This document shows positions 1 through 54,311 of a DNA stretch of 54,311 nt, piece after piece. The position numbers and the translations under genes were made by a program. The notes under the pieces were generated by a model. It was not told the DNA's origin, searched no databases, and worked only from the letters and a program-made list of their open reading frames with translations. Location: the IMG/VR virus record IMGVR_UViG_3300014501_000541, positions 1 to 54,311 of that record. One strand, written 5' to 3'. The stretch comes from a virus. Taxonomy: Duplodnaviria > Caudoviricetes. The stretch's first letter is position 1; every line of letters starts with the position of its first letter.

Positions 1-33
1 GCTGAAAGCTGACGGCTGACAGCTTTTTCATGC

Positions 34-123
34 GGAGAGGTGCGTGAGTGGTTGAAACGATCCGCCTCGAAAGCGGACATACCTTAACGGGTATCGTGGG
101 TTCAAATCCCACCCTCTCCGCCA
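34..123 (+). tRNA. tRNA-Ser (anticodon CGA), integration target
   Basis: Acceptor GGAGAGG/CCTCTCC, discriminator G + CCA, anticodon arm TCCGC-CTCGAAA-GCGGA, long variable arm, T-arm GTGGG-TTCAAAT-CCCAC. Confidence 0.97.
99..123 (+). repeat. attL core GGTTCAAATCCCACCCTCTCCGCCA
   Basis: Identical to 54189-54213; 3' end of tRNA-Ser. Confidence 0.95.
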
Positions 124-138
124 GTATATTTATTGTAT

Positions 139-151
139 TATCAACAACTTA
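139..151 (+). promoter_or_regulatory. IHF-binding site in att arm
   Basis: TATCAACAACTTA matches WATCAANNNNTTR exactly, next to attL. Confidence 0.6.
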
Positions 152-197
152 CAAATTAGTCGTTTCTTCTGTCCTTCTCCTGTACTAAAATCGGGCG

Positions 198-1271
198 ATG
201 CTCACGATTTACCGCAGACATCGCACGACTTGCCCGCACCATTCCCGGCAATACAAGAAGTGTTTTTGCCCGATCTGGGTGCAAGGGCTCCTTGAGGGGA
301 AGCCGGTGCGCCGGTCGCTCGATCTTACGAACTGGGAAGCGGCGAACCGCAAGATCCACGAGCTTGAAGTCCACGGCGATAAGCAAGCGGTTTCGGTAAA
401 GGAAGCCTGCGAGAAATTCAAGGCTGATTGCAAAGCTCGGAATCTGAGCGCCGCGACGATAAAAAAATATAAGTATGTTTTGGGCGAGCTGGACGAAAAG
501 TTCGGGTCGCTTCCGGTGCGGAGCGTTAGCGTCGATGATTTGAGGAGTCTCCGGAGTCGTTGGACGTTCGCCGGTTCTACGACACGGAAACGGGTCGAAT
601 ATTTGCGGGCTTTTTTTGCGTTCTGCGTGGGCGCGGGCTGGATGCCCTTGAATCCGGGAAAACCTCTGAAGCCGCCTAAGCAGGCGCAAGCACCAACACT
701 TCCCTTCTCCGACGCCGAGTGGAAAGATATCGTGACGGCGCTCGGCCTTTACGGCGACATCCATAAACAAAGTCCGCCGGCGATTTGTAAGCAGTTGCGG
801 GCGCTCGTTTTTGTCATGCGCTATTCCGGGCTGCGGATATCGGACGCGGTTTCCCTGAAGCGAGATCGCGTCACGAAAACGAAAGACGGCGGCCGGTTAT
901 TTCTTTACCAGGCAAAGACCGGGCAGCCGGTATGGATTCCGATCGGAAAAGAAGTCATGGACGCGCTCGCGGATTGCGCTGAGGATGGTGCCAATTATTT
1001 CTGGTGCGGCACGGGCACGTTACAGACGACGCAAACGAAGTGGCAGGCGCGGCTCAAGAAAGTGTTTACGATCGCCGGAATTCCGGACGGGCATTCGCAT
1101 CGGTTCCGCGACACGTTCGCGGTTGGCCTGCTTTCAAAGGGTGTGAGTTTGGAGACAGTTTCGACATTACTCGGGCATCAAAATCTCGGGGTCACACAAA
1201 AACATTATTCGCCGTGGGTAAAAAGTCGCCAGGAAGCGCTTGAAGAGGCGGTCAGGAAGACGTGGAAGTAG
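198..1271 (+). CDS. int: Tyrosine recombinase (phage integrase)
   Basis: YSGLRISD (R), HRFR (HxxR), LLGH, HY catalytic motifs; adjacent to attL. Confidence 0.95.
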   Translation: MLTIYRRHRTTCPHHSRQYKKCFCPIWVQGLLEGKPVRRSLDLTNWEAANRKIHELEVHGDKQAVSVKEACEKFKADCKARNLSAATIKKYKYVLGELDEKFGSLPVRSVSVDDLRSLRSRWTFAGSTTRKRVEYLRAFFAFCVGAGWMPLNPGKPLKPPKQAQAPTLPFSDAEWKDIVTALGLYGDIHKQSPPAICKQLRALVFVMRYSGLRISDAVSLKRDRVTKTKDGGRLFLYQAKTGQPVWIPIGKEVMDALADCAEDGANYFWCGTGTLQTTQTKWQARLKKVFTIAGIPDGHSHRFRDTFAVGLLSKGVSLETVSTLLGHQNLGVTQKHYSPWVKSRQEALEEAVRKTWK

Positions 1272-1278
1272 GCGAGGG

Positions 1279-1536
1279 TTAGCTTTTCTTAGTCTTCTTG
1301 TCTCCGGAGTCATCCTCACAAATGATCGATCCGGTAGTGGGTGGCGCATCGGCTATTTGTATCGCCTTTTTTTTCGCTGCTTCCAGGGCGCGGTCCTTAC
1401 CTTTAAATTTTCCGACCCGATGAGGCTGCCCGACGTAAACAATCGTTGTGTCCCATGCATCGTCGCCGAGATCGTTCAAACGAACCTTAAATTTGTGTTT
1501 ACCTGGAGTGATAAGGAAAATTTCCTCGGATGCCAT
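1279..1536 (-). CDS. Hypothetical protein
   Basis: 85-aa ATG ORF filling the gap between integrase and lipoprotein gene. Confidence 0.55.
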   Translation of the reverse strand: MASEEIFLITPGKHKFKVRLNDLGDDAWDTTIVYVGQPHRVGKFKGKDRALEAAKKKAIQIADAPPTTGSIICEDDSGDKKTKKS

Positions 1537-1586
1537 AGGCCGGCATTTTAGCAGCGTTTCGATAAGCTGTGCTACACTGCCGCGCT

Positions 1587-2084
1587 ATGCGGCGCTACCT
1601 ATTCCTCGCACCGTTAATACTTCTCTTGAGCGCCTGCGATATTCCGGATCGGGTTAGCAAACTAGAAAAAGAAACCAAGGAGATGCAAACGGAGCGGGAT
1701 CGCGTAAGCGATTATGATTTGCAGGCAAAATGCTCGAAGGATGCCCGAGCTTGGTTTAATGAGAACTGGTCACGGGATAAAGACACGGTTTTACTGGACT
1801 TCACTAACCACTACAACAAAAAAGGCAATAAATGTTTCATCCTAGTTGAGTTTCACTACAACAATAATTTTGTAGGGCCGGGCGGGACGGGCTGGACGAA
1901 TCACATGAGCCTGTGGGACATTTACGAAAACAGTAAATACGGCGAGCTTGTCGAAAACCACTATACATACTTCAAGCCGACAGTGACCACATCGAACGAA
2001 CTAGTGACTTGCGATATGTTGGGTCAGAAATGCAAATCAATGGACGAATTTAATGGTTTTATACGGCCTTATTTGAATGGTTGA
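1587..2084 (+). CDS. Lipoprotein (possible superinfection-exclusion moron)
   Basis: MRRYLFLAPLILLLSAC lipobox; TG-c-TACACT -10 just upstream of ATG 1587. Confidence 0.75.
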   Translation: MRRYLFLAPLILLLSACDIPDRVSKLEKETKEMQTERDRVSDYDLQAKCSKDARAWFNENWSRDKDTVLLDFTNHYNKKGNKCFILVEFHYNNNFVGPGGTGWTNHMSLWDIYENSKYGELVENHYTYFKPTVTTSNELVTCDMLGQKCKSMDEFNGFIRPYLNG

Positions 2085-2289
2085 ATGAACGCCGAAAATT
2101 CTAAGAACCCTTCTCTCTTCTTTAAGCTCATAAACAGAGAGTGGGTGAATTCAGGTCTGGATTTTTCCTGCTTCGGTTTCCAGTTTCAGTCCCTCTTGAT
2201 GGTTGTAGATCGGCACGCGCCGAATCGGTGAGAAGCTTTCCGTTGATAATTTCAGGGATAGAGATTTTGGACGGGGCGAAGCATTATTG

Positions 2290-2432
2290 ATAATTCTCTA
2301 GAAGTGGGGTGCGAGTAAGCCAACTCGCCCTGGCCGAAGCCTGAGGATTTGAACCTCTGATTTGTCGGGCGTATATATCCACCCGTCTACGACTGCCATC
2401 GTAGATTATTTACCCCGTTTCTAAAGAACTAT
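2290..2432 (-). ncRNA. Stem-bounded structured RNA cassette C (with tRNA T-arm mimic)
   Basis: Arms 2412-2432 / 2290-2310 pair with G-U; five internal hairpins. Confidence 0.6.
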
Positions 2433-2464
2433 TTCACCTCGCGGCGGCCCGATTCCAAAATGTC

Positions 2465-2622
2465 GGCAATTCTCTGAGAACTTGGGTCGTATGGTATGAG
2501 ATACGAGATGCGCTTATTCCATATTTGCTTTATGCATCAGACGCAGGTAATGAATGGATGCTCCCGCGATTACTGGCTTGTACTTTGCCTATCACGCCAA
2601 CCCAAGTTTTCAAAGAACTGCC
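2465..2622 (-). ncRNA. Stem-bounded structured RNA cassette B
   Basis: Arms 2600-2622 / 2465-2487 form a 23-bp stem; three internal helices. Confidence 0.6.
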
Positions 2623-2650
2623 TGACTATCCTTCCCCGTACTCCCGTTCC

Positions 2651-2840
2651 TGCAATTCTCTGAAAGCTGAGAGAAACCCGTGCTCGTTTGGGCGCGCCAC
2701 CAGTTACCAGCAGAAGTCATAAAACTTCTACACCGAGCCTACGCTTTACTTTGCAGCATCACACCGCATACCCGCGTCAGGAGGAACGGGAGGTTTCTTT
2801 TAGAGTGATTAGCTCTATTCTCAGCTTTCAAAGAACTGCA
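2651..2840 (-). ncRNA. Stem-bounded structured RNA cassette A
   Basis: Arms 2819-2840 / 2651-2672 form a fully paired 22-bp stem with 2 G-U; branched interior. Confidence 0.6.
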
Positions 2841-3043
2841 TACGGCCTAGCGGCGGCGGAAAGAGAAGCACCATACCTCCCATCTCCCTACGACAAACTG
2901 ATAAAAACTAGGCAGGATTTTAAAAGCAAAGCTCCCGACCCGTAAAAGAACTCATTTCGGAGGTGCCCGTTCGGGCCAGGTCGAGAGCTTTGCTCTCCAC
3001 CTTCTTTTCTTTTAACAAGAGGTGAAGTCCTTACTTCAAATTA

Positions 3044-3080
3044 AACGTACCATATTGTCATTTTGTTTCAATGTGGATAA
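3044..3080 (-). promoter_or_regulatory. Putative promoter for the RNA cassette array, with adjacent DnaA box
   Basis: TTATCCACA directly followed by TTGAAA-N16-TACGTT (TG extension). Confidence 0.45.
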
Positions 3081-3085
3081 CTTTT

Positions 3086-3322
3086 CTACGGATTATGCGG
3101 GCTTTTTAGTTTGAAAAGGCTAGAGGCTTGTATGAGGGCGCGGACATCCCTGAAGGCTTCGCGATGCACTTCGATCTGTTGCAAGATGGCAATTTTCTGA
3201 TCGCAGAGTTTTATGGCCTTGCGAAAGAGCCGCGCGCCGACCTTTAGCCCAAGGTCTTCAAGGATGGCAGCCCGGATAGCATAGTCTTGGGCTTCTTGCC
3301 GTTCTTCTTCGATTACGCGCAC
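3086..3322 (-). CDS. Hypothetical protein
   Basis: GTG start with AGGAGG RBS and TATAAT upstream; shorter than the track ORF. Confidence 0.55.
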   Translation of the reverse strand: MRVIEEERQEAQDYAIRAAILEDLGLKVGARLFRKAIKLCDQKIAILQQIEVHREAFRDVRALIQASSLFKLKSPHNP

Positions 3323-3356
3323 GGGAACCTCCTGACGTTGGGAGGAAATTATACCC

Positions 3357-3833
3357 CTATTCTTCCCAGCAATTTTCGCTCGCCGTCCATGGCGCGGTTC
3401 CATACTTGTTAAACAGATATTCTCCAAAAGCGATATTTCCCGAAGCGGTTGCTAGGTCATCGCCCATTTTCGCCGCAAGCGAACCCCATACATAGGTGTT
3501 GATCTGCAAGATTCCTTCATCCCTTTTTATCCGTTCCTTGGTAACAGGGTTTTCTCCCCACAGAATCGAGCCATCGGGCATAAATTGGGTGGGAGTGCCG
3601 GAAACTGATCCGGTTGTTTCGCAGGCAGCGATACGCTCCAAAATGGGGTGTTCGGCAAAGATGTGGTCGGCAACAGAGCTGGATGCCTGTTTCTCGGGCG
3701 ATTCTTGCGTTATAGGCGTACTTTGCGCCTGAGCTGTACCAATGACGTTATAGACCGCCGGACGGGCTAAAATCGGGGTAAAAACGAGGAGAAAGAGAAA
3801 GATGAGAAAGAAAACATAAAATCTTTTAATAAT
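3357..3833 (-). CDS. Membrane-anchored lytic transglycosylase (SLT/lysozyme-like), probable ATT start
   Basis: IAACE catalytic Glu, GILQIN, GTAPW..S..CW motifs; frame open upstream through a hydrophobic N-terminal helix. Confidence 0.75.
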   Translation of the reverse strand: MIKRFYVFFLIFLFLLVFTPILARPAVYNVIGTAQAQSTPITQESPEKQASSSVADHIFAEHPILERIAACETTGSVSGTPTQFMPDGSILWGENPVTKERIKRDEGILQINTYVWGSLAAKMGDDLATASGNIAFGEYLFNKYGTAPWTASENCWEE

Positions 3834-4270
3834 GTTCGCTGGACAGCCAGCCGCCGATTTTTCGGCATCTATCTCGATTTAACGGATAGAAATTGGTTTG
3901 CGACGTTTATGATTCCACTTGCCCACGGCTCCTGCCTCTAGACGACAGGGTTGAACATGGGCGGGGGTATAAGCCCCTCCAACGCCTCTGGCCGAAGCAT
4001 TGGGCGAGGAGAACCACGATTTAAGCGTAACAATCCGGCATGGGAAGTCCAGATGTAATAATCCACAGGGCAAAAGCGTAATACTTCCCCGTAGGCGGGG
4101 TGCCGAGGTCGCAGGTATGGGCTGCTAGACCTAATTACAGAACAAGACCCAATTCTTTTCTCCGCACACTATCCACGAAGGAGAAGTGCGGTCTTTTTTT
4201 TCGCAAAAAAATGCGCCGTTTTGAGAGCCACGGCGCGGGCTGGATGGAAGGAGAGAAGCTGGTTCACTTC

Positions 4271-4483
4271 TCATGGGCAGGGTTCGTGCAGGCGAATCGG
4301 GGGCTGCGTGATCGGGACATGGACATTTTTTCCGTAGTCGGAAAGCGCCCAGCAGCTAAAGTTCAGAGCCACTTTCGTCCCCTGCGGATTTTCGCAGGCG
4401 TGATAGATGCGTGACGTTCGCGCCGTCCGAAGCATGTTCGGGATGACGCGCAAGCACCAGGCGCACGTAACAGGTTCGTTCAT
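4271..4483 (-). CDS. Small Cys-containing hypothetical protein
   Basis: AGGAGG RBS, ATGA coupling, CxxC. Confidence 0.55.
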   Translation of the reverse strand: MNEPVTCAWCLRVIPNMLRTARTSRIYHACENPQGTKVALNFSCWALSDYGKNVHVPITQPPIRLHEPCP

Positions 4484-4656
4484 GCGGCACCTCCTCGGCG
4501 GTACAGTTCAGCGAAGGAAAAGATCTTTACCAAACGGGTTGCGCAGTCCGAACAGACGGCGACGACCACGACGGCCAAATCATTGAAAGCGACGGAGCGG
4601 ACCAAGAGGTCGTCCCCGTCACACTTTTTACAGTTGAGCGTGAACGCCTTTTGCAT
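4480..4656 (-). CDS. Zn-ribbon small protein (58 aa, below ORF-track cutoff)
   Basis: MQKAFTLNCKKC...CSDC; AGGAG RBS; coupled to neighbours. Confidence 0.6.
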   Translation of the reverse strand: MQKAFTLNCKKCDGDDLLVRSVAFNDLAVVVVAVCSDCATRLVKIFSFAELYRRGGAA

Positions 4657-4657
4657 G

Positions 4658-5005
4658 TCAGTCTCCTTTGCTATCTAGCCAATTCGCACATTCCGTGAGA
4701 CCTTTTCGGCGCTGTTTTTGCATCTCTTTTTTCGTGCGGAACGCGCCGCGATACAGCGTATGAACCGCTTCATAACCGTCATTGAAGACGGTGATGCCTT
4801 TGGTTTGCCAATAGCGTTCGCCGGTTTGGGCGTTCTCATAAAGGCCGGAGGTGCATTTGCTCTGCAGGGGAACATGGTTCAGCGTTCCGACAGACGGAGC
4901 AGCGTCAGAAACTCGTCGCGCCGTTTCCTGCGATAGTCCTCGTAAAGGACCAAAAGCAAGAACGGCCAGGGCAACAAGGCATAGAGCAGATAGCGCTTTT
5001 TGCAC
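4658..5005 (-). CDS. Exported hypothetical protein
   Basis: N-terminal signal-like segment; GAGGAGG RBS. Confidence 0.65.
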   Translation of the reverse strand: MQKALSALCLVALAVLAFGPLRGLSQETARRVSDAAPSVGTLNHVPLQSKCTSGLYENAQTGERYWQTKGITVFNDGYEAVHTLYRGAFRTKKEMQKQRRKGLTECANWLDSKGD

Positions 5006-5015
5006 ATGATCCTCC

Positions 5016-5732
5016 TCAGTTGAGCGAAGCGAAGAATTCTCCTAGCTTCGCGGTCGCTTTGAATTGCGGCACGGGGTCGAGTTCTTTGAGCGCCGACGTG
5101 AACGCGTTCGTGAGGCTCCAGAGCGTGCGCGGGGCAAACTCCGGATACTGCGGGTTGAAATAGAGATTGTGGACGGGACGGAGCAGATGCCGGGGCATCG
5201 CAAGGTCGTCGTCCAGGAACGCGTCGTAGATGATGTTTTTCGCGCTACCGTCCGTGAGCTGGTGGCCGCGCCATCCTTCCACTTGCTTCTGCATGGGGGC
5301 GAAGTTACGTTGCATCCGGCCGAGGCCGATGTCGATCGCATCCATGAGGTTGAAGTGTTTGGAGTGCTTGGCGAGGACTGGCGTGAAGTCGCCGTGAAAC
5401 GCCATGTTGTCGCAGACGAACACGCGGTAGCCGACGGTCAACGCTATGCGCATCGACTTGTCGTTTGAGTTGCGGAGCCCGAGCGAGAAGCGGCATCCCT
5501 CAAAGGTTGTTTCGAGGTCGAGGACTCCGAAGAGTTTCATGCCGTCTTCTGACACGGCATATTCATCGCGGACAACGTTGATGTGGCGAAAGGAAAGTCC
5601 TTCAACCACACTATTGACAAGTTCCCGGTGAGCTATGGGCTTATGAGTGTCCGTAGCTTCGGGGGGCAAGATTTCTACGAGCTGGTCGCGGGTAAGCTTG
5701 GAAGCGCCCGCGTGTGCCATTAAACCTTCCAT
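5016..5732 (-). CDS. DUF932-family protein
   Basis: THKPIAH, GLRNSNDKS, GYRVFVCDNMAF, KHS, TLWSLTNAFT motifs. Confidence 0.85.
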   Translation of the reverse strand: MEGLMAHAGASKLTRDQLVEILPPEATDTHKPIAHRELVNSVVEGLSFRHINVVRDEYAVSEDGMKLFGVLDLETTFEGCRFSLGLRNSNDKSMRIALTVGYRVFVCDNMAFHGDFTPVLAKHSKHFNLMDAIDIGLGRMQRNFAPMQKQVEGWRGHQLTDGSAKNIIYDAFLDDDLAMPRHLLRPVHNLYFNPQYPEFAPRTLWSLTNAFTSALKELDPVPQFKATAKLGEFFASLN

Positions 5733-5960
5733 ATTTTTTTCTCCTTTTGTGAAAGAACAGGTTGGGCGTTCACGGATCGCTCTCCGTTTTTTGTGGGGAG
5801 GGCTCCGAAACGGTGCGAAGGGTAAACGCCCAGTTCCGGAGGTTTTGCGCCGGGTCGAAATCAGCGCGCCGCCTCCAGAACTGGACGTTCATCGAGCACC
5901 CAGCGTTGAGAAGATTGCGGCGGCCTGGCCTCCGTCCCTACTTAGGGCAATCCGTTCCTC

Positions 5961-6278
5961 TCAACGCTGGGAGTTCGTTTCGTCGTGTAAATATGCGAGA
6001 AGCAAGATGGAATAGTTCACGAGGTCGAGAATGGTGTCGTCGATCTTTTCAGTTTCGACGGCCGCCTCCTTGGAAAGAAGATTGCCGATGCGGGAGATCT
6101 TGTTCACCATGTTTGCGAGCAAGATATGTTTCGGGTCGAGATTCACCAATCGTGCAGTCTTGAAGTTGCGGAGTGCGTCACTATCGCCGGCGGAATAGTC
6201 GGCATTTTTTGCCCGCATGATAGCGAGGCACTTTTTGAAATTGTCCTCGGTGAATTTGAGGAGCTCGGATTGGGTCAT
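5961..6278 (-). CDS. DUF1599-like nucleotide-modification-associated protein
   Basis: KNADY..DALRNF, K..RI, DTILDLVNYSIL pattern. Confidence 0.7.
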   Translation of the reverse strand: MTQSELLKFTEDNFKKCLAIMRAKNADYSAGDSDALRNFKTARLVNLDPKHILLANMVNKISRIGNLLSKEAAVETEKIDDTILDLVNYSILLLAYLHDETNSQR

Positions 6279-6670
6279 GAAAAACGTTTACTTAATGAGC
6301 CGAGACGGGAATTTTCAGAATGCGTGATCCATTCGAGATTGAAGTTCTCGTATCCGATGGAGCTATCAATGCGATTAATCGACGGCGTGAATTTCTGATC
6401 GTATTTATGGTCTTTCCATTGGATATAGAGACGGAGAAAATCGGGGTCTGACTTGGATATGACGTAAAACTCTTTACGCGAGAGGATGGGGAGCCCTTTG
6501 TAGAGATGGGCTTTTCTCCACTGTACGCCGGTGACGCGCGAAAGCATATTGCGATACGTCCGCATGAGGAATCCGCTGATCGTCTTCTCGTAGCGGCGTG
6601 TTTCAATGTTTCCGTTTTTGCGGCGATGTTCTTTTTGCCAAGCTAATTTTTGTTCGTGTGTCCAGGACAT
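6275..6670 (-). CDS. HNH-like endonuclease-related protein
   Basis: PSINRIDSSIGY...N..W....N motif. Confidence 0.6.
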   Translation of the reverse strand: MSWTHEQKLAWQKEHRRKNGNIETRRYEKTISGFLMRTYRNMLSRVTGVQWRKAHLYKGLPILSRKEFYVISKSDPDFLRLYIQWKDHKYDQKFTPSINRIDSSIGYENFNLEWITHSENSRLGSLSKRFS

Positions 6671-6677
6671 CGAAGAA

Positions 6678-7478
6678 TCAATAGTTGAGGAGCTTTGCGC
6701 CGTCGTAGGTTTTCCCGTAGGCGTGAAAGCGGTGTTTGAAGATTCTGATCGTGTGCTCCGTGAAATATCCGTCCGGGAAGATGTAGAAGATGGCGAAGGC
6801 TTGCTGCCAATTGGTGGGGTGACCCTTTAAGTATGCTTGGTCATATCGACAGAGGCAACCGAGAGATTTCCCCACAATGGTTCGGTCATGGCCCCGCTGT
6901 ATCACCGGCATTTCCATTACGTCGTGCGTATGGCCGTAGTAAATGGGATCTCCCCAGTTCTGAACCATTTTTCTTGCGTGGTACTGATTCGTATAGAGAC
7001 CGTGGGTGAAATGGGCTTTGCCGAGCTTGAATTCTTCGCCGTCTTTCCATGAACGAACCCATTTGATCTTCCGCTCCTCAAGCCTGAGCATCTTCTTGTA
7101 GTTAAGGTAGCCGCGAAATTTCTTATATTCGTCTTTGAGCGCCGATTGGTACGCGCGAAAATCGTGGTTGCCTTCTAAGAGCACGAAGCGGGCGTTTCTA
7201 TAGCCCGCTCGCATGATCTTTTGATGCCTATCGAGAAATGTATTCCCGGCCTCGTAACTGTCGTGCAGTTCCGAAGCGACCGAACCTTCTTCACCGAGGT
7301 GATATTTGGAAAGTTCGTCGAAGTCGAGCAAATCGCCAATTTGCAGCCATCCGGTGAAAGGCTCATCGGATGCTTGGGTGTCCATCATGAATTGTTCGAC
7401 GGCGGCTAAGCTTCGGTGATCCTCGAAAGGAATTTGTAGATCAGGAATGATTAGCCATTTCTCGATGGCTTTCTTCAT
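6678..7478 (-). CDS. Calcineurin-like metallophosphoesterase
   Basis: PDLQ, GDLLD, GNHD, THG, GHTH motifs. Confidence 0.85.
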   Translation of the reverse strand: MKKAIEKWLIIPDLQIPFEDHRSLAAVEQFMMDTQASDEPFTGWLQIGDLLDFDELSKYHLGEEGSVASELHDSYEAGNTFLDRHQKIMRAGYRNARFVLLEGNHDFRAYQSALKDEYKKFRGYLNYKKMLRLEERKIKWVRSWKDGEEFKLGKAHFTHGLYTNQYHARKMVQNWGDPIYYGHTHDVMEMPVIQRGHDRTIVGKSLGCLCRYDQAYLKGHPTNWQQAFAIFYIFPDGYFTEHTIRIFKHRFHAYGKTYDGAKLLNY

Positions 7479-7484
7479 CGAGTT

Positions 7485-7724
7485 CTATTGCTGAGGGGGC
7501 TGCGGAGGGACGGGAACGTTTAACGTTTGCGCTTCTTCCGTGAGCCACTTTTCGGCATCGGGAAGGAAGTAACCGAGGATGAGGATGACAAACTGCGCGC
7601 CGTTGAATGTCCAGTGGGTATAAATCTGCTGGACGAAATAGACCGCGCCGATTGCTGCTGCGACGGAGAGGCGTAAGAGCGCTGATTCGACAGCCGCCCA
7701 CACTTTTGTCCAATTTATCTTCAT
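7485..7724 (-). CDS. Holin-like small membrane protein
   Basis: Two hydrophobic segments; directly downstream of the peptidase. Confidence 0.55.
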   Translation of the reverse strand: MKINWTKVWAAVESALLRLSVAAAIGAVYFVQQIYTHWTFNGAQFVILILGYFLPDAEKWLTEEAQTLNVPVPPQPPQQ

Positions 7725-8605
7725 AGAATTTGTTCTACGTCTTCAATAATTTCTTCGACCTTTTCTTCGAGAGATTCTTTTTGCGGGACGGTCGCGTCGC
7801 TTTGCGGGATTTGTTCCGCGACCTGGCTTGCTTGGCTCACAATGGCTTGCAGTTGCGCGAGAGGAACATCGAGCGCCGTGCCGGATTCGTAAAAGAATTC
7901 TGGCGTGATGTATTGCTTGTTAATCATCTTTATTGCGAATGCGGGGTTTGGATCGGCAGAGTCTATGACGCGAATTGAATCGGCAGAGTATCCGTCGGCG
8001 ACCACAAAATGTCCGTCCGTTGGCGTCGTGAAGGTCGGCGTCGCCGTGCCCCAAAATCCGTCGTCGCATTTGATGAGGATCAAGACAGCTTTGTTCTGAT
8101 AGATGGCTTGCTGCAAATCTTCGAACGTGAGGGCGTCGAACGCATAAGAGATTATTTTGTGGTTGGTGGCATCGAGTCCCATGTCTTCGCTCACGACGCT
8201 CGGGTCGCAATAGGTGGGCAGTGAAAGCGTCACGTCGTTTTCAAGTGGCTCATAACTATCTGCGCCGATCATCTTCAACCATGTGAAGATGGCCGTCATC
8301 GTCGTTCCGGCATCAATCGGGAATCCATCATAGACGGATGATTTGGGGTCCTTTATTTTGATCGCGCCGAAACGGGGCGTGAAGCGAGGCGTGGAGCCAT
8401 TGTCCTGATGTTCGAGGATCGCTTTCAAATGGGTTCCGGCATGTTCGCCGCAAAAAGGAGTTTCTCCCTGGAAATTCCTTTGGAGCCAAGAGTTGTCGGG
8501 CAAAAATGTTGCCGGAATGGAAACGGGCGCTTGAACCTTGCCGAGAAGAATGTCGCGTTCATCTTTCGGCCGTGGAAGTGCCCCCAGTTTCGTGCGGTCT
8601 TGCAT
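7721..8605 (-). CDS. Papain-fold cysteine peptidase (candidate endolysin)
   Basis: QG.T..C, GHFVVADGY, VIDS triad pattern; lysis-module position. Confidence 0.65.
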   Translation of the reverse strand: MQDRTKLGALPRPKDERDILLGKVQAPVSIPATFLPDNSWLQRNFQGETPFCGEHAGTHLKAILEHQDNGSTPRFTPRFGAIKIKDPKSSVYDGFPIDAGTTMTAIFTWLKMIGADSYEPLENDVTLSLPTYCDPSVVSEDMGLDATNHKIISYAFDALTFEDLQQAIYQNKAVLILIKCDDGFWGTATPTFTTPTDGHFVVADGYSADSIRVIDSADPNPAFAIKMINKQYITPEFFYESGTALDVPLAQLQAIVSQASQVAEQIPQSDATVPQKESLEEKVEEIIEDVEQIL

Positions 8606-8730
8606 TACTTCTAATTGTGATGAGTTTTGGAAGTTTGTCCAGGTGAGTTATGCACTCCCCTCCCCTGCCGTGGGTGTCTTAAATGGCGATTTTGCTTAGG
8701 AAAATGCGATACCCGCTCCGGAGTAGGGGA

Positions 8731-8991
8731 TTATCTTACGAACTTTAAGATGAGCGCGGTAATGGCCACGATTGCGGTCAAGATGTTGAAGACGATAAGC
8801 CAGAGGGATGAGAATCCTTTACTACGTCCTTCCTGCGACGCGCGCCACTTTTCGAGTGATTCCACGCGCGCGACGACGTTATCCGCGAGTGAATCGAACT
8901 TGTCGCTTAAATTGTCGAATTTCGTGTCAAGCCTGATAAGCAAGTCGTGATCGGCGGAAGCGACGGAGTTTTGGGTGGTTTCTTCGGGCAT
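8731..8991 (-). CDS. Coiled-coil plus C-terminal TM protein (holin/XhlA-like)
   Basis: HDLLIRLDTK coiled coil and a single C-terminal TM helix. Confidence 0.6.
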   Translation of the reverse strand: MPEETTQNSVASADHDLLIRLDTKFDNLSDKFDSLADNVVARVESLEKWRASQEGRSKGFSSLWLIVFNILTAIVAITALILKFVR

Positions 8992-8995
8992 GGTG

Positions 8996-10330
8996 TTATG
9001 AGGCGTCCCACACAAAATCAACAGCGTACGCGGTATTATTGGTTGCCCAAGTGAGATAGATATTGGTGGCATCTACCGTGATCGATGCATAGAACTGGCC
9101 ATTGGCGGTTGCGCTATAAAACAGAAGAATATAGCCTGTATTTTGCAATTGGGAAGTACCACTTCCGCTGCTGAACATTTGATAAACGGCTTGGGTGCCG
9201 TTGTACTCGCCGGAGCAAAAACTCCACACGGTGCCTGTGCTAAAGCCTCCGTACATTTTTATATTGGCTGGTGTTCGTCCTAGACCGTGGGCGATGGTTT
9301 GTGATCCGGTCGTACTACGGGTGCCGATTCCATTCGTATGCGTCACAGTGAGTGGCTGGTAGGAGGGATTCGCTCCTGCGCCACCTGTCGTGAGTGCGTA
9401 ACCTGCGGTTCCTGGTGTTAGGAGTACCCATGCGGAGCCGTTGTAATACAGGATGTCGCCTTGCGCGTCGCTGCCGGGATCGAAGATGACAACGCCCGAT
9501 GCGATTTGGGAAGCGGTTGAAATATACGTCCCGCCGAGGAGTGGACGAACATCGTTGTAGATATAGCCCTGGCTCGTCTGTTGATTTTCGTTTTCGTAGA
9601 GTGCGGTTTCACCGACTACGTTATAGAGTTCGCAAATTACTACTTTGCCGGTTGGATAGGTCGGCGCGACGGGTGAAGCGTTTTCGGTTCCCGTCGTCCA
9701 CGCAAGCGTGCCGGAAGAATCGGCTGCGAGCACATCGATGCGGGGATGCGAGCTTGGGGCTGTCACGGTGGGCGTTGAACCTCCTGTGAAAAGAACGCGC
9801 GTCGTGCCCACGAAATAGGTGCCATCTTCGACGTAGAGCTGCATCGTTTGCGCGGTCCAAGTGGCACTTGTCACGGTAATGCCCGTGATATTGAAGCTCG
9901 TGAGTGGGCCAGTCAGACCGTTCACGTTTTTATTCAGCGAAAATGGGACGATATTTGTCGAAGATCCGGGCCATGCCCAGCCGACGTATTCGAGCAACAA
10001 TTGGTTGCCGGCGGAAGCGGCGACTTGGGTCGAGGTTGTGAGATCCGGGCGGCGAAGGAAATTGATGAGATTAGTGGTGAAAGCAAGAGCCGAACCGCCG
10101 ATGAGTACGTTATTCGCGGTTGAGCCGATCGAAGTCACGGCAGTCACGGTGATGGTGGTGCCGTTGATCACGATGGGAACTACCTGGCCGTTCGTAGGCT
10201 CGGTGCCGAGTGCCAAAGTTCCAAGCTGCTGGTGCGCCAAAAGGAAACTGCCGCCGCGAGCGTCATCGCGCCGATCATTGTGATGGGAGGCGAGAACATT
10301 CTGATTATTTTCAATCGGACGAGATTTCAT
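8996..10330 (-). CDS. Tail fibre / tail-tip protein
   Basis: T/G/S-rich, GDILYY..W..L..GT.G and IAHGLGRTP motifs; end of tail module. Confidence 0.7.
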   Translation of the reverse strand: MKSRPIENNQNVLASHHNDRRDDARGGSFLLAHQQLGTLALGTEPTNGQVVPIVINGTTITVTAVTSIGSTANNVLIGGSALAFTTNLINFLRRPDLTTSTQVAASAGNQLLLEYVGWAWPGSSTNIVPFSLNKNVNGLTGPLTSFNITGITVTSATWTAQTMQLYVEDGTYFVGTTRVLFTGGSTPTVTAPSSHPRIDVLAADSSGTLAWTTGTENASPVAPTYPTGKVVICELYNVVGETALYENENQQTSQGYIYNDVRPLLGGTYISTASQIASGVVIFDPGSDAQGDILYYNGSAWVLLTPGTAGYALTTGGAGANPSYQPLTVTHTNGIGTRSTTGSQTIAHGLGRTPANIKMYGGFSTGTVWSFCSGEYNGTQAVYQMFSSGSGTSQLQNTGYILLFYSATANGQFYASITVDATNIYLTWATNNTAYAVDFVWDAS

Positions 10331-10332
10331 TC

Positions 10333-10899
10333 CTAGGAATTGGCGATAGCGATATCCACCTCCACGGTTGTGTCTGAACCGGCCGATTTTGAATAGGCGC
10401 TCGCGAAGAGCGCATGATTGAACATATTGCCAGAGCCGATTACTGAGCTCGCGGTTGAGCCGCCGAATGTCCCGAACTCGTAATAATTTTCATTCGCAAG
10501 GACGGAATCAGGGAAAAAGAACTGCAAGACGGCCGTATTGAACGCGCTGTCATAGGCGTAGCTCACGGATGCTCGGTTCGTCGGCGTCGTGAGCGCCGTA
10601 TCGGAGAGGGCGGGTGTCGTCATTCCCGTTCCGATCTCGCCCCACGAAGGGCCGAGGGAGAAATTGAGGGAGCCGGTGTAGCCGCTGATGAGATATTGAA
10701 TAAGGATATCGATGCCGTAGTTCGATGAGTCAACGATAAGGTTCTTTTGCTCGATCTCGATTTTCCCGCCTTCGATAAGCTCGCGGGCGAGATCGTTGCG
10801 ACCGAGCTGGACCAGCGAATCGTAGAGATGCAACGTGCCGGCCGGATGTGAGCGGACGATTATCTTTCCTGAAATGGTGAGGCCTTCGGGTGACTGCAT
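10333..10899 (-). CDS. Minor tail protein
   Basis: NLIV..G, IGTG.T.P..SDT.L motif typical of tail-tip proteins. Confidence 0.65.
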   Translation of the reverse strand: MQSPEGLTISGKIIVRSHPAGTLHLYDSLVQLGRNDLARELIEGGKIEIEQKNLIVDSSNYGIDILIQYLISGYTGSLNFSLGPSWGEIGTGMTTPALSDTALTTPTNRASVSYAYDSAFNTAVLQFFFPDSVLANENYYEFGTFGGSTASSVIGSGNMFNHALFASAYSKSAGSDTTVEVDIAIANS

Positions 10900-10912
10900 T
10901 GGAGGGATTACT

Positions 10913-12427
10913 TTAAGAATACACCGCAAACCCATAACGGGGCTGTGGAGAAGTCGGGCCGTACTTGTAGGGTTTACTGCCGGACGTAGCCGTGACGGTA
11001 TCGGTAAGTTCAAGATCTTCGGCGGTGTAGGTGAGATTTTCGGTGATCGTCGTATCGTCAACGGTCGTTTGGGTCTGTTCGTTTTGAAGAATGGTCGTCA
11101 TGAGGTCGGTGAACGTGACCGTATCCGAGCCGATACATTCGATCTGATATTGCAACATGCTGTTGATGCCGAGGGTGTCGTCGCCGGGGGTGTAGCCGAC
11201 GGCCTCGATGCGTTTGATGACGAGGTTGTAATTGGTTATGCCCATGGCGGGGATATTGGCATTAATGGTCTGCCCGATGCGACACCCTGGAACGAGCGTA
11301 TTGAATTTCACGTCGTATACCGGATGGCCGAACTGGAGGATTTGGGCCTCGGCGCGCAACTGCGCTTCCGGGACGGACGTGATTGTCGCATCGGTCACGA
11401 CACCCTGGCGTTCGCCATAGAGGGCAATGCTTTCCGCGTTGAAAGCGTGGGCGACAATCGGAACCTGCGCCGTGCCAAAAATCTTGACGACGCCTCCGGA
11501 TGTCGGCGCTCCTGCGGTGAACTGGATGAACCGGCCGGCATCGCTGTAAAGCACCTGGACGCTCGATGGGTCGGTTACCTGGTTCAAAATGCCGACGCTT
11601 TGGGGCGTGCCGTTTAATTCGACAACGATCGTGCTTGAGCTGTAGGCATAGGCGACGGGGAAGGTGTTCGCGGTGCCGTTCGTGGGATATACGTCGTTGG
11701 TCGTTGATGAGGTGAACATGACGGGTAACGTACCGCCGATCACATAAACGCTGTTCTGCATGTTCGTGATCTGCAGGTCGATGTCGAGCGAGTTCCATTG
11801 GATATCGGAGCCGGTGTTCCCGCCGGCCGCGTTGATAACGATTGGCGCAACACCGCCGTCTCCGATAGCGCCCCCACCTGCACCGTCATCAACGTCCCCA
11901 AGGAAGAAATAAATGGTTTTGTCCGGGCCGATGAACCAATCCCATCCGATGAGTTTTGCGAGCGACTGGAGTGCCTTCGATGGCTGCTGATAATTGAACT
12001 TGATCGTTTCGACGAGAAAATTGCCCCGCTGGACGCCGTTCAGGTTGAAACCCTTCCCTGAGCAGAAGGTATTCACGATGTCCGCGACGATGTCGGCAGG
12101 GTCCATGCCGGCGTAATTCTTTTTGACCAACGTTCCGTCGAGAAGATAGCCCCAATCGGTTGCGGTGTATTGATAGAGGACGCGCAGCCCTTCGATGATG
12201 GGTTCCTGCTCGGTGAGCGTTCCGCCCCACGTGAGGCCGCTTGAATCGTAGAGCTCGATCGTGTCGCCGATCGCAGGAAGCGACGGCATGTTGGCGTAGT
12301 TTGCCTTGAGTGAAAAGGTTAATGTGCCGGTTTCTTTTGTGAGAACAGAGATGGCGTCGATGGATTTCCATTCCACCATTTTGGAAATGTCTGTCCCGTT
12401 GTCGAGAATTTTGACGGGATTCGCCAT
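10913..12427 (-). CDS. Tail tip / baseplate hub-like protein
   Basis: Follows tape measure; SIALYG.R...VTD..I motif. Confidence 0.7.
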   Translation of the reverse strand: MANPVKILDNGTDISKMVEWKSIDAISVLTKETGTLTFSLKANYANMPSLPAIGDTIELYDSSGLTWGGTLTEQEPIIEGLRVLYQYTATDWGYLLDGTLVKKNYAGMDPADIVADIVNTFCSGKGFNLNGVQRGNFLVETIKFNYQQPSKALQSLAKLIGWDWFIGPDKTIYFFLGDVDDGAGGGAIGDGGVAPIVINAAGGNTGSDIQWNSLDIDLQITNMQNSVYVIGGTLPVMFTSSTTNDVYPTNGTANTFPVAYAYSSSTIVVELNGTPQSVGILNQVTDPSSVQVLYSDAGRFIQFTAGAPTSGGVVKIFGTAQVPIVAHAFNAESIALYGERQGVVTDATITSVPEAQLRAEAQILQFGHPVYDVKFNTLVPGCRIGQTINANIPAMGITNYNLVIKRIEAVGYTPGDDTLGINSMLQYQIECIGSDTVTFTDLMTTILQNEQTQTTVDDTTITENLTYTAEDLELTDTVTATSGSKPYKYGPTSPQPRYGFAVYS

Positions 12428-12428
12428 G

Positions 12429-14135
12429 CTACGTGCGGTAGTTCGTGACTCTTATTTGCTGAATAATTTGCCGGGCAAGGGCATTGCCGATCATCGTCGC
12501 GCCCTGCGAATCGAGATAATTTCCTCCTTGGATGAAAACTTGAATGGTTTGACCTCCGGCTCCCGCTCCCGCGCCAGAGAGCGGTATCACGGCTTCCGGT
12601 CCGGCCTCACCAATCATCGCGAGGGTAGGTCCCAAGACGATGCCTCCGTCTGCAAGCATCGGGATATCCGGAATATTGAAGCCAAGGTTGACTGCCGGTG
12701 TGCCGAGCTTCGTGCCGGGAATTTGAATGGCGGGTATCGAAATGTGGATGGCGTCGAGCGCATTGATAAAACCATTAATAGCTGAGATCACGTCGTTAAC
12801 GCCCGTCTTCACGGTGTTCTCGATAGTCGTCCAGATATTGGTTATGAAATTACTGATATCGGTCCACACTTCTTCCGTTTCTGTCCGTATAAGATTCCAA
12901 TTGAAAAAGACTGCGGCGGCGAGCGCAACAATAGCGAGAGTGACTATCCCAATGGGTGATGTAAGTGCGGCGATGGCGATTCCTGCGGCTGCCATAATGG
13001 GCGTGACGGTGATCCAAGCAAAAGCCAGAACCCCTATCACGAGTGCAAGGGCTGCGATCGCTGCCGAACCGAGAATGATGGCGTCAGTCAGTTTTGGATG
13101 CGCTTCCGCCCACGCCGCGACATCTTGGATGATGGGCTCGAAGTCCTTTGCGAGCGCATCCATGAGTGGCAAAAGATCGTTCCCTATGACCGTTCCCAAT
13201 GCTGTGAGCTGATTACTAAGTTGCGTAAGAGCCGCGCCCGGTGCTCCTGCTGCTGCGGTTGCAACGCCTCCGATTGAATTCTGCAGCGTTTGAAGGATGA
13301 CTGCGTCTGCCCCGGCCGTGTCGCCAGCCTTCGCCAGGTTCTCAATCATCGTCACAGTGGCCGCCGGAAAATCAATGTTGCCCTGGCGAATAAGTTGGTT
13401 TAATCCGGCGACGGGATCGGTAAGAGCGTTCGTGAGCATCCGGGTCGCATTCGGGAGGTCGGTACCCATCTTCGTAGCAAGATCGGCGGCCATGAGCGTC
13501 GTCTCCTGATATGACCCTTGTAACTGGGTGTGGCTTACGATCAGGGCTTCCGATGAGAGCACGTCCTGCTGCGAGAAAAGTGTCGTGGACTGCAATTGCT
13601 GCGCATAGGCCTGAATTTGGGATAACGGGATTGCCGAGCCAGTGTCTTTGAGTATTTGGACGATCTGCGCCGAGGTCTCATCCCATGCCTGTGCCGAGGT
13701 GATCGCATCGCCAATGACGTTTTTGAGGGCAAGGAAGCCTATCCCTGCGACGGCTGTGAGACCTGCATATGCGCCGGCAGAAGTCGTGGCTGCTTCTTCG
13801 CTCGACGATGCAATCGTGGCGTTTGCTTCGGCGATGGTGGCGGCCGCCTCTTGCGAGGAAACGCCTTCTGATGTCATCACGTCGATGATCTCATCGGAAG
13901 TTTGTTGGGCAATGTCGGCGGCCAATGCAAAAGACTGCTCTTGGGTGAGCAGTGCATTTTCTATTTCGCCTGTCGTTTCGTTTACTTGGAGTCCGAAGTC
14001 TTCAAAACTTGCGCTGGCTGCTGATGTCGATTCGGCGACCTCATCGCCTAAAGCGCTGGCGGCCTCGCCCACTTCAGCCATCGTTTCCGACGCTTCATCA
14101 ACGGCTGAGATTAGGATTTCGAGTTCGGACTCCAT
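12429..14135 (-). CDS. Tape measure protein
   Basis: Ala-rich helical, central TM segments, C-terminal IPMLADGGIV..PTLAMIGEAGPEAVIPL. Confidence 0.9.
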   Translation of the reverse strand: MESELEILISAVDEASETMAEVGEAASALGDEVAESTSAASASFEDFGLQVNETTGEIENALLTQEQSFALAADIAQQTSDEIIDVMTSEGVSSQEAAATIAEANATIASSSEEAATTSAGAYAGLTAVAGIGFLALKNVIGDAITSAQAWDETSAQIVQILKDTGSAIPLSQIQAYAQQLQSTTLFSQQDVLSSEALIVSHTQLQGSYQETTLMAADLATKMGTDLPNATRMLTNALTDPVAGLNQLIRQGNIDFPAATVTMIENLAKAGDTAGADAVILQTLQNSIGGVATAAAGAPGAALTQLSNQLTALGTVIGNDLLPLMDALAKDFEPIIQDVAAWAEAHPKLTDAIILGSAAIAALALVIGVLAFAWITVTPIMAAAGIAIAALTSPIGIVTLAIVALAAAVFFNWNLIRTETEEVWTDISNFITNIWTTIENTVKTGVNDVISAINGFINALDAIHISIPAIQIPGTKLGTPAVNLGFNIPDIPMLADGGIVLGPTLAMIGEAGPEAVIPLSGAGAGAGGQTIQVFIQGGNYLDSQGATMIGNALARQIIQQIRVTNYRT

Positions 14136-14169
14136 GAACGGCTAGGATTGCGGATGTTTGTTTTTGTTC

Positions 14170-14448
14170 TTACACGACAGCGTGTGCCAACTCACCTTTC
14201 CAGTGGCAATTTTTGCAACGCGATGTTCCGCGCCGTAATTTTGGGACTACCCAGGAAATGAGCATGATCGGCACAAAAAAGATATCAAGAATGAGCGTAG
14301 GGATAATGAGAAGAAAACCTACGAGAAATACGCACAGGACGATGGTGAGTGCGTTTGTCATTACAAAAGCCAATGTTGCCGCGAGTGCGAAACTAACGGT
14401 GGTTACTTTGAATTGCCCGCAATTCGGACACTTCTTAGGTTCAAACAT
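14170..14448 (-). CDS. Zn-ribbon membrane protein (moron)
   Basis: CxxC - two TM - CxxC; own TTGCCA-N17-CATAGT promoter at 14488-14516. Confidence 0.65.
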   Translation of the reverse strand: MFEPKKCPNCGQFKVTTVSFALAATLAFVMTNALTIVLCVFLVGFLLIIPTLILDIFFVPIMLISWVVPKLRRGTSRCKNCHWKGELAHAVV

Positions 14449-14518
14449 TTGATTTTAAGGATTGGTTTTCGACCTTTCGACCCCCTAACTATGCCCCGTT
14501 ATTTAAATACTGGCAAGG

Positions 14519-14740
14519 TTATGCCTTGTTACGACGATTCGTTTCTTCAGCTTCGTTTTGAAGCATGGAGAGAAGCATCACAATGAACCATTGCGGCTGC
14601 TCTCGGTATTCCTGGAACTTCCACTTCATTTCCCGACAAAGAAGAACCATCTTCATCTCAGCCGGGAGATTTTCGCGGCCTTTGGCGAAGAACGAATGCC
14701 AGAGGTGGTCTACTGACTCGTCTTCGCCTCCGTAAAATCC
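14519..14740 (-). CDS. -1 frameshift extension of tail assembly chaperone
   Basis: Slippery G GAT TTT at 14734-14740; -1 frame open to TAA 14519 (..REMKWKFQEYREQPQWF..). Confidence 0.65.
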   Translation of the reverse strand, partial: GFYGGEDESVDHLWHSFFAKGRENLPAEMKMVLLCREMKWKFQEYREQPQWFIVMLLSMLQNEAEETNRRNKA

Positions 14741-15006
14741 GCGTTCGTGAGTTTCGCTACTTCCTTACTGAGGAAGAGATAATCTGCGAGAGGAAGTTCC
14801 CGAAGGGCATTTGGGATGTTCTCTTTCGAGCCGTTCAGCGACACAACGGCGATTGCGACGAGCCGTTTGGCAAGCTCGCTTTTCGGAACCTCGGCGTCGT
14901 CTTTGGATTCTGTTGCATCGAGGAATTCCCCGGCGGAGATATATTCCTTGAGTTCTGCCACTACACCTGACGGCGTGGTGAGCGTTTTGGTTTTGCGTTC
15001 TGACAT
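14710..15006 (-). CDS. Tail assembly chaperone
   Basis: Position between tail tube and tape measure. Confidence 0.75.
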   Translation of the reverse strand: MSERKTKTLTTPSGVVAELKEYISAGEFLDATESKDDAEVPKSELAKRLVAIAVVSLNGSKENIPNALRELPLADYLFLSKEVAKLTNADFTEAKTSQ

Positions 15007-15033
15007 GGTGAGGATTTTTGTTTTGTTTTTCGA

Positions 15034-16032
15034 CTAGGCGTAGGTGCCTGAAATGGTGTTTTGCAAAACGATCTTGATCATTTCGCTGTTCGCGAGCGAA
15101 TACGTGGCCCTGAACTTGACTGTTTGGTATACGAGGTCTTTAACCTTGATGGGACGGGAATATTCCGTGAACGCGACCTGGTCAAGCGTAATGGCAAGTG
15201 TGGGATTCGACGAGCTGCCGATCGTTACATCGGTGTTCGTAAGCGTGATGCCCATTGCCTGAAGAACGTTCGGCGTTGCAAGGGCGACGGTCTTGAAGTC
15301 GGTGAGGTTCTGGTAGATTGCCTCAAACTGGCCTTCCACTTTGAATTCCTTGTTAAGGAAATCTGCGGGGGCGACGCTTCCCAATACTTCCTGGTCTTCG
15401 ATGTTCTCGTCGATAGAAAGCTTGATGGACTTCAAGGCAATAGCGGTCGCGCCCGACAGTCCGGATACCGAGGTCGCGTACTTGAATGACATGTACTGCG
15501 GGATAAAGCGGTTCTCGGAGAGAAGGGATGGGGTAAATGATGACTGCGACACGCCTTTTTGCGCCCGCGCGGACACTGAAAGCTGGACGAATTTCTTCAG
15601 CTCAGCGTCGATGTCCATTTTGTGGATAACGCCGTTTGCGTGGGAGTAGTCCGTGCCGGAAAGCGGATCGTGGATGAAGAGCGTGAGCGACTGATGCTGC
15701 GCGGTTTCGCCGACCGTGAAGGTATGGGCGTAGACACCCGTTTGAACGGTTGATACGGACTGCGCTCCGAGCATTCCGAGAAAGAGAAGGCCGGTGCTCT
15801 GGTCCGTCATCGGGACCTTGAACGAGCCATCGGCATAGTTCTTTACGCGATACTCGTTGATTGCGTTTTCGATGACGCCAACGGCCTGATCGGCGACTAC
15901 GTTTTCATATTTCTCATCGATGCTTAAATCATCGAAGGGAAGCCAATAGGTGGCGGTGGAAATCGCGGTACCACGGGTGGATTCCTTTGCCAACCCGAGG
16001 GCGAAGAGTCGCCCGATTCCTTTTGCTGACAT
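15034..16032 (-). CDS. Major tail tube protein
   Basis: G.AKE..RGT N-terminus, beta-rich, position. Confidence 0.85.
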   Translation of the reverse strand: MSAKGIGRLFALGLAKESTRGTAISTATYWLPFDDLSIDEKYENVVADQAVGVIENAINEYRVKNYADGSFKVPMTDQSTGLLFLGMLGAQSVSTVQTGVYAHTFTVGETAQHQSLTLFIHDPLSGTDYSHANGVIHKMDIDAELKKFVQLSVSARAQKGVSQSSFTPSLLSENRFIPQYMSFKYATSVSGLSGATAIALKSIKLSIDENIEDQEVLGSVAPADFLNKEFKVEGQFEAIYQNLTDFKTVALATPNVLQAMGITLTNTDVTIGSSSNPTLAITLDQVAFTEYSRPIKVKDLVYQTVKFRATYSLANSEMIKIVLQNTISGTYA

Positions 16033-16034
16033 GG

Positions 16035-16295
16035 TTATTCGTTATTGGTTTCTTTTTCTGATTCGACCTTTCCGGGTTCGGCCGGGGTGAGCGGCTCGCG
16101 TTTCGCTTTATGGATTTCTTCCGCCTGTTCGCGGTTCGGCGCTCTTACAGTCATCGGTTTCCAGATGCCGCCGCCGGGGAAGAAATATTCATTGATAAGA
16201 ACGGACACGGCTCGGAGCGTGGTTGGCGAATCAGCCGCTTTATTTATCGCGTCTGAACTGTCAATTGCTTTGTTTGTTTTTTCGGGAATATCCAG
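16035..16295 (-). CDS. Small tail-region protein, probable CTG start (absent from ORF track)
   Basis: Open frame exactly filling the gap between flanking genes (LDIPEKTNKAI...EYFFPGGG...ETNNE). Confidence 0.55.
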   Translation of the reverse strand: MDIPEKTNKAIDSSDAINKAADSPTTLRAVSVLINEYFFPGGGIWKPMTVRAPNREQAEEIHKAKREPLTPAEPGKVESEKETNNE

Positions 16296-16307
16296 GATAG
16301 TGGTGGG

Positions 16308-16781
16308 TTAGTTTTGTTGGACGCCGGACGGGACGATTGCCCTTGCTTTTAATGATACATAGAAAAGGACGTAAGTTGTAGTGCCTGAATTCACAGGTCC
16401 TGGGGATTCAATAATCGTCGGGAAAACCGCGCCGTTTGCGGTTCCTTGAAGGGTGGCATCCATATTAAAGACTTGGATTATGTTGTCTTCAAGCCCTGCA
16501 AGGTAGGTCGGATCGTTTTTGGGTATATTGTCTGGCGTCGTGACTACCATGATGTACCACGTGTATTCCATGAGGTTTGTCACTGAATCCTCAAAAGTAT
16601 TGCCAGATACTATGGGAGGAATGACAACTGCTGAGGGAAAACCGGACCACGTGCGGTCGAGCGGATTAACTTTTGTTAGTGAATCTGCGGTCGCGGAGTT
16701 CAGTACGCCTGACGTTACGAGCGTCTGCAAGTCCGTGAGGATGGCGTTCATCTGCTGTTGTGCTGGGGTAAGGTTAGCCAT
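16308..16781 (-). CDS. Tail terminator-like neck protein
   Basis: Position after gp10-like gene; FPSAVV..P, DATLQG motifs. Confidence 0.65.
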   Translation of the reverse strand: MANLTPAQQQMNAILTDLQTLVTSGVLNSATADSLTKVNPLDRTWSGFPSAVVIPPIVSGNTFEDSVTNLMEYTWYIMVVTTPDNIPKNDPTYLAGLEDNIIQVFNMDATLQGTANGAVFPTIIESPGPVNSGTTTYVLFYVSLKARAIVPSGVQQN

Positions 16782-17244
16782 TGGTTTGTGAGGCGATTGC
16801 ACCCGTTATCTGCTGGAGGGCTTGTCCGAACATTTCAGTGATCTCTGGCTGCGCCGCTGAGACAATTCTCTCCATGAAAGGATTACTTTTTGTTCCAGGA
16901 TGATGAACGAGCGGCCCGAAAATTTGGCCCGTCTGTTGATTAGCCAATACTCGTTTATTCACGGCCCGGATAATATGCGGTGCGGTTCCGAATTCGACAA
17001 AGGGGGCATAGCTCGCTTTCGGATACCAGCGCGCCTGAAGATTGCCGACTTCGAACGCCCAATTTTGCACGAGGTAGCCGGTGCGCACCGGAACAATGCC
17101 TGCGGTGGTGAATTTGGCGAGGATCGCCTGTGCCGCGACAACTGCTTTCTGGACGATGGGAGCGGAGATAGCGGGATAGTTCGAAAGCGCTTCTTGGAGA
17201 GCGGGCAAGTTGGGTATTTCGACAGCGAAGGTTGAGGTAGGCAT
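16774..17244 (-). CDS. HK97 gp10-family protein
   Basis: PVRTGYL, YAPFVEFGT.PH.I, HPGT..NPFM. Confidence 0.85.
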   Translation of the reverse strand: MPTSTFAVEIPNLPALQEALSNYPAISAPIVQKAVVAAQAILAKFTTAGIVPVRTGYLVQNWAFEVGNLQARWYPKASYAPFVEFGTAPHIIRAVNKRVLANQQTGQIFGPLVHHPGTKSNPFMERIVSAAQPEITEMFGQALQQITGAIASQTNG

Positions 17245-17249
17245 TGAAG

Positions 17250-18125
17250 CTAGAAGGTCATGCCCACGCGGCGATAGTTTTCGATGGTGCGAAGATCGAT
17301 GGCGTCAAATTCGTTCCGCCACGCGGTCGTTGCGCCTTGCAAAGATTCGCTACTCTTCCCTGCGAGTCCCTGCCGCCTGAAGATCCGCTCCACGAGGTCT
17401 TCGCAGAGGTTCGTAAGGTCGGCGGGAAGCTGATGCGTAGATCCGTTGCCGGCGTTTTGCCAATCGACCGGGAAGCCGGCGACATATGTTGCGCGGAGCA
17501 TATTGCTGTATATGCGGGGCATGGGGCCGTAGACGCGCACGATGCCGGAATAGCCCTGCGATTCAAGTTCATATTGCGGCGCGAAGAAACTGGTCCAGCT
17601 TGGGTTATCCGGAGTACCGGCGCGCCACTGGAAGCTGATGAGGCCGGAAATTTCGAATATTGCGCCGGTCTGCGTGACCTGCGCGGGCTGGCTCATCGTC
17701 ACCGTGCTGCCGCTCACAGATAGAACGGTGGTACCGGACGGAAAAAGCCCTTGGATGGCATAGAGGGGCATATTCGGCACAATGCCGACGCTCGGTGTCA
17801 CACCCGTGACTACAGCGGAACCGAGCGTGAGGCTCCCGGTTACGATGAGGTACGTCACGGGCGCATTGCGGAGCACGAGATAAACCTGTTTCGTGCCGTG
17901 GATGCTATAGACCTCGTTCGTATAGGTCTTCTGGACGAAGTGCCCGTCGTTCGGGAAACGTTCCATGCCGCTCTTGCCGCATTCGCGTTCAATAAGATCG
18001 GTTGCGCCGTTAATGACGCGGGTAAGAACCGCATCGTTATCGCTAATCGCAATCGAAAGCCGGTCCTTTACACGTTGCAAGGTTGTGAGGGCATAGGAAG
18101 AAACTTGTTCCTGCTGGGTGGACAT
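17250..18125 (-). CDS. Head-tail connector (gp6-like) with inserted beta domain
   Basis: LTTLQRVK..L, IEREC, Y.AG, LPADL motifs. Confidence 0.8.
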   Translation of the reverse strand: MSTQQEQVSSYALTTLQRVKDRLSIAISDNDAVLTRVINGATDLIERECGKSGMERFPNDGHFVQKTYTNEVYSIHGTKQVYLVLRNAPVTYLIVTGSLTLGSAVVTGVTPSVGIVPNMPLYAIQGLFPSGTTVLSVSGSTVTMSQPAQVTQTGAIFEISGLISFQWRAGTPDNPSWTSFFAPQYELESQGYSGIVRVYGPMPRIYSNMLRATYVAGFPVDWQNAGNGSTHQLPADLTNLCEDLVERIFRRQGLAGKSSESLQGATTAWRNEFDAIDLRTIENYRRVGMTF

Positions 18126-18133
18126 TGATTTGT

Positions 18134-18505
18134 TGCGGTGAATTCTTTGAGGTAGGGGAGCCGAGATGATTAGTTTATTTTGACTTCTTACCGGACAACT
18201 TTTCCGTTGTCTCGCTGCCTTGCGACCGTGCTTCTCTCAACTTTTCTAGGAACTCCCAAGTTTCCCGATATTCTGATTCCCAGATAAGCGGTGTAGAGGG
18301 ATCGTTGAATGGTTCCCATAGGAATTGGCGAACTAAACTCTTGACCGCCACTTCCTGCTTTTCGGAGAATCCTAACGACTCGACTAGGGCTAACATTTTT
18401 CCTTCAACCTGTTTGATGTCGTGATTCTGCACGACGTACTGACAACTCATTTCGTTGCTCATTTTTGACTTGACTCGACATCCCCTATTTCAAAGAACTA
18501 CCGCA
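18134..18505 (-). repeat. Imperfect ~30-bp inverted repeat (cassette D stem)
   Basis: TGCGGTAGTTCTTTGAAATAGGGGATGTCGAG pairs with CTCGGCTCCCCTACCTCAAAGAATTCACCGCA. Confidence 0.8.
18175..18462 (-). CDS. Hypothetical protein enclosed by long-range inverted repeat
   Basis: 95-aa ATG ORF between arms 18134-18165 and 18474-18505. Confidence 0.7.
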   Translation of the reverse strand: MSNEMSCQYVVQNHDIKQVEGKMLALVESLGFSEKQEVAVKSLVRQFLWEPFNDPSTPLIWESEYRETWEFLEKLREARSQGSETTEKLSGKKSK

Positions 18506-18569
18506 TCGAGGTTTTCCCTCGCTTCTTGGCTCTTACCTCACCGGAAGAGCCAAGGGACGAAGGTTCGAA

Positions 18570-19028
18570 CTAGGTGTTCGAAGTTGCCGAATCGACGGGT
18601 TTCTGCTGTGCAGGTCCGCCAAGGATGATTTCGGCAAAGCCGAGAATCGCAGGCGAGCTGCCGCCGGTGAATGACGGGGTAATGACCGCCCGAAGGTACT
18701 GGTGCCTATTAAGGTTGAGGCCTTCGATGCGGGCGACGTTCTCCGCTGCTGCAGACTCGCAGTTCAACGTGAACCCGATCACCGTGCCGGTGTTATCGAG
18801 TGCGTTCGTCCAACCGCTGGTACCCGTGGTGCTCTCTTGGAGCGTGACGACGAGCGTTGCGGCCGACGGGCTGCCGGATGTGGCCGCTCCGTAGGCATGG
18901 ATCGCAGCGTCGGTGTAACCCGACGTATTGATCGAGGAGCCGTCCACAGCGGTTGAGCCGCTGAACGACTGCGGGGCGAGGCTTACGCCTCCGACGATGA
19001 GGACATCATCATAAATACTTCCGCGCAT
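18570..19028 (-). CDS. Head decoration/cement protein
   Basis: Follows capsid; V.LQES, YLRAV motifs. Confidence 0.7.
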   Translation of the reverse strand: MRGSIYDDVLIVGGVSLAPQSFSGSTAVDGSSINTSGYTDAAIHAYGAATSGSPSAATLVVTLQESTTGTSGWTNALDNTGTVIGFTLNCESAAAENVARIEGLNLNRHQYLRAVITPSFTGGSSPAILGFAEIILGGPAQQKPVDSATSNT

Positions 19029-19188
19029 TTGTTTGGTGTTGGCCCCTGCCTTCCTTCGACTTTAATCGGAAGGGAAGAACTTCGAAAAAGGATTTTGTCC
19101 CCTTTCGAAGTTCAGCGGGCGGTTTATGTTCATCCGTCCCGGCTCACGTTAGGAATTCACGTAAGCCGGGCGCGAATGAGAAACAAGA

Positions 19189-20418
19189 CTACGAAGCTGA
19201 GGTCGAAACGACGCAGAACGCCTTGGGAAGGACGACTACGAGGGCATGACGATGCTTGTAGACGATTCCGCTCTGATCCGAGAGGGACAATTCCTTGCCT
19301 CCCCAGGTACCAGATTGGAAGTTGCCTACGCGCATATCGCCCTTGTCGCCGAACGCCATAGCTTTCATGTTGCCGAAGATCATGAACGCGGTGCTCGCGT
19401 TCGTGGTGCCGACCGTGTATGACGGGAGCCAGCGGTTCGTATAAACCGGGAAGCCCATCATATTGCCTGCAGCGCGGATCGGGCCGCCAAGCGGGTCTTT
19501 TTCAAGCCCCGACTGGTTGGCTGCGAATGCGCCGAAGAACAAGAACGGAAGGCCGGAGGTCGAAGCTTCCTTCTGAGCGATTGCCGCCCAGACGGTACGA
19601 TGCATGTACCACGCGCAGCCGTCGAGGACTGATTCCTCGATTTGGGCCACAACGTTCGAAGCATCGACAACGGGGTCGAACTTACTGTAGTTCGTGCCGC
19701 CGGTTGCGAGCGTGTACGCGTTCGTGCCGGTGACCTGCAGGATGCCTTGGAACGGACCCGGATAACCGGATGTGCCGCCCACAAAGCCCTGTTGGTCGAT
19801 CATGTTCGCGAGCGCCTCACCTGCCATCGCAAGAAGCCATTCGCCAAGCTGCACGGAGGCATCGGCCAAAAGGTCGTTGCCAACGGTGAAGGCGAGCTGC
19901 CACTTACGCGCAATGAGGACGGCCTGCCCGAAGGTAAGTCCGGTGACCGTGCTTGCGATATCGACACCGACGTATGCGCCCGTAAGGAATGAACCCGTGT
20001 AATTCGGGATGCCGAGTTCGTCAGTCTTCATCGGCCACTTCTGCGTTTGGCGCATGATGGTTCCGACGGAGGCTGCGATACGCAAGATCGCCGCTGCGAC
20101 TTCCGGTTGGACCAGATAGCCGCCACGGTTGTCCTGCTCTTCGATGAGCGCTTCGTTGGCTTTTGTGACGCGGACGGCCTTGTTCTCATGCCCTTTGAAG
20201 GCTGAGATGACCTGCGCCGCAAAATCCTTCTTCTGATCGCCGGTGAGTCCGGTGAGGTCGATGCCTTTTACGGCCCGCTCCACCATCATCTCTTCGACGA
20301 CCTGACGCGACGTTCTCTTGGAGATCTCCTCCATGTTGGAGAGGGATTTCTCCATAACGTCGTTAAAATTCTTAGTTACGGTGTCAGACACCGCAGCCAA
20401 GATTTCATCTTTGTTCAC
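19189..20418 (-). CDS. Major capsid protein (HK97 fold)
   Basis: GGYLVQPE, ELLADAS-like, G.PV, FGN motifs. Confidence 0.93.
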   Translation of the reverse strand: MNKDEILAAVSDTVTKNFNDVMEKSLSNMEEISKRTSRQVVEEMMVERAVKGIDLTGLTGDQKKDFAAQVISAFKGHENKAVRVTKANEALIEEQDNRGGYLVQPEVAAAILRIAASVGTIMRQTQKWPMKTDELGIPNYTGSFLTGAYVGVDIASTVTGLTFGQAVLIARKWQLAFTVGNDLLADASVQLGEWLLAMAGEALANMIDQQGFVGGTSGYPGPFQGILQVTGTNAYTLATGGTNYSKFDPVVDASNVVAQIEESVLDGCAWYMHRTVWAAIAQKEASTSGLPFLFFGAFAANQSGLEKDPLGGPIRAAGNMMGFPVYTNRWLPSYTVGTTNASTAFMIFGNMKAMAFGDKGDMRVGNFQSGTWGGKELSLSDQSGIVYKHRHALVVVLPKAFCVVSTSAS

Positions 20419-20439
20419 TGAAATTTGTGTGGGATAGAT

Positions 20440-22008
20440 CTATCTGCCGCGCTGAGTTCGCTCCTTAATTTTTGAGTTATATTGTCGGAGCCCTTCAGTG
20501 ATGGCAGAATCAATCTGCCTCATAAGCCGCTGTCCGAATAGATAGGCATCCAATGCGTCGGATGTTTTATCCTTTCGCGCCTGCTCCTGAGGTGCTCGAC
20601 CTTGGTTCGGGGCCTCGCCGGACTTTTCTTCCGGCTTAGGTTCCTCCCCTTCGTCGCCCTGCGGAGCGATAAGCTCCTTCAAGGCCGCGATTACATTGTC
20701 AGTAGATTTCCCGTGCTCCGAATGATGATCTTCAAGCGCTTTGATGGCTGATTCGATTTTCGCTTTATTCTTCGCAGAGATGACGCGGCCGGATTTCTGA
20801 ATTTCTTCCGCAATCGCTTTCTCATCTTTGCCATCATCGTCGCCTTCTTCGCCCATCTGTTCTTTCAAGATTTCGCTATGGGCTTTCTCATGGCGGTCAA
20901 GCTCATCGGCTGATTTCTTTTCGAATTCATCGATAGCTTTTTTTCCGGCTTCGGCTTCGCCGTTCGGCGGAAAATCTTTCGTAAACTCGTCGATCGCCTT
21001 ATCGAAGCATTTGACGTGCTTCAAGTGCTCGGCTTTGATCTCTGATTTGAACTCGTCGATAGTCTTGTTCTCTTCGCGGCCCATTGTCTCGTAATAGTCG
21101 TCGATGGCTTTCATGCACTTTTCAAGATGCGTACCGTGCTCACTGTCGAGGGCATCTTTGAATTCCTCGATGGCCTTATCGGTTTCGGAATTATCAGAAC
21201 CGTCGTCCTGGTTTTCTTTCGCGGACTTTTCGGCCAAGCATTTTGTGCCGAATTCGTCGATGGCTTTTCCGACCGCTGCTCCGTGCCGGTCGTTCTCTGC
21301 TTTAAATTGTTTGGGGAGGTCTGATTTCATGGTTTCGGATGATTGTGATTTGTCTCTTTCGGGTACGCACACGAGTTCGCCGGGATTCTTACTATCTTCT
21401 GCCAGGACTCCCGGTGTGCCGTCGTCGAGCTGGCAGGAATCGCCAATCTGCGGCGATTTTTCTTTCTTCTCTTCATAGAAAAAGCCCTTGGAAATAAGTT
21501 CCTGCGTGGAAACCTGCAAGCGCCCGATCTGGCGCAATGAGAGTGCATAACGTCCGGCGGGAACCGGGCAGAAGCTCACTTCCAAAAGCTCACGGGTGCC
21601 GTCATCGTTCTGAATGTAGCCCGGGGAAACGGCGCGGAGTATTTTCTCCTGGTAAAGAGAACAGGCGAGGTCGGCTTCGGGATTTAAACCCTGTGGGGCG
21701 AATTTGCCCGTAGCCACGGCTTCATTTCCCTGGATCTTGATGTCGTCGATGATGCCGATGGGAAAGCCGGAATAGTTATGCGCCCACAGAACGACGGGGT
21801 TCATTTCGTAGTACTTCAGGTCCCACTTGGACTGGTCGAGGGCATCGCCCTGGCGGTCCTCATCGGACGTGCTGAAAACTACCTCAAACGTCCGGTCATC
21901 GCCGGACGTTTTCGTCTGCTTAATGAACTCCGCCGTTTGTTCAGACGCTAATTTTCCTTTGAGGTCGGCGGCGAGTTGTTCTGTGAATTGCTTAAGTGGT
22001 TCGTTCAT
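20440..22008 (-). CDS. HK97 prohead protease with long scaffold-like C-terminus
   Basis: STSDEDRQGD, NPVVLWAHN, LLEVSFCPVPA; GRVISAKN. Confidence 0.88.
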   Translation of the reverse strand: MNEPLKQFTEQLAADLKGKLASEQTAEFIKQTKTSGDDRTFEVVFSTSDEDRQGDALDQSKWDLKYYEMNPVVLWAHNYSGFPIGIIDDIKIQGNEAVATGKFAPQGLNPEADLACSLYQEKILRAVSPGYIQNDDGTRELLEVSFCPVPAGRYALSLRQIGRLQVSTQELISKGFFYEEKKEKSPQIGDSCQLDDGTPGVLAEDSKNPGELVCVPERDKSQSSETMKSDLPKQFKAENDRHGAAVGKAIDEFGTKCLAEKSAKENQDDGSDNSETDKAIEEFKDALDSEHGTHLEKCMKAIDDYYETMGREENKTIDEFKSEIKAEHLKHVKCFDKAIDEFTKDFPPNGEAEAGKKAIDEFEKKSADELDRHEKAHSEILKEQMGEEGDDDGKDEKAIAEEIQKSGRVISAKNKAKIESAIKALEDHHSEHGKSTDNVIAALKELIAPQGDEGEEPKPEEKSGEAPNQGRAPQEQARKDKTSDALDAYLFGQRLMRQIDSAITEGLRQYNSKIKERTQRGR

Positions 22009-22033
22009 TGCCTCCGTGGGGTGGAGAGGACTT

Positions 22034-22570
22034 TTAGTAAGGAAGCTGGTCGAAGGTGAGACGCAAGAGCGTCGAAGTCGGAACCGCAAGGTTCGCGCCG
22101 GTAAGATTCGAGTACGCTACGATTGCCGTTCCCGTCACGCCGTTCGTCGAGGAGAGCTGGCAGCCGGATACAAAGACCGTGGTCGTCGCCGCACCGCCGC
22201 TGCAGATAGCGCCGATCGAAAGGCCTGCCGTGTTCGCAAGCGTGATGGATGTCGTCGCTGAGGAAGTCGTGACGCCAAAGGGACCAAGCGTCACTACAGA
22301 AGAGGGCGTGCCGGATGCGGTCACATACTCCGTTTGCTCGTTGTACTGGCTCGTACCTCCGAGCCAAAGACCATTGGATGTTTGCAAACCGAGTGAGCCG
22401 ACCGGGGATACATAGCCTCCTGCCACGTTTCCGGTGAGAAGCTGGCTCGGGGTGATACCGCCGGGGAAATCGCCGCCAAGCTGGGGCGCTTCCGCTAACT
22501 TGATTGCTACGAAGACTGCGATCAACACTCCGACCAAGACCACTGCACCTACTTTCAGATATTCTTTCAT
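22034..22570 (-). CDS. N-terminally anchored/exported T/S/G-rich protein
   Basis: Hydrophobic N-terminus then ..QLGG; beta-rich body. Confidence 0.7.
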   Translation of the reverse strand: MKEYLKVGAVVLVGVLIAVFVAIKLAEAPQLGGDFPGGITPSQLLTGNVAGGYVSPVGSLGLQTSNGLWLGGTSQYNEQTEYVTASGTPSSVVTLGPFGVTTSSATTSITLANTAGLSIGAICSGGAATTTVFVSGCQLSSTNGVTGTAIVAYSNLTGANLAVPTSTLLRLTFDQLPY

Positions 22571-22666
22571 GTATTTGGTGATTAATTTGTTTATGCTTTA
22601 ACTATAGCATCGACCTTTTTGGTAACAAGGTGGGGATAACTCGTGGAATAGCTTGGCATTTCATGG

Positions 22667-23008
22667 CTAGTTGTTCACTCGGGGCAAGGCGGGTTTCACG
22701 ATGAGCTGGGGACCTATCCAGCTCAAGGTTTCGGTGGAAGACCAAACGGCCACGACCATCGTGTTGAAGGTGCCGGGATTGGGGAAATCGCCGCTCGCTA
22801 CGGTGTAGTGGCAGGTTCCTGCGGTAACGCTGTCAATCGTCATGGAGCCGGATATGGTGAGGTCGGTATCGGACGCATCTTGCGCCGATTGAACCTTGAA
22901 CGTGAGCGATGCGCTCGTGAGATTTACCGCATCGCCGTTGCCGTCCTGAAGCGTAAAGGGAATCTGATACCCGAAGTCGCCCTGGGTGATTTCTTGCGGC
23001 TGGATCAT
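22667..23008 (-). CDS. BppU N-terminal-like virion protein
   Basis: ITQGD..IPFTLQD..G.AVNLT, G.C.Y....GDF. Confidence 0.65.
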   Translation of the reverse strand: MIQPQEITQGDFGYQIPFTLQDGNGDAVNLTSASLTFKVQSAQDASDTDLTISGSMTIDSVTAGTCHYTVASGDFPNPGTFNTMVVAVWSSTETLSWIGPQLIVKPALPRVNN

Positions 23009-23259
23009 AGTTCGAGGGAATTGTTGTTCGTCGCGGGGTTCGTGAGGGTGGTTTGTCTAAAGCGTAGCATGAGGCTATTTACGATTCCATAGGTGCTTGT
23101 GAGTACGGCGGTTCTCACGCCCGTCGCGAGCGTATTCATAACCCCATAGCCGTTTTGCAAGATGCGGTTTGCGAGATCGACGATCGGCCCGGCGATGATT
23201 GCTCCAAAGGGCCGCCGCGACGCATAGCTATTGGTTCCGTATCCTGAAAATCCGTACAT
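23005..23259 (-). CDS. Small virion-associated hypothetical protein
   Basis: MYGFSGYG start; fills gap between coupled genes. Confidence 0.5.
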   Translation of the reverse strand: MYGFSGYGTNSYASRRPFGAIIAGPIVDLANRILQNGYGVMNTLATGVRTAVLTSTYGIVNSLMLRFRQTTLTNPATNNNSLEL

Positions 23260-23263
23260 TCGG

Positions 23264-24265
23264 TTATAAGAAGATGCACCTATCAGCGACGACGTTTTGC
23301 GCGATGACACCGCAGGTATACACGGGGACGGTAAGAGACGCGGTCGATGTTCCGAGCGCATTCTGTGAAGTAAGGGTGAAGGTCTGTGTGGCAGATAGAG
23401 ATATGCTCGTGCTCGCGGTACCCGTCGCAACCGAGCCGACCCCGCTTATCGTGTCCGATGAATCCCCCGTCACGTTCCATGAAAGTTTTACGCTGCCGCC
23501 GAAGCAGAGAAACGAGGACGGCGTTGCGGTGAAGGAGTTGATGACGGGCACGGCGGGCGCCGCTTCAAAGCCAACGATACCCGCATAGTGGTTACAGGTT
23601 CCGCTGTCGGTTCCCGTGTCTTGAACATTCGTCTGAATAGTTGAAACGACTTGGTAGCTGTACATCGTTCCCCCTCCGTTTGCGCCATCCCAACCGCTCG
23701 CGGGATTGAACGTATAGCCGTTTGTCCAGGAACCGCTTGGGACGACGGCGCAATTCACGCCGTTGTAAATGCCGTACACATCTCCCACGATAAGTTCGGT
23801 TGCTTGTGATGTCGTGATGGGACTCGAAGCCCAGGGCGTTGAGGATGGCCCCGTAGGGCTGGAAGCGGTGTCGAGGGGACTGGTGGCGATGCCTGTCCAA
23901 TGCGTTGCGGTCACAGCTCCAAGATGCGCCGTTGTTTCTTTCACATTGACACTGGTAATTCCTGATGGCGCGTTGGCGAGATACCATAGTTCCATGAACT
24001 GTGAGCCGGTAATTCTGGTCGTGTATTCGTTCACATACGTATCGTTCAGGTTGTCGGTGACGGTTGAAGAATTGGAACCTGCGTCTGCAACAAAAACGAG
24101 AACCAATTCCCCCGACGTTGTTGGCGTATGAAAAGTCGAGGTGGAGTTTCCGTTATTGGCGTTCGCGAGAGTAGTCGTAGCGACTTCGATCTGGGTAGGC
24201 ATTGCATAGGCTGGCAACGCAAAGAAGAATGAAAGCCCTATAAGGATGAGGAGGTACTTTTTCAT
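23264..24265 (-). CDS. Exported beta-rich protein
   Basis: Sec signal MKKYLLILIGLSFFFALPAYA; C-terminal Ig-like PVINSF.ATP..LSW. Confidence 0.75.
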   Translation of the reverse strand: MKKYLLILIGLSFFFALPAYAMPTQIEVATTTLANANNGNSTSTFHTPTTSGELVLVFVADAGSNSSTVTDNLNDTYVNEYTTRITGSQFMELWYLANAPSGITSVNVKETTAHLGAVTATHWTGIATSPLDTASSPTGPSSTPWASSPITTSQATELIVGDVYGIYNGVNCAVVPSGSWTNGYTFNPASGWDGANGGGTMYSYQVVSTIQTNVQDTGTDSGTCNHYAGIVGFEAAPAVPVINSFTATPSSFLCFGGSVKLSWNVTGDSSDTISGVGSVATGTASTSISLSATQTFTLTSQNALGTSTASLTVPVYTCGVIAQNVVADRCIFL

Positions 24266-27200
24266 TATGGGGTCAGTAAGAATGTCGCCACGGTTGAGGT
24301 GATGGAGTTGCTTGCTTGTGCCGACGCTGTGCCGTACCAGAAATCAATAGAGTTATTGATGGTCGTGTTAATGGTTTGCGCGGCATAAACCGATGAGGGG
24401 AAAACCCACGAGTCTTGCGTTCCGACCGTGCTCGTAAAGTACTTGATATCACACGCTGGATAGAACGTGCCGTTGGTTCCCACGGTTGCGATGGTCGCAT
24501 AACATTGGGCGCTAATCGTTCCCGTAGAACTCACGAGAGGAGCCTCGGCATTGGTAGCAAAGGTAAGACCAGCGAACTTGAAATACCACGTGATGTTATC
24601 GGCCGTACCCGGTTTTGCATAAATCCCTTGAAGGTTCATGGAAATCTCGGAACCTGGATTCAGGGTATTCGCGGGTATGGTTGTCGTGCCTACTCCTGCG
24701 CCGATAAGACTGCTGGAAGCAGAAGCGTCGTTGATATTTACGGGCGTTGTCATGTTGAAGAATGAACCGCCAAAGTTGAGATTGAAAGTACCGCCGTTCG
24801 GATAGACATCGACTTGACCCGTCGAAGCGACGGTAAGGAGAGGGCTTCCTGAAGCATTTTCGGTGATGAGAGGAAATTGTGGAACGGTTGAAGTAGAACC
24901 TACCGTCACCGTGTTTCCTGAAACCGTAATCGGGGCATTCGTAATAGAGTTGGTACCGGAGAACATGGATACGGTGCCGGAGGTCACGGGCGTTGTCGAA
25001 GAAACCCCGCTGCCTCCACCTCCTCCGCCTGATCCGCACGGCAAGCCTGCGTCGGTTAACGTATTTGCATCAGACCATTTCGCGCAGTCATTCGGAACGC
25101 CATTCCCGCCGCCTAACGCTATGACGCCGGTTTCATTTGGTACGGTGGTTGTTACGTTCCCTGTTAGCTGGGAAGTGTCAAAACTATCAAACGGCCCGCT
25201 CCCGCCATTCACGCTATCGAAGAAAATGCCATTCGTATCAGCGCCGCTTCCCTCGCCCGATGCACCATCGCCAATCAGAATAGAACCTCCCGTGCCGGTG
25301 TCGAAGCCGAGCTGTATGCCATAAGGTTCGAGTATCCAAAATGGTTCACCGCCCACGTTGTTGTCTTCAGCGGTCATGTAGCCGGTGGTGGCTAAAATGT
25401 ACGTGCTCGTATTTTCGAGGGCGACGACGCCTTTCGATGCCCCTTTCCCTACATACAAACCTGTTCCAAAGCTTCCAATCGGAACCCATTGCAACGTATC
25501 GCTCGCAGACAACGAACTGCTCGTATTGAAAAGGGCTATATCGGTTGACGTTCCCGAGCCGGAGATACCACCCCCACCACCGCATGAGCCGGCCGATGCT
25601 GCGTTCACGATGCCAGAGGAAGCGAGCGTTATCGTAGCGCACGGATAGGTTCCCGATGCGACGCCGGAATTGATAAGGAAAAGCGTGGTCGATGTTCCGG
25701 TGGTGGTTGAGGTCTCGTTGCCAGATCCGTTGATGGTGAACCCCGTGCCCGATGTCCCGTTTATTTTTGTCGAAGTCGCATAGGGGTTGCCACTCACATC
25801 TACCGCATTGCCGAGATGCCATGCGCCGCTTTGGTAATAGAACGTGCCGGTCGTGACGGCGGGAAGCGACTTGCCCTCAAGCCCTTGTACGGTGCTCGTG
25901 ACGTTGATGGAGGTCGTGCCGGTCGCGGTGCCGGTCGCATCTTGGGAAAGCGATAAGGTAATTAATTGGTTCGCCGCCAAACAGCTCACCGTGAGAGAAA
26001 CGGTGCCAGTCGAGTTCGCAGCGCTCACGCACCCATTGCCGGCAAAAGACGTGACGCCGGTGTTTTGTATGGATATGGAGTTCGAACTCGTCGTGACAGC
26101 GATGCCTGAGGATGCGTTCGCGGTCGTGAAACCGGAACCGCCGGACGGAGTGCTCGTTGCTATAAGATTTCCTGAACCGTCGGTCGCCACAAATGAATTG
26201 GGCGTAATGGTGGTGTTGATGGTTCCCTTGAAGGTAGACGTTTGGTTGACCGTAAGCGTGGTTGAAGCAGTCGCGGCCGTTGCGAATGTAATGCCGATAC
26301 CTGAGCCAGAATTGCCGATCGTCGTCGAACCATTCTGCACCGCTCGAAGGACATCGCCGCCATTGTTTGCGTCCGCAATGTGAAAAGTATTTGATCCGTC
26401 GTTCAGCATGCCGAATTCCCACTCATCGGTGCCAGCGGTCGAAAATACTTGCGTTCCATAATTTCCCGTGCCACCGCGACTGATACGCATGGTGCAGGTG
26501 CCAGGACAAGCGACATAGAAATTGCCATTTTGGGTTGAGGTTCCGATAGAGAAGTTACCGAGGACATTGGCATTTGATGACACGCTTTCGGTGCCCGTGA
26601 TTGTCGTATTGCCCGTAAGAGTGAAGGTAGCGCCAAGCCACGTTCCGGTCGCGTTCACGGGCGTTATTTGGAACAAAAGATGATGCTGGATGGTCGTGCC
26701 TGCGCCTTCATTCGACATCTCGATAACATAGGGATAGAGAAAAGCGTCCGCTGTGCTTGATGCCCCAGTCGCCGTTTCGAACCATCCCGTGCCGTTGAAT
26801 CCTGGATAGCTCTCTTGGTTCAGATCGTCAAACGTCCGAGTGCCATCGGGATAGAGCGTGCTCATAGACCAGTCGCACTCGGACTGGTTGCTCGTGCTTG
26901 CGTTGTTCGGACAGTTTTGTTCGACGATATTGAATTCCTGCGTTGTGCTCGCGCCGGAGCCTGGCGTGTTGCCGATGATGGGGCCGATATCCAGAAATCC
27001 ATTTGCATCAACCGAAACCGGATAGACGATAGTTCCCGATGGCGTGACGTTCATGAGCGCCAAGGTGCTCGATACCGTTTCGTTTGTGGTAGTCACATTG
27101 CCAGTATTCGTGATACCTCCGGGGCCGGCGACAACCGTGGACGTTGCCGAGAGCTGGTTACTGCCACTCCAGAATGGGAAATCGTTGGTGACGGTCGTAG

Positions 27201-28851
27201 TCGCAGAACTCACATTACCGCTTCCCGATGGCGTGCCGCACGCAACCGTGCCGGTCGCGGAGAAGCCGGTCACGAACTGGCCGCCGGAGCAGGATGACCC
27301 TATATAAGAAGATAGGTTGCCGTTCGCGTCATAGAGGCCAAGGGAACTTGTGGCGAGGTCGATCTTCCATGCTCCGCCGGAATATTCAAGCGTTCCTGTC
27401 GCCAAGGCTGGTAAGGCTTTGCCATTGAGGCCGATCACGGTCACGGTGTCCGTGATCGAAGTCGCTCCTGAGGCAGTTCCCGTAGCATCGCCATTCATGA
27501 TGAACGTGATCGTTTGGTTTCCGGAGATGCACGTGACGGCGAGCGAAACGGTTCCTGTGGAATTGGCAGCCGTGACGCAGCCTTGTCCGGTGAACGATGT
27601 CACGCCGGTATTGGTGTAAGTGCTTGTGCTGTTCGCGGCTGTTGAAGTCGTTGTGATTGAAATGCCCGCACCTGCGACATTATTGTGAGAAGTCGATGTC
27701 GCGCCATTGATTGAAGTTACGGCGGCCGTGAGCCAACTCGGGTTATAAATCACGCCGAGAGAGCTGGATGTTATGGTCACGGCCCCGTTCGATCCATTCA
27801 CCGATGTGACGCCGTTCGCGCACGCGATGGTGCCGGTTGCTGATATGCCCGTTGCAAATTGGTTCGCTCCGCACGGGTTTGAGCCTGCGAAAGCGAGTAC
27901 GACTCCCGATGTGTTCGTCACGAGCAAGGAGTTCGTGGTCGAGGCGAGCGTCGTCGTGCCATTGGCGGTCAAGCCCAGGCTAAACGTTTCAAGAGCGTTC
28001 CAAATGGCCGCATAGGCCGTATTGAGAGTCGCCGTGGCACTGATGCCGACTTGGACGACAGTTACGCCATTTGCCCCGTAGACGTTCGTCGAACTCGCGC
28101 CACCCGAAGGCACTGCGCACGTTATCGTTCCCGTTGGCGATATCGTTTGCACGAAATTGCTCCCGCTACAGCCCGTTCCGAGGTTCAGCGTGTAGGTTGT
28201 TGTCGTGTTCGTGGTTGAGGTCGCTTGCGTGAGCGATAGGCCTGCTCCGGCTGAGTACGTGTAGGTTGGAATACTCACCGAGCCGCAGCTCACGATGCCT
28301 CCCGAAGTGATCTGGTTCACGAACTGACTTGCGCTGCAGTTTTGCGTCGCGCCATTGTTGAGCGACACCGATACGGTCGTCGTGGCTCCCGATACCGTGC
28401 TGGTTGCGCCGGTGCCGGCCGCGATGTTGTAGTTCGTGGATTTGTTGCCGTTGATGGTCGGCCACACGACGCCGAGCGAGCTCGACGTGATAGTTATGAC
28501 GCCGCTCAATCCGTTCACGCTATTCACAATCTGTGTGCTGCTGCTCAAGAAGTCGGATGGATGATAGAGCTGCCACGTTCCGGCCCAATCTCCCGTATTC
28601 GTCGCGACGCCGGTTCCCGTGATCGTGATGCCTCCGCTTGATGTTGAAACTTGGCACGTGCCGGCGCAGAGGATATAGGCCGGCGTGTATGTTCCGCTTC
28701 CGTTGCCGATGAGAACCTGGCCGGATAGCGGCGCGGTAACGGTTCCCGTTCCACCTTGCACCGGATAATACGGTGCTGCATGAACCGTCAAAACCTGCCC
28801 CACGATGGCGAGGGCGAAGATTGAAGCAATGGCGAGATACAACTTCTTCAT
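24265..28851 (-). CDS. Large exported fibre/adhesin-like protein (1528 aa)
   Basis: Sec signal, T/S/G-rich, VTSVNG motifs, Cys-pair repeats, ~85-aa internal duplication. Confidence 0.8.
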   Translation of the reverse strand: MKKLYLAIASIFALAIVGQVLTVHAAPYYPVQGGTGTVTAPLSGQVLIGNGSGTYTPAYILCAGTCQVSTSSGGITITGTGVATNTGDWAGTWQLYHPSDFLSSSTQIVNSVNGLSGVITITSSSLGVVWPTINGNKSTNYNIAAGTGATSTVSGATTTVSVSLNNGATQNCSASQFVNQITSGGIVSCGSVSIPTYTYSAGAGLSLTQATSTTNTTTTYTLNLGTGCSGSNFVQTISPTGTITCAVPSGGASSTNVYGANGVTVVQVGISATATLNTAYAAIWNALETFSLGLTANGTTTLASTTNSLLVTNTSGVVLAFAGSNPCGANQFATGISATGTIACANGVTSVNGSNGAVTITSSSLGVIYNPSWLTAAVTSINGATSTSHNNVAGAGISITTTSTAANSTSTYTNTGVTSFTGQGCVTAANSTGTVSLAVTCISGNQTITFIMNGDATGTASGATSITDTVTVIGLNGKALPALATGTLEYSGGAWKIDLATSSLGLYDANGNLSSYIGSSCSGGQFVTGFSATGTVACGTPSGSGNVSSATTTVTNDFPFWSGSNQLSATSTVVAGPGGITNTGNVTTTNETVSSTLALMNVTPSGTIVYPVSVDANGFLDIGPIIGNTPGSGASTTQEFNIVEQNCPNNASTSNQSECDWSMSTLYPDGTRTFDDLNQESYPGFNGTGWFETATGASSTADAFLYPYVIEMSNEGAGTTIQHHLLFQITPVNATGTWLGATFTLTGNTTITGTESVSSNANVLGNFSIGTSTQNGNFYVACPGTCTMRISRGGTGNYGTQVFSTAGTDEWEFGMLNDGSNTFHIADANNGGDVLRAVQNGSTTIGNSGSGIGITFATAATASTTLTVNQTSTFKGTINTTITPNSFVATDGSGNLIATSTPSGGSGFTTANASSGIAVTTSSNSISIQNTGVTSFAGNGCVSAANSTGTVSLTVSCLAANQLITLSLSQDATGTATGTTSINVTSTVQGLEGKSLPAVTTGTFYYQSGAWHLGNAVDVSGNPYATSTKINGTSGTGFTINGSGNETSTTTGTSTTLFLINSGVASGTYPCATITLASSGIVNAASAGSCGGGGGISGSGTSTDIALFNTSSSLSASDTLQWVPIGSFGTGLYVGKGASKGVVALENTSTYILATTGYMTAEDNNVGGEPFWILEPYGIQLGFDTGTGGSILIGDGASGEGSGADTNGIFFDSVNGGSGPFDSFDTSQLTGNVTTTVPNETGVIALGGGNGVPNDCAKWSDANTLTDAGLPCGSGGGGGGSGVSSTTPVTSGTVSMFSGTNSITNAPITVSGNTVTVGSTSTVPQFPLITENASGSPLLTVASTGQVDVYPNGGTFNLNFGGSFFNMTTPVNINDASASSSLIGAGVGTTTIPANTLNPGSEISMNLQGIYAKPGTADNITWYFKFAGLTFATNAEAPLVSSTGTISAQCYATIATVGTNGTFYPACDIKYFTSTVGTQDSWVFPSSVYAAQTINTTINNSIDFWYGTASAQASNSITSTVATFLLTP

Positions 28852-29421
28852 TTACTGATATTGGGCAACGTGAGGAAGTCCGGAGAGGGATGCGGAAGGC
28901 GGGACTATATAACTAATCGTAGTGCCTGAGATGGTGTAGTCAATCCCCTGTTCTTGTTCCTGGTAGTTGAGACGTAGGTGGATGGAGTTCGGATCGAAGG
29001 GAGCGGGCGAAATGGTAAAGGTCGTGTTAGAACCGTTGATCGTGCCGGACACGTTGACCAAGCGCCAGGGCTTCTGCAGATTCGAGCCGATGTCCGTAAT
29101 CATCTTGGCCGTGATGCCAAGCATGAGCGTGTAGGTTTTATTGGCCGTATTCTTCGTGGAAGCCGCGCCGCCGCCTGTCGCACTTTCTGCCCCGCGCATA
29201 ATCGTAAGCGTGCTGCCGGAAACGGCGGTCACTCTGACAATCTCGGCGTTCGGGTCATTTGAAGGATCGGGATAATCCGTGCTGTTCCACCACGTTGCGT
29301 TCCAACCTCCGCCGCTGAGAGCAGAGGGAACGGAGTTCGCGATGATTGAAGTATCCGACGCGCCGTACGTGCCGCTTACCGTGAGTTTGACCAGGTTATA
29401 GACAGCGTCAAGATTTGCCAT
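28852..29421 (-). CDS. Virion structural protein
   Basis: EIVRVTA.SG..LTI.RG.E motif; G.INGSN..FT, QGIDYTISG. Confidence 0.7.
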   Translation of the reverse strand: MANLDAVYNLVKLTVSGTYGASDTSIIANSVPSALSGGGWNATWWNSTDYPDPSNDPNAEIVRVTAVSGSTLTIMRGAESATGGGAASTKNTANKTYTLMLGITAKMITDIGSNLQKPWRLVNVSGTINGSNTTFTISPAPFDPNSIHLRLNYQEQEQGIDYTISGTTISYIVPPSASLSGLPHVAQYQ

Positions 29422-29424
29422 GCC

Positions 29425-31731
29425 TTAATCAATTGACACTTCATCGGGACGCAATATGCAAAAACAATTCGGATGTAATGGCGGTGCGCCGACATCGCCG
29501 TAATCGAGCGACATCGTTTTAGCTTCGTCGCCTTCGCCTACCGTAATTGAGTCGCCGTTATTGAAGAAATTCTGGTCGATACTTACGACTTTGCCATTCA
29601 GAGATAAACAGAATGAACAGGGGTCTTGTGAGGCGGTGTACCATTTCACAGTTTTAACGACGCCTGATTGCTGCCATGCCGACTTCAAAGCACTGTTCGC
29701 CGTCCGAAATGATTCGGTCTTCGCAACCATTGCGGCGCGGCTCTCATTGCTCCACTCGTAGACCTGGTCAACACGCTTCGTGATATCGGCCAGCGATTCC
29801 CCAGCCTGTAGGCCTTCGTTGATGTGGTCTTCAAGCGAAGCTAAGGTTGTCTCCTGGTAGCTCTCGGACATCATCTGCACGGACTGGTGGACGGCTTCTC
29901 TCGTTGCTTGGGTGAAGTCGAAGGTGGATTGCACTTCGGCGGCGGCTTGCTTTGCCTGCTCGACAAAGAGCGTTTCTATGATCGGACTCAAAGCGTCCGT
30001 TGTTATCGAGATCCACTTCTTGATGTCAAAGAGGTCGCCGGGATTTATGGCTTTGCCGACGATGCCGGGAAGATGGGAGAGCACTTCGGCCTTCTGGTCG
30101 GCGTTGAGTTTCTGAACGGTAGTTTCAATATCTTTCTCTACGGCGTGGACGTAAGCGCTCCATTCTTTCCAGCGGGTTTCGTCGTGCTCTTTCGTCGAGA
30201 CGAATTTCTTCGTCGGGAAATCGAGGCGCTTCTTGAGATCGGCTTTGATCTTGTTGGCGAGGCTTTCGCGCATCTCTACACGTTTCTTTGCGAGCTTTTG
30301 CAGCTTGGTACGTAGCGGCCGGAAAGCAAGGTTCAGGCCTTTCATGCGCTTCGCGTTCGGGTCGTTTTCAGGCTGCGGCGCGGCGTCCGAGTTCCCTGCC
30401 GAGGAACCAATCGGGGCCATCGCGGTCGGTGCCATGAGCGTATCGCCGCCGTCAACCGGCCCACGGCCGAGATAACTTTCGCGGCCTTCGTTTGCGGTCA
30501 AAAGCGGTTGGTTGCCCATCGCAGCTTGCATTTCCTGTACGCGGAAGGCTTTGTCTTCTGGTACGGGATCGATGAAGCTTATGTACAAATCATCGCCGTA
30601 ACGCGGGACGAGGCGGTCGTTCAAGACAGCGCAGATGAGCATCATGTGTGGCTTAACGACGCGCTTGCTGAATACATAGTCGGCCGTTTCAGCGGTCGCG
30701 CGATTCGTATCTGATTCTGCCGTGCCGAGAATCGTTCGTGAGACGCCGAACATGGCGAGGATGCGGTCGCGCATATCCTCGGACATGTTTTTGAAGTCCA
30801 TGTCTTTCGGAGAGCTGCCGGCGTTCTGCCACTCCACACCTTTCGGAAGGACGCCGATGCGGTTCATGTTGTCGATCCCGCCATGCACGTCCATGAAACC
30901 GATCTTGAGCGATTCAATCTGCGTCTCGGCTACAAACTCGCTTTTCAGGAATCCGGACGGGCGCGCGCCATTGATGAAGAACTTGCGGTTGAACTCCATC
31001 GCATAGTTGTCGTTGTCGATGTATTCCGCCCCGGCCATGACGGGGCTGTAACCGCTGTGGTAATCGGAGGGGTTTGGCAGGTCGAAATGAATCACCTCGT
31101 AAGGCTTAAATACATACTCTTGCGTTCCTATCCGCATCTTGTATCCCATGAGCTGGTACGGCCAAGAGCGCCGGTCGATCACCGACTTAACTTTATCGGC
31201 CGGCATGAGATGAAGAGCCTTCGGCTGGTCGAGGTCATTCTTCACACCTTCGAGATAAAGGTACGTGTCACCGGTAAGGTCGAGGCACGCGGAGAGCAGA
31301 TACTTGAGCTTCAGCCCGTTCATGTTCTCGTTCGGCGCGTCGAGAAGGTCAAGGATCTCGTGGTCTTTCTTTTCCTCATGGTCATCGCCATCCACTTCGA
31401 AAAGACGCCAATCGATTGCCATGACTTCGCGGGCCTTTGCGTTTACGGCGGCGTAGACGAAACCTTTGTTGTTCTCAATTGCCCGCGTTGCATCGATGGG
31501 ATTAGTTCCCGATGGGCGCTCGATGATGAACTGGTTGCCACTGCCGTTTAATTCGCCGAATGTTGCGCGGCCGGACTTTGTCATGACACTTTTCACGACG
31601 CCGTAGCGCGTCATGGCCGGCCCGCCCTGCTCCTGCTCATGGAGTTCGGGATAGAAATTAGCCGCAATGCCGCGTAACCTACGCGCTATCCAGCTTGGCT
31701 TGTTATTGGCGTTAAGGGAGGGTGAAGCCAT
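29425..31731 (-). CDS. Portal protein fused to MuF-like minor head domain
   Basis: FF.NGARPSG, KDMDF, FGV portal motifs; C-terminal KW..C..C and PPLHPNCFC. Confidence 0.92.
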   Translation of the reverse strand: MASPSLNANNKPSWIARRLRGIAANFYPELHEQEQGGPAMTRYGVVKSVMTKSGRATFGELNGSGNQFIIERPSGTNPIDATRAIENNKGFVYAAVNAKAREVMAIDWRLFEVDGDDHEEKKDHEILDLLDAPNENMNGLKLKYLLSACLDLTGDTYLYLEGVKNDLDQPKALHLMPADKVKSVIDRRSWPYQLMGYKMRIGTQEYVFKPYEVIHFDLPNPSDYHSGYSPVMAGAEYIDNDNYAMEFNRKFFINGARPSGFLKSEFVAETQIESLKIGFMDVHGGIDNMNRIGVLPKGVEWQNAGSSPKDMDFKNMSEDMRDRILAMFGVSRTILGTAESDTNRATAETADYVFSKRVVKPHMMLICAVLNDRLVPRYGDDLYISFIDPVPEDKAFRVQEMQAAMGNQPLLTANEGRESYLGRGPVDGGDTLMAPTAMAPIGSSAGNSDAAPQPENDPNAKRMKGLNLAFRPLRTKLQKLAKKRVEMRESLANKIKADLKKRLDFPTKKFVSTKEHDETRWKEWSAYVHAVEKDIETTVQKLNADQKAEVLSHLPGIVGKAINPGDLFDIKKWISITTDALSPIIETLFVEQAKQAAAEVQSTFDFTQATREAVHQSVQMMSESYQETTLASLEDHINEGLQAGESLADITKRVDQVYEWSNESRAAMVAKTESFRTANSALKSAWQQSGVVKTVKWYTASQDPCSFCLSLNGKVVSIDQNFFNNGDSITVGEGDEAKTMSLDYGDVGAPPLHPNCFCILRPDEVSID

Positions 31732-31734
31732 GTA

Positions 31735-32142
31735 CTACGCAGGCATGATTTTTCCGTCCTTGATTTGGAAGGCGTGCGCCGCGTCATACATTCCGAACGG
31801 GCATCGAATGGGTTTGTCGAGCGTCAGAGGATCGCGAGAAAGGATTTTATTGTCGAGCTGGCTCATCAGTGGAAGACCACAGAATGGGCAGCTCATCACG
31901 ATTGTAGTGGGATGTTCAACTATAAGTTTTTGGGGCTGGCGCAAGATCACACGCCGAAACCACGATGCGTTCTCATAGTGCGCAACGGTATTCGAGCGGA
32001 AATAAAAATCACCGGCCTTCATGCCTTGTTCTTGAGATTGAGAAACTAGCTGGCCGGAACCGTCGTGAATGGCGACGTTCGTGCCTTCAAAGACTTGTGT
32101 TTTGTCGATCTCAGTTGCGAACTGTGCTTGTAAGGCGACCAT
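31735..32142 (-). CDS. Hypothetical protein with CxxC
   Basis: SCPFCG; TATAGT 7 nt upstream of ATG. Confidence 0.6.
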   Translation of the reverse strand: MVALQAQFATEIDKTQVFEGTNVAIHDGSGQLVSQSQEQGMKAGDFYFRSNTVAHYENASWFRRVILRQPQKLIVEHPTTIVMSCPFCGLPLMSQLDNKILSRDPLTLDKPIRCPFGMYDAAHAFQIKDGKIMPA

Positions 32143-32223
32143 TGACTTAACTATAAGATTTCTGCGGAGAAAAGCTATTGTGGACAAAGGGGATACAATG
32201 GACGCCGCAATTGGAGGTTGACG

Positions 32224-32880
32224 ATGGACGTTAAAATTGGCACGGTTGTAGCCCTTTTTGTTTCATCGTGCCTTTCCGCTGGTGCCGGGGCATTTGTTGG
32301 AAGTTACCTGAAGAAGAAGGGTGAAAATCTTGCCACGAAAGAAGACCTCAAAAACTTAGTAGAACAGATGAGCGCCGTAACAAAAGCGACGAAGGAAATC
32401 GAATCTAAAATATCTGGTGAGTTGTGGGATCGGCAGAAACGATGGGAAGTGCAGAAGGAGGCGATATTAGAGTCCCTGAAAGGGTTGGGCGCTGCTGAAG
32501 GCTTGCTTGGGAAAATGCTGTACGCATTTCGTACATATCCTACAACATCAGATGTTGATGCGGCCAAGCGCGAAGAGGCACAGAATGAATTTTTGACAGC
32601 CATCCAGTCATTTTGGCGCTCAAAACTGACCACGGAGATCGTATGCGGCCAGCGCATCAGCGATCAACTCGACCTTCTCGATAACCTAATGGGACGAATC
32701 AGAGACAGGGGTAGGCAACGGCAGTTTGGTGAGGCCTGGACTTTGATGGAAGAGATTAACACTGGAAATCGAAACCTAAGAAGCATAATCCGCGAAGAGC
32801 TTCGGTTCGAGATTAACCTTAGGCCTCAATCCAATGTATCTTCGGCAGCTCCAAGCCCTGGTTCACAAGCCCCTGAATGA
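32224..32880 (+). CDS. Membrane-anchored hypothetical protein (moron)
   Basis: GGAGG RBS, TACAAT -10, N-terminal TM, YLKKKGENLATKED motif. Confidence 0.75.
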   Translation: MDVKIGTVVALFVSSCLSAGAGAFVGSYLKKKGENLATKEDLKNLVEQMSAVTKATKEIESKISGELWDRQKRWEVQKEAILESLKGLGAAEGLLGKMLYAFRTYPTTSDVDAAKREEAQNEFLTAIQSFWRSKLTTEIVCGQRISDQLDLLDNLMGRIRDRGRQRQFGEAWTLMEEINTGNRNLRSIIREELRFEINLRPQSNVSSAAPSPGSQAPE

Positions 32881-34270
32881 GCCACACAAGCGCATCGCAA
32901 AGGTCATCGTGTGATTCCACGCCTAGATTGAATATCTGTCCGAGTAGCTCTTCGCAGCCGCTTCGTGGGAATAGCACTGTACCGTTTTTGATATACGGCG
33001 CGACAACCTGCAGGCGGCTACGCTTATCGGTCGTCGGTTTCATGGGCACAACCGGAAGCATGGCGCGTTCCATCTCCTGGATGGCAGCTTTTTGGTAGGC
33101 AACGTCTTCCACGAAAAATATATTTGCGCCGCCCATCTCACCGGGAATGGAGCGCACTTTCTTCAAAAACTCATGGAATGTCACATGCTCGTTGTAAGGA
33201 TTCGGCCGGATGAAGATTTTCGGCGCGTCGTCCTGGTAAAACACTTCCCCGCTCACGATGCTCGTATAGTCAGCGTCTTCTTTCTGTGAGATCGCAAGGT
33301 CAACGCCGTGGCCTTTCATCGCCGCCGATGATTTGGGTTTTTCGTCGTAGTAATGGATATCCTCCGGCCGGATAATCGCTTCTTCTTCAGCGACAATTTT
33401 TAAAAGCATTTCCCGCTGCCAGGCGACCGCTCCCATATCCCGTTCTTTGTCTTTGAGCGATTGCGTGGTGGGATACATCGCCGGCCAGGTGCATACGCCG
33501 TCCTTATCTATCAGCGGAAATTCGAGAACCTTGAACCCACTTCCCGGCGTTTTTAACCGGGAAAGCAACGCATCCTGGTGGAGCAAGTTGCCGATAACGA
33601 CGAGGCGTCCTTTGCGTGCGTCGAGACCGCCGACGATTTCGTTTCGGAGCCAACGGTCTGTCTTGTCCCGGTTCTCTTTGGTCCGTACCCATTCGGCGTC
33701 CTCTGGGTCGTCGATCACGGCGAGCTTTGGGCGATATTGCAGATGGCGCAAGCCGCGCACCTTCTGGCCGCGCGACCGGGCCAAGATGCGGACGCCATTC
33801 GAAAGAACGAGGTTTTGCTTCTGCCATTCCTCGCCGTCGCCTTTCAGCGTGAAGTCCTCAATGACATTGCCTTTGATCTCGCCGTAGTCCTGCTTGATCA
33901 GGTTGTTGTTTTCGAGTTCGGATTTGATGGAGCTAATATTTAAGGTCGCCTGGCGGCTCGAATCAGCGATAAGCAGGATGAACGGATATTTGTCCGGATG
34001 CTCCAAAGCAGCCCACAAAGGCAAAGCCAAGCTGCCGAACGTACTCTTGCCCGATCCGCGAAAACCGATAATGAGCAGACGCTTTAAGGTGTCGTCTTCT
34101 AGCGCGTGGACAAGGTGTGGATGGAAACTGGCCGGCGGGTCGGTGAAATAGCCGGAGAGGTAAACCAGCGAAAAACCCAAGAGAGTCCGGGCTGACTCCC
34201 TACGTGCCTCGTACGTCTCAAAAAATGACTCAGGCGGGGGTTTCTGGAGTTGGTTGGGGTGTTCCTGCAT
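32819..34270 (-). CDS. terL: Terminase large subunit
   Basis: Walker A GFRGSGKST, Walker B VIDD, GVDLA, HDDLCDA nuclease motifs. Confidence 0.93.
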   Translation of the reverse strand: MQEHPNQLQKPPPESFFETYEARRESARTLLGFSLVYLSGYFTDPPASFHPHLVHALEDDTLKRLLIIGFRGSGKSTFGSLALPLWAALEHPDKYPFILLIADSSRQATLNISSIKSELENNNLIKQDYGEIKGNVIEDFTLKGDGEEWQKQNLVLSNGVRILARSRGQKVRGLRHLQYRPKLAVIDDPEDAEWVRTKENRDKTDRWLRNEIVGGLDARKGRLVVIGNLLHQDALLSRLKTPGSGFKVLEFPLIDKDGVCTWPAMYPTTQSLKDKERDMGAVAWQREMLLKIVAEEEAIIRPEDIHYYDEKPKSSAAMKGHGVDLAISQKEDADYTSIVSGEVFYQDDAPKIFIRPNPYNEHVTFHEFLKKVRSIPGEMGGANIFFVEDVAYQKAAIQEMERAMLPVVPMKPTTDKRSRLQVVAPYIKNGTVLFPRSGCEELLGQIFNLGVESHDDLCDALVWLIQGLVNQGLELPKIHWIEA

Positions 34271-34757
34271 CCTCCTTGGGGGCGGGCAATAGGCCCCAAT
34301 TTTCGAAGACAGACCGGATGGCCTGTTTGCGTTCGTCCGGAAGCGGGGTGTTGCGGATCGTGGCGTCTAGCGTGCCGAGCTTGCGTTCAAAAACGCCGGC
34401 GTCGAATAGTTTTTCGAAGATAAGGTTGTGGGCTTCGCGGATCTCACGGAGAGCCATTACCCGGTCTTGTTTGCGGGCGAATTCGTCGTTCGCAATCTCC
34501 CACGCGACGGCGGAGATTTCCATCATTACGTCCTGGAAAGAGGAGAGAGCATAGTTGAGCGTGAGCGTGTCGAGGCGCTTTACTCGTTCAGCCTGGATAC
34601 TCTTCAGGAGCGAGGCAAGATACCAGCGATCAAGATCTAAGCCGTCGGCTTTCAAACGCGCTTGTAGAGCTACTTGAGTTATTGCTGGTGACTGAGCAAG
34701 CACGCTGCGAATGCGTGACTTGTAATATTGCTTTTGTTCCTGCGAAATACGTGGCAT
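34230..34757 (-). CDS. Probable terminase small subunit
   Basis: Helical 175-aa ORF overlapping the terL start. Confidence 0.6.
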   Translation of the reverse strand: MPRISQEQKQYYKSRIRSVLAQSPAITQVALQARLKADGLDLDRWYLASLLKSIQAERVKRLDTLTLNYALSSFQDVMMEISAVAWEIANDEFARKQDRVMALREIREAHNLIFEKLFDAGVFERKLGTLDATIRNTPLPDERKQAIRSVFENWGLLPAPKEDAGTPQPTPETPA

Positions 34758-34874
34758 GGAAACGTGGGGATTAGTGGGTTAGTAAGGTAGGCTTTCCGAT
34801 AACTATAGCATTTGAAGATTCATGTGAAAACTTCTGCTTTACAGGAGTAATGCAAGCGCCGATAATGCTAGCTC

Positions 34875-35840
34875 ATGAGACAGTCTATCTGCGCAATAGC
34901 GACTTTAGTGTTTCTTGCAACTTGTTCTGGTCAACCCGTGGCCGCGCAGACGACCGACGCTGCTCAGAAGGTTGGGGCAATTCTAACTTCATATGGACCT
35001 GTACCGGCAACGACTATAGTCCAGGTTCCACACATCCAAAATGTTTGTAGGCAAGATGGTCCAGTACACTGCAAAAGCCATGGAGGCGAGTGCAATCCCA
35101 CTGAGGAGTGTCACAACGAAACGACATATACTACGCATCCGCAAACAACAAATTCTATACTCACCGCTTCAAACATCAGAATACTGCAAAGCGCTCCTAT
35201 TTCGTGGGGCGCAATGACCTCGACTGGCCTTCCTGATCGCATTTATCCGGATACGGGCATAGTTCAGGCCTGTTCCAATGCGCCCGCGCCGGTAACCAAG
35301 GGGTTTTCTCTCGCTGTCGCGTATACAAGGCAGTCAAGTATTCAACTAACTCAATCCGTGCAACACACACAAAACTATACAATCACTTTTGATACCGCTA
35401 AAATTCTGCCCTTTAAGGTTGGCGCTCAGCTTGTTATTGGAGACCAAACAACAAATAGTGTCGCTACAGTTGATACAAGTATACAAACGGTCACCCGCAC
35501 CGACACCGATTCGATCACGGTGAATCCCGGCGCGGTAGGAGTTGTGCAACTACGAGTCTGGCCAGTTCAATACACGCTTCCGTTCACGACGACGGTAACC
35601 GTAGATGCCGACCTTAGCCCCAACGACAAAGGTTTTAAATTGCTATCTGACGTTTTTCCTGATCCCGCGGTGAGAACGTATCCCATCAATGGGACGCTCC
35701 AAGCTGACGACGCATCGGCAGGGGAGGTTGTTGAAATGACAGCGCCCTATGATGCGTCGCTTTGCGACTCTGACGTAACGCAGCATATCGGGGAACACAT
35801 TACACCTTCGAAGAAGGTTAAACTCACTCGTATTCAGTAA
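34875..35840 (+). CDS. Secreted aerolysin/ETX-MTX2-like beta pore-forming protein
   Basis: Signal peptide; S/T-rich strands around an alternating hairpin; ITVNPG...YTLPFTTTV pattern. Confidence 0.6.
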   Translation: MRQSICAIATLVFLATCSGQPVAAQTTDAAQKVGAILTSYGPVPATTIVQVPHIQNVCRQDGPVHCKSHGGECNPTEECHNETTYTTHPQTTNSILTASNIRILQSAPISWGAMTSTGLPDRIYPDTGIVQACSNAPAPVTKGFSLAVAYTRQSSIQLTQSVQHTQNYTITFDTAKILPFKVGAQLVIGDQTTNSVATVDTSIQTVTRTDTDSITVNPGAVGVVQLRVWPVQYTLPFTTTVTVDADLSPNDKGFKLLSDVFPDPAVRTYPINGTLQADDASAGEVVEMTAPYDASLCDSDVTQHIGEHITPSKKVKLTRIQ

Positions 35841-35874
35841 TGACTCAGCAGCCTACCAGGAACTGCCCAAAGCC

Positions 35875-36063
35875 CTATTGCGACAACTTTTTTAGCAATT
35901 CGGTAAGCTTTTTCAGATCTTCGAAGTCGCCAACAATCTCAATCCTCGCCTTCATCATCGTAAGCTTTGTGTGGTCCGGAGTTTCCCCGGATTCATGCAA
36001 AGCCTTCTCCAGCTCCTTCTGGCTCACGGCCGGGCCGAATTTGATGGTGTAGCGGTCGATCAT
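35875..36063 (-). CDS. Hypothetical protein
   Basis: ATGA-coupled to upstream gene. Confidence 0.55.
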   Translation of the reverse strand: MIDRYTIKFGPAVSQKELEKALHESGETPDHTKLTMMKARIEIVGDFEDLKKLTELLKKLSQ

Positions 36064-36386
36064 GTGGGGTTTTTCGGGCAGCTTTTGAGGTAATCCAAAG
36101 CTTCATCGCGCGGCTGCGAATTCAGCGCGAGCCACAGTTTTGCGACGGCTTCTTCGGGAGACGCTGCAACTTGGTCCTTATGTGGGCGACGGCAACAATC
36201 ATTTTCAATCCAACCACCTTGGGCAAGCCATTTCTTTTTATCAATTCGTTCGAGTTCGATAAAGTGATCTCCGCACGCTTCGATAAGCTCGGAGAGGGTG
36301 GGGTAACCACCATGAGTTAATTCTGTATTCACGAATTCCTTTGGGAATCCGGCGTCTTTTAGTTGTTTTATGAGTTCGGTGGTCAT
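36060..36386 (-). CDS. Phage hypothetical protein (PTLSELIEAC...PEEAVAKLWLALN type)
   Basis: Recognisable motif; coupled in operon. Confidence 0.7.
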   Translation of the reverse strand: MTTELIKQLKDAGFPKEFVNTELTHGGYPTLSELIEACGDHFIELERIDKKKWLAQGGWIENDCCRRPHKDQVAASPEEAVAKLWLALNSQPRDEALDYLKSCPKNPT

Positions 36387-36826
36387 GAGGCTTGGGAGGG
36401 CTGCTCAGTCGCCGCAGGGGCTTTAAGAAGTTCGGGCGATTCGTAGATGTTGCCGATGACTTCGAGATAACCGTCATTCAAGAAAAGGCATATGCCATTC
36501 GTTTCACCTCGCCATCCCTTGAGGTCAAATGCGGGATAGGTTCCATCCTCGTTGTAAATGACCTCATAGGTCTTTGCATCACTATCATCCTCAAACTCAC
36601 CACACTTCACTAAATCGCCCTCATAAATCTCCTTCCCGTTCTTGTCCTTGAGGCCGGTGAATTGCATGAGGACTCGGTTCGTATCCGCCGTGCCGACAGT
36701 TGCTTCTTCACCCGGAGCCGGATACGAGTAGCCGGTCGCGCCGTGGCCGATTAGCAATATTCCTACCTCATGCATAGTTTGCGCGTCGATATCCCAAATT
36801 CTGAATTTAGTGTCTTTCATGGTCAC
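36383..36826 (-). CDS. YopX-family protein
   Basis: KFRIWD, MQFTGLKDKNGKEIYEGD, EVIGNIYE. Confidence 0.9.
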   Translation of the reverse strand: MTMKDTKFRIWDIDAQTMHEVGILLIGHGATGYSYPAPGEEATVGTADTNRVLMQFTGLKDKNGKEIYEGDLVKCGEFEDDSDAKTYEVIYNEDGTYPAFDLKGWRGETNGICLFLNDGYLEVIGNIYESPELLKAPAATEQPSQAS

Positions 36827-37317
36827 AGTTTTCTTAAGCTTTCCGCCAATCTCCGCCCCGACTCGGCCTGTTGTCTGAAATATTTGGCGGTCGCGTCCTG
36901 CTGCTTGGCTTCAGTTTCCTTGGTGGTGATTTCCTCGCGGCGTCCGGCGAGCAGTTTCTCGGCGTCGCGGCGGTCTTTGTCTGATTCGTAAAGCTCCTGG
37001 CCGGTCATTTCGGAACGCTTGATAAACTTGGCAAGCTTCGGACATTGGAGACACACGTTACCGGATTCCGGCAAACGACATTCAGCGTTCTCGTGCCCGT
37101 TATCACAAAGGTAAAACCCTTTTTCCTCCATCTCGGCGACGCTTTTTATCCGCGCTTCATACGCGTCAGCTTCGGTCTTGAGCTTGATGATAAGATCGCG
37201 CGACGCTTTTGCGTTCTTCTCCGCGACGCGGGCGCTCCACTCATGCATTCCCGCTTCGACTTCCTTATTGACCCGATATTTCCACCTGGCATACCACGTG
37301 GCAAAAGCTCGTAACAT
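36823..37317 (-). CDS. Coiled-coil protein with central Zn-binding motif
   Basis: CDNGH...CLQC between helices. Confidence 0.65.
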   Translation of the reverse strand: MLRAFATWYARWKYRVNKEVEAGMHEWSARVAEKNAKASRDLIIKLKTEADAYEARIKSVAEMEEKGFYLCDNGHENAECRLPESGNVCLQCPKLAKFIKRSEMTGQELYESDKDRRDAEKLLAGRREEITTKETEAKQQDATAKYFRQQAESGRRLAESLRKL

Positions 37318-37455
37318 GAATTTTGGTGAGATTGGTTTTCGGACGTTTTACGATGCCGATTTTGGACTTTCCTTCAGTGTAGGAAATCTGGGGAATATGG
37401 CAAGTGGGGATAAATCGGGGTAGAATGCCGGGCGAGTTAGTCAATGGAGGGTATA

Positions 37456-38133
37456 ATGGCCGCCGATACAAAGGCACATCAGATTTTCGGCGATGCAACT
37501 GTCTTCGCAGAGTGCCGGAATGACAAGAAGTTTGCGTATGTCGTGGCTCTTGCGCGGGCGGTCAACGCGCTAAATTCGGCACACTCGTTGATGCAGTGTG
37601 CAGCTGACAAAAACACACCGGCCGCGACTCGCGATCAGTGGAATTCGTATTTTTTTGTGTCAGCAATCCTCTACGAATCATTGAATCTGATTCGTGCGAT
37701 GGGCGCTGTCTTTGGTAAGGAGAAGATTTTTCAAGATACTATCCAAACGTTGCTGAAAGATAAAACTGCTCAAAAGCTTGAGCAGACACACCTGAAGGCG
37801 ACGCGACGGGACGCAGTGTTCCACTATCTTCCTGATCGCTTTGCTGAAGCGATTGCGGCAACGCCGCTGACTGAATGCCTATTTGCCTCGTTTCTGGGGC
37901 AGAAGAGAAGCGACATCCGATACGACTTTGCGGACATAATAGCTGCTGAGATTGGCGTGGGTGGGAGGATTGATAACAGTTTGGTGGTGAGCGAGATGAT
38001 GGAAAAGACGCTCAACCTGGCAATAAGCTTTATCAATCAATCTGAGAAATTCATCGTGGAAAAGCTCAATGGATGGAGATTTAAGGGCGTTCCTGGCGGA
38101 GGTGTCGCACCGGGAAATCAATCGTCGATTTAA
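37456..38133 (+). CDS. Hypothetical protein, possible HEPN domain
   Basis: All-helical, R-x4-H (RDAVFH); GGAGG RBS. Confidence 0.6.
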   Translation: MAADTKAHQIFGDATVFAECRNDKKFAYVVALARAVNALNSAHSLMQCAADKNTPAATRDQWNSYFFVSAILYESLNLIRAMGAVFGKEKIFQDTIQTLLKDKTAQKLEQTHLKATRRDAVFHYLPDRFAEAIAATPLTECLFASFLGQKRSDIRYDFADIIAAEIGVGGRIDNSLVVSEMMEKTLNLAISFINQSEKFIVEKLNGWRFKGVPGGGVAPGNQSSI

Positions 38134-38253
38134 GAAGTTCGACTAGAAGAAGAAATCAAACGTGCATTAGAATCTCCACAATCGCAACAACCGTGATGAA
38201 CGTGAGGAAGATAGTCGCGAGTAATCGTAGGGCGTATTTGAATTTCTTGCTGG

Positions 38254-38430
38254 TCATTTCTTTTTGGTAGCTCCGGGTCGATGCTCCGAGAAGAACTGGC
38301 GTTCTATCCTGGTATCCCGGCAGGAGCAGACACATTCCCGATCATGCCGCTCATCGTAACCCCTGGGGATTGTTCCATCGCAATCCTTGTGGCGGCCGCG
38401 CCTGCACGCTTCGCACCGGGTTGGTTTCAT
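38254..38430 (-). CDS. Small Cys-rich protein (58 aa)
   Basis: MKPTRCEAC..H..C...CVCSC. Confidence 0.4.
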   Translation of the reverse strand: MKPTRCEACRRGRHKDCDGTIPRGYDERHDRECVCSCRDTRIERQFFSEHRPGATKKK

Positions 38431-38618
38431 ACGTTAGCGGTCGGGTTCGTACCTTTGGGGCAAGAGGACCACTTCTAGCTTTACCGCGCCACAGGCGCAA
38501 TGCTGTGCGGCGGGGTAGACCTTGCATCTCTTCCATCGGTGGGAATGCTTTCGTTTTTTCATGCTTGGGGTTTACTTAAATCGTACAATGTCGGGGCGAT
38601 TCGTCAAGGGGAGGAAAC

Positions 38619-39197
38619 GTGCACGATCTGTGGCATTCCCTAATGCATTCGCCGGAGGCTTGGATAATCGGCGCAGTGATTGGCGTCGTTGTCGGTTTCG
38701 TTATTTTCGCGATTTTCGATCTTTTGCCGCTAGGAGATTCCCGGATACGCAGTTTGATACGTCTCGTACGGAATAAAATCTCAGAACACTCGACCGCGCA
38801 GCTACAAAAACGAATCAAGGAGCTGGAGAAATACCGGGAATCGCTAAGGCTACGGATAGCCTCTGACAAGATTCTTTACCTGGACACGTTCCGAACTATT
38901 TTTGGAACCCTTATCTTCATGTGTATTGGCATGATTCTCTTGGCCCTCCGGCATTCCTTCATGCTTGAATACGCTGCGACGACGGACCCGAGATCGGCTG
39001 GCACTTTTTTCGTCCTGGACATGGGAACCATTCTCATATTCACTATAGCTATTATGGTAGCAATATCAGGTGTGAGCACGGCCTTATTAAACACTCGGCA
39101 AAAGCTGGAGGAGCAAATCGCGAAATACGACAAAGATATAGATGACTTAAAAGAAATACTCAAGAAGCAGCTTGAGAAATTGCAGAGACGCGGCTGA
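38619..39197 (+). CDS. Membrane protein (3 TM, moron)
   Basis: GGAGG RBS, TACAAT -10, hydrophobic helices. Confidence 0.7.
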   Translation: MHDLWHSLMHSPEAWIIGAVIGVVVGFVIFAIFDLLPLGDSRIRSLIRLVRNKISEHSTAQLQKRIKELEKYRESLRLRIASDKILYLDTFRTIFGTLIFMCIGMILLALRHSFMLEYAATTDPRSAGTFFVLDMGTILIFTIAIMVAISGVSTALLNTRQKLEEQIAKYDKDIDDLKEILKKQLEKLQRRG

Positions 39198-39630
39198 GTT
39201 GGTCGTAGAGTGTAGTGTAGGCAAGATAGGAGTGCCGGGCGGCGCTCAAAAGCTGCTCAAGCTCTTTGACCTCCCACTGCTTGATCAGTTTTGAAAGCTT
39301 GTAAAGCTGGGCGGCGGTTCCCTTCCCGTATTTCTTGTCGATCGCGAGCCCGTGCTCGTAGCTCAACCCTTCCTGGTAAACATTGTCGTAGGCGCATTGC
39401 TTGTGGGCGTTCCGAGGTTCGAAGCGGGTAGACATAAAACCTCTCGGCCGGAAGTGCCCGCAGTGCCAGGCGCGCGGGTCGTCATCTTCGCTTTGAACCT
39501 TCGGACAGGTGATGCAGGGCTCGCTCCGGTCGCGCGCTTTAATCATTTTCCCAAATGCAATATCCAGCTTGTTGATGAGCTTCTGGCGGTCGGATTTTCC
39601 TACCCGGCTGAGCCCTTGTTTTCGATACAT
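39160..39630 (-). CDS. ninG: NinG/Rap-family recombination endonuclease
   Basis: RD..PCITC, CGHF, TRF...NAHKQC..DN. Confidence 0.85.
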   Translation of the reverse strand: MYRKQGLSRVGKSDRQKLINKLDIAFGKMIKARDRSEPCITCPKVQSEDDDPRAWHCGHFRPRGFMSTRFEPRNAHKQCAYDNVYQEGLSYEHGLAIDKKYGKGTAAQLYKLSKLIKQWEVKELEQLLSAARHSYLAYTTLYDQLSRVSAISQAAS

Positions 39631-39692
39631 CCCTCCTTTTCCAAATTTTAGCAGGGGCGAACGTCTAGCGAAAGGTGCTAAAATCCCTCGCT

Positions 39693-39914
39693 ATGGCCCG
39701 GCGACCTGATCCCACAAAGCATGAAGACATGATGACGGCCGAAGATCTCAAGGCGCTCCGCTACAGCCTGGCGCACCTGAGCGAACCTGCCGTCTTAGAG
39801 GCCTACCAACAGGCGTACCGCGCGTGCCGAATCATCAACAGCCATACGTTCCCCACGGCGCGTTCTATTCAAGAGCTCGTACAGGCGTGGAAGACGTTGA
39901 GGAAATGGCGGTAA
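39693..39914 (+). CDS. Hypothetical protein (leaderless moron)
   Basis: TG-c-TAAAAT just upstream of ATG; IQELVQAWK motif. Confidence 0.65.
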   Translation: MARRPDPTKHEDMMTAEDLKALRYSLAHLSEPAVLEAYQQAYRACRIINSHTFPTARSIQELVQAWKTLRKWR

Positions 39915-40024
39915 TAAAGCATTTTTGAGGTCGCCCGCAGGAAGTCTCCATCCTCCACAAGTTCTTCACAAGACTGCTTGCAAATTTCCGCGCGCAAAAA
40001 AGTTTCGTGTTACTATCCGGCCAA

Positions 40025-40213
40025 ATGAAGCACTTTTTAGACATCCTGATGAATGTGCGGATCGCCGTTATGGAAGTTTGCGGGACACTGGGGACGATCT
40101 TTATCATGGCCTACGGAGCGTTCAAGGCGTTCGGCGATTTCGTGGTGCCGCTCTTTAGGAAAGCTCCGCGAAGAAATCCTCGGCTGTCTTCTCCGCCGCG
40201 AGATGGTCGATGA
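40025..40213 (+). CDS. Small membrane protein
   Basis: TACTAT 8 nt upstream of ATG; single TM. Confidence 0.45.
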   Translation: MKHFLDILMNVRIAVMEVCGTLGTIFIMAYGAFKAFGDFVVPLFRKAPRRNPRLSSPPRDGR

Positions 40214-40538
40214 AGCGGTGCCAATGATACATTACGGCTGGAAGCAGGTTTGCTTCTTTCGATGTGCAGAAATTCATCTCGTAGTTAAAACTCCATTGTT
40301 CGCCGCACAATCGACAAATCTTTCCCCACCACCCCAACGCTTTGCCAAGCGATTGCCAGAATGAGGGATCGAGGAATGCTTCTGACACGAGAACGTCGTG
40401 ATCGTGTAATTCGCCGCCGGAGAACGATTGAAAGTAAATTTTCGGCCGGTACTCAGGATCAAATCCCTCGAATTGCCAACTGTCATCTTTTTTCCATCCT
40501 CCCTCTATTGCCTTCTTAATGGCTATTTCAATGGTCAT
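40155..40538 (-). CDS. Phage hypothetical protein (AIEGGW...LDP.FWQSLGKALGW type)
   Basis: Recognisable motif; coupled. Confidence 0.7.
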   Translation of the reverse strand: MTIEIAIKKAIEGGWKKDDSWQFEGFDPEYRPKIYFQSFSGGELHDHDVLVSEAFLDPSFWQSLGKALGWWGKICRLCGEQWSFNYEMNFCTSKEANLLPAVMYHWHRFIDHLAAEKTAEDFFAELS

Positions 40539-40732
40539 GATTTCGGTAGTTTGCTAGCTGGGTTGTTCTTCGGATCGCCGGTCGGTATGATCCAGCGTCC
40601 GCGTGGAGCAACGACGTTGTTCTTTGCTGGTTTCATCGGACGATATGCGCCACAGACGAAGCACCACAAACCGTAACCTCCACAAATGACCCAAGAGTTG
40701 GAATCATGTCGGCACTTTTTCTTCGTCTTCAT
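40535..40732 (-). CDS. Small Zn-binding hypothetical protein
   Basis: CRH...WCFVCGA. Confidence 0.55.
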   Translation of the reverse strand: MKTKKKCRHDSNSWVICGGYGLWCFVCGAYRPMKPAKNNVVAPRGRWIIPTGDPKNNPASKLPKS

Positions 40733-40813
40733 ATGAGTTGTAGTTGGTTTGTATTCGACCCCTTTTGAGGCCCCGGCGGCCTCGCGGTTGGACTTCGTTC
40801 TTACCAACCCTCC

Positions 40814-41038
40814 CTACTGCAGCAATTCGTACTGGGCTTGATAAGCCTGCAAATCGTTGATGCACTGCTGTTCATTCGCCTGGTCTTTCGCGTCAAGTGC
40901 CTTAAATTCGTTCGCAAGATTAAGGGCTGATTGCCATCCTGCCGTCGCCTGTGAGAGCTGCAAAAACAGAACTACGTTTCCGACCACGCCCAATGCAATG
41001 AGAACTAGGCAAAGGACAACAAAACTTGTTTTACTCAT
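40814..41038 (-). CDS. Small membrane-anchored protein
   Basis: N-terminal TM plus coiled coil. Confidence 0.55.
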   Translation of the reverse strand: MSKTSFVVLCLVLIALGVVGNVVLFLQLSQATAGWQSALNLANEFKALDAKDQANEQQCINDLQAYQAQYELLQ

Positions 41039-41039
41039 G

Positions 41040-41315
41040 TTAGAGAAGTCTGTTTGCTGGTTCGACCTTTTGTTCTGGGAACGCCGGCGGCATCACCGGC
41101 ACTTCCGGCGGGATAAGGCGGTACACATACAGCCTCCGGTTCTGTGGGTCGTGGTAGCCGATGATGTTGTGCCCGAGCTTTTTCAGGTCTGCGATGCGCG
41201 CGCCTATGCGAGCAATGCCGAGGTGCTCCGATCCATACACCTCGCGCAAAATCTCAACCGTATTATGCGGCTTATAGTCCTTGAGAAATTGTGCCAGACG
41301 TTCGGTTTGGGTCAT
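41040..41315 (-). CDS. Winged-helix DNA-binding protein
   Basis: ARIGARIADLKKLGHNI...YRL. Confidence 0.7.
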   Translation of the reverse strand: MTQTERLAQFLKDYKPHNTVEILREVYGSEHLGIARIGARIADLKKLGHNIIGYHDPQNRRLYVYRLIPPEVPVMPPAFPEQKVEPANRLL

Positions 41316-41608
41316 GAACGGACAAAATAATCTTCAATGACTGCGATTTCAATTTGAACGTCATTGCTATTCTCGGTATGAATTATTTTCGTCACCACAC
41401 CGGTCTTGGTGAAAGCGATCTGGTCACCAAGCTTTATATCTTTTCCTCCAATCAAACTATGCACCTCGCCGAATCGTTTTACCTCGTAAACGGTCTTGCG
41501 GGGAAGTGGATGCGCAGAGGCGATGTGGGCGTCCCTTTGTTGATAGGAGGAAAAACGTTCATTACATTTCCAACAGGGGAATCGTTTAGTTTTTGGTTTG
41601 TGCTTCAT
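41312..41608 (-). CDS. C2H2 Zn-finger protein
   Basis: FPCWKC..F......H....H. Confidence 0.6.
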   Translation of the reverse strand: MKHKPKTKRFPCWKCNERFSSYQQRDAHIASAHPLPRKTVYEVKRFGEVHSLIGGKDIKLGDQIAFTKTGVVTKIIHTENSNDVQIEIAVIEDYFVRS

Positions 41609-41771
41609 GCTTCGTTGATTGCTTTTAGCAGTTCTGCTTTTGACCTTTTGCCGTCAATTATCTTCGGCTGTTCGCCGCGCCGCGAGAGAATCGCGCCCCA
41701 ATCGCCCGTGTTGTCGTTCTGCCAACATGTCCAGCCCTTGTAGTTGAATTCGAGTTGGTTGCCCGTGGTAA

Positions 41772-42107
41772 TCATGCTTCGTCCAAATATGGTTTCGACG
41801 TTTCTACTACAAACGAGAATTTACCGAGTCCGCAAAGGCAACCGTGCTTCTTTTCGAGTTCTTCCAGTTCGCCCAGTACATTTGAAGCGCATGAGGTTGA
41901 TTCATTGCGATGGAACTCAATATTCTCCTCAGTCCAATGCGCCGGAACGCGCGTCTCAAGATTGATAGAGAAATTGATGATGACGTTCTTGCGGATAAGA
42001 ACACAATCATCGTTGTGAATAGCGCCGATCGGCTGATGACAGTAGAAACATTGCCGTTCAGAGCTGGCCGGCCGTATAGCGCGTTCTGTGACGACAAAGG
42101 AGCTCAT
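41772..42107 (-). CDS. Cys-rich hypothetical protein
   Basis: CFYC..H...C, GCLC. Confidence 0.6.
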   Translation of the reverse strand: MSSFVVTERAIRPASSERQCFYCHQPIGAIHNDDCVLIRKNVIINFSINLETRVPAHWTEENIEFHRNESTSCASNVLGELEELEKKHGCLCGLGKFSFVVETSKPYLDEA

Positions 42108-42109
42108 GT

Positions 42110-42592
42110 TCAGAACGGAATATCTTCCGGCTTAATTTCGTCGTCCTCGAAGGCGTTCTGGAAGTTTCGGCCGGTGTCCTCCTCGTCTCCATCGATCGGC
42201 ACTATCTCTTCCTCGGCAAGTTCCTTCTTGGCGGGGACGGGCGGCTGCGGATTTGCGACGCCTCCGGCGGCGCTGGGACCAAGCTGCATGTTCTCCGAGA
42301 TAATCTCGGTGCTACGGCGGTCATGGCCGTCCTTGTCCGTCCAGTTTCTGGTGCGGAGCCGGCCTTCGATATGAACTAGCGATCCGCGCTTGAGGTACTG
42401 CACTGCAATCTCAGCCTGTTTTCCGAAGATCACAACGTTATGGAATTCCACCTCTTCCTGCTTCTTGCCATCTTTTGTCCAGGTGCGATTGGTAGCGACA
42501 CCAAAGGAAACTACCGACATTCCGCCGGCCGTGGTCCGCAATTGGAGGTCTGCGGTCACGCGCCCGGCGATGAAAACTTTATTGACGTTCAT
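42110..42592 (-). CDS. ssb: Single-stranded DNA-binding protein
   Basis: MNVNKV..G, EFHNVV.FG, IEGRL.TR.W, acidic EDIPF tail. Confidence 0.95.
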   Translation of the reverse strand: MNVNKVFIAGRVTADLQLRTTAGGMSVVSFGVATNRTWTKDGKKQEEVEFHNVVIFGKQAEIAVQYLKRGSLVHIEGRLRTRNWTDKDGHDRRSTEIISENMQLGPSAAGGVANPQPPVPAKKELAEEEIVPIDGDEEDTGRNFQNAFEDDEIKPEDIPF

Positions 42593-42839
42593 TGGTTTTG
42601 ACTTTGTTAATTAGATTTCTTACCCCACGGCCCTTTTCGCCTGTCTTGGGATCGTAGAACTTTCCTGTGGTAGGCCAGAAGTTGAAGCGTCCTACCCGGT
42701 AATGACTTGACTGTTTGCTTAGAATCTCGTACTTGATGCCGAGGTCTTGAAGCATTTTGATGGACTGTTCCTCATTCTGGTGGCGCTTTGCCTGCTGATC
42801 CTTGTGGATGGCATCCCACATCTCGCCGTTTTCATTCAT
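42579..42839 (-). CDS. Hypothetical protein
   Basis: FNFWPTTGKF...RGVRNLI motif. Confidence 0.6.
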   Translation of the reverse strand: MNENGEMWDAIHKDQQAKRHQNEEQSIKMLQDLGIKYEILSKQSSHYRVGRFNFWPTTGKFYDPKTGEKGRGVRNLINKVKTNERQ

Positions 42840-43272
42840 GCTTTTCTTCTTTTGCGAGTGCCTCTGCGAGTTCGCGGATTTTTTCTTCATCCGCTTCTTC
42901 CGGCGGATCATCTGGCGCTTCGTCGAGGGTGCGTACGTCGATATAATTTCGCGCGCCGTTCCGCATCATTTCAAGAATGCGCTCCTCTCCGACCGCGATA
43001 TGCATGAGCTTCTCAATGAGGTAACTTGGCTGGCCGTCTTTGCCCAGGATGGGAACTTGCCAGCGGTACTTAATGCCTCCTTCCTGCACTTCGAAACGAA
43101 GTTCTTTTCGCGGGACATTCTTGTCGTCCTTGCCCATGATGATTGTCGGCTCGGCAAGAAATTCAACATGATGCGGGCCGGTGCTTTTTACACCACCTCC
43201 CGCGAGCTTAATTCCGAGCTTTAGCTTCGGAAGGACGTGAAGCTTTTCCGCTATTTCCTTTACCCTTTCCAT
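42832..43272 (-). CDS. Hypothetical protein (recombination module, acidic tail)
   Basis: Between exonuclease and ssb. Confidence 0.6.
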   Translation of the reverse strand: MERVKEIAEKLHVLPKLKLGIKLAGGGVKSTGPHHVEFLAEPTIIMGKDDKNVPRKELRFEVQEGGIKYRWQVPILGKDGQPSYLIEKLMHIAVGEERILEMMRNGARNYIDVRTLDEAPDDPPEEADEEKIRELAEALAKEEKHE

Positions 43273-44065
43273 TGGATTTCGTAATTGATTTGGTTTCGGC
43301 CTTTATGGGTTCTTTCGAGATCGTGAGTTTAATCTCCGGTGGATAATCTTTTTCCTTGGGCTTACTGTCGGGGTTTGCGTCCGACCAGAACTTTTTCGCG
43401 GCGAGGAACAATGGGAACTTGTCTTCGATGGGCGTAAGCTTCCACCCCGCCTTATTCCGTTTGTAGCCGATCTGAAGGACGAAGATATCTGGGAGATCCG
43501 GGTCGGCGTGTTTCAAGGCGGAAAGCTGTAGCTCGTGGGAGAGATAGATGTCCTTACTCGTTTTTAGGTCAATAATCGTCGGTTTGCCATCCACCGTGAG
43601 CTTCATGTCCCGCGTGCCGGCATAGCCGTACTGTTCGCCCTTGTCCGGGTCAACCCAAACCACTTTTTCCGTATCGATGAGCTGTACCGTGTGGTTCTTG
43701 TTAAGGTCAGTCCAGAAATCAGCGAAGGTCATCACGCCGTAATACTCGTCTGGCGTGAGTTCTTCGTGGTCGCCAGTATCGGGTTTTGCGAAGCCCAGGT
43801 CGAGCGTTATGGTCTGGCCGGCGAGGAGGGCTTCACATGCTTGATGCTGTTTTGACCCGTGTTCTGCCGCTTCCTTTTTGACTGCTTCGGCTTCATCCCA
43901 TCCCTTGTCGGCGTAGTGCTTGAGGAGGCCGATACCCATAGGCGAATAGTGGCCGATCCAGGTAACGGAAGGATTAAACTTGCCGTCCTTCTCATACCAC
44001 CGCTCGTCTAGCGTGGTGATCTGAATGATGCCGTCTTCTTTTGTCTGCCTGATTTCAATTTTCAT
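43208..44065 (-). CDS. PD-(D/E)XK phage exonuclease
   Basis: PSVT, G...H, YAGT.D, IIDLKTS, QLSA. Confidence 0.85.
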   Translation of the reverse strand: MKIEIRQTKEDGIIQITTLDERWYEKDGKFNPSVTWIGHYSPMGIGLLKHYADKGWDEAEAVKKEAAEHGSKQHQACEALLAGQTITLDLGFAKPDTGDHEELTPDEYYGVMTFADFWTDLNKNHTVQLIDTEKVVWVDPDKGEQYGYAGTRDMKLTVDGKPTIIDLKTSKDIYLSHELQLSALKHADPDLPDIFVLQIGYKRNKAGWKLTPIEDKFPLFLAAKKFWSDANPDSKPKEKDYPPEIKLTISKEPIKAETKSITKSNGKGKGNSGKASRPSEAKARN

Positions 44066-44270
44066 GCGTGAGTTCGTCTTCAAAGAGAGGCGACAACTCC
44101 CGCTCTTCCATGTGGAAGGTTTCTATATGGTCTTGCATATCTCTCTCGCAGACCATAGCAGGGCAGAATCCGCACGGGCTTTTATGAAGAGGGTGGACGC
44201 CTGAGATATGCGGCTGCGGCCCGAGCAGATATTCGACGATTGCGTTTGTAATGCGTTCTGATTGTTTCAT
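44055..44270 (-). CDS. Hypothetical protein
   Basis: CGFC..H...H. Confidence 0.5.
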   Translation of the reverse strand: MKQSERITNAIVEYLLGPQPHISGVHPLHKSPCGFCPAMVCERDMQDHIETFHMEERELSPLFEDELTHEN

Positions 44271-44561
44271 TTGAGGTGGTTATTAGTTTGTATTCCCGAA
44301 TAATTCGGGAGGGTGCGAGAAAACTTTGCAGATAACTCGCTGGTGGGTTCGGTGCTCTAGTTGCACCGTCCAATCCCCCTCCCGAATGCAAACTTTGTTA
44401 GCTGAACAATGCGATGACGTAACCGACGACGAGAAACAGGATTGCTCCTACGATTCCGGCGGCTAGGATTCCGAGAACTGAACCGAGGAAAGTCATTTGC
44501 TTCCCTACGCGGCCGTCGTTCTCGATGACGGTGGAGTAGAGGATGTTGGATTTAAGCATGT

Positions 44562-44738
44562 TTATTGCTGAACAAACTGATCTTTGCTAGCCGCATATTT
44601 TCGCGGAATGATGGCCCAATGGCTTCGCATCTCTTGTATGACCATTTGCGCTCTCGTTCGATTGTACTGACGAGAAGCGAGGGCTTTTTCCGCCTTCTCC
44701 TTCGTGCGATAGAAGGAACAATCAATTATTTTGTCCAT
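44562..44738 (-). CDS. Hypothetical protein
   Basis: Short ATG ORF in operon. Confidence 0.45.
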   Translation of the reverse strand: MDKIIDCSFYRTKEKAEKALASRQYNRTRAQMVIQEMRSHWAIIPRKYAASKDQFVQQ

Positions 44739-44742
44739 CAAC

Positions 44743-44862
44743 TTATTTCTTTGGTTTTCGACCTTTTTTACTCCGTTTCGCGCGGAGCTTTTTAAAATAG
44801 CTCCGGCCATATTTCTTGAGAACTGCTTTGCCGCCTAAGCGGGCGAATTCTTTTTGGTCCAT
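44743..44862 (-). CDS. Basic KGG-like peptide (39 aa)
   Basis: MDQKEFARLGGKAVLKKYGRSYFKKL.. Confidence 0.5.
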   Translation of the reverse strand: MDQKEFARLGGKAVLKKYGRSYFKKLRAKRSKKGRKPKK

Positions 44863-44863
44863 T

Positions 44864-45355
44864 TTATTGCGTGATCAGTTCTTTGAATTCCTTCTCTGTC
44901 CAAACCTGCTTCCAAGTGGTAAGCCGCTCTTTAAGTCTCTTCACGTCTCGTCTTGCCTGTTCAATGGACTGTCTCATCACATAAACTTTGTGATGGTATT
45001 CCATCTCGTATCTCTGCCCCATGCTGAAACTTCCACGTTTTTCGTCATAAACAAATCCTCTGGGACGTTGCGCTATCTCTGACGGTTTCCAGTCGGAGGT
45101 TCGGTAGGTGAGCGTCTCAGGGGGATTTGCGAGGAAATCGTGTAGTTGATTACTACGGTTGACGAGGAAGTTATTTATGAACTCAATCGCTGGGGGAAGA
45201 GCCGCGCGTGACACTTCATAGGGAAGGGTTCGAGCACCTAGGCATGAAGGCGTTTGCCATCCGTCGCCCGGACGCTGATAGCCATGATGGGCGAGAACGC
45301 CGGTATTGGACTTAATGATTCTTTCGCAAATCTGACAAGTTGTTGTTACCTCCAT
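44864..45355 (-). CDS. Hypothetical protein, first gene of early operon
   Basis: TCQIC..LAHHGY.RPG.G.QT.SC; TTGACA-N16-TATTGT directly upstream. Confidence 0.7.
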   Translation of the reverse strand: MEVTTTCQICERIIKSNTGVLAHHGYQRPGDGWQTPSCLGARTLPYEVSRAALPPAIEFINNFLVNRSNQLHDFLANPPETLTYRTSDWKPSEIAQRPRGFVYDEKRGSFSMGQRYEMEYHHKVYVMRQSIEQARRDVKRLKERLTTWKQVWTEKEFKELITQ

Positions 45356-45484
45356 GACTTCACAATAGCGCTACGGCTGGCCGTGTCAACGGCTGGCTGT
45401 GGACAGCGGATAAAAACAGAAATGGTTAATACCGTCAAGTCCGCGTACGGCGTTTGCTTTCGACGTTCGTTATAATAGTGAGCC

Positions 45485-46165
45485 GTGAAGCCAAAAACTG
45501 AAAGTCGCAGTCACTATTTCAAACCGCTCGACCTCAACCTTGAAGACATTGAGGAAATTGTGGCAATTATTTCTGAAACCTGTCGCGACGTACAGGTATC
45601 GGACGATAAGAATGTCTACGATTCTCTGGAAGAAATGGGGAACCGCCTCGGAAAGCGCGTTCATCTCATTCATATCGAGGCCGTCGATCCGTACATCAGC
45701 ATCACACTAGGTACAAAGCGATTGATGAGGTGGGTCAGGACAGACAACAATAGCCTCTATGTAGCCAATAGTGAAAAGGGTCATGCTCTTTTCTTTCGGG
45801 TGCGCGACATAATTGCACAGCACCAAAGACTGCTAGTTCGCTTTTTCAATTATCCCGTTTTTATGTTTCTACTCACAGTTGACATCTGCTTTACGTGGTT
45901 TAGGCGTACTCAACTTCGCTTATCTCCTATTACAATTACAACCATCAGCTGGGTCGATGACATTGTCGTATATGGATATGTGTCGATCTTTTTTTACTTT
46001 TATCTTCGAGGAAAATCTCGCCTCAGTCTCATACCATACGACAAGCGCGAGTCATTTTGGGAAAGGAATCTTGATAGTTTTTCCAAGATCCTATTCGGAG
46101 CGGTAATCGGGATTCTGGGCACACTTGTCACCGAATGGCTGAAGCGCGCTGTTTTTACGAAATAA
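45485..46165 (+). CDS. Membrane protein (leaderless moron)
   Basis: TATAAT 8 nt before GTG; 3 TM; lower GC. Confidence 0.7.
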   Translation: MKPKTESRSHYFKPLDLNLEDIEEIVAIISETCRDVQVSDDKNVYDSLEEMGNRLGKRVHLIHIEAVDPYISITLGTKRLMRWVRTDNNSLYVANSEKGHALFFRVRDIIAQHQRLLVRFFNYPVFMFLLTVDICFTWFRRTQLRLSPITITTISWVDDIVVYGYVSIFFYFYLRGKSRLSLIPYDKRESFWERNLDSFSKILFGAVIGILGTLVTEWLKRAVFTK

Positions 46166-46231
46166 TCCCACCTTGCACTTTCCTGCCAGTTTCCTACTCT
46201 TAAATTAGCTGCTTTGAAAGGACAGCTCATC

Positions 46232-46465
46232 ATGGCTGGAAGAAAACCGGATTACCGTGTCGTTATCCCACAAGACAACGGGCGCGGCAAAACGAACTAC
46301 TTCAAAGTTGGCGCGGCTTGGAGGAATTCCAACAAAGAAACTGGAGATGAAAGTATCGGTCTCCAAATCAATGTGGGGGTTCCTATCCTGCTCCAACCGG
46401 ACTCGAAGTTGGTTCTATTCGAAAACAAAGACGAGGAAGATTCCTCGTTCGAGGCGCAAAGCTGA
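46232..46465 (+). CDS. DUF736-like small protein
   Basis: KPDYRV, KVGAAW, acidic tail. Confidence 0.6.
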   Translation: MAGRKPDYRVVIPQDNGRGKTNYFKVGAAWRNSNKETGDESIGLQINVGVPILLQPDSKLVLFENKDEEDSSFEAQS

Positions 46466-46525
46466 ATAAGGGGAAGTGAATAACCAGCGGTGGCTTCACT
46501 TCCCTAGTTTCTTTTAGGAGGCTCT

Positions 46526-47086
46526 ATGGGTCTGGAGTTCAAAGAATTGCGTGATCGGGTAAATATCCTGGATGTTTTGGCCCGGCGCGGCATTAAGCTC
46601 CGGCACAAGATGGGATCTGACTATGCTTCGGGGCCGTGTCCGCTCCGGGCGCATCCGAAAGAAGACCGGGGCACGAGCTTCGGCGTCCATCTTCCAACAA
46701 ATCGTTTTCAATGCAAAAACGCAACGTGCCAGAAAGAGAATGGCGTGGGTGACAAGTGGGGAGATTGCATCAATCTGCTCGTGAGTATTGAGGGGATTGG
46801 ATTCAAGGATGCGGCGCGGAAGCTCGATGAGATGTTCCCAAAAGAAAAACCCGCCTCCAATGGAAGCGGGGTGACGGGGTCCCCGCGAGCTTCATCAGTC
46901 GTGGTTTCCCCTGCCAACACATTAGAGGGTAACAATTCCAGTGGTAACGGCAAGGGCTTTATGGCTTCGCTTAGACCGTGGTGGGATGACCTTTTGAAGT
47001 GTGATGACTGGGAAGTGGTACGCAAGGCGGTGTTCGAGAAGATTTACGAGTCGTACAAAAACGGCAAATCCGCCGCTCGGACATGA
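46526..47086 (+). CDS. Stand-alone CHC2 zinc finger (primase Zn-domain) protein
   Basis: CPL..H, F.C....C, GD.I.L...EG..F..A; AGGAGG RBS; no TOPRIM. Confidence 0.8.
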   Translation: MGLEFKELRDRVNILDVLARRGIKLRHKMGSDYASGPCPLRAHPKEDRGTSFGVHLPTNRFQCKNATCQKENGVGDKWGDCINLLVSIEGIGFKDAARKLDEMFPKEKPASNGSGVTGSPRASSVVVSPANTLEGNNSSGNGKGFMASLRPWWDDLLKCDDWEVVRKAVFEKIYESYKNGKSAART

Positions 47087-47095
47087 GCGGCGTTT

Positions 47096-47524
47096 TTATT
47101 TCTTGGCGACTGCGATCATGCCGGTGATGACACCGGCGAGGCCGGTCAAAGCGGTGATAGCGGGGATGACGACATTTTTCCACCACCATGCTTTTACTTC
47201 GCGGCGTCTTGTCTTCTCTTCGTCGATGGTACGTCGTAAGGATGCGCGACCCGCAGGAGTAAGCTGACGGAATATTTCCAAGTCGGGATCAGATTTCCAA
47301 GCCGCTTCGTCGGTAGGCAGTTCGATATCCAAATGGAAAGCCTCACGGCGGAGATGCTGGTCGTGGAGCTCCTGAATTCTATTATCTGTGTCTAAAAGGT
47401 CCGCTACGTCCTCGGTAAATAACCTAGCCTGGGCTTCGTCAATTGGCCGATTGAATTTTATTGGTGCGACAGTCTTTTTAAGGAGCTTGGACTGTTTGCG
47501 CTTCAGTTTCCAGAGTTCAAACAT
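47096..47524 (-). CDS. Hypothetical protein with C-terminal TM
   Basis: LTPAGR..LR, C-terminal hydrophobic helix. Confidence 0.6.
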   Translation of the reverse strand: MFELWKLKRKQSKLLKKTVAPIKFNRPIDEAQARLFTEDVADLLDTDNRIQELHDQHLRREAFHLDIELPTDEAAWKSDPDLEIFRQLTPAGRASLRRTIDEEKTRRREVKAWWWKNVVIPAITALTGLAGVITGMIAVAKK

Positions 47525-47728
47525 CGCGATCAAATAGTACCAAAAGATCTATTTTGAATCTTCACGGTATCCGAGACCCTTGAGCTGTTCATCAATTTGT
47601 TTGCGTTTTTCGAGGAGATTTTTGATGAGTTTTTCGCGGGTGGCTTCGAGGGTTGCTACAGCATCTTTTGGCATGTCTTGCCTCCTTTTCAAGATCGCGT
47701 TACGGTGCAGGGACAAGGGTTAATTTAC

Positions 47729-47956
47729 TTACTCAAGCAGATCGTCCAGAAGTTCTCTGGCTGAACGATTTGAAGCTGTTTTCAGAAGCTCTAAGAAGAC
47801 ATGAGCGTACCAGACGAGCTTCGTTTCGAGGTCCGGCGAGATTTCCGGAATTTTCTTGTCGGACAACTCAACTAGCTCCCTGATATGCCCAAGTGCTTCC
47901 GTCATGCATTGGTCAAACTCGCGCAATTCTTCGGCGAGAATCACTTTTTGGTTCAT
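47729..47956 (-). CDS. Hypothetical protein
   Basis: ATG after A-rich leader. Confidence 0.5.
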   Translation of the reverse strand: MNQKVILAEELREFDQCMTEALGHIRELVELSDKKIPEISPDLETKLVWYAHVFLELLKTASNRSARELLDDLLE

Positions 47957-48152
47957 GGTTTTGGTAGTTAGTGTTTGTCTTCCCCCTGCACCCGTTTCGC
48001 GGTGATTCCGCTCGCTTCTCAAAATAGGATGCTTTCGCATGTATCTTCGCTTCTGGCTCTAGGAGTGAAGCAAGCCCATAAGGGTCATTTTCGAAGTGAA
48101 GCGTTATCACAATTTAAGTTTATAGGCCTGTCGCGGCGGTTCAGTACAGCCG

Positions 48153-49442
48153 CTAGATACGCAAGGCCTGGGTGATGTGCTTTGCAATTTCGGTCTTTTC
48201 GGTGCCGGTGTTCGCTTTGGCCCATTCGATGGCTTTCCGGGCTGGGATTTCGTCGCCGTGAAGGTTGGGTCGGTCGGTCAGGATTACCGGCGGCGAGAGT
48301 TCGGGGTTGTTGTCGTTCATCGTCCAGGCGACAAATTGGTAGTTGGGAAGTTTCACGAGGGATTCGGCAATATCCTTGTCGCCGAAATTGACGGCGATCT
48401 TTTCAGAGTCATCGCCCGACACCCGGAAGGAAAAGATATGCGAGCAGTTTCCAAAAGCGATGCGGTCGTTAAATATGCGCCGGTCTTCGTCACGCATCTG
48501 CTGGGTGGTCTGCGTGGCGAAAAGGTAATGGATGCCGTACTTGCGCGATTCGGCGAGCATGGTTTCGAAATCAATGCCGTCGGTGAAGTTGTGGATCTCA
48601 TCCACGATGACGAGAAATTGTTTGGCGCGCTTTTTGCGGCGGAACGAAGCGAGATTGAGTTTCGAAAGGATGAGGGAGCCAAGGACTTTCGCCGGCCGCT
48701 CGCCCATGATGCCCTTCGGGACCCGGCACAAAAGGATTTTCTGGCGATCCATAATACGGACAAAGTTCAGGTACTTTTTCTGCGAAAGAAATTCACGGAG
48801 TCCCGGCCGCAAGAGTTCCTCGATCTTGTTCAAAGGATGCGAGAAGTTTTTCGCGCGCTCCTGGGGCTTCAAGTCTTTGAAATATTGCTGGAAGAAGTCC
48901 TGGACGAGCGGGTTTTCGCTCCGGGCGAGTAAGTTTTCAGCGAAGCCCGGCCGGGCGAGGATTTTATAAATATCAATGACGCTAGGATGTTTGGTAAGTT
49001 CGAGCACCGCATCGGTCGCCCCGCGAAGGATATGCGCCGTTTCCGGCCCCCAGCCCTTGCCTGCATGGGCCTCCATCAGACTCATAAACGCCTGTACGGC
49101 GCGTTCTCGGTCAGGATGGTCGAAGATACCGAGGTCGGGCGCGCGGTCGCTTTCCGGGTCGATATAGACGATATCTTTGAGCCGGTACTCCGGGATGTAA
49201 TTCAGGATGTCGAAAATCAAATCGCCGTGCGGGTCGATGACGGCAATGCCGATGTCACTGCGGATCGCTTCGACGATTACGTTGCGAAGGAGGGTCGATT
49301 TGCCGGTGCCGGATTTTCCGAGTAGCCAGCCGTGCCGAAACTGCCTGCGGTCGAGGTCGATGCTAAAGGGTTTTTCGCCGAAATTGGTGAGGGTGGTGCC
49401 GAGGTGGATGTTCATTCGCTGGTGGGGAGGAACGTTCTTCAC
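48153..49442 (-). CDS. VirD4/TraD-like coupling ATPase (no TM anchor)
   Basis: RH..LLGKSGTGKST, VIDPHGDL, VDEIHNF, ESRKYG, ATQ, FRVSG.D. Confidence 0.88.
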   Translation of the reverse strand: MKNVPPHQRMNIHLGTTLTNFGEKPFSIDLDRRQFRHGWLLGKSGTGKSTLLRNVIVEAIRSDIGIAVIDPHGDLIFDILNYIPEYRLKDIVYIDPESDRAPDLGIFDHPDRERAVQAFMSLMEAHAGKGWGPETAHILRGATDAVLELTKHPSVIDIYKILARPGFAENLLARSENPLVQDFFQQYFKDLKPQERAKNFSHPLNKIEELLRPGLREFLSQKKYLNFVRIMDRQKILLCRVPKGIMGERPAKVLGSLILSKLNLASFRRKKRAKQFLVIVDEIHNFTDGIDFETMLAESRKYGIHYLFATQTTQQMRDEDRRIFNDRIAFGNCSHIFSFRVSGDDSEKIAVNFGDKDIAESLVKLPNYQFVAWTMNDNNPELSPPVILTDRPNLHGDEIPARKAIEWAKANTGTEKTEIAKHITQALRI

Positions 49443-49635
49443 TTTTCGCGGGCGGAAGAATGACTATCCGTGCGCTAAAGCACTAGCACTCCCCCATCAG
49501 AGAACGAATCCCCGCCGTCCCGAGCTGTCTCCTGTCCTTCATCAGGACAGGGGCAGCCCAGAATGAACGGGGTTCCCGCGCTTTCGCGCGATTAGATTCA
49601 GTTTGGCATTTCTACAGGAGATGTCGAGGTGGGGA

Positions 49636-50298
49636 TTAGGGAATTTCTGGTTTGCCTGCTTCTTTCAACTTTTTGTTAAGGTCCGCTTTTCGCTTGGCGG
49701 TAAGGGCGGGCTGAACAAAATAGAAATCGAAAAGAGATTCCAGTACGTCAAGATTCCATTCGGCTTCGCCCGGTTCGACTGAAACTATGGAGCCTGTTAC
49801 TTTGCTCTTGATTTCATGAGCTGCGAAGTTCCCAATGTTGCGAACGGCGTGTAAGCCGTCCTGAATGTGAGAGGGAATCTTCCCTGCGTTAATCACCTCG
49901 TCAATTTGGTCAAAGAGGTCTTTGTTCTTGGTGGCGGCTTTATCACGGAGAATAGCCTGAAGATTGCGGCGGCTGAGAGCGGCACTAGCTTTAGGGCTAT
50001 CCTGCAGCACCTTACATGCTTCAGTGAAATCTTGCTTATACGGATCTGGAACTTCTGCTGGCACTGGGCGTAGGAAGCCTTGTGGATAGGCCATAAAAAA
50101 CTCCACTCGATCAGCGTACTGACAATCTCGTTTGAGAAAGATTATTGAATTGCCGCATTCTGGACATTGCTGATACTGGGCGATCCATATGCCTGGATAC
50201 GTAGTCCCGCCGGAGGGTAACCTGAGGATTGGTTGGTCAGCTATCTGGCTGGATTTGAAAGCGACGTGAATATTTACGCTACAATGCGGGCACTTCAT
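49636..50298 (-). CDS. DUF4145 domain protein
   Basis: SPKASAALSRR.LQ, L...ID, RNIGNFAAH; N-terminal Zn ribbon. Confidence 0.85.
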   Translation of the reverse strand: MKCPHCSVNIHVAFKSSQIADQPILRLPSGGTTYPGIWIAQYQQCPECGNSIIFLKRDCQYADRVEFFMAYPQGFLRPVPAEVPDPYKQDFTEACKVLQDSPKASAALSRRNLQAILRDKAATKNKDLFDQIDEVINAGKIPSHIQDGLHAVRNIGNFAAHEIKSKVTGSIVSVEPGEAEWNLDVLESLFDFYFVQPALTAKRKADLNKKLKEAGKPEIP

Positions 50299-50713
50299 AG
50301 CCCGGCAATGATATCAAAACGCTGGCCTTCCTAGCGCGTTGTTCTTTTTGTAGCTTTAGAATGCGCCCGCGATTTTTGAAATAATAGACCTTCCGCTTTT
50401 CATTACGCATCCGCCGCAGGCGTTCTGCTTTTTGAACTTTGATGCGATATCGTTTGTTTGCTTCTTGGTGACGCTGCCTGAAGGTCGGATCGTTCTTGTG
50501 CACCAAAGCGTATTGATGGGCTTCGAGGCGATGCTTTTCTTTATCAGCCGACCGTTGCCTTATTCGTTTTAAAGTCCAATACTTTTTGTTTCTTGGCGTT
50601 GTAAGGAGTCTGTCGCCATAGCAGATCGGGCATAAGGGCGAAAGGCTGGCGTTACGTTCTGTCCCACACTTATTGCAAATAGTAGTTGTGGTTGGGGTAT
50701 CGAGGTCCGTCAT
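50279..50713 (-). CDS. Basic Zn-finger hypothetical protein
   Basis: CNKC..CPIC, K/R-rich helix. Confidence 0.55.
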   Translation of the reverse strand: MTDLDTPTTTTICNKCGTERNASLSPLCPICYGDRLLTTPRNKKYWTLKRIRQRSADKEKHRLEAHQYALVHKNDPTFRQRHQEANKRYRIKVQKAERLRRMRNEKRKVYYFKNRGRILKLQKEQRARKASVLISLPGYEVPAL

Positions 50714-51564
50714 CCGGCGCGGAGAAATGAATATGCGACCTTTTGGTAATCTTTTGGCGTGAGGAATGAGAAAGGATCTTGTTCCGTTGAAAACCAGAAA
50801 TTGCTGCGCTTGATCGGTGTGGGATTCACGATGGTGCGGCCGTTGCCGTTGCGATACTCAGTAACCGGCTCGCCCGCTAAGAACTTTAGAATATTCTGCC
50901 GTGCTTCTTCCGTCCTAATCTGCGTAACAACGGTAAAGGTTTTGAAGTCTTTCCACTCGTCTTTGCATTGCTGGGTGCCGTAATACTCTTCGTACCGCTG
51001 ATATTTTTCGAGCAGCTCCTTGAATGACTTGCGCTTGTTCTCCAGCTCGAAAAAGTAGTAGGTGATCTTCCCTTCCCGCTTGATGGCAAAAACGTCGTCT
51101 GGCTTTACCGTGTGGTTGAGGTCGGTCTTCCGCCAAAAGAGTTCCATGTTATGTTGGCGGCACATCTCGACGACTTTCATATGGAACCGGGCGCGTTTGA
51201 TCTCGTGTTCGAGGGTGAGCGGGGAATGGTCTTTGATGAGTTCCTTGGGGTCGGTCCACGCGCAGTTTTCTTGCGCCCAGCACAAGCCTTGGAAGGTCAG
51301 CCCGCAGGCTAGGGGCAAGGTACCGTAGCCAGGATATTCGTCCGGTCGATACGAGATGCGATTTACAAGGCCGTCGCGGTCTAAAGCTGCGAGGCACCGC
51401 CGGAGGGATGCTTCATGGGTTGGGTTCGGCGCGGGATAGAGAAGCGAAACGAGATCTTTGATGGTGAGGCAGTAATACTCTGCGAGCGCTTTAAGAATCC
51501 TCTTCTTGAGGGCGCTTGCGTAGAAGATCTGGATCTTTTGCGTTGTCGTCGGTGTCGCGGACAT
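50710..51564 (-). CDS. Replication-relaxation (Replic_Relax) family protein
   Basis: N-terminal wHTH, LEHE, VKPD, FFELE, K..RY..Y; adjacent to coupling ATPases. Confidence 0.75.
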   Translation of the reverse strand: MSATPTTTQKIQIFYASALKKRILKALAEYYCLTIKDLVSLLYPAPNPTHEASLRRCLAALDRDGLVNRISYRPDEYPGYGTLPLACGLTFQGLCWAQENCAWTDPKELIKDHSPLTLEHEIKRARFHMKVVEMCRQHNMELFWRKTDLNHTVKPDDVFAIKREGKITYYFFELENKRKSFKELLEKYQRYEEYYGTQQCKDEWKDFKTFTVVTQIRTEEARQNILKFLAGEPVTEYRNGNGRTIVNPTPIKRSNFWFSTEQDPFSFLTPKDYQKVAYSFLRAG

Positions 51565-52645
51565 CTTCCTTTGACTTAACCATAGGTTCGGTATCGTTAC
51601 CAGCCGATTTGTCCACAGTGAGTAAGCGGAGTATTTGGGCGTATCTTGCGCGGTTAAGGGGCTTGGGTTTTTTGGTTTTTAGCTCGTAGGTATTTTTTAG
51701 GGTGAAACAGTAGGCGCGGCCTTTCTCCTGGAACGCGACTGTCATCCACATCATGACGAGTTTCTTTTTAATGGGTGCGGGAAGATCGTCGGGCAATTGG
51801 TTCGTCATCGTAAGGCAGAGCTTGTATTTTCGGGCGCGGGTCATGATGGTTTCAAAATCATCGGCGGCGAACTTCAGAATTTCGTGCGCTTCGTCTACGT
51901 AAAGGTAGAAATAGGGACGCTTTGATTCGATTTCGATATCGGCGTTACGCCATACCCCCTGACGGATTTTGGAAACGATGAGGGAAGCAAGGAAGAAATC
52001 GGTAGGGGTGTCTTTGAGGTCTGCGAGAAGGATTTTGCCCGTCTGCACGATGTTAGGGATATCAATCGCATCTTTCGAGCGCTGGAAAAGGGTATGGAGG
52101 GAAGCACGGGCTTGGAATTTGAGCAGCCGGTGGATGGGCGTTTCAAAGTCCTTGGCTTTTGGGAGCGGCCGCCAGGATTCTTGTGTTTCCTCAGAGCACC
52201 GGCCGATTATTTTGCCAGGGTTTTTTACAAAAAGGTCGAGATCGAGAAGGCTAAAGTTCGCACCACTCTTATTTGCTTCCAAAAGCGTGGCGAGCATTTT
52301 ATAAAGCATGGGTTCGCCGACTTTAGCATCCCCAATGTCAAAAATCTTCACCATGTCGTCCATCAAGATTTCTTCTTCGTCTTCGTCGCGGGGCTTCAGG
52401 AATTCAATCGGCCGGATATATTTCCGCTTGGTGGAAAAATAAATAGTGTCTTTGAGGCGATGTTCAGGGAGGCGGGCGATGATAGGAGGCATGAGGTCGG
52501 CGGTGCAGTCAATAACGGCTACGCCACGACCGGCGCAGATGTCTTGCATGATGAGGTGGGTGAGGAGGGAACTTTTGCCGACGCCATGATAGCCGTGGAT
52601 ATACGTGCCGTGCGTCCGCTGGTCGGCATTGAGCTTGAGCTTCAC
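51491..52645 (-). CDS. Second VirD4/TraD-like ATPase
   Basis: HGTYIHGYHGVGKS, VAVID, LYVDEAH, ARKYKL.L.MTNQ. Confidence 0.8.
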   Translation of the reverse strand: MKLKLNADQRTHGTYIHGYHGVGKSSLLTHLIMQDICAGRGVAVIDCTADLMPPIIARLPEHRLKDTIYFSTKRKYIRPIEFLKPRDEDEEEILMDDMVKIFDIGDAKVGEPMLYKMLATLLEANKSGANFSLLDLDLFVKNPGKIIGRCSEETQESWRPLPKAKDFETPIHRLLKFQARASLHTLFQRSKDAIDIPNIVQTGKILLADLKDTPTDFFLASLIVSKIRQGVWRNADIEIESKRPYFYLYVDEAHEILKFAADDFETIMTRARKYKLCLTMTNQLPDDLPAPIKKKLVMMWMTVAFQEKGRAYCFTLKNTYELKTKKPKPLNRARYAQILRLLTVDKSAGNDTEPMVKSKEDVRDTDDNAKDPDLLRKRPQEEDS

Positions 52646-53247
52646 TGAAGTTTTTTAGCATCCCCCAAGTAGACATTCCCTTCGCCGAACTCCACTTCAT
52701 CCGAAGTGGGCTTTTCGACGCGCTCAATCGTGATATCGAGGGCTTCTTCGTAATTCTTGAGGTCGGGATTCGGGTGGCATGCGAGGATTTCTTTCAGTTT
52801 TTGTTCAACGTCGGGCGGCCTGAATTTCCAGCTTCGGAGGCGGTAGGTGATGATGATATCAACCCACGCAAAAACACGGAGCCTTGTTTGCTCCTGCCAG
52901 TCGTCGCGGATCTGTGCATATTCATTTCTCTTATCGAGGAGCTTGTCATGGACGAAAAACATGATGAGAAGAAAAAGCGGGGCTAAAAATAAGAAAGTCC
53001 AACCGTCGGAAACCCAACAGAGCAAGCCAATGAGGATGGCAATAGGAAGCGAAAGGAGTTTGATGGCGTGAGCGTACATCTCACATTTTTCTGCGCGATG
53101 GAGGCTTTGGTACATTTCGAGGAAATCGTGAAAATATACTTTGACAAAAGTTACGACCGCGATAGAGAAAAAAACGACAACGAAATACAGTACGACGATA
53201 ATGGCGCTCATCGTGAAATAGAGGGGGGAATGCCAGAGGTCACTCAT
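52642..53247 (-). CDS. Membrane protein (3 TM) coupled to ATPase
   Basis: Hydrophobic helices; GTGA overlap with next gene. Confidence 0.65.
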   Translation of the reverse strand: MSDLWHSPLYFTMSAIIVVLYFVVVFFSIAVVTFVKVYFHDFLEMYQSLHRAEKCEMYAHAIKLLSLPIAILIGLLCWVSDGWTFLFLAPLFLLIMFFVHDKLLDKRNEYAQIRDDWQEQTRLRVFAWVDIIITYRLRSWKFRPPDVEQKLKEILACHPNPDLKNYEEALDITIERVEKPTSDEVEFGEGNVYLGDAKKLQ

Positions 53248-53623
53248 ACGAGGAGCCGCCCAGTCCTGCCGGTAGGCACTCGATAGAGCAAGCGGAGCGA
53301 CGGGCATCCTGACGCGATAGCCCGATAGGGTCATGTACCGGAACGATAGAGAGGAACATGACGGAAGGATGCCCGTCGGTAGGCGGGGACTGGGCGGCAC
53401 ACCAGTAAGACCAGTTAATACCAGTCTTTGCGCGCCTTTCGGCGCGATTTTTTTCGGTAGCTATAAAGAACATATGGCGATACCGAATAAAGCGGGCATA
53501 TAATACCACAACCTCAACCCGAAAGGGTTGGGGGATTACAGGCGTTGCGCTCCTAGAGCGATAGCGTCTGCGCTTCTCATTAGCTTCCCGATAGGGAAGG
53601 GGAATTCACACTTGGAGACAGGT

Positions 53624-53833
53624 ATGGAGTCCAATGAGAAGTGGTGGTCTATCAGTGAAGTCGCATTTCGTTATCGGGTGAGCCGGGACACGATTATCCG
53701 GCGCGTCGAGGCTGGTTTTCTGAAGGCGCTCGTCATGCCTCGTATGGGGCGAAGGGGGACGCGGGTTTATAAGACCCGCTTAATCTCAGAGAGCGAACTT
53801 CGTCGGTTCGAGCGCGGGAATACGACTTCGTGA
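53624..53833 (+). CDS. Excisionase-like HTH protein
   Basis: SISEVA.R..VSRDTI.R...G.L.A, ISESEL.RF; near attR; GGAG RBS. Confidence 0.8.
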   Translation: MESNEKWWSISEVAFRYRVSRDTIIRRVEAGFLKALVMPRMGRRGTRVYKTRLISESELRRFERGNTTS

Positions 53834-53885
53834 GGCCGAGGCCGGAGGACGGGAATCCTTCCGGCCTTTTTCTTGGGGGGGGCGC

Positions 53886-54086
53886 GTGGAATCTGGGTTT
53901 AGGGTGCGACAGGTCGGTAGTGGGCCGGAGTTATTTGTAACGGAGTGGGTGGAAAACGAGAATCCCGGAAGGCCTAGTGCGACGATGACAGAAGGGGAAT
54001 TGCGGCAAGCTCTCCGCAAGACGAATCGGTCGGAGTTTGTGATCGATGAGATGATCGAAAGCGCGCGGAAGAGATATCAGTCGTAA
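53886..54086 (+). CDS. Hypothetical protein
   Basis: 66-aa ORF before attR. Confidence 0.4.
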   Translation: MESGFRVRQVGSGPELFVTEWVENENPGRPSATMTEGELRQALRKTNRSEFVIDEMIESARKRYQS

Positions 54087-54188
54087 TGCGTGTACCTGTG
54101 GCGTACTTCAGAACCGCGTTTTCGGCGTTTTTCGATTTTTGAGATTCCTTAATTTTCAGTAACTTGCCTGTTATCAGTACGCCATTTT

Positions 54189-54213
54189 GGTTCAAATCCC
54201 ACCCTCTCCGCCA
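54189..54213 (+). repeat. attR core (duplicated tRNA 3' end)
   Basis: 25-bp exact match to 99-123. Confidence 0.95.
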
Positions 54214-54311
54214 TAATCCAGTCACTCCCCGACTGCTCAGTCCGCCTTTCGCCAGGTTGAGTCGGGATCGTACTTGGTCATAGCTTTCGCAATCGCGGCG
54301 GTCTTGGGGCC

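Follow-up and report, generated by a model that had tools for sequence, protein, structure and literature searches.

The stretch of DNA analysed here (54,311 nt; IMGVR_UViG_3300014501_000541:1-54311; hereafter the window) had been described in an initial annotation as a phage backbone resembling those of Patescibacteria (CPR), lying in a chromosome resembling that of Acidobacteria. The locus raises the question of how one element came by two phyletic affinities, and in particular whether it is, as had been proposed, a virus that replicates in an ultrasmall episymbiont and lysogenises the cell carrying it, or shuttles between the two.

The window is a tRNA-integrating prophage with a tyrosine integrase. 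It measures 54,090 bp between exact 25-bp repeats, is bordered by about 100 bp of host DNA per side, and its ends carry the following features:

34-123, plus strand: host tRNA-Ser(CGA) found by ARAGORN, its 3′ end forming the attachment core
99-123: attL core, 25 nt, exact direct repeat
198-1271, plus strand: tyrosine integrase (PF00589, E 1.4e-17)
53624-53833, plus strand: excisionase-type HTH candidate adjoining attR (PF12728 HTH_17, E 4.7e-5; 24 bits, below the 27-bit cutoff)
54189-54213: attR core, exact direct repeat of the same 25 nt

The integrase starts 75 nt past the tRNA-Ser gene, and the 3′ end of the tRNA recurs at the opposite end of the element. The integrase would have recombined the phage site with the terminal 25 nt of tRNA-Ser(CGA), which would have rebuilt the tRNA at attL and left a second copy at attR. 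Misassembly of the junctions, named in the initial annotation as a possible refutation, is excluded because the architecture recurs in independent contigs (G001:C25, G002:C14 and G003:C2) and because contigs of peat runs X2 and X3 cross the border between cargo and backbone (7.5-7.7 kb) with 0 differences; attL is crossed by contigs of runs X2 and X4.

The host belongs to the Acidobacteriaceae. Within the family of G002, several genomes carry the tRNA at 100% identity and three (G016, G104 and G106) the upstream flank at 91-95%, whereas tRNA and flank reach only 73-78% identity in five CPR-sized genomes. Positions 1-123 were matched in 139 of 151 genomes of that family; the right flank had no match in the six loci examined. 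The window was found in peat and permafrost runs, and on this evidence it is an intact-looking prophage of a peat- or permafrost-soil member of the Acidobacteriaceae.

The gene content is that of a temperate tailed phage of the Caudoviricetes with an HK97-fold capsid and a siphovirus-type tail. Tail tube and tape measure are both present, and no contractile sheath family was among the matches of 50 Pfam and 20 PHROG protein scans, in which small ORFs were partly covered. The virion module comprises:

8996-10330, minus strand: T/S/G-rich tail fibre or receptor-binding candidate, by its position after the tail genes
10333-12427, minus strand: two distal tail proteins (10333-11061 and 10913-12427; weak match to tail protein phrog_400)
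12429-14135, minus strand: tape measure protein (phrog_28, E 3.6e-21, and 17 other families)
15034-16032, minus strand: tail tube protein (PF18906, E 1.5e-14)
16308-19028, minus strand: head-tail joining genes (16308-16802, 16774-17244, 17250-18125 and 18570-19028)
19189-20418, minus strand: HK97-fold major capsid protein (PF05065, E 3.3e-25)
20440-22089, minus strand: head gene, by position scaffold or protease
22034-29421, minus strand: clade-specific block within the head module; contains a 1528-aa ORF (24265-28851)
29425-31731, minus strand: portal protein fused to a MuF-like domain (PF04860, E 4.4e-54; PF04233, E 1.7e-11)
32819-34270, minus strand: terminase large subunit, TerL (phrog_38, E 5.9e-71)
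34230-34757, minus strand: small terminase (TerS) candidate, by position upstream of TerL

Among the joining genes, 16774-17244 is HK97 gp10-like and 17250-18125 is a gp6-like connector, with matches to PF04883 and PF05135. Neither the fibre candidate, the head gene 20440-22089 nor the clade-specific block had a Pfam or PHROG match, and the TerS candidate had no family match; for the block, the only Atlas leads were viral fibre-like and stayed below 0.9.

The window TerL falls into a fully supported clade with prophages of Acidobacteriota metagenome-assembled genomes (MAGs), on contigs of up to 2.09 Mb. These relatives (G003:C2 at 2.04-2.09 Mb, G001:C25, G002:C14, and IMG/VR loci L001-L028) have TerL identities of 75-90% and hold in common with the window a collinear virion module (54-85%), genes for DUF932, SSB, VirD4-like, Replic_Relax and CHC2 proteins, and a tyrosine integrase. 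Homologues of 37 of the 85 ORFs, including the integrase, DUF932, SSB, VirD4-like and Replic_Relax genes, occur in Acidobacteriota relatives, and the best Acidobacteriota-contig matches of core virion proteins are 54-87% identical. The relatives differ from the window in attachment site (tmRNA, tRNA-Phe) and in their integrases (38-47% identical); unlike the window, G001:C25 lacks the block 22034-29421, and the copy in G002 has decayed, its capsid gene containing six stops. Among genome loci with TerL identity of at least 75%, 13 of 14 were labelled Acidobacteriota, in a census that used two peptide patterns only, could miss relatives in other phyla, and took its taxon labels from the MAG depositors; these 14 and 34 IMG/VR loci above the same threshold have a GC content of 52-61%. 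The exception, L051, was rejected as a Patescibacteria relative: its contig, of 60% GC, belongs to a 3.3-Mb bin, the gpmI on that contig is 58-63% identical to Acidobacteriaceae vs 41% for a CPR-sized genome, and its label proved unreliable.

Prophages of Alphaproteobacteria MAGs (G746, labelled Xanthobacteraceae, L071 and L075) are sister to the Acidobacteriota clade in the TerL tree, with 98% support. They resemble the window in tube (52%), capsid (53%), portal (44%) and, over part of its length, the fibre candidate (56%), and possess DUF932, but differ in TerL (51%) and in a use of Shine-Dalgarno (SD) sequences equal to that of the host flank (9/43 vs 7/30). Cultured phages are far more distant, with no TerL above 28% identity among the matches listed and 442 of 442 records below 60%. 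The best cultured match, the Mu-like terminase of Haemophilus phage SuMu, covers 95% of the query at only 27.6% identity, and the window differs from such phages in having no transposase-type replication genes.

The claim of a CPR-like backbone proved largely right. Seventeen of the 85 ORFs match CPR-labelled loci; 14 of them run from TerS through head, connector, tube and distal tail genes, with a partial tape-measure match in addition, and the remainder are SSB and ORFs 40155-40538 and 41312-41608. Yet 16 of the 17 find their best match not in CPR but in prophages on contigs labelled Acidobacteriota or in IMG/VR relatives of these, a clustering that the initial annotation had itself listed as evidence against its reading. 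In Patescibacteria prophages (G004:C8, labelled Tayloriibacteriota, G750:C1, G749:C31, and L059-L070), TerS, portal, capsid, connectors, tube and distal tail are syntenic with the window at 25-61% identity. Like the window, these prophages have a tyrosine integrase and are SD-poor; they differ in GC content (0.41-0.48 vs 0.52) and in host phylum. The nearest CPR TerL is 61% identical, vs 75-90% within the clade, and CPR prophage capsid and tube reach 53% and 50%. Gene by gene, identities in Acidobacterial and CPR prophages are, respectively, 66-71% (G001, G003) and 53-55% (G004, G750, G749) for the capsid, 67% and 46-50% (best segment 64%) for the tube, 59-76% and a partial 43-46% for the head gene 20440-22089, and 63-67% and 25-37% for the TerS candidate. 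All four joining genes have CPR homologues at 35-50%, and the distal tail proteins are 41% and 33% identical to those of G004:C8 and 44-67% to those of Acidobacterial and Alphaproteobacterial relatives. The fibre candidate has partial matches of 56-68% in Acidobacterial and Alphaproteobacterial relatives and no homologue in the CPR loci compared; homologues of the block 22034-29421, with its 1528-aa ORF, were found only in IMG/VR and Acidobacteriota relatives, not in the CPR loci or G001:C25.

G004:C8 is itself an integrated prophage: an integrase marks one edge, genes for GAPDH, ZIP and S41 lie past the other, and its island (GC 0.41-0.47) stands out from its flanks (0.31-0.37) in a genome of 0.7 Mb. 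In three phyla sampled without peptide-pattern bias (threshold E≤1e-60), the TerL family was present in 27 of 300 Patescibacteria, 1 of 300 Acidobacteriota and 0 of 300 Pseudomonadota genomes (p=1e-7 and 8e-9), and it occurred in only 1 of 150 other genomes of the host family. By this prevalence and by the syntenic virion module, the hallmark genes come from families characteristic of CPR prophages, and both phyletic affinities are genuine, beyond what chance would give. It is most improbable that mis-binned or mislabelled contigs underlie the CPR kinship or that the window is a chimeric assembly. Such mislabelling did occur in L051; however, the CPR matches lie deep in large contigs of 0.5-1.2-Mb genomes (G271:C1 at 656 kb, G171:C1 at 763 kb), G004:C8 has low-GC housekeeping flanks on both sides, and the recurrent architecture and bridging contigs described above argue against a chimera.

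The anatomy of the element, its host, its homologies and the prevalence of its gene families are direct results. From them we infer that the mixed look probably results from an old host switch of the phage lineage across phyla, and this is our best reading. The phage belongs to a clade of prophages resident in Acidobacteriota chromosomes, and this clade and its Alphaproteobacteria sister would branch from a family, defined by TerL and the syntenic TerS-to-tail module, whose main reservoir among the phyla sampled may be Patescibacteria. In the outgroup-rooted TerL tree, the Acidobacterial and Alphaproteobacterial clade is nested in a CPR grade; the outgroups form very long branches, an AU test did not reject CPR monophyly (p=0.41), and either direction of the switch fits. 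Virion genes of a mainly-Patescibacteria phage family in Acidobacteriaceae would thus point to an old jump between very different hosts rather than to present use of both.

A rival history turns in part on the genes at the right of the element:

39160-39630, minus strand: NinG-like protein (PF05766, E 4.1e-13)
42110-42592, minus strand: single-strand DNA-binding protein, SSB (PF00436, E 1.6e-34)
43208-44083, minus strand: exonuclease (phrog_298, E 5.2e-22)
46526-47086, plus strand: SD-led CHC2 zinc-finger (primase-type) protein (PF01807, E 1.3e-6; SD read directly)
48153-49442, minus strand: VirD4/TrwB-like ATPase, short form, 429 aa (PF10412, PF02534, PF12696)
49636-50298, minus strand: DUF4145 protein (PF13643, E 1.1e-18)
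50710-51564, minus strand: Replic_Relax protein (PF13814, E 5.2e-12)
51491-52645, minus strand: AAA ATPase (phrog_5156, E 2.9e-17)

A resident Acidobacteria phage may have taken the virion module alone by recombination with a Patescibacteria-type phage, leaving a two-lineage mosaic. We consider this unlikely, but it retains some weight because the three closest CPR prophages (G004, G750 and G749) have in common with the window only the genes from TerS through tail, and no lysogeny or replication genes. The integrase, DUF932, Replic_Relax and the block 22034-29421 also lack a match in the CPR loci compared. The VirD4-like ATPase cuts both ways for the CPR likeness that had been ascribed to it. 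Its scores (bits, cutoffs in parentheses) for PF10412, 34.2 (20.5), PF02534, 29.6 (20.1), and PF12696, 29.1 (22), predict a TrwB/TraG nucleotide-binding domain; matching CPR reading frames span 424-1191 aa, vs 429 aa here, and the family is present in 148 of 150 CPR genomes (also given as 149 of 151) vs 5 of 150 Acidobacteriota (6 of 151). The phage copies of the lineage nevertheless form a clade of their own that is not nested in the CPR sequences, as capture would allow, and no other T4SS genes were among the family matches in the window. Against capture, SSB, the exonuclease and ORFs 40155-40538 and 41312-41608 match distant CPR prophage loci (L082, L083 and L085) at 34-40%, the exonuclease at 34% in L085. 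The supposed CPR likeness of SSB, whose tail ...EDDEIKPEDIPF is present, found weak support: it scores 105-117 bits against chromosomal SSBs of three CPR genomes and 71-76 bits against those of two Acidobacteriaceae genomes, which also speaks against capture. All temperate phages exchange replication modules rapidly, and the absence of such genes from three relatives is weak evidence for this alternative.

Further genes, several of them accessory, are:

1587-2084, plus strand: predicted lipoprotein beside the integrase, accessory (lipobox LLSAC, from a lipobox scan)
3089-5732, minus strand: SD-led accessory operon, with a DUF932 protein (5016-5732; PF06067, E 2e-6) followed by ORFs starting at 5005, 4483 and 3322; SD sequences read directly
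6678-7478, minus strand: metallophosphoesterase (phrog_221, E 1.3e-35)
32224-32880, plus strand: SD-led opposite-strand accessory ORF, 218 aa (SD ggagg read directly)
38619-39197, plus strand: SD-led membrane protein (weak Pfam matches below cutoff; SD read directly)

The Acidobacterial affinity claimed for host flank, tRNA (91-100% together), integrase and DUF932 was borne out. The integrase is 81% identical to that of L095, a Terriglobia MAG, with no CPR match in the compared loci, and DUF932 is 67-71% identical in Acidobacterial and 28-32% in Alphaproteobacterial relatives, with none in the CPR loci compared. The lipoprotein 1587-2084 has a 55% match in G002:C14; neither it nor ORF 32224-32880 has a Pfam match. 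No spanin pair was seen on informal inspection, and the lipobox scan returned only this lipoprotein. The sequence features quoted in the initial annotation, namely the integrase N-terminus, PTLSELIEAC (36273-36302) and AIEGGW (40494-40511), are all present; however, ORF 36060-36386, which contains PTLSELIEAC and had been likened to CPR proteins, has no CPR match in the loci compared, and no SLT domain, reported earlier, appeared in the 50 Pfam and 20 PHROG protein scans.

The strong SD sequences at 3322, 4483, 5005, 5732, 32224, 38619 and 46526 and the SD-less A/C-rich leaders at 16032 and 22570 are as described, but the contrast drawn from them between backbone and cargo dissolved on counting: an SD precedes 1 of 19 CPR-shared and 8 of 66 other ORFs (Fisher p=0.68) and is absent from most genes of every class. 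In lineage prophages of both phyla, SD use is below that of host flanks (25/223 vs 18/69, p=0.006; 6/97 vs 16/113, p=0.07); a host switch leaves this low use unaccounted for. GC3 is higher in the CPR-shared genes than elsewhere in the element (0.646 vs 0.585 for the rest). Their tetranucleotide make-up also fits Acidobacterial host flanks best within the element, with a correlation of 0.77-0.78, vs -0.08 to 0.13 for CPR host DNA. By composition, no part of the element is more like Acidobacteria.

This composition bears on the proposal of a present-day dual host, in which the phage, besides lysogenising Acidobacteriaceae, replicates in or shuttles to Patescibacteria episymbionts attached to them. 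Precedents exist: Xhp1, a prophage of Schaalia odontolytica XH001, is reported to bind the episymbiont TM7x and to infect it to a limited degree (PMC13578794), and PMC10746230 describes 23 predicted CPR phages that are also targeted by spacers of non-CPR bacteria. Xhp1 resembles the window as a temperate phage of a non-CPR host with a Patescibacteria link, but its link is experimental, whereas that of the window lies in gene ancestry only. Real as well are the virion module's kinship with CPR and the SD-poor leaders common to CPR relatives. We nonetheless hold the dual-host proposal to be very unlikely and find it unsupported, as no credible CPR contig among the loci compared carries a relative above 61% TerL identity: near-identical phages were not found in both cell types, all credible genome loci with TerL of at least 75% being Acidobacteriota. 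The composition of the CPR-shared genes and the lack of a CPR homologue of the receptor-binding candidate speak against it too. Neither integration in a Patescibacteria genome nor a spacer link to one was found, flank and tRNA being those of Acidobacteriaceae and a search of 300 CPR genomes, a weak test of low sensitivity with two candidates scored per genome, giving no spacer-like match to 14300-34270. Furthermore, the nearest CPR relatives bear lake or groundwater isolate names, and the window comes from peat and permafrost runs.

Under the old host switch that we favour, GC content and oligonucleotide make-up would have adjusted to the new host, and the lineage would have gained a local integrase, the receptor-binding candidate, the head block particular to the clade and a small number of SD-led accessory genes.

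One further gene encodes a peptidase:

7721-8605, minus strand: papain-like cysteine peptidase (weak PF13529 match)

Its AlphaFold model (pLDDT 89.8) gave as top Foldseek match xylellain (3ois; E 1e-12, probability 1.0), followed by cathepsins. C52 is nearly invariant (at least 90%) and H199 and D215 are invariant among 35 sequences; the modelled structure thus suggests a papain fold with conserved Cys, His and Asp. The protein, a candidate lysis or virion-associated enzyme, has a 26% match in the CPR prophage G004:C8.

The record consists of the virus contig only (54,311 bp). ARAGORN detected one tRNA in the window, tRNA-Ser(CGA) at 34-123, and the 25 nt of its 3′ end (99-123) are repeated exactly at 54189-54213. 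This duplication of the tRNA end defines an element of 54,090 bp from attL to attR and leaves approximately 100 bp of host sequence at either end. Family scans assigned the following genes:

198-1271, tyrosine integrase, downstream of the tRNA
5016-5732, DUF932 protein
6678-7478, metallophosphoesterase
12429-14135, tape measure protein
15034-16032, tail tube protein
connectors, HK97 gp10-like and gp6-like
19189-20418, capsid protein of the HK97 fold
29425-31731, portal protein fused to a MuF domain
32819-34270, large terminase (TerL)
NinG-like protein
42110-42592, single-stranded DNA-binding protein (SSB)
43208-44083, exonuclease
CHC2 zinc-finger protein
48153-49442, VirD4/TrwB-like ATPase
DUF4145 protein
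Replic_Relax protein
AAA ATPase
excisionase-type helix-turn-helix protein (weak match), adjoining attR

The hallmark genes are all open and align to their relatives over the full length, and the GC content is uniform along the window (0.47-0.57 in 2-kb windows). The window is thus an intact-looking temperate siphovirus-type prophage. By itself the element is an ordinary temperate phage; it is the kinship that is unusual.

Positions 1-123, comprising the left flank and the tRNA, matched 139 of the 151 genomes sampled from the family to which G002, titled Acidobacteriaceae, belongs (this tally and that of 2/151 for TerL in the host-family sample include G007 and G030, and no other claim uses them). 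The tRNA-Ser gene is 100% identical in several genomes of this family, while its identity in five Patescibacteria-sized genomes reached 73-78% at most. The GCTGA-rich upstream flank, which the initial annotation had recognized as Acidobacteria-like, indeed showed 91-95% identity to three genomes (G016, G104, and G106). These matches place the host in the Acidobacteriaceae rather than among the Patescibacteria (CPR). The right flank (54214-54311) was not found beside the tRNA at six Acidobacteriaceae loci, and where contigs of runs X1, X3, and X4 continue past the tRNA, at 124-127, their ends differ from it. No empty attachment site of this host was seen in the run contigs, which drop rare forms. 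Besides the probable source run, three additional peat runs, produced by other studies, contain contigs with pieces identical to the window, and contigs from such runs span attL (X2 and X4) and the 7.5-7.7-kb border (X2 and X3), the latter with zero differences. Since they cross both places cleanly and the same architecture recurs in relatives, misassembly, which had been named as an alternative, is excluded. In runs X2 and X4, an apparent junction between 9973 and 12805, with five other nucleotides, rests on matches of about 20 nt. Several Acidobacteriaceae genomes also carry extra copies of the 5′ half of tRNA-Ser (query 32-73, 95-100% identity) 100-300 bp from the full gene (e.g., G103:C77:12154-12195, G028:C55:653-831, and G025:C87:27777-27817), an arrangement for which 3′-end integration does not account.

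TerL has 50 relatives in IMG/VR, of which 34 are 75-87% identical. A pattern scan using one genome per species yielded 51 TerL loci, 14 of them with at least 75% identity, and 13 of these 14 are labelled as Acidobacteriota (Terracidiphilus, Acidobacterium, Acidobacteriaceae, Solibacteraceae, and Terriglobia), several lying on contigs of 0.66-2.09 Mb. The remaining one, L051 (contig G001:C25), is labelled "Patescibacteria group." This label is not credible: the bin measures 3.3 Mb, the GC content of the 110-kb contig is 60%, and the gpmI gene on it shares 58-63% identity with those of three Acidobacteriaceae genomes versus 41% with that of a CPR-sized genome. Either the public label or the binning seems mistaken, which could mislead host prediction for this phage clade. 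The prophage on G001:C25 and those on two further contigs of Acidobacteriota type, G002:C14 and G003:C2, are collinear with the window across the virion module at 54-85% identity and also carry DUF932 (67-70%), SSB, VirD4-like, Replic_Relax, and CHC2 genes. Their integrases are 38-47% identical to that of the window, and they are attached at other sites (tmRNA and tRNA-Phe), whereas the window occupies tRNA-Ser. Together, the 13 close loci and the collinear prophages identify the window as a member of an established and diversified Acidobacteriota prophage clade. In G002:C14, the capsid gene (525153-526379) contains four TGA and two TAA stops, and this prophage is decaying.

The head module contains a 7.4-kb block (22034-29421), flanked by the portal-MuF gene and the 20440 gene, that was found in many IMG/VR and Acidobacteriota relatives but is missing from the CPR relatives and from G001:C25. 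Its 1,528-amino-acid ORF (24265-28851) matched no Pfam or PHROG family, and an Atlas search returned weak viral leads, all below 0.9, of fibre-like character (C1q, Mtd_N, and head fibre).

Beyond this clade, the pattern scan revealed 21 further CPR-labelled loci with TerL identities of 37-61% and 7 Alphaproteobacteria-labelled loci with 40-52%; the closest cross-phylum identity of TerL is 61%. By local tblastn (E value of at most 1e-5, coverage of at least 40%), 17 of the 85 ORFs in the window matched CPR-labelled DNA. Fourteen of them are virion ORFs in common order, namely, the candidate small terminase, TerL, portal, the 20440 gene, capsid, four connectors, tail tube, ORF 14710-15006, two distal tail proteins, and a peptidase, while SSB, ORF 40155-40538 (the AIEGGW protein), and ORF 41312-41608 make up the remainder. 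The tape measure, which matched CPR loci over 19-30% of its length, was left out of the 17. The kinship extends to a genuine integrated prophage in the Patescibacteria genome G004 (0.7 Mb): on contig C8, one end carries the integrase (4006-5013), and close to the opposite end lie methylase genes and an AAA_24 gene, followed by GAPDH, ZIP transporter, and S41 peptidase genes; the GC content of the island is 0.41-0.47 versus 0.31-0.37 in its flanks. In this prophage (4-49 kb) and in those of two other Patescibacteria contigs, G750:C1 (135-160 kb) and G749:C31 (30-56 kb), the GC content is 4-10 points above that of the host flanks, whereas phages usually fall below their hosts. A TerL of the same family (50%) also occurs on a closed 882-kb chromosome of 52% GC (G005:C1, approximately 106-128 kb; L073), where it is an orphan, the rest of the virion module being absent within 80 kb.

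Six-frame searches at a single threshold (E value of at most 1e-60), free of pattern bias, detected the TerL family in 27/300 other Patescibacteria (35-42% identity) compared with 1/300 other Acidobacteriota, 0/300 other Pseudomonadota, and 1/150 other host-family genomes. The frequency in Patescibacteria is thus approximately 30 times that in Acidobacteriota (Fisher's test, p = 1e-7; versus Pseudomonadota, p = 8e-9). No cultured phage lies near this TerL; none of the 442 matching records reaches 60% identity, those listed being at 23-28%. The SSB scored 105-117 bits against chromosomal SSBs of three CPR genomes versus 71-76 bits against those of two Acidobacteriaceae. At an E value of at most 1e-30, the VirD4-like ATPase family was found in 148/150 other Patescibacteria, usually twice, versus 5/150 other Acidobacteriota; elsewhere it occurred in 71 of 72,556 plasmid records (up to 136 bits, compared with up to 195 for CPR) and in 1 of 50,697 phage records (70 bits). 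The CPR flavour that the initial annotation had recognized was therefore largely correct. Despite the higher CPR scores, we rejected a CPR derivation of the ATPase, as the phage copies fall into a separate, long-branched clade in a tree whose deep nodes are unresolved. The Patescibacteria VirD4/TrwB-like frames are about 500-1,100 amino acids long, and the two copies often lie a few kilobases apart (e.g., G254:C1:111079-112155).

When the TerL tree was rooted with outgroups, CPR sequences branched as a basal grade, inside which the Acidobacterial and Alphaproteobacterial clade is nested. This nesting, together with the far greater diversity and prevalence in CPR, favours a CPR origin of the lineage; in an AU test, however, a single CPR clade was not rejected (lnL difference of 4.85, p = 0.41), and the outgroups are very long branches. 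We infer from these comparisons a cross-phylum host switch, in either direction, that would be old because TerL identity is 61% across phyla versus 75-90% within the clade. It is possible that the virion module alone was captured instead of a whole phage changing hosts, as this module is all that the three closest CPR prophages have in common with the window; on the other hand, SSB, the exonuclease, and two small ORFs have homologues in more distant CPR prophages.

The initial annotation had read the two lineages as a virus that replicates in an episymbiont but lysogenises its host cell, or that shuttles between them. The observation of two lineages was largely right, but the dual-host interpretation overreaches. 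Of the 17 CPR-matching ORFs, 16 found their best match in Acidobacteriota-labelled contigs, G001:C25, or IMG/VR kin and not in CPR, the very outcome that the annotation had set against its own reading. All loci with a TerL identity of at least 75% have a GC content of 52-61% and no low-GC stretch. Within the window, the virion genes shared with CPR have the highest GC content (0.544), with a GC3 of 0.646 versus 0.585 for the rest, and their tetranucleotide correlation is 0.77-0.78 with Acidobacterial flanks, 0.34-0.49 with CPR prophages, and −0.08 to 0.13 with CPR host DNA. This Acidobacteria-like make-up is the opposite of the trace expected from ongoing replication in low-GC cells. Neither the fibre or receptor-binding candidate (8996-10330) nor the 7.4-kb head block had a counterpart in the CPR loci compared. 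Moreover, for most virion proteins the Alphaproteobacterial relatives are as close as the CPR ones or closer, and in the TerL tree they group with the Acidobacterial clade at 98% support; the module thus spans three phyla rather than tying two partners together. Spacer-like matches to 14300-34270 were absent from 300 Patescibacteria genomes in a weak test that scored two candidates per genome, the sole matches being the capsid and TerL genes of G004 itself (68-69%).

Translation signals do not separate the two gene classes either. The Shine-Dalgarno (SD) sites and SD-less leaders quoted earlier are all present, but the proposed contrast between backbone and cargo dissolved on counting: the motif precedes 1/19 CPR-shared ORFs versus 8/66 others (p = 0.68; crude counts, as starts were those of the longest ORFs), and we discarded SD as a gene-class marker. 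The strong-SD genes are a few accessory ones (the DUF932 operon, 32224, 38619, 39160-39630, and 46526). Low SD use is nevertheless a real trait of prophages of this lineage. By the same crude start rule, SD sites are found at 25/223 starts in the Acidobacteria prophages versus 18/69 in host flanks (p = 0.006) and at 6/97 versus 16/113 for the CPR prophages (p = 0.07), with no difference for an Alphaproteobacterial relative (9/43 versus 7/30). Gene leaders in the window and in its relatives in G001, G002, G003, G004, G749, and G750 are rich in A/C and poor in G, and SD motifs precede 6-12% of ORF starts in Acidobacterial and CPR prophages of the family alike, about half the host-flank rate.

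A broader scenario, which we regard as improbable, is that the family diversified in Patescibacteria, crossed the interface between episymbiont and carrier, and spilled over into Acidobacteriaceae and soil Alphaproteobacteria, since particles set free where the two cells touch encounter the surfaces of both. By analogy with Xhp1, the Schaalia odontolytica XH001 prophage that binds the episymbiont TM7x, present-day members with their SD-independent leaders may adsorb to or inject both partners. If the crossing did occur, the shared phage family would suggest that Patescibacteria of peat and soil live on Acidobacteriaceae. To our knowledge, little is established about which cells host soil Patescibacteria.

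Hardly any phage-host links of Patescibacteria are known from experiments. The Xhp1 study shows that this prophage of a non-CPR host binds and to a limited degree infects its CPR episymbiont, and, per its own abstract, the 2026 description is the first of a CPR-targeting phage (PMC13578794). Another study predicts 23 CPR phages that spacers of non-CPR bacteria target as well (PMC10746230), and the available portions of two others (PMC12911398 and PMC13059738) make no mention of Acidobacteria. Literature searches, judged on titles and abstract openings, revealed no report of a phage lineage shared by Acidobacteria and Patescibacteria. The window is a temperate siphovirus-type prophage of a family with an unusual distribution, spanning Patescibacteria, Acidobacteriaceae, and Alphaproteobacteria. 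With a family sampled this well, a cross-phylum host switch could be dated and given a direction in a concrete case, the idea that episymbiosis promotes switches of this kind could be tested, and candidate partner pairs could be proposed for co-culture.

As for lysis, the predicted SLT protein was not borne out, its domain being absent from 50 Pfam and 20 PHROG scans, and neither an endolysin family nor a spanin pair was found in the window. ORF 7721-8605, downstream of the tail genes and adjoining the tail fibre candidate, is predicted with high confidence to adopt a papain-like cysteine peptidase fold, with xylellain as the best structural match. PDB sequence searches gave no usable match for this ORF or for ORFs 34875-35840 and 37444-38133. 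Metagenomes contain 133 homologues of ORF 7721-8605, almost none of them named, and a CPR prophage holds a 26% match. This ORF is the sole nameable candidate for a lysis or penetration enzyme; a papain fold is unusual in a phage lysis or tail enzyme. Directly after the integrase, 1587-2084 encodes a predicted lipoprotein with a canonical lipobox (LLSAC) that has a 55% identical homologue at the same position in the G002 prophage and is a candidate lysogenic-conversion or exclusion gene.

What the first reader, a model, noticed from the sequence alone, without database searches (positions are those of the whole stretch)
2290..2840. Tandem array of three non-coding RNA cassettes, each closed by a stem with the same conserved motif
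Seen: on the minus strand three consecutive units have 5' arms UGCAGUUCUUUGAAAGCUGAGA (2840-2819), GGCAGUUCUUUGAAAACUUGGGU (2622-2600) and AUAGUUCUUUAGAAACGGGGU (2432-2412). Each pairs over 21-23 bp with its own 3' arm (2672-2651, 2487-2465, 2310-2290), all ending AGAGAAUU. The two G-U wobbles sit at the same positions in all three, and flanking pairs co-vary per unit, so the pairing works as RNA on this strand. The 100-146 nt interiors are unrelated to each other but each is highly structured, and there is no credible ORF. Knowledge: GUUCUUUGAAA resembles the rrn boxA / RNase III processing-stalk sequence of some bacteria. Inference: a polycistronic small-RNA locus whose units are cut out (possibly circularised) at a common stalk, i.e. 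a modular phage RNA-cargo system I do not recognise as described.
Basis: partly seen in the sequence, partly recalled or inferred. Interest (0 to 1): 0.9.

Follow-up and report, generated by a model that had tools for sequence, protein, structure and literature searches.

The report
Phage RNA cassettes with rRNA-style stalks
A virus of a peat-soil bacterium carries three small non-coding units, each closed by a stem that contains the signal its likely host uses when making ribosomal RNA, so the virus may borrow that machinery to make RNAs whose purpose is still unknown.

Summary
The three minus-strand cassettes are real (2651-2840, 2465-2622, 2290-2432). Each closes with a 21-23 bp stalk sharing the core GUUCUUUGA / UCAGAGAAU, with two G.U wobbles. 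Cassette-specific inner pairs covary: across 12 cassettes, 93% of cells pair against 71% in shuffles. No Rfam family, tRNA or conserved ORF matches.

One claim fails: only cargo 3 folds better than shuffles. The strong whole-unit scores come from the stalks.

The window is a complete tRNA-Ser prophage from peat or permafrost. Its tRNA is 94-99% identical to Acidobacteriota genomes. Their rrn operons carry boxA as GGUCUUUGACAAC in the leader and G(U/A)UCUUUGAAAA before 5S. A boxA-like GAUAUUUGACAAC sits inside the 23S leader-trailer helix, also with U.G wobbles. The cassettes therefore copy the host's rRNA stalk design.

A third identical boxA, with no partner arm, lies in the phage late operon.

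Rare relatives carry unrelated cargos: L121 and L140 (four cassettes), plus L237, L445, L531 and L474, which were picked partly for pairing.

Best reading (0.45): Nus-dependent transcription plus RNase III stalks release diverse small RNAs.

Transcription, cleavage and cargo function are not shown, and nothing supports circularisation.

The parts
2651..2840 (-). Cassette 1. 5' arm 2819-2840 (contains the boxA-like GUUCUUUGAAA at 2826-2836), interior 2673-2818 (146 nt), 3' arm 2651-2672.
   Evidence: Inverted repeat I2. The MFE fold has the closing stalk, z -5.77. The interior alone scores z +0.28.
2465..2622 (-). Cassette 2. 5' arm 2600-2622 (boxA-like at 2608-2618), interior 2488-2599 (112 nt), 3' arm 2465-2487.
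   Evidence: Inverted repeat I1. Fold z -4.70. The interior alone scores z +0.36.
2290..2432 (-). Cassette 3. 5' arm 2412-2432 (variant core GUUCUUUAGAA with one extra A-U pair), interior 2311-2411 with five hairpins, one of them T-arm-like, 3' arm 2290-2310.
   Evidence: Fold z -7.53 with 35% ensemble frequency. The interior alone scores z -3.87. An 11-nt identity to the T arm of the tRNA-Ser at 99-109.
2923..3057 (-). Conserved leader upstream of the array. It holds a small hairpin at 3024-3037 and a long hairpin (arms 2925-2940 and 2979-2994) followed by a U-run.
   Evidence: 100 of 144 aligned columns are identical to L121, with changes on both sides of stem pairs in the long hairpin. The interiors and the downstream flank do not align (I3). 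Its role as terminator or leader helix is inferred.
18488..18499 (-). Free-standing AGUUCUUUGAAA (boxA-like) with no partner arm. It lies in the intergenic gap of the structural-gene operon and is preceded by a hairpin at 18528-18551.
   Evidence: The general pattern G-N-UCUUU-(G/A)-A-(A/C)-A occurs 3 times in the window, all on the minus strand and all intergenic. Mononucleotide shuffles give a mean of 0.36 and a maximum of 2 in 200.
34..123 (+). tRNA-Ser(CGA). Its last 25 nt (99-123) are repeated at 54189-54213, giving attL and attR, so the window holds a whole prophage.
   Evidence: ARAGORN and Rfam. The repeat was read.
198..1271 (+). Tyrosine integrase, convergent with the array.
   Evidence: Pfam Phage_integrase, E 1.4e-17. 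75% identical to the integrase of L121.

Best explanation
The array is a phage copy of the host's ribosomal-RNA production design.

Proposed mechanism (all steps inferred):
1. The 5' arm of each cassette is a boxA, the RNA site that NusB and NusE(S10) bind to convert RNA polymerase into the termination-resistant complex used on rrn operons.
2. That complex lets an untranslated 550-nt transcript escape Rho.
3. As proposed for rRNA, it also holds the 5' arm near the RNA exit until the complementary 3' arm emerges, which helps the long-range helix to form.
4. The finished 21-32 bp stalk is a leader-trailer helix of the kind RNase III cuts. Cleavage would release each interior as a separate small RNA capped by a short stem.

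The interiors are interchangeable payloads of unknown function, and one is tRNA-like in part.

Shown here: the stalks, their covariation, the strand, the match to boxA elements of the likely host clade, the same boxA-inside-the-helix layout in that clade's 23S stalk, and the presence of RNase III and NusB genes in those genomes.

Not shown: Nus binding, antitermination, cleavage, and release of stable RNAs.
For: Stalks
- All three window units, and all 12 cassettes folded, close with the stalk in the MFE structure.
- On alignment A3 (12 cassettes, 22 pairs), 93.1% of cells pair against 71.2 +/- 2.0% in shuffles (0 of 500 reach it). Versions slid by 1-3 columns give 38-50%. 15 of 22 pairs change on both sides. 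The covariation score is 0.600 against 0.187.
- Among 11 cassettes, a cassette's own inner arms give a mean of 9.7 pairs of 12. Cross-cassette arms give 5.15 +/- 1.65 (n = 110).
- The strand is supported by 31 G.U against 5 A.C cells in the stalks.

Host
- The stretch is held in peat and permafrost metagenome runs.
- The window's tRNA-Ser is 99% identical in G339, 96% in G193 and 94% in G162. For G162 the match includes upstream flank. These came from 401 genomes of the phylum of an Acidobacteria MAG.

boxA
- The rrn operons of G339 and G193 carry GGUCUUUGACAAC in the leader and GAUCUUUGAAAAA or AGUUCUUUGAAAAU in the 23S-5S spacer.
- They also carry GAUAUUUGACAAC inside the 5' strand of the 23S leader-trailer helix. 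There it pairs with the trailer through U.G wobbles in the U-run.
- 6 of the 27 genomes analysed from the order of G193 have such an element within 450 nt upstream of 5S. Five of the six had 92-96% identical tRNA-Ser matches; the sixth, G183, matched at 79%.
- The published gamma-proteobacterial consensus is GYTCTTTAANA (PMC5725501, passages read).

Other support
- A third exact AGUUCUUUGAAA sits on the operon strand in an intergenic gap of the late genes.
- 3 of 3 host-like genomes encode RNase III and NusB.
- No protein gene is shared beside the cassettes in the seven loci compared, apart from the integrase region of L121. That fits reliance on host factors.
- The tethering model and the need for a helix longer than 17 bp come from PMC10250234 (passages read).
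Against: - No transcription, end or cleavage data exist. The RNA run gave only four short low-depth contigs, which could be DNA carry-over.
- boxA must be single-stranded to bind NusB and NusE. Here it ends up in a strong helix.
- The 3' core is as invariant as the 5' core, and the U6.G wobble is kept in 11 of 12 cassettes. boxA alone does not explain that. It hints that the helix itself, or the 3' arm, is recognised.
- The 9-mer is almost unchanged across phage contigs, while host rrn boxAs vary at position 2.
- Interiors 1 and 2 are no more structured than shuffles, and no interior is conserved between loci. There is therefore no positive evidence that the interiors are functional RNAs.
- Only 6 of 27 sampled genomes of the order have the pre-5S element.
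- Host assignment rests on tRNA identity alone.
- Four of the 12 cassettes in A3 (L237, L445, L531, L474) were picked partly because they pair, so their contribution to the covariation is partly circular.
Confidence: 0.45

Rival explanations
1. The cassettes are cis-acting antitermination or regulatory elements, working like nut sites. In this reading the boxA and its stalk are the functional part. The interior is a loosely constrained spacer, and no stable small RNA is the product.
For: - Interiors 1 and 2 fold no better than shuffles, and no interior is conserved.
- A partner-less boxA with an upstream hairpin lies inside the late operon.
- In relatives the cassette lies upstream of genes on the same strand. 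L531 has it in a divergent gap before a replication-gene operon (Cas4-like nuclease, UDG/dUTPase, PolB). L445 has it before two ORFs. L237 has it between a holin-like ORF and a transglycosylase. L140 has it before structural genes.
Against: - In the window and in L121 the array is the last thing on its strand. It faces a convergent ORF and the integrase, so there is nothing downstream to antiterminate.
- Three or four units in tandem, each with its own 3' arm and cassette-specific inner pairs, are more than a nut-like site needs.
- No boxB-type hairpin is conserved next to the boxA.
- Interior 3 is clearly structured.
Confidence: 0.2
2. The conserved double-stranded core, with its U.G wobble, is the recognition site of some other factor, and the likeness to boxA is a coincidence or secondary. 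Candidates are a different nuclease, a dsRNA-binding protein, or a defence or counter-defence protein.
For: - Both strands of the core are nearly invariant, and the wobble is fixed in 11 of 12 cassettes.
- The core is more constant across contigs than boxA is across host-like genomes.
Against: - No candidate protein gene is shared beside the cassettes.
- The same 12-mer also occurs without a partner arm in the late operon.
- The host clade itself puts boxA inside a wobble-containing stalk.
Confidence: 0.2
3. The units are DNA-level elements: miniature inverted-repeat transposable elements, integron-like attC sites, or other recombination or replication hairpins.
For: They are inverted repeats with conserved termini around variable interiors, they lie next to an integrase, and cassette content differs between related phages.
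Against: - G.U exceeds A.C by 31 to 5, so pairing works on one strand only.
- Inner arms covary with unrelated sequences, unlike protein-recognised terminal repeats.
- No flanking target duplications are visible (read).
- Interiors are unrelated, unlike copies of a mobile element.
- GTTCTTT does not fit the attC core GTTRRRY (consensus recalled, not from a call).
- The integrase sits at a tRNA att site as in ordinary prophages.
- The one-strand bias does not by itself exclude single-stranded DNA hairpins.
Confidence: 0.05

Closest known systems
Bacterial rrn operon leader-trailer helices with boxA (rrnTAC antitermination and RNase III processing stalks)
   Same: - A boxA-type sequence lies on the 5' side.
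- A long-range helix of more than 20 bp encloses the product.
- Several such units sit in tandem on one transcript.
- In the likely host clade the boxA-like element lies inside the 23S helix with U.G wobbles, as it does in the cassettes.
   Different: - The enclosed RNAs are 100-146 nt, unrelated to rRNA or tRNA and to one another.
- The units are phage-borne.
- boxA and its complement form the outer part of every stalk, with an almost fixed 9-bp core.
Lambdoid phage nut sites (boxA plus boxB, N protein, host Nus factors)
   Same: A phage uses a host-type boxA on its own transcripts. A partner-less boxA with an upstream hairpin lies in the late operon.
   Different: - No conserved boxB next to boxA in the cassettes.
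- No N-like protein was identified.
- The boxA is paired to a distant 3' arm.
- The array lies at the end of its strand in the window.
boxA upstream of CRISPR arrays and of suhB (Nus factors acting outside rRNA)
   Same: boxA serves long untranslated or special transcripts outside rrn. For suhB I read passages of PMC5725501. The CRISPR-array case is recalled; my search only listed related titles.
   Different: Those cases have one boxA at the 5' end and no stalk. Here every unit has its own boxA, built into a helix.
Phage T7 RNase III sites and the phage T4 stable-RNA cluster (both recalled, not from a call)
   Same: Phage polycistronic transcripts are cut by host RNases into discrete RNAs.
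   Different: T7 sites are local hairpins between mRNAs. T4 units are tRNAs and two small RNAs without boxA stalks.

Membership tests
rrn-type boxA (NusB-NusE binding site) | Sequence fits the boxA consensus and the boxA elements of the host's own rrn operons | tested here: met
   GUUCUUUGAAA compared with the gamma-proteobacterial GYTCTTTAANA (PMC5725501, passages). Host-like rrn operons carry GGUCUUUGACAAC, GAUCUUUGAAAAA and AGUUCUUUGAAAAU. The host is inferred from tRNA identity only.
rrn-type boxA (NusB-NusE binding site) | Binds NusB-NusE and confers Rho-resistant transcription | not testable with these tools
   Needs binding and read-through assays. NusB genes are present in 3 of 3 host-like genomes.
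rRNA-type leader-trailer helix (RNase III processing stalk) | Long-range helix of about 20 bp or more closing the product, kept by covariation | tested here: met
   Stalks of 21-32 bp. 93.1% of cells paired, 15 of 22 pairs with changes on both sides, 0 of 500 shuffles as high.
rRNA-type leader-trailer helix (RNase III processing stalk) | Cut by RNase III in the helix | not testable with these tools
   RNase III genes are present in 3 of 3 host-like genomes. No end data were available.
rRNA-type leader-trailer helix (RNase III processing stalk) | Encloses an rRNA or tRNA | tested here: not met
   No Rfam or ARAGORN match in any cassette. It works like a processing stalk but is not part of an rrn operon.
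Lambdoid nut site | boxB hairpin at a fixed short distance from boxA, and an N-type protein | tested here: not met
   The sequences after boxA differ between cassettes. No shared neighbouring protein. N-like proteins were not searched for specifically.
Integron attC site | Core sites RYYYAAC and GTTRRRY (recalled) with an IntI integrase | tested here: not met
   GTTCTTT does not fit GTTRRRY. The integrase lies at a tRNA att site with a 25-nt direct repeat. IntI-specific features were not tested.
MITE or other terminal-inverted-repeat element | Copies with similar interiors and flanking target duplications | tested here: not met
   Interiors are unrelated. No duplications are visible at the ends. 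Pairing is biased to one strand.
Any described RNA family (Rfam 15), including Y RNA/YrlA, 5S, tRNA and Acidobacteria motifs | Match to a covariance model | tested here: not met
   Nothing at gathering score. In the array itself nothing at E up to 10; the only hit in 2000-3200 was a weak ohsC-like match in the leader (E 0.45). Nothing at E up to 0.5 in six related loci.
CRISPR array | Direct repeats of 25-40 nt separating spacers of similar length | tested here: not met
   The repeats are inverted, arm to arm, around interiors of 101-146 nt.

The most novel reading that the evidence does not exclude
Phages of soil bacteria carry a modular RNA-cargo system. A portable stalk contains the host's own boxA, and any sequence placed inside it is transcribed by the rRNA-type termination-resistant polymerase, folded with its help, and cut out by RNase III as a stem-capped small RNA. 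Cassettes are swapped between phages and supply diverse payloads, for example tRNA-like decoys or regulators of host or defence functions.
Probability: 0.3. Interest if true: 0.8.

Novelty: new variant of a known kind. Interest (0 to 1): 0.66.

Why it matters
If the reading holds, the Nus/boxA complex and the leader-trailer helix are not reserved for ribosomal RNA and a few regulatory sites. A phage would be reusing them as a general device for producing non-coding RNA.

That would give:
- a natural, compact 'expression and excision' module for small RNAs;
- a handle on how long-range helices form during transcription;
- a way into the unknown RNA payloads of soil phages, whose Acidobacteriota hosts are hard to culture.

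It also shows that some Acidobacteriota place boxA inside the 23S stalk and carry an extra boxA before 5S.

Tried and rejected
Similarity and family searches
- BLAST of 2200-3100 against the phage collection gave no match.
- BLAST of the array and leader against three host-like genomes gave only 20-41 nt hits at E 0.02-0.8.
- Short-word BLAST of interiors, spacers and leader against the rest of the window and two rrn loci gave nothing better than a 14-nt match (E 0.023), apart from the 11-nt T-arm identity. This gives no evidence for antisense targets.
- Rfam and ARAGORN found nothing in any cassette.
- The promoter and terminator scan of 1900-3500 stayed at shuffle level.

Collection scans
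- The 14-mer scan returned 120 loci, none with a partner arm.
- The leader 19-mer scan found only the L121 contig.
- The genome-contig scan returned 89 loci and 91 core pairs. The best had 7 of 10 inner pairs, so all are chance.
- Three further viral scans returned 17, 23 and 79 stretches. I examined 108 new loci with 109 core pairs. The best had 7 of 10, so there are no new members.

Candidates dropped
- The L196 group (L196, L201, L209, L213, L222) lies inside a glycosyltransferase ORF.
- The L497 group (9 loci) is repetitive, ORF-poor DNA with many copies of the motif on both strands.
- L448 lies inside a 535-aa ORF on the other strand.
- L465/L456 (variant 3' core, 260 nt) and L537/L498 are left undecided.

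RNA and read evidence
- Run X7 holds contigs at 1825-2077, 2414-2598, 3099-3328 and 3547-3697 at depth 2-4.4. Contigs cannot show strand, ends or level, and DNA carry-over is possible. I draw nothing from the parts without cover.
- The DNA runs showed no variants. Run X4 lacked cover of 2613-3117 and had one loose end at 2249, which I could not interpret.

Other
- Circularisation: nothing could be tested.
- Paper supplements were closed. Supplementary Table 2 of PMC5725501, a list of boxA sequences, may bear on the consensus.
- Three literature searches listed no description of phage RNA cassettes with boxA stalks. This is an absence in those searches only.

Full report
What is there.

On the minus strand of 2290-2840 lie three consecutive units: 2840-2651, 2622-2465 and 2432-2290. 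The two longest inverted repeats in the region are the arms of units 1 and 2, at 22 and 23 nt. The arms of unit 3 form 14 bp, a 2x2 internal loop and 5 more pairs. Each whole unit folds with the closing stalk in its minimum-energy structure. Z-scores are -5.8, -4.7 and -7.5, and none of 200 shuffles folds as well.

The shared core is 5' GUUCUUUGA paired with UCAGAGAAU. It has wobbles at G1.U and U6.G. Unit 3 carries one extra A-U pair.

There is no tRNA in the region and no Rfam match in the array itself, even at E up to 10. The only hit in 2000-3200 was a weak ohsC-like match in the leader, E 0.45. No minus-strand ORF of 40 aa or more lies in the region. The four plus-strand ORFs of 49-85 aa that I tested have no PHROG match, and none is shared with the related locus L121.

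With the arms removed, interiors 1 and 2 fold no better than dinucleotide shuffles (z +0.28 and +0.36). Only interior 3 is clearly structured (z -3.87).

Setting.

The window is a whole prophage.
- A tRNA-Ser(CGA) lies at 34-123.
- Its last 25 nt are repeated at 54189-54213.
- A tyrosine integrase follows the tRNA.
- Terminase, portal, major head, tape-measure and tail genes run on the minus strand.

The array is the last feature on that strand. It faces a convergent lipoprotein-like ORF and the integrase. The record is a single virus contig. The stretch is held in peat and permafrost metagenome runs.

Relatives.

L121 was found through its integrase (75% identity) before any pairing filter was applied. 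At the same place it has one cassette with the same core but different inner arms. Its leader aligns to window 2923-3057, with 100 of 144 columns identical. Stem pairs of a long hairpin change on both sides. None of the three window interiors, nor the downstream flank, aligns to it.

L140 is an unrelated contig. It has four cassettes within 1.1 kb. One has the core variant GUUAUUUGA / UCAAAGAAU.

Single cassettes lie in four other loci:
- L237, between a holin-like ORF and a transglycosylase;
- L445, before two ORFs;
- L531, in a divergent gap before replication genes;
- L474.

The family is rare. The viral scans added nothing beyond L140 and the L121 contig. The scan of 185,579 species genomes gave only chance matches. 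Several pattern hits were rejected as coding or repetitive DNA and are listed under Tried and rejected.

No interior matches any other, apart from one 13-nt word. None matches an Rfam model.

Is the stalk an RNA structure?

On an alignment of 12 cassettes whose arms align without gaps, the 22 stalk pairs give these figures:
- 93.1% of cells form standard pairs, against 71.2 +/- 2.0% when partners are shuffled (0 of 500 reach it);
- sliding the partner by 1-3 columns gives 38-50%;
- 15 of 22 pairs show changes on both sides.

Among 11 cassettes, a cassette's own inner arms pair far better (mean 9.7 of 12) than arms taken from different cassettes (5.15 +/- 1.65, n = 110). G.U cells outnumber A.C cells 31 to 5, which fixes the strand.

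One caveat applies. L237, L445, L531 and L474 were chosen from pattern hits partly because they pair. The unselected evidence is the three window units, L121, and the neighbours within the L140 array.

What is the core?

The window's tRNA-Ser is 99% identical in G339, 96% in G193 and 94% in G162. For G162 the match includes upstream flank. These were the best among 401 genomes of the phylum of an Acidobacteria MAG. That fits the peat source.

I read the rrn operons of G339 and G193. They show:
- a leader element GGUCUUUGACAAC about 235 nt before 16S;
- a further element in the long 23S-5S spacer, GAUCUUUGAAAAA in G339 and AGUUCUUUGAAAAU in G193;
- a boxA-like GAUAUUUGACAAC upstream of 23S.

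The G193 spacer element is identical over 13 nt to the arm of cassette 2. The 23S-upstream element lies inside the outer part of the 23S leader-trailer helix. It pairs with the trailer through two U.G wobbles in the U-run.

In a sample of the order of G193, 6 of the 27 genomes analysed have G(C/A/U)UCUUUGA(A/C)A within 450 nt before 5S. Five of the six had 92-96% identical tRNA-Ser matches; the sixth, G183, matched at 79%.

The published gamma-proteobacterial boxA consensus is GYTCTTTAANA (PMC5725501, passages read).

So the 5' arm is a boxA of the likely host clade. The layout of boxA in the outer 5' strand of a long-range helix, with wobbles, also occurs in that clade's own 23S stalk.

Inside the phage, a third exact AGUUCUUUGAAA lies without a partner arm, after a hairpin, in an intergenic gap of the late operon. 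The general boxA pattern occurs three times in the window. All three are on the operon strand and intergenic, against 0.36 expected.

The three host-like genomes each encode RNase III and NusB.

How it most likely works.

From established knowledge of rrn transcription (PMC10250234, passages read), boxA is necessary and sufficient to assemble the antitermination complex. A leader-trailer helix longer than 17 bp is essential for 16S maturation. The tethering of boxA to NusB is proposed to hold the leader near the exit channel until the trailer emerges. RNase III cuts in that helix.

Applied here, each cassette's boxA would load or reload the Nus complex. That would protect the untranslated array from Rho and help its own stalk to form. 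RNase III would then free the interior. All of these steps are inferred.

What argues against it.
- No expression data exist.
- boxA ends up paired.
- The equal conservation of the 3' core and of the U.G wobble suggests the helix itself may be recognised.
- There is no positive sign that interiors 1 and 2 are functional RNAs.

The main rival is that the stalk with boxA is a cis-acting, nut-like element and the interior is filler. That reading fits the placement in L531, L445, L237 and L140. It does not fit the window or L121, where nothing lies downstream on the strand.

DNA-level readings (MITE, attC) fail on strand bias, covariation and unrelated interiors.

Novelty.

Three full-text searches listed no description of phage RNA cassettes closed by boxA-bearing stalks. 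No Rfam family matches. The components are textbook and the combination is not. I rate it a new variant of a known kind, of real interest to RNA and phage biologists, but resting on sequence evidence alone.

Noticed in passing
window 18488-18551 (-): A partner-less AGUUCUUUGAAA, preceded by a 7-bp hairpin, lies in the gap between two structural-operon ORFs (18570-19028 and 18175-18462). It looks like a nut-like or rrn-leader-like site inside the late operon.
   Followed up: partly
window 2923-3057 (-) and L121 2417-2548 (-): A conserved leader sits before the array. It has an invariant 5-bp hairpin with a 4-nt loop, and a 16-bp hairpin followed by a U-run. The long hairpin keeps its pairing through changes on both sides between the two phages. 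It could be a terminator that only modified polymerase passes.
   Followed up: partly
window 2343-2357 (-) compared with 99-109 (+): The T-arm-like hairpin of interior 3 shares 11 identical bases with the T arm of the tRNA-Ser that serves as the att site. ARAGORN calls no tRNA in the cassette.
   Followed up: partly
window 2437-2448 and 2846-2857 (+ coordinates): A 12-nt word (GCCGCCGC, then U or G, then AGG, read on the minus strand) recurs about 5-15 nt upstream of the 5' arms of cassettes 1 and 3, but not of cassette 2 (family D7).
   Followed up: no
L331 about 3420-3590 and L332 (reverse strand), tRNA-23S spacer: In two Acidobacteriota genomes the spacer between the tRNAs and 23S reads, by eye, as one or two related ORFs of about 55-60 codons for a small hydrophobic protein. 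These would be protein genes inside an rrn operon.
   Followed up: no
L332 321-439 (-) and G193:C3:681897-682012: G193 has two further 5S-like copies (38 and 75 bits) downstream of the true 5S, separated by small ORFs. G162 and G151 also show a second weak 5S match nearby.
   Followed up: no
window 2249 and 2613-3117, run X4: One peat run holds cassettes 3 and 2 at 99% or more. It showed no contig over cassette 1 and the leader, and it has a contig that departs from the window at 2249. This may be a variant with other cassette content, but low depth prevents a conclusion.
   Followed up: no
window 24265-28851 (-): A 1528-aa ORF lies among the head and packaging genes and has no PHROG match.
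   Followed up: no
L140 3694-4179 (+): Between cassettes 3 and 4 of L140 lie about 480 nt with two GTG-start ORFs (81 and 74 aa) and no stalk. This could be a small gene or a different kind of insert within the array.
   Followed up: no

Follow-up and report, generated by a model that had tools for sequence, protein, structure and literature searches.

Why should a complete small gene, enclosed by a pair of mutually complementary arms, lie in the head-to-connector gene block of a prophage, and do the arms act in RNA or in DNA? The question is raised by ORF95, a reading frame of 95 aa in a stretch of viral DNA of 54,311 nt (hereafter the window), which is a whole IMG/VR virus record and which we read as an integrated prophage with att sites. 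The record is bounded by a 25-nt direct repeat (99-123 and 54189-54213) equal to the 3'-terminal part of a tRNA-Ser(cga) gene (34-123); the two copies resemble attL and attR, which would make the integrated prophage about 54 kb long. The host is most likely an acidobacterium, given that related prophages sit in Acidobacteria MAGs, i.e., in those titled Bryobacteraceae, Terracidiphilus, Acidobacterium and Acidobacteriaceae.

The gene order around ORF95 is given in Table 1. Elsewhere in the window, a 1,528-aa ORF without a Pfam match occupies 24265-28851, between the portal and head genes, and the non-structural arm of the prophage encodes a TrwB/VirD4-like coupling-protein ATPase (48153-49442) and a DUF4145 protein (49636-50298). 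Near attR lies a 26-nt inverted repeat (53352-53377/53848-53873; 81% complementary, 470 nt apart), whose sequence bears no relation to the core of the stalk described below.

Table 1. Positions and main properties of the features discussed in the window.
Feature	Position	Strand	Remarks
Tyrosine integrase	198-1271		Phage-type; adjoins the tRNA-Ser att site
Non-coding unit 3	2290-2432	-	Two-base core variant GUUCUUUAGAA/UUCUAGAGAA, 2x2 loop, then GGGGU/ACCCC
Non-coding unit 2	2465-2622	-	Core as in unit 1; inner extension ACUUGGGU/ACCCAAGU
Non-coding unit 1	2651-2840	-	22-nt arms, 91% complementary; inner extension GCUGAGA/UCUCAGC
Tape measure	12429-14135	-	
Tube	15034-16032	-	
Neck protein	16774-17244	-	
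Head-tail adaptor gene	17250-18125	-	3' neighbour of ORF95
Whole cassette (arms and ORF)	18134-18505	-	372 nt
Stalk 3' arm	18134-18165	-	CUCGGCUCCCCUACCUCAAAGAAUUCACCGCA
ORF95	18175-18462	-	95 aa; predicted three-helix protein without known family
Stalk 5' arm	18474-18505	-	Contains the conserved core AGUUCUUUGA(AA) at 18499-18488
152-aa gene	18570-19028	-	phrog_5707; 5' neighbour of ORF95; the earlier label 'decoration' is putative
Major capsid	19189-20418	-	Structural gene
Portal	29425-31731	-	Structural gene

Pairing of the arms around ORF95

Read on the minus strand, which is the sense strand, the two arms of the cassette pair just as the preliminary description had it, over 29 bp interrupted by two 1-nt bulges and a 2x2 loop. 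Read from the outside, 6 bp (UGCGGU/ACCGCA) are followed by a 1-nt bulge and by a 10-bp core (AGUUCUUUGA/UCAAAGAAUU) with one G-U pair; inward of the core come the 2x2 loop (AA/CC), 7 bp (UAGGGGA/UCCCCUA), the second 1-nt bulge and a final 6 bp (GUCGAG/CUCGGC). The loop closed by this stalk is the whole of ORF95, again as claimed, with the AUG 11 nt past the 5' arm and the stop codon 9 nt before the 3' arm. The minimum free energy (MFE) fold of 391 nt contains the 29-bp stalk (-117.7 kcal/mol, z -3.82, equalled by 0/100 shuffles), and when the context is extended to 1,601 nt, 10/10 core pairs are in the MFE structure, with pair probabilities of 0.87-0.99. The arm duplex itself reaches -43.2 kcal/mol, a value matched by one of the 7,706 window positions tested with the same arm length and span (mean -16.9, sd 5.6 kcal/mol). 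By these folding calculations the predicted ORF95 stalk is real and non-random.

The 12-nt core AGTTCTTTGAAA is present in exactly three copies in the window (2608-2619, 2826-2837 and 18488-18499), all on the minus strand, with one additional one-mismatch site; 0.38 were expected, and 0/100 shuffles reached four. Its recurrence at 2290-2840, to which attention had been drawn before, holds up: the same core closes three tandem non-coding units there (Table 1), which together fold with a z of -7.5. In the cargo of unit 3 a T-arm-like hairpin (GAGG UUCAAAU CCUC) is accompanied by several short ones, and neither ARAGORN nor Rfam called anything there. Just upstream of unit 1 lies a strong hairpin (2917-2999; 16-nt arms, 94% complementary), whose Rfam match to ohsC is weak and at chance level; after it, and still upstream of unit 1, comes a weak promoter-like site (TTTACG-18-TAAAAT), such sites occurring at chance-level counts. 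The unit array may be a transcription unit of its own, and the array region had no GenBank phage match. Rfam searches returned only the tRNA at 34-120 for the window as a whole, nothing relevant at E <= 10 for 2150-3000, and nothing for 20 related loci.

ORF95, with dN/dS values of 0.10-0.14 and saturated synonymous sites, is judged to be a real gene. A protein database search returned nine proteins, i.e., the window's own and eight homologues at 60-88% identity. No family was assigned by Pfam or PHROG, and Foldseek gave nothing at E <= 0.001 against PDB and BFVD. The AF2 model has a pLDDT of 67.7; Atlas scores for ORF95 (0.76-0.77) are below lead level, and the best VIA-align Z (7.3, to KIX-type three-helix bundles) does not exceed what common helical arrangements give. 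Searches for ORF95 in 401 sampled genomes of the host class, five host genomes, viral contigs and GenBank phages gave no match.

Homologues of ORF95 are encoded at four metagenome loci (L075, L076, L077 and L078), the last two of which are 96% alike and count as near-duplicates. Whether such homologues lack the arms had been raised earlier as a point on which the stalk could fail; both arms are in fact present in 3/3 complete loci (L076, L077 and L078), and L075, which is 3'-truncated inside ORF95, has the 5' arm. The three complete loci share the same core, with inner stems that have changed and yet stay complementary. The 5' core is identical in 4/4 cassettes despite the saturation of synonymous sites, and the arms are therefore under constraint. 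RNAalifold on the four cassettes recovered the stalk as 21 consensus pairs, of which four had changed on both sides and still paired, four had changed on one side (to G-U) and four each had one broken cell. Also kept in 4/4 loci is the segment GU(C/U)GAGUC(A/C)AGUC, between the helix and the AUG. Homology between the cassettes ends at the stalk boundaries, and the surroundings differ, with at least three distinct gene contexts: the L076 cassette is followed by a gene for a TrwB-like ATPase, at 42% identity to window 48153-49442, those of L077 and L078 lie amid small ORFs beside a methyltransferase fragment, and in L075 and L076 a stalked non-coding unit directly precedes the ORF95 cassette.

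Insertion of the cassette and distribution of the stalk

We compared the locus with 32 viral-contig loci whose adaptor is 60-87% identical and which have the capsid and 152-aa genes upstream. The distance from the upstream stop codon to the adaptor start was 56-83 nt in 29/32 relatives vs 444 nt in the window, in agreement with the earlier remark that ORF95 interrupts a usual adjacency. By tblastn, ORF95 was encoded in 0/32 of these relatives, and the sense-strand core was likewise found in 0/32 of the gaps between upstream gene and adaptor. The preliminary description had looked to syntenic phages for arms retained with the ORF absent or swapped; this expectation failed, with 0/32 such cases and with arms and ORF missing together in 32/32. 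Three relatives had longer gaps. That of L018 (664 nt) holds an HNH-endonuclease-like ORF (L018 2377-2995) and that of L023 (223 nt) a small Cys-rich ORF (L023 1101-1325), both without the stalk core; the 305 nt of L025 are an artefact of a best tblastn segment that starts at residue 31, a match from 3001 giving about 100 nt. The intergenic site before the adaptor is an insertion hot spot.

Directly 5' of the insertion point, after the 152-aa gene, a hairpin at 18516-18563 on the minus strand (GGCUCUUCCGGUGAGGUAAGAGCC and a second short stem) is kept across relatives (L004-L035, at about 2880-2990). It lacks a U-tract and may act in processing or stabilisation where the head genes give way to the connector genes. 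In the alignment, the window diverges from its relatives a few bases past this hairpin and rejoins them just before the adaptor start. Because it leaves and rejoins them at the cassette edges, the inserted block consists of the arms together with the ORF. The GC content of the cassette is 0.457, vs 0.608 and 0.574 for the flanking genes. Amongst assembled contigs, a deep one of a relative in X1 departs from the window sequence at 18516 and continues in the manner of an empty site, and a 166-nt contig of depth 4 in X5 has the 3' arm behind a diverged ORF end. No contig joined across the cassette, its uncovered parts being uninformative, and these two contigs are only consistent with the locus comparisons. 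That 18134-18505 is a horizontally acquired cassette forms part of our joint best explanation, to which we give an even chance.

The core that defines the family spans about 11 bp, a 5' GUUCUUUGAAA pairing with a 3' UUUCAGAGAA-like partner, with unit-specific paired extensions on both sides. Counting as true units only those in which a core has a strongly complementary partner arm, we found one in G003 and two in G005 (related virus records) and one in L139 and two in L145 (prophage regions of two Acidobacteria MAGs), the L139 unit and the adaptor gene being on one strand, with the unit 10-17 kb further downstream. A single true unit (L235) was found among 401 sampled genomes of the host class, where the core-to-3' core pattern gave four matches vs six in the control. 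Exact patterns in viral contigs, which miss the core variants present in true units, gave five matches for core-gap-3' core and 59 for 3' core-spacer-5' core, none with extended complementary arms, and were put down to chance; core copies in G002 and G009 were rejected as units, having no partner arm. The exact core occurred 16 times in five host genomes (30 Mb) vs four control matches, and the stalk is thus not a high-copy genomic repeat.

Unit interiors measure 53-276 nt, most without an ORF of at least 60 aa, and show no mutual similarity except among the ORF95 units and in one 28-nt hairpin. The latter (GCACG, loop GACCAAAAUAU, CGUGC) is a stretch 96% identical between the cargos of L145b (L145 1497-1606) and L076a (L076 1331-1478), and may be a functional cargo motif. 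A separate 21-pair long-range helix at L051 2417-2564 (minus orientation of the locus), with a core-like GAUUGAAAGC/GCUUUCAAAUC and 100 nt enclosed, may belong to the stalk family in a diverged form.

The idea that the stalk is a portable wrapper was borne out between loci, the only level at which cargo swapping was seen: the same core closes non-coding cargo (three units in the window and at least seven in relatives), ORF95, and an unrelated 85-aa gene in L139. Both protein cargos are tightly wrapped, leaving 11-12 nt between the 5' arm and the AUG and 2-9 nt between the stop codon and the 3' arm. The 85-aa protein has 46 database homologues and 229 relatives in viral contigs, and no Pfam family. 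RNAduplex on 80 x 93-nt flanks could not separate real from mismatched pairs, and ungapped helices were counted instead, 74 loci being evaluated of the 80 kept. A flanking ungapped helix of at least 16 bp was present in 0/74 of these loci, the same as in the mismatched control, in a count that under-scores bulged stalks (the window's own cassette scores only 10); a core with up to two mismatches lay upstream in 3/74. Since the 85-aa family showed no such helix in the 74 loci, all from outside this phage group, wrapper and cargo are separable.

Readings of the paired termini

Several properties of the units bear on whether the arms act as RNA. In 14 units, cognate arm duplexes averaged -35.4 kcal/mol vs -20.5 kcal/mol for non-cognate ones; 11/14 of the 5' arms preferred their own 3' arm, and 3/14 paired equally well with a non-cognate arm. 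The sense duplex was more stable than the antisense in 15/16 units (means -38.3 vs -32.8 kcal/mol), the antisense being slightly more stable in G005_L052b, and was still favoured in 13/14 units after the near-duplicate L078 and the core-less L051b had been dropped. G-U pairs made up 54/464 pairs across 16 units. The U-rich 5' core is nearly invariant and its A-rich partner varies between A and G, a drift that fits the prediction of the wobble rules. In the six loci read (window array, window cassette, L076, L077, L139, L052 and L145, with mechanically called ORFs), the units lie on the strand of an adjacent ORF, and in no case are both neighbours on the opposite strand. Together, the unit-specific paired extensions, the sense-strand bias in stability and G-U pairs, and the strand shared with adjacent ORFs favour a structure formed in RNA, on the sense transcript, rather than in duplex DNA.

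In our joint best explanation, which we regard as evenly balanced, the horizontally acquired cassette, its mRNA closed by the stalk, would be an RNA-level paired-termini module, one of a family of stalk modules that temperate phages of Acidobacteriota carry. The stalk on the sense transcript would close off its cargo, be it a short mRNA or a structured non-coding RNA, as one folded domain. In tandem arrays, the unit-specific extensions would guide each 5' arm to its own 3' arm. The unit might then be released from the longer transcript by host RNase III acting within the helix of at least 22 bp, or by single-strand nucleases acting in the spacers, and the paired termini would protect both of its ends. 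The same fold would rejoin the flanking operon sequences, such that insertion into a tight late operon could be tolerated. Both protein cargos have their AUG 11-12 nt past the helix, and translation may plausibly be affected as well. We infer that transcripts run through the unit and are cleaved, that the arms stabilise or insulate the cargo, and that the cassette moves as DNA.

RNase III is encoded in 4/5 genomes hosting related prophages; neither RNase III nor TROVE/Rsr genes were found in the window. The predicted helix is long enough for an RNase III stalk (about two turns, or at least 20-22 bp), with 29 bp here and 22-35 pairs across 16 units, and in this respect fits an RNase III substrate. 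Conservation of the core sequence exceeds the known needs of bacterial RNase III, and could instead reflect a site read by a sequence-specific protein, or descent from a recent common ancestor. In E. coli, engineered flanking inverted repeats gave paired double-stranded termini and longer RNA half-lives, and the engineered RNAs were unaltered by RNase III (PMC1635301). Cleavage of the stalk is accordingly the less secure half of the proposal, seeing that stabilisation by paired termini worked without RNase III involvement.

The clamp formed by the paired termini supplies no mechanism of DNA mobility, yet the precise insertion polymorphism and the varied contexts need one. A bolder version of the RNA-level module goes further: the units would be a new kind of modular RNA-wrapped cassette, whose ~11-bp core is docked on or cut by a dedicated sequence-specific factor of host or phage that frees the cargo RNAs with their ends paired or ligated (into a circle), and whose structured ends also direct cargo capture and relocation among phage genomes. 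We think this improbable as it stands.

The rival that survives best places mobility in the DNA itself. The cassette would be a miniature transposon, its arms transposase-bound terminal inverted repeats, ORF95 a tiny transposase or accessory protein, and the non-coding units non-autonomous derivatives moved in trans. Such a reading is compatible with an RNA role for the arms, the two not being mutually exclusive, and draws on the precision of the insertion against 32/32 relatives, the inverted repeats at the exact ends of a polymorphic insertion, the ending of ORF95-cassette homology at the arm boundaries, the low GC and the at least three gene contexts, as well as the other insertions at the same intergenic site in L018 (HNH-like ORF) and L023. 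Size and layout also recall the MPMEs of mycobacteriophages, ultra-small elements of ~0.4 kb with inverted repeats and one small ORF that are present or absent at precise sites, MPME1 (439 bp) lying between phage genes; copies of MPMEs hardly differ from one another and bring 6 extra bp at their left repeat (PMC3029335). Unlike these, the stalk units are few, with unrelated interiors (the exact core is found 16 times vs four control matches in 30 Mb of host genomes), and their conserved block sits within a covarying helix, away from the termini. By eye, neither a target-site duplication nor constant added bases were seen at the few junctions inspected (window cassette, L076, L077 and units 1-3). 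The outermost and innermost segments vary between units yet stay complementary, a pairing that transposase binding does not need; in addition, the G-U pairs favour one strand, and in all six loci read units and adjacent ORFs are on a common strand. ORF95 is a predicted three-helix protein without a match to a catalytic family, and units are present in records without a detected ORF95 (the five host genomes). We consider the transposon unlikely.

Less probable again, and in our judgement quite doubtful, is that the stalk primarily exerts translational control over wrapped ORFs, the inner helix hindering ribosome loading until it is melted or cleaved, or the proximity of stop and start aiding recycling. 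The AUG and stop geometry common to both protein cargos and the conservation of the helix-AUG segment in 4/4 ORF95 loci would agree with such control, but it is not a general function of the family, because most units have no ORF of at least 60 aa; moreover, no Shine-Dalgarno-like motif lies clearly inside the helix.

As background to the last rival, the attC consensus is RYYYAAC (R'') and GTTRRRY (R'). A folded single-stranded-DNA recombination site, similar to integron attC or IS200/IS605 ends and recognised by a recombinase during replication or transfer, is very improbable: the cassettes do sit in tandem arrays, and paired extensions, compensatory change and a strand-biased G-T wobble would also be expected of a one-strand DNA hairpin, yet the strand shared with adjacent ORFs would be left unexplained, the loop would amount to 53-330 nt of single-stranded DNA, the core GTTCTTT mismatches the R' consensus, the helix encloses its ORF instead of following it as attC does in an integron cassette, and the sole recombinase among the 40/86 window ORFs compared with Pfam is the phage-type integrase at the tRNA-Ser att site.

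Relation to known systems and significance

The RNA-level module has a close natural parallel in bacterial precursor rRNA, where RNase III stalks enclose the 16S and 23S sequences (PMC6582327). Both systems form a long-range helix from the flanks of the cargo within a polycistronic transcript, of 22-30 bp with loops or bulges (PMC6582327). Unlike the rRNA stalks, the phage stalk is built round a conserved 11-bp core and encloses small cargos that are mobile, mRNAs among them; it also occurs in tandem, with unit-specific extensions. The RNase III sites between genes of phage T7 are local hairpins and are not known to enclose genes. Mimicry of a host rRNA stalk was considered and rejected: the only related host genome with a 16S gene has no core in the flanks of that gene.

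Bacterial Y RNAs (YrlA) combine a stem formed from the 5' and 3' ends with a tRNA-like domain. Units 1-3 resemble them in being predicted RNAs of 140-190 nt with a terminal stem and, for unit 3, in the T-arm-like hairpin of the cargo; unlike Y RNAs, the units have no Rfam match at E <= 10, no TROVE/Rsr gene in the window and no tRNA-like call by ARAGORN. Retrons, in which a1/a2 inverted repeats belong to the msr-msd region, have a reverse transcriptase next to it; a six-frame search of the window gave no RVT_1 match.

Amongst engineered parts, the paired-termini RNAs of Nakashima, Tamura and Good (2006) are synthetic (PMC1635301), whereas the phage stalk is natural, conserved, covarying and carried on mobile cassettes. 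Amongst phage cassettes, the PeSLs (promoter-early stem-loops) of T4-type phages provide short conserved regulatory motifs that flank single non-essential ORFs of variable genome regions and accompany the modular shuffling of these ORFs (Arbiol et al., 2010; PMC2839356), and the stalk modules likewise flank ORFs in cassettes of genome plasticity. A PeSL, however, is a unit of a strong sigma-70 promoter and a terminator stem-loop, recombination between nearby PeSLs yielding mini-circles (PMC2839356); unlike it, the two stalk arms are inverted relative to one another, pair together and evolve by compensation, without a sigma-70 match or U-tract. No promoter- or terminator-like site was found in or beside the arms on the minus strand at 17500-19500. 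Keyword searches of the literature returned no description of this stalk or of a conserved gene-enclosing stem in phages, which is not proof that none has been published. From the sequence comparisons the stalk family is, in our assessment, a new variant of processing stalks and phage cassettes that matches no Rfam family.

With about 30 nt on each side, the stalk is a compact candidate part for RNA stabilisation or insulation and, if the RNA-level module is true, would be a natural counterpart to the paired-termini and insulator parts of synthetic biology. The conserved core with covarying flanks offers a clear handle for identifying a putative factor that reads the core; were the reading with a dedicated factor true, RNA processing would be linked to gene mobility in a way undescribed for phages. 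The RNA-level module would also open a way into the study of non-coding RNAs in Acidobacteria phages, none of which has an Rfam match here. Finally, it would mean that phages of a major soil phylum reuse an RNA wrapper, by which new small genes and non-coding RNAs fit into tightly packed operons and yield discrete, stable RNAs.
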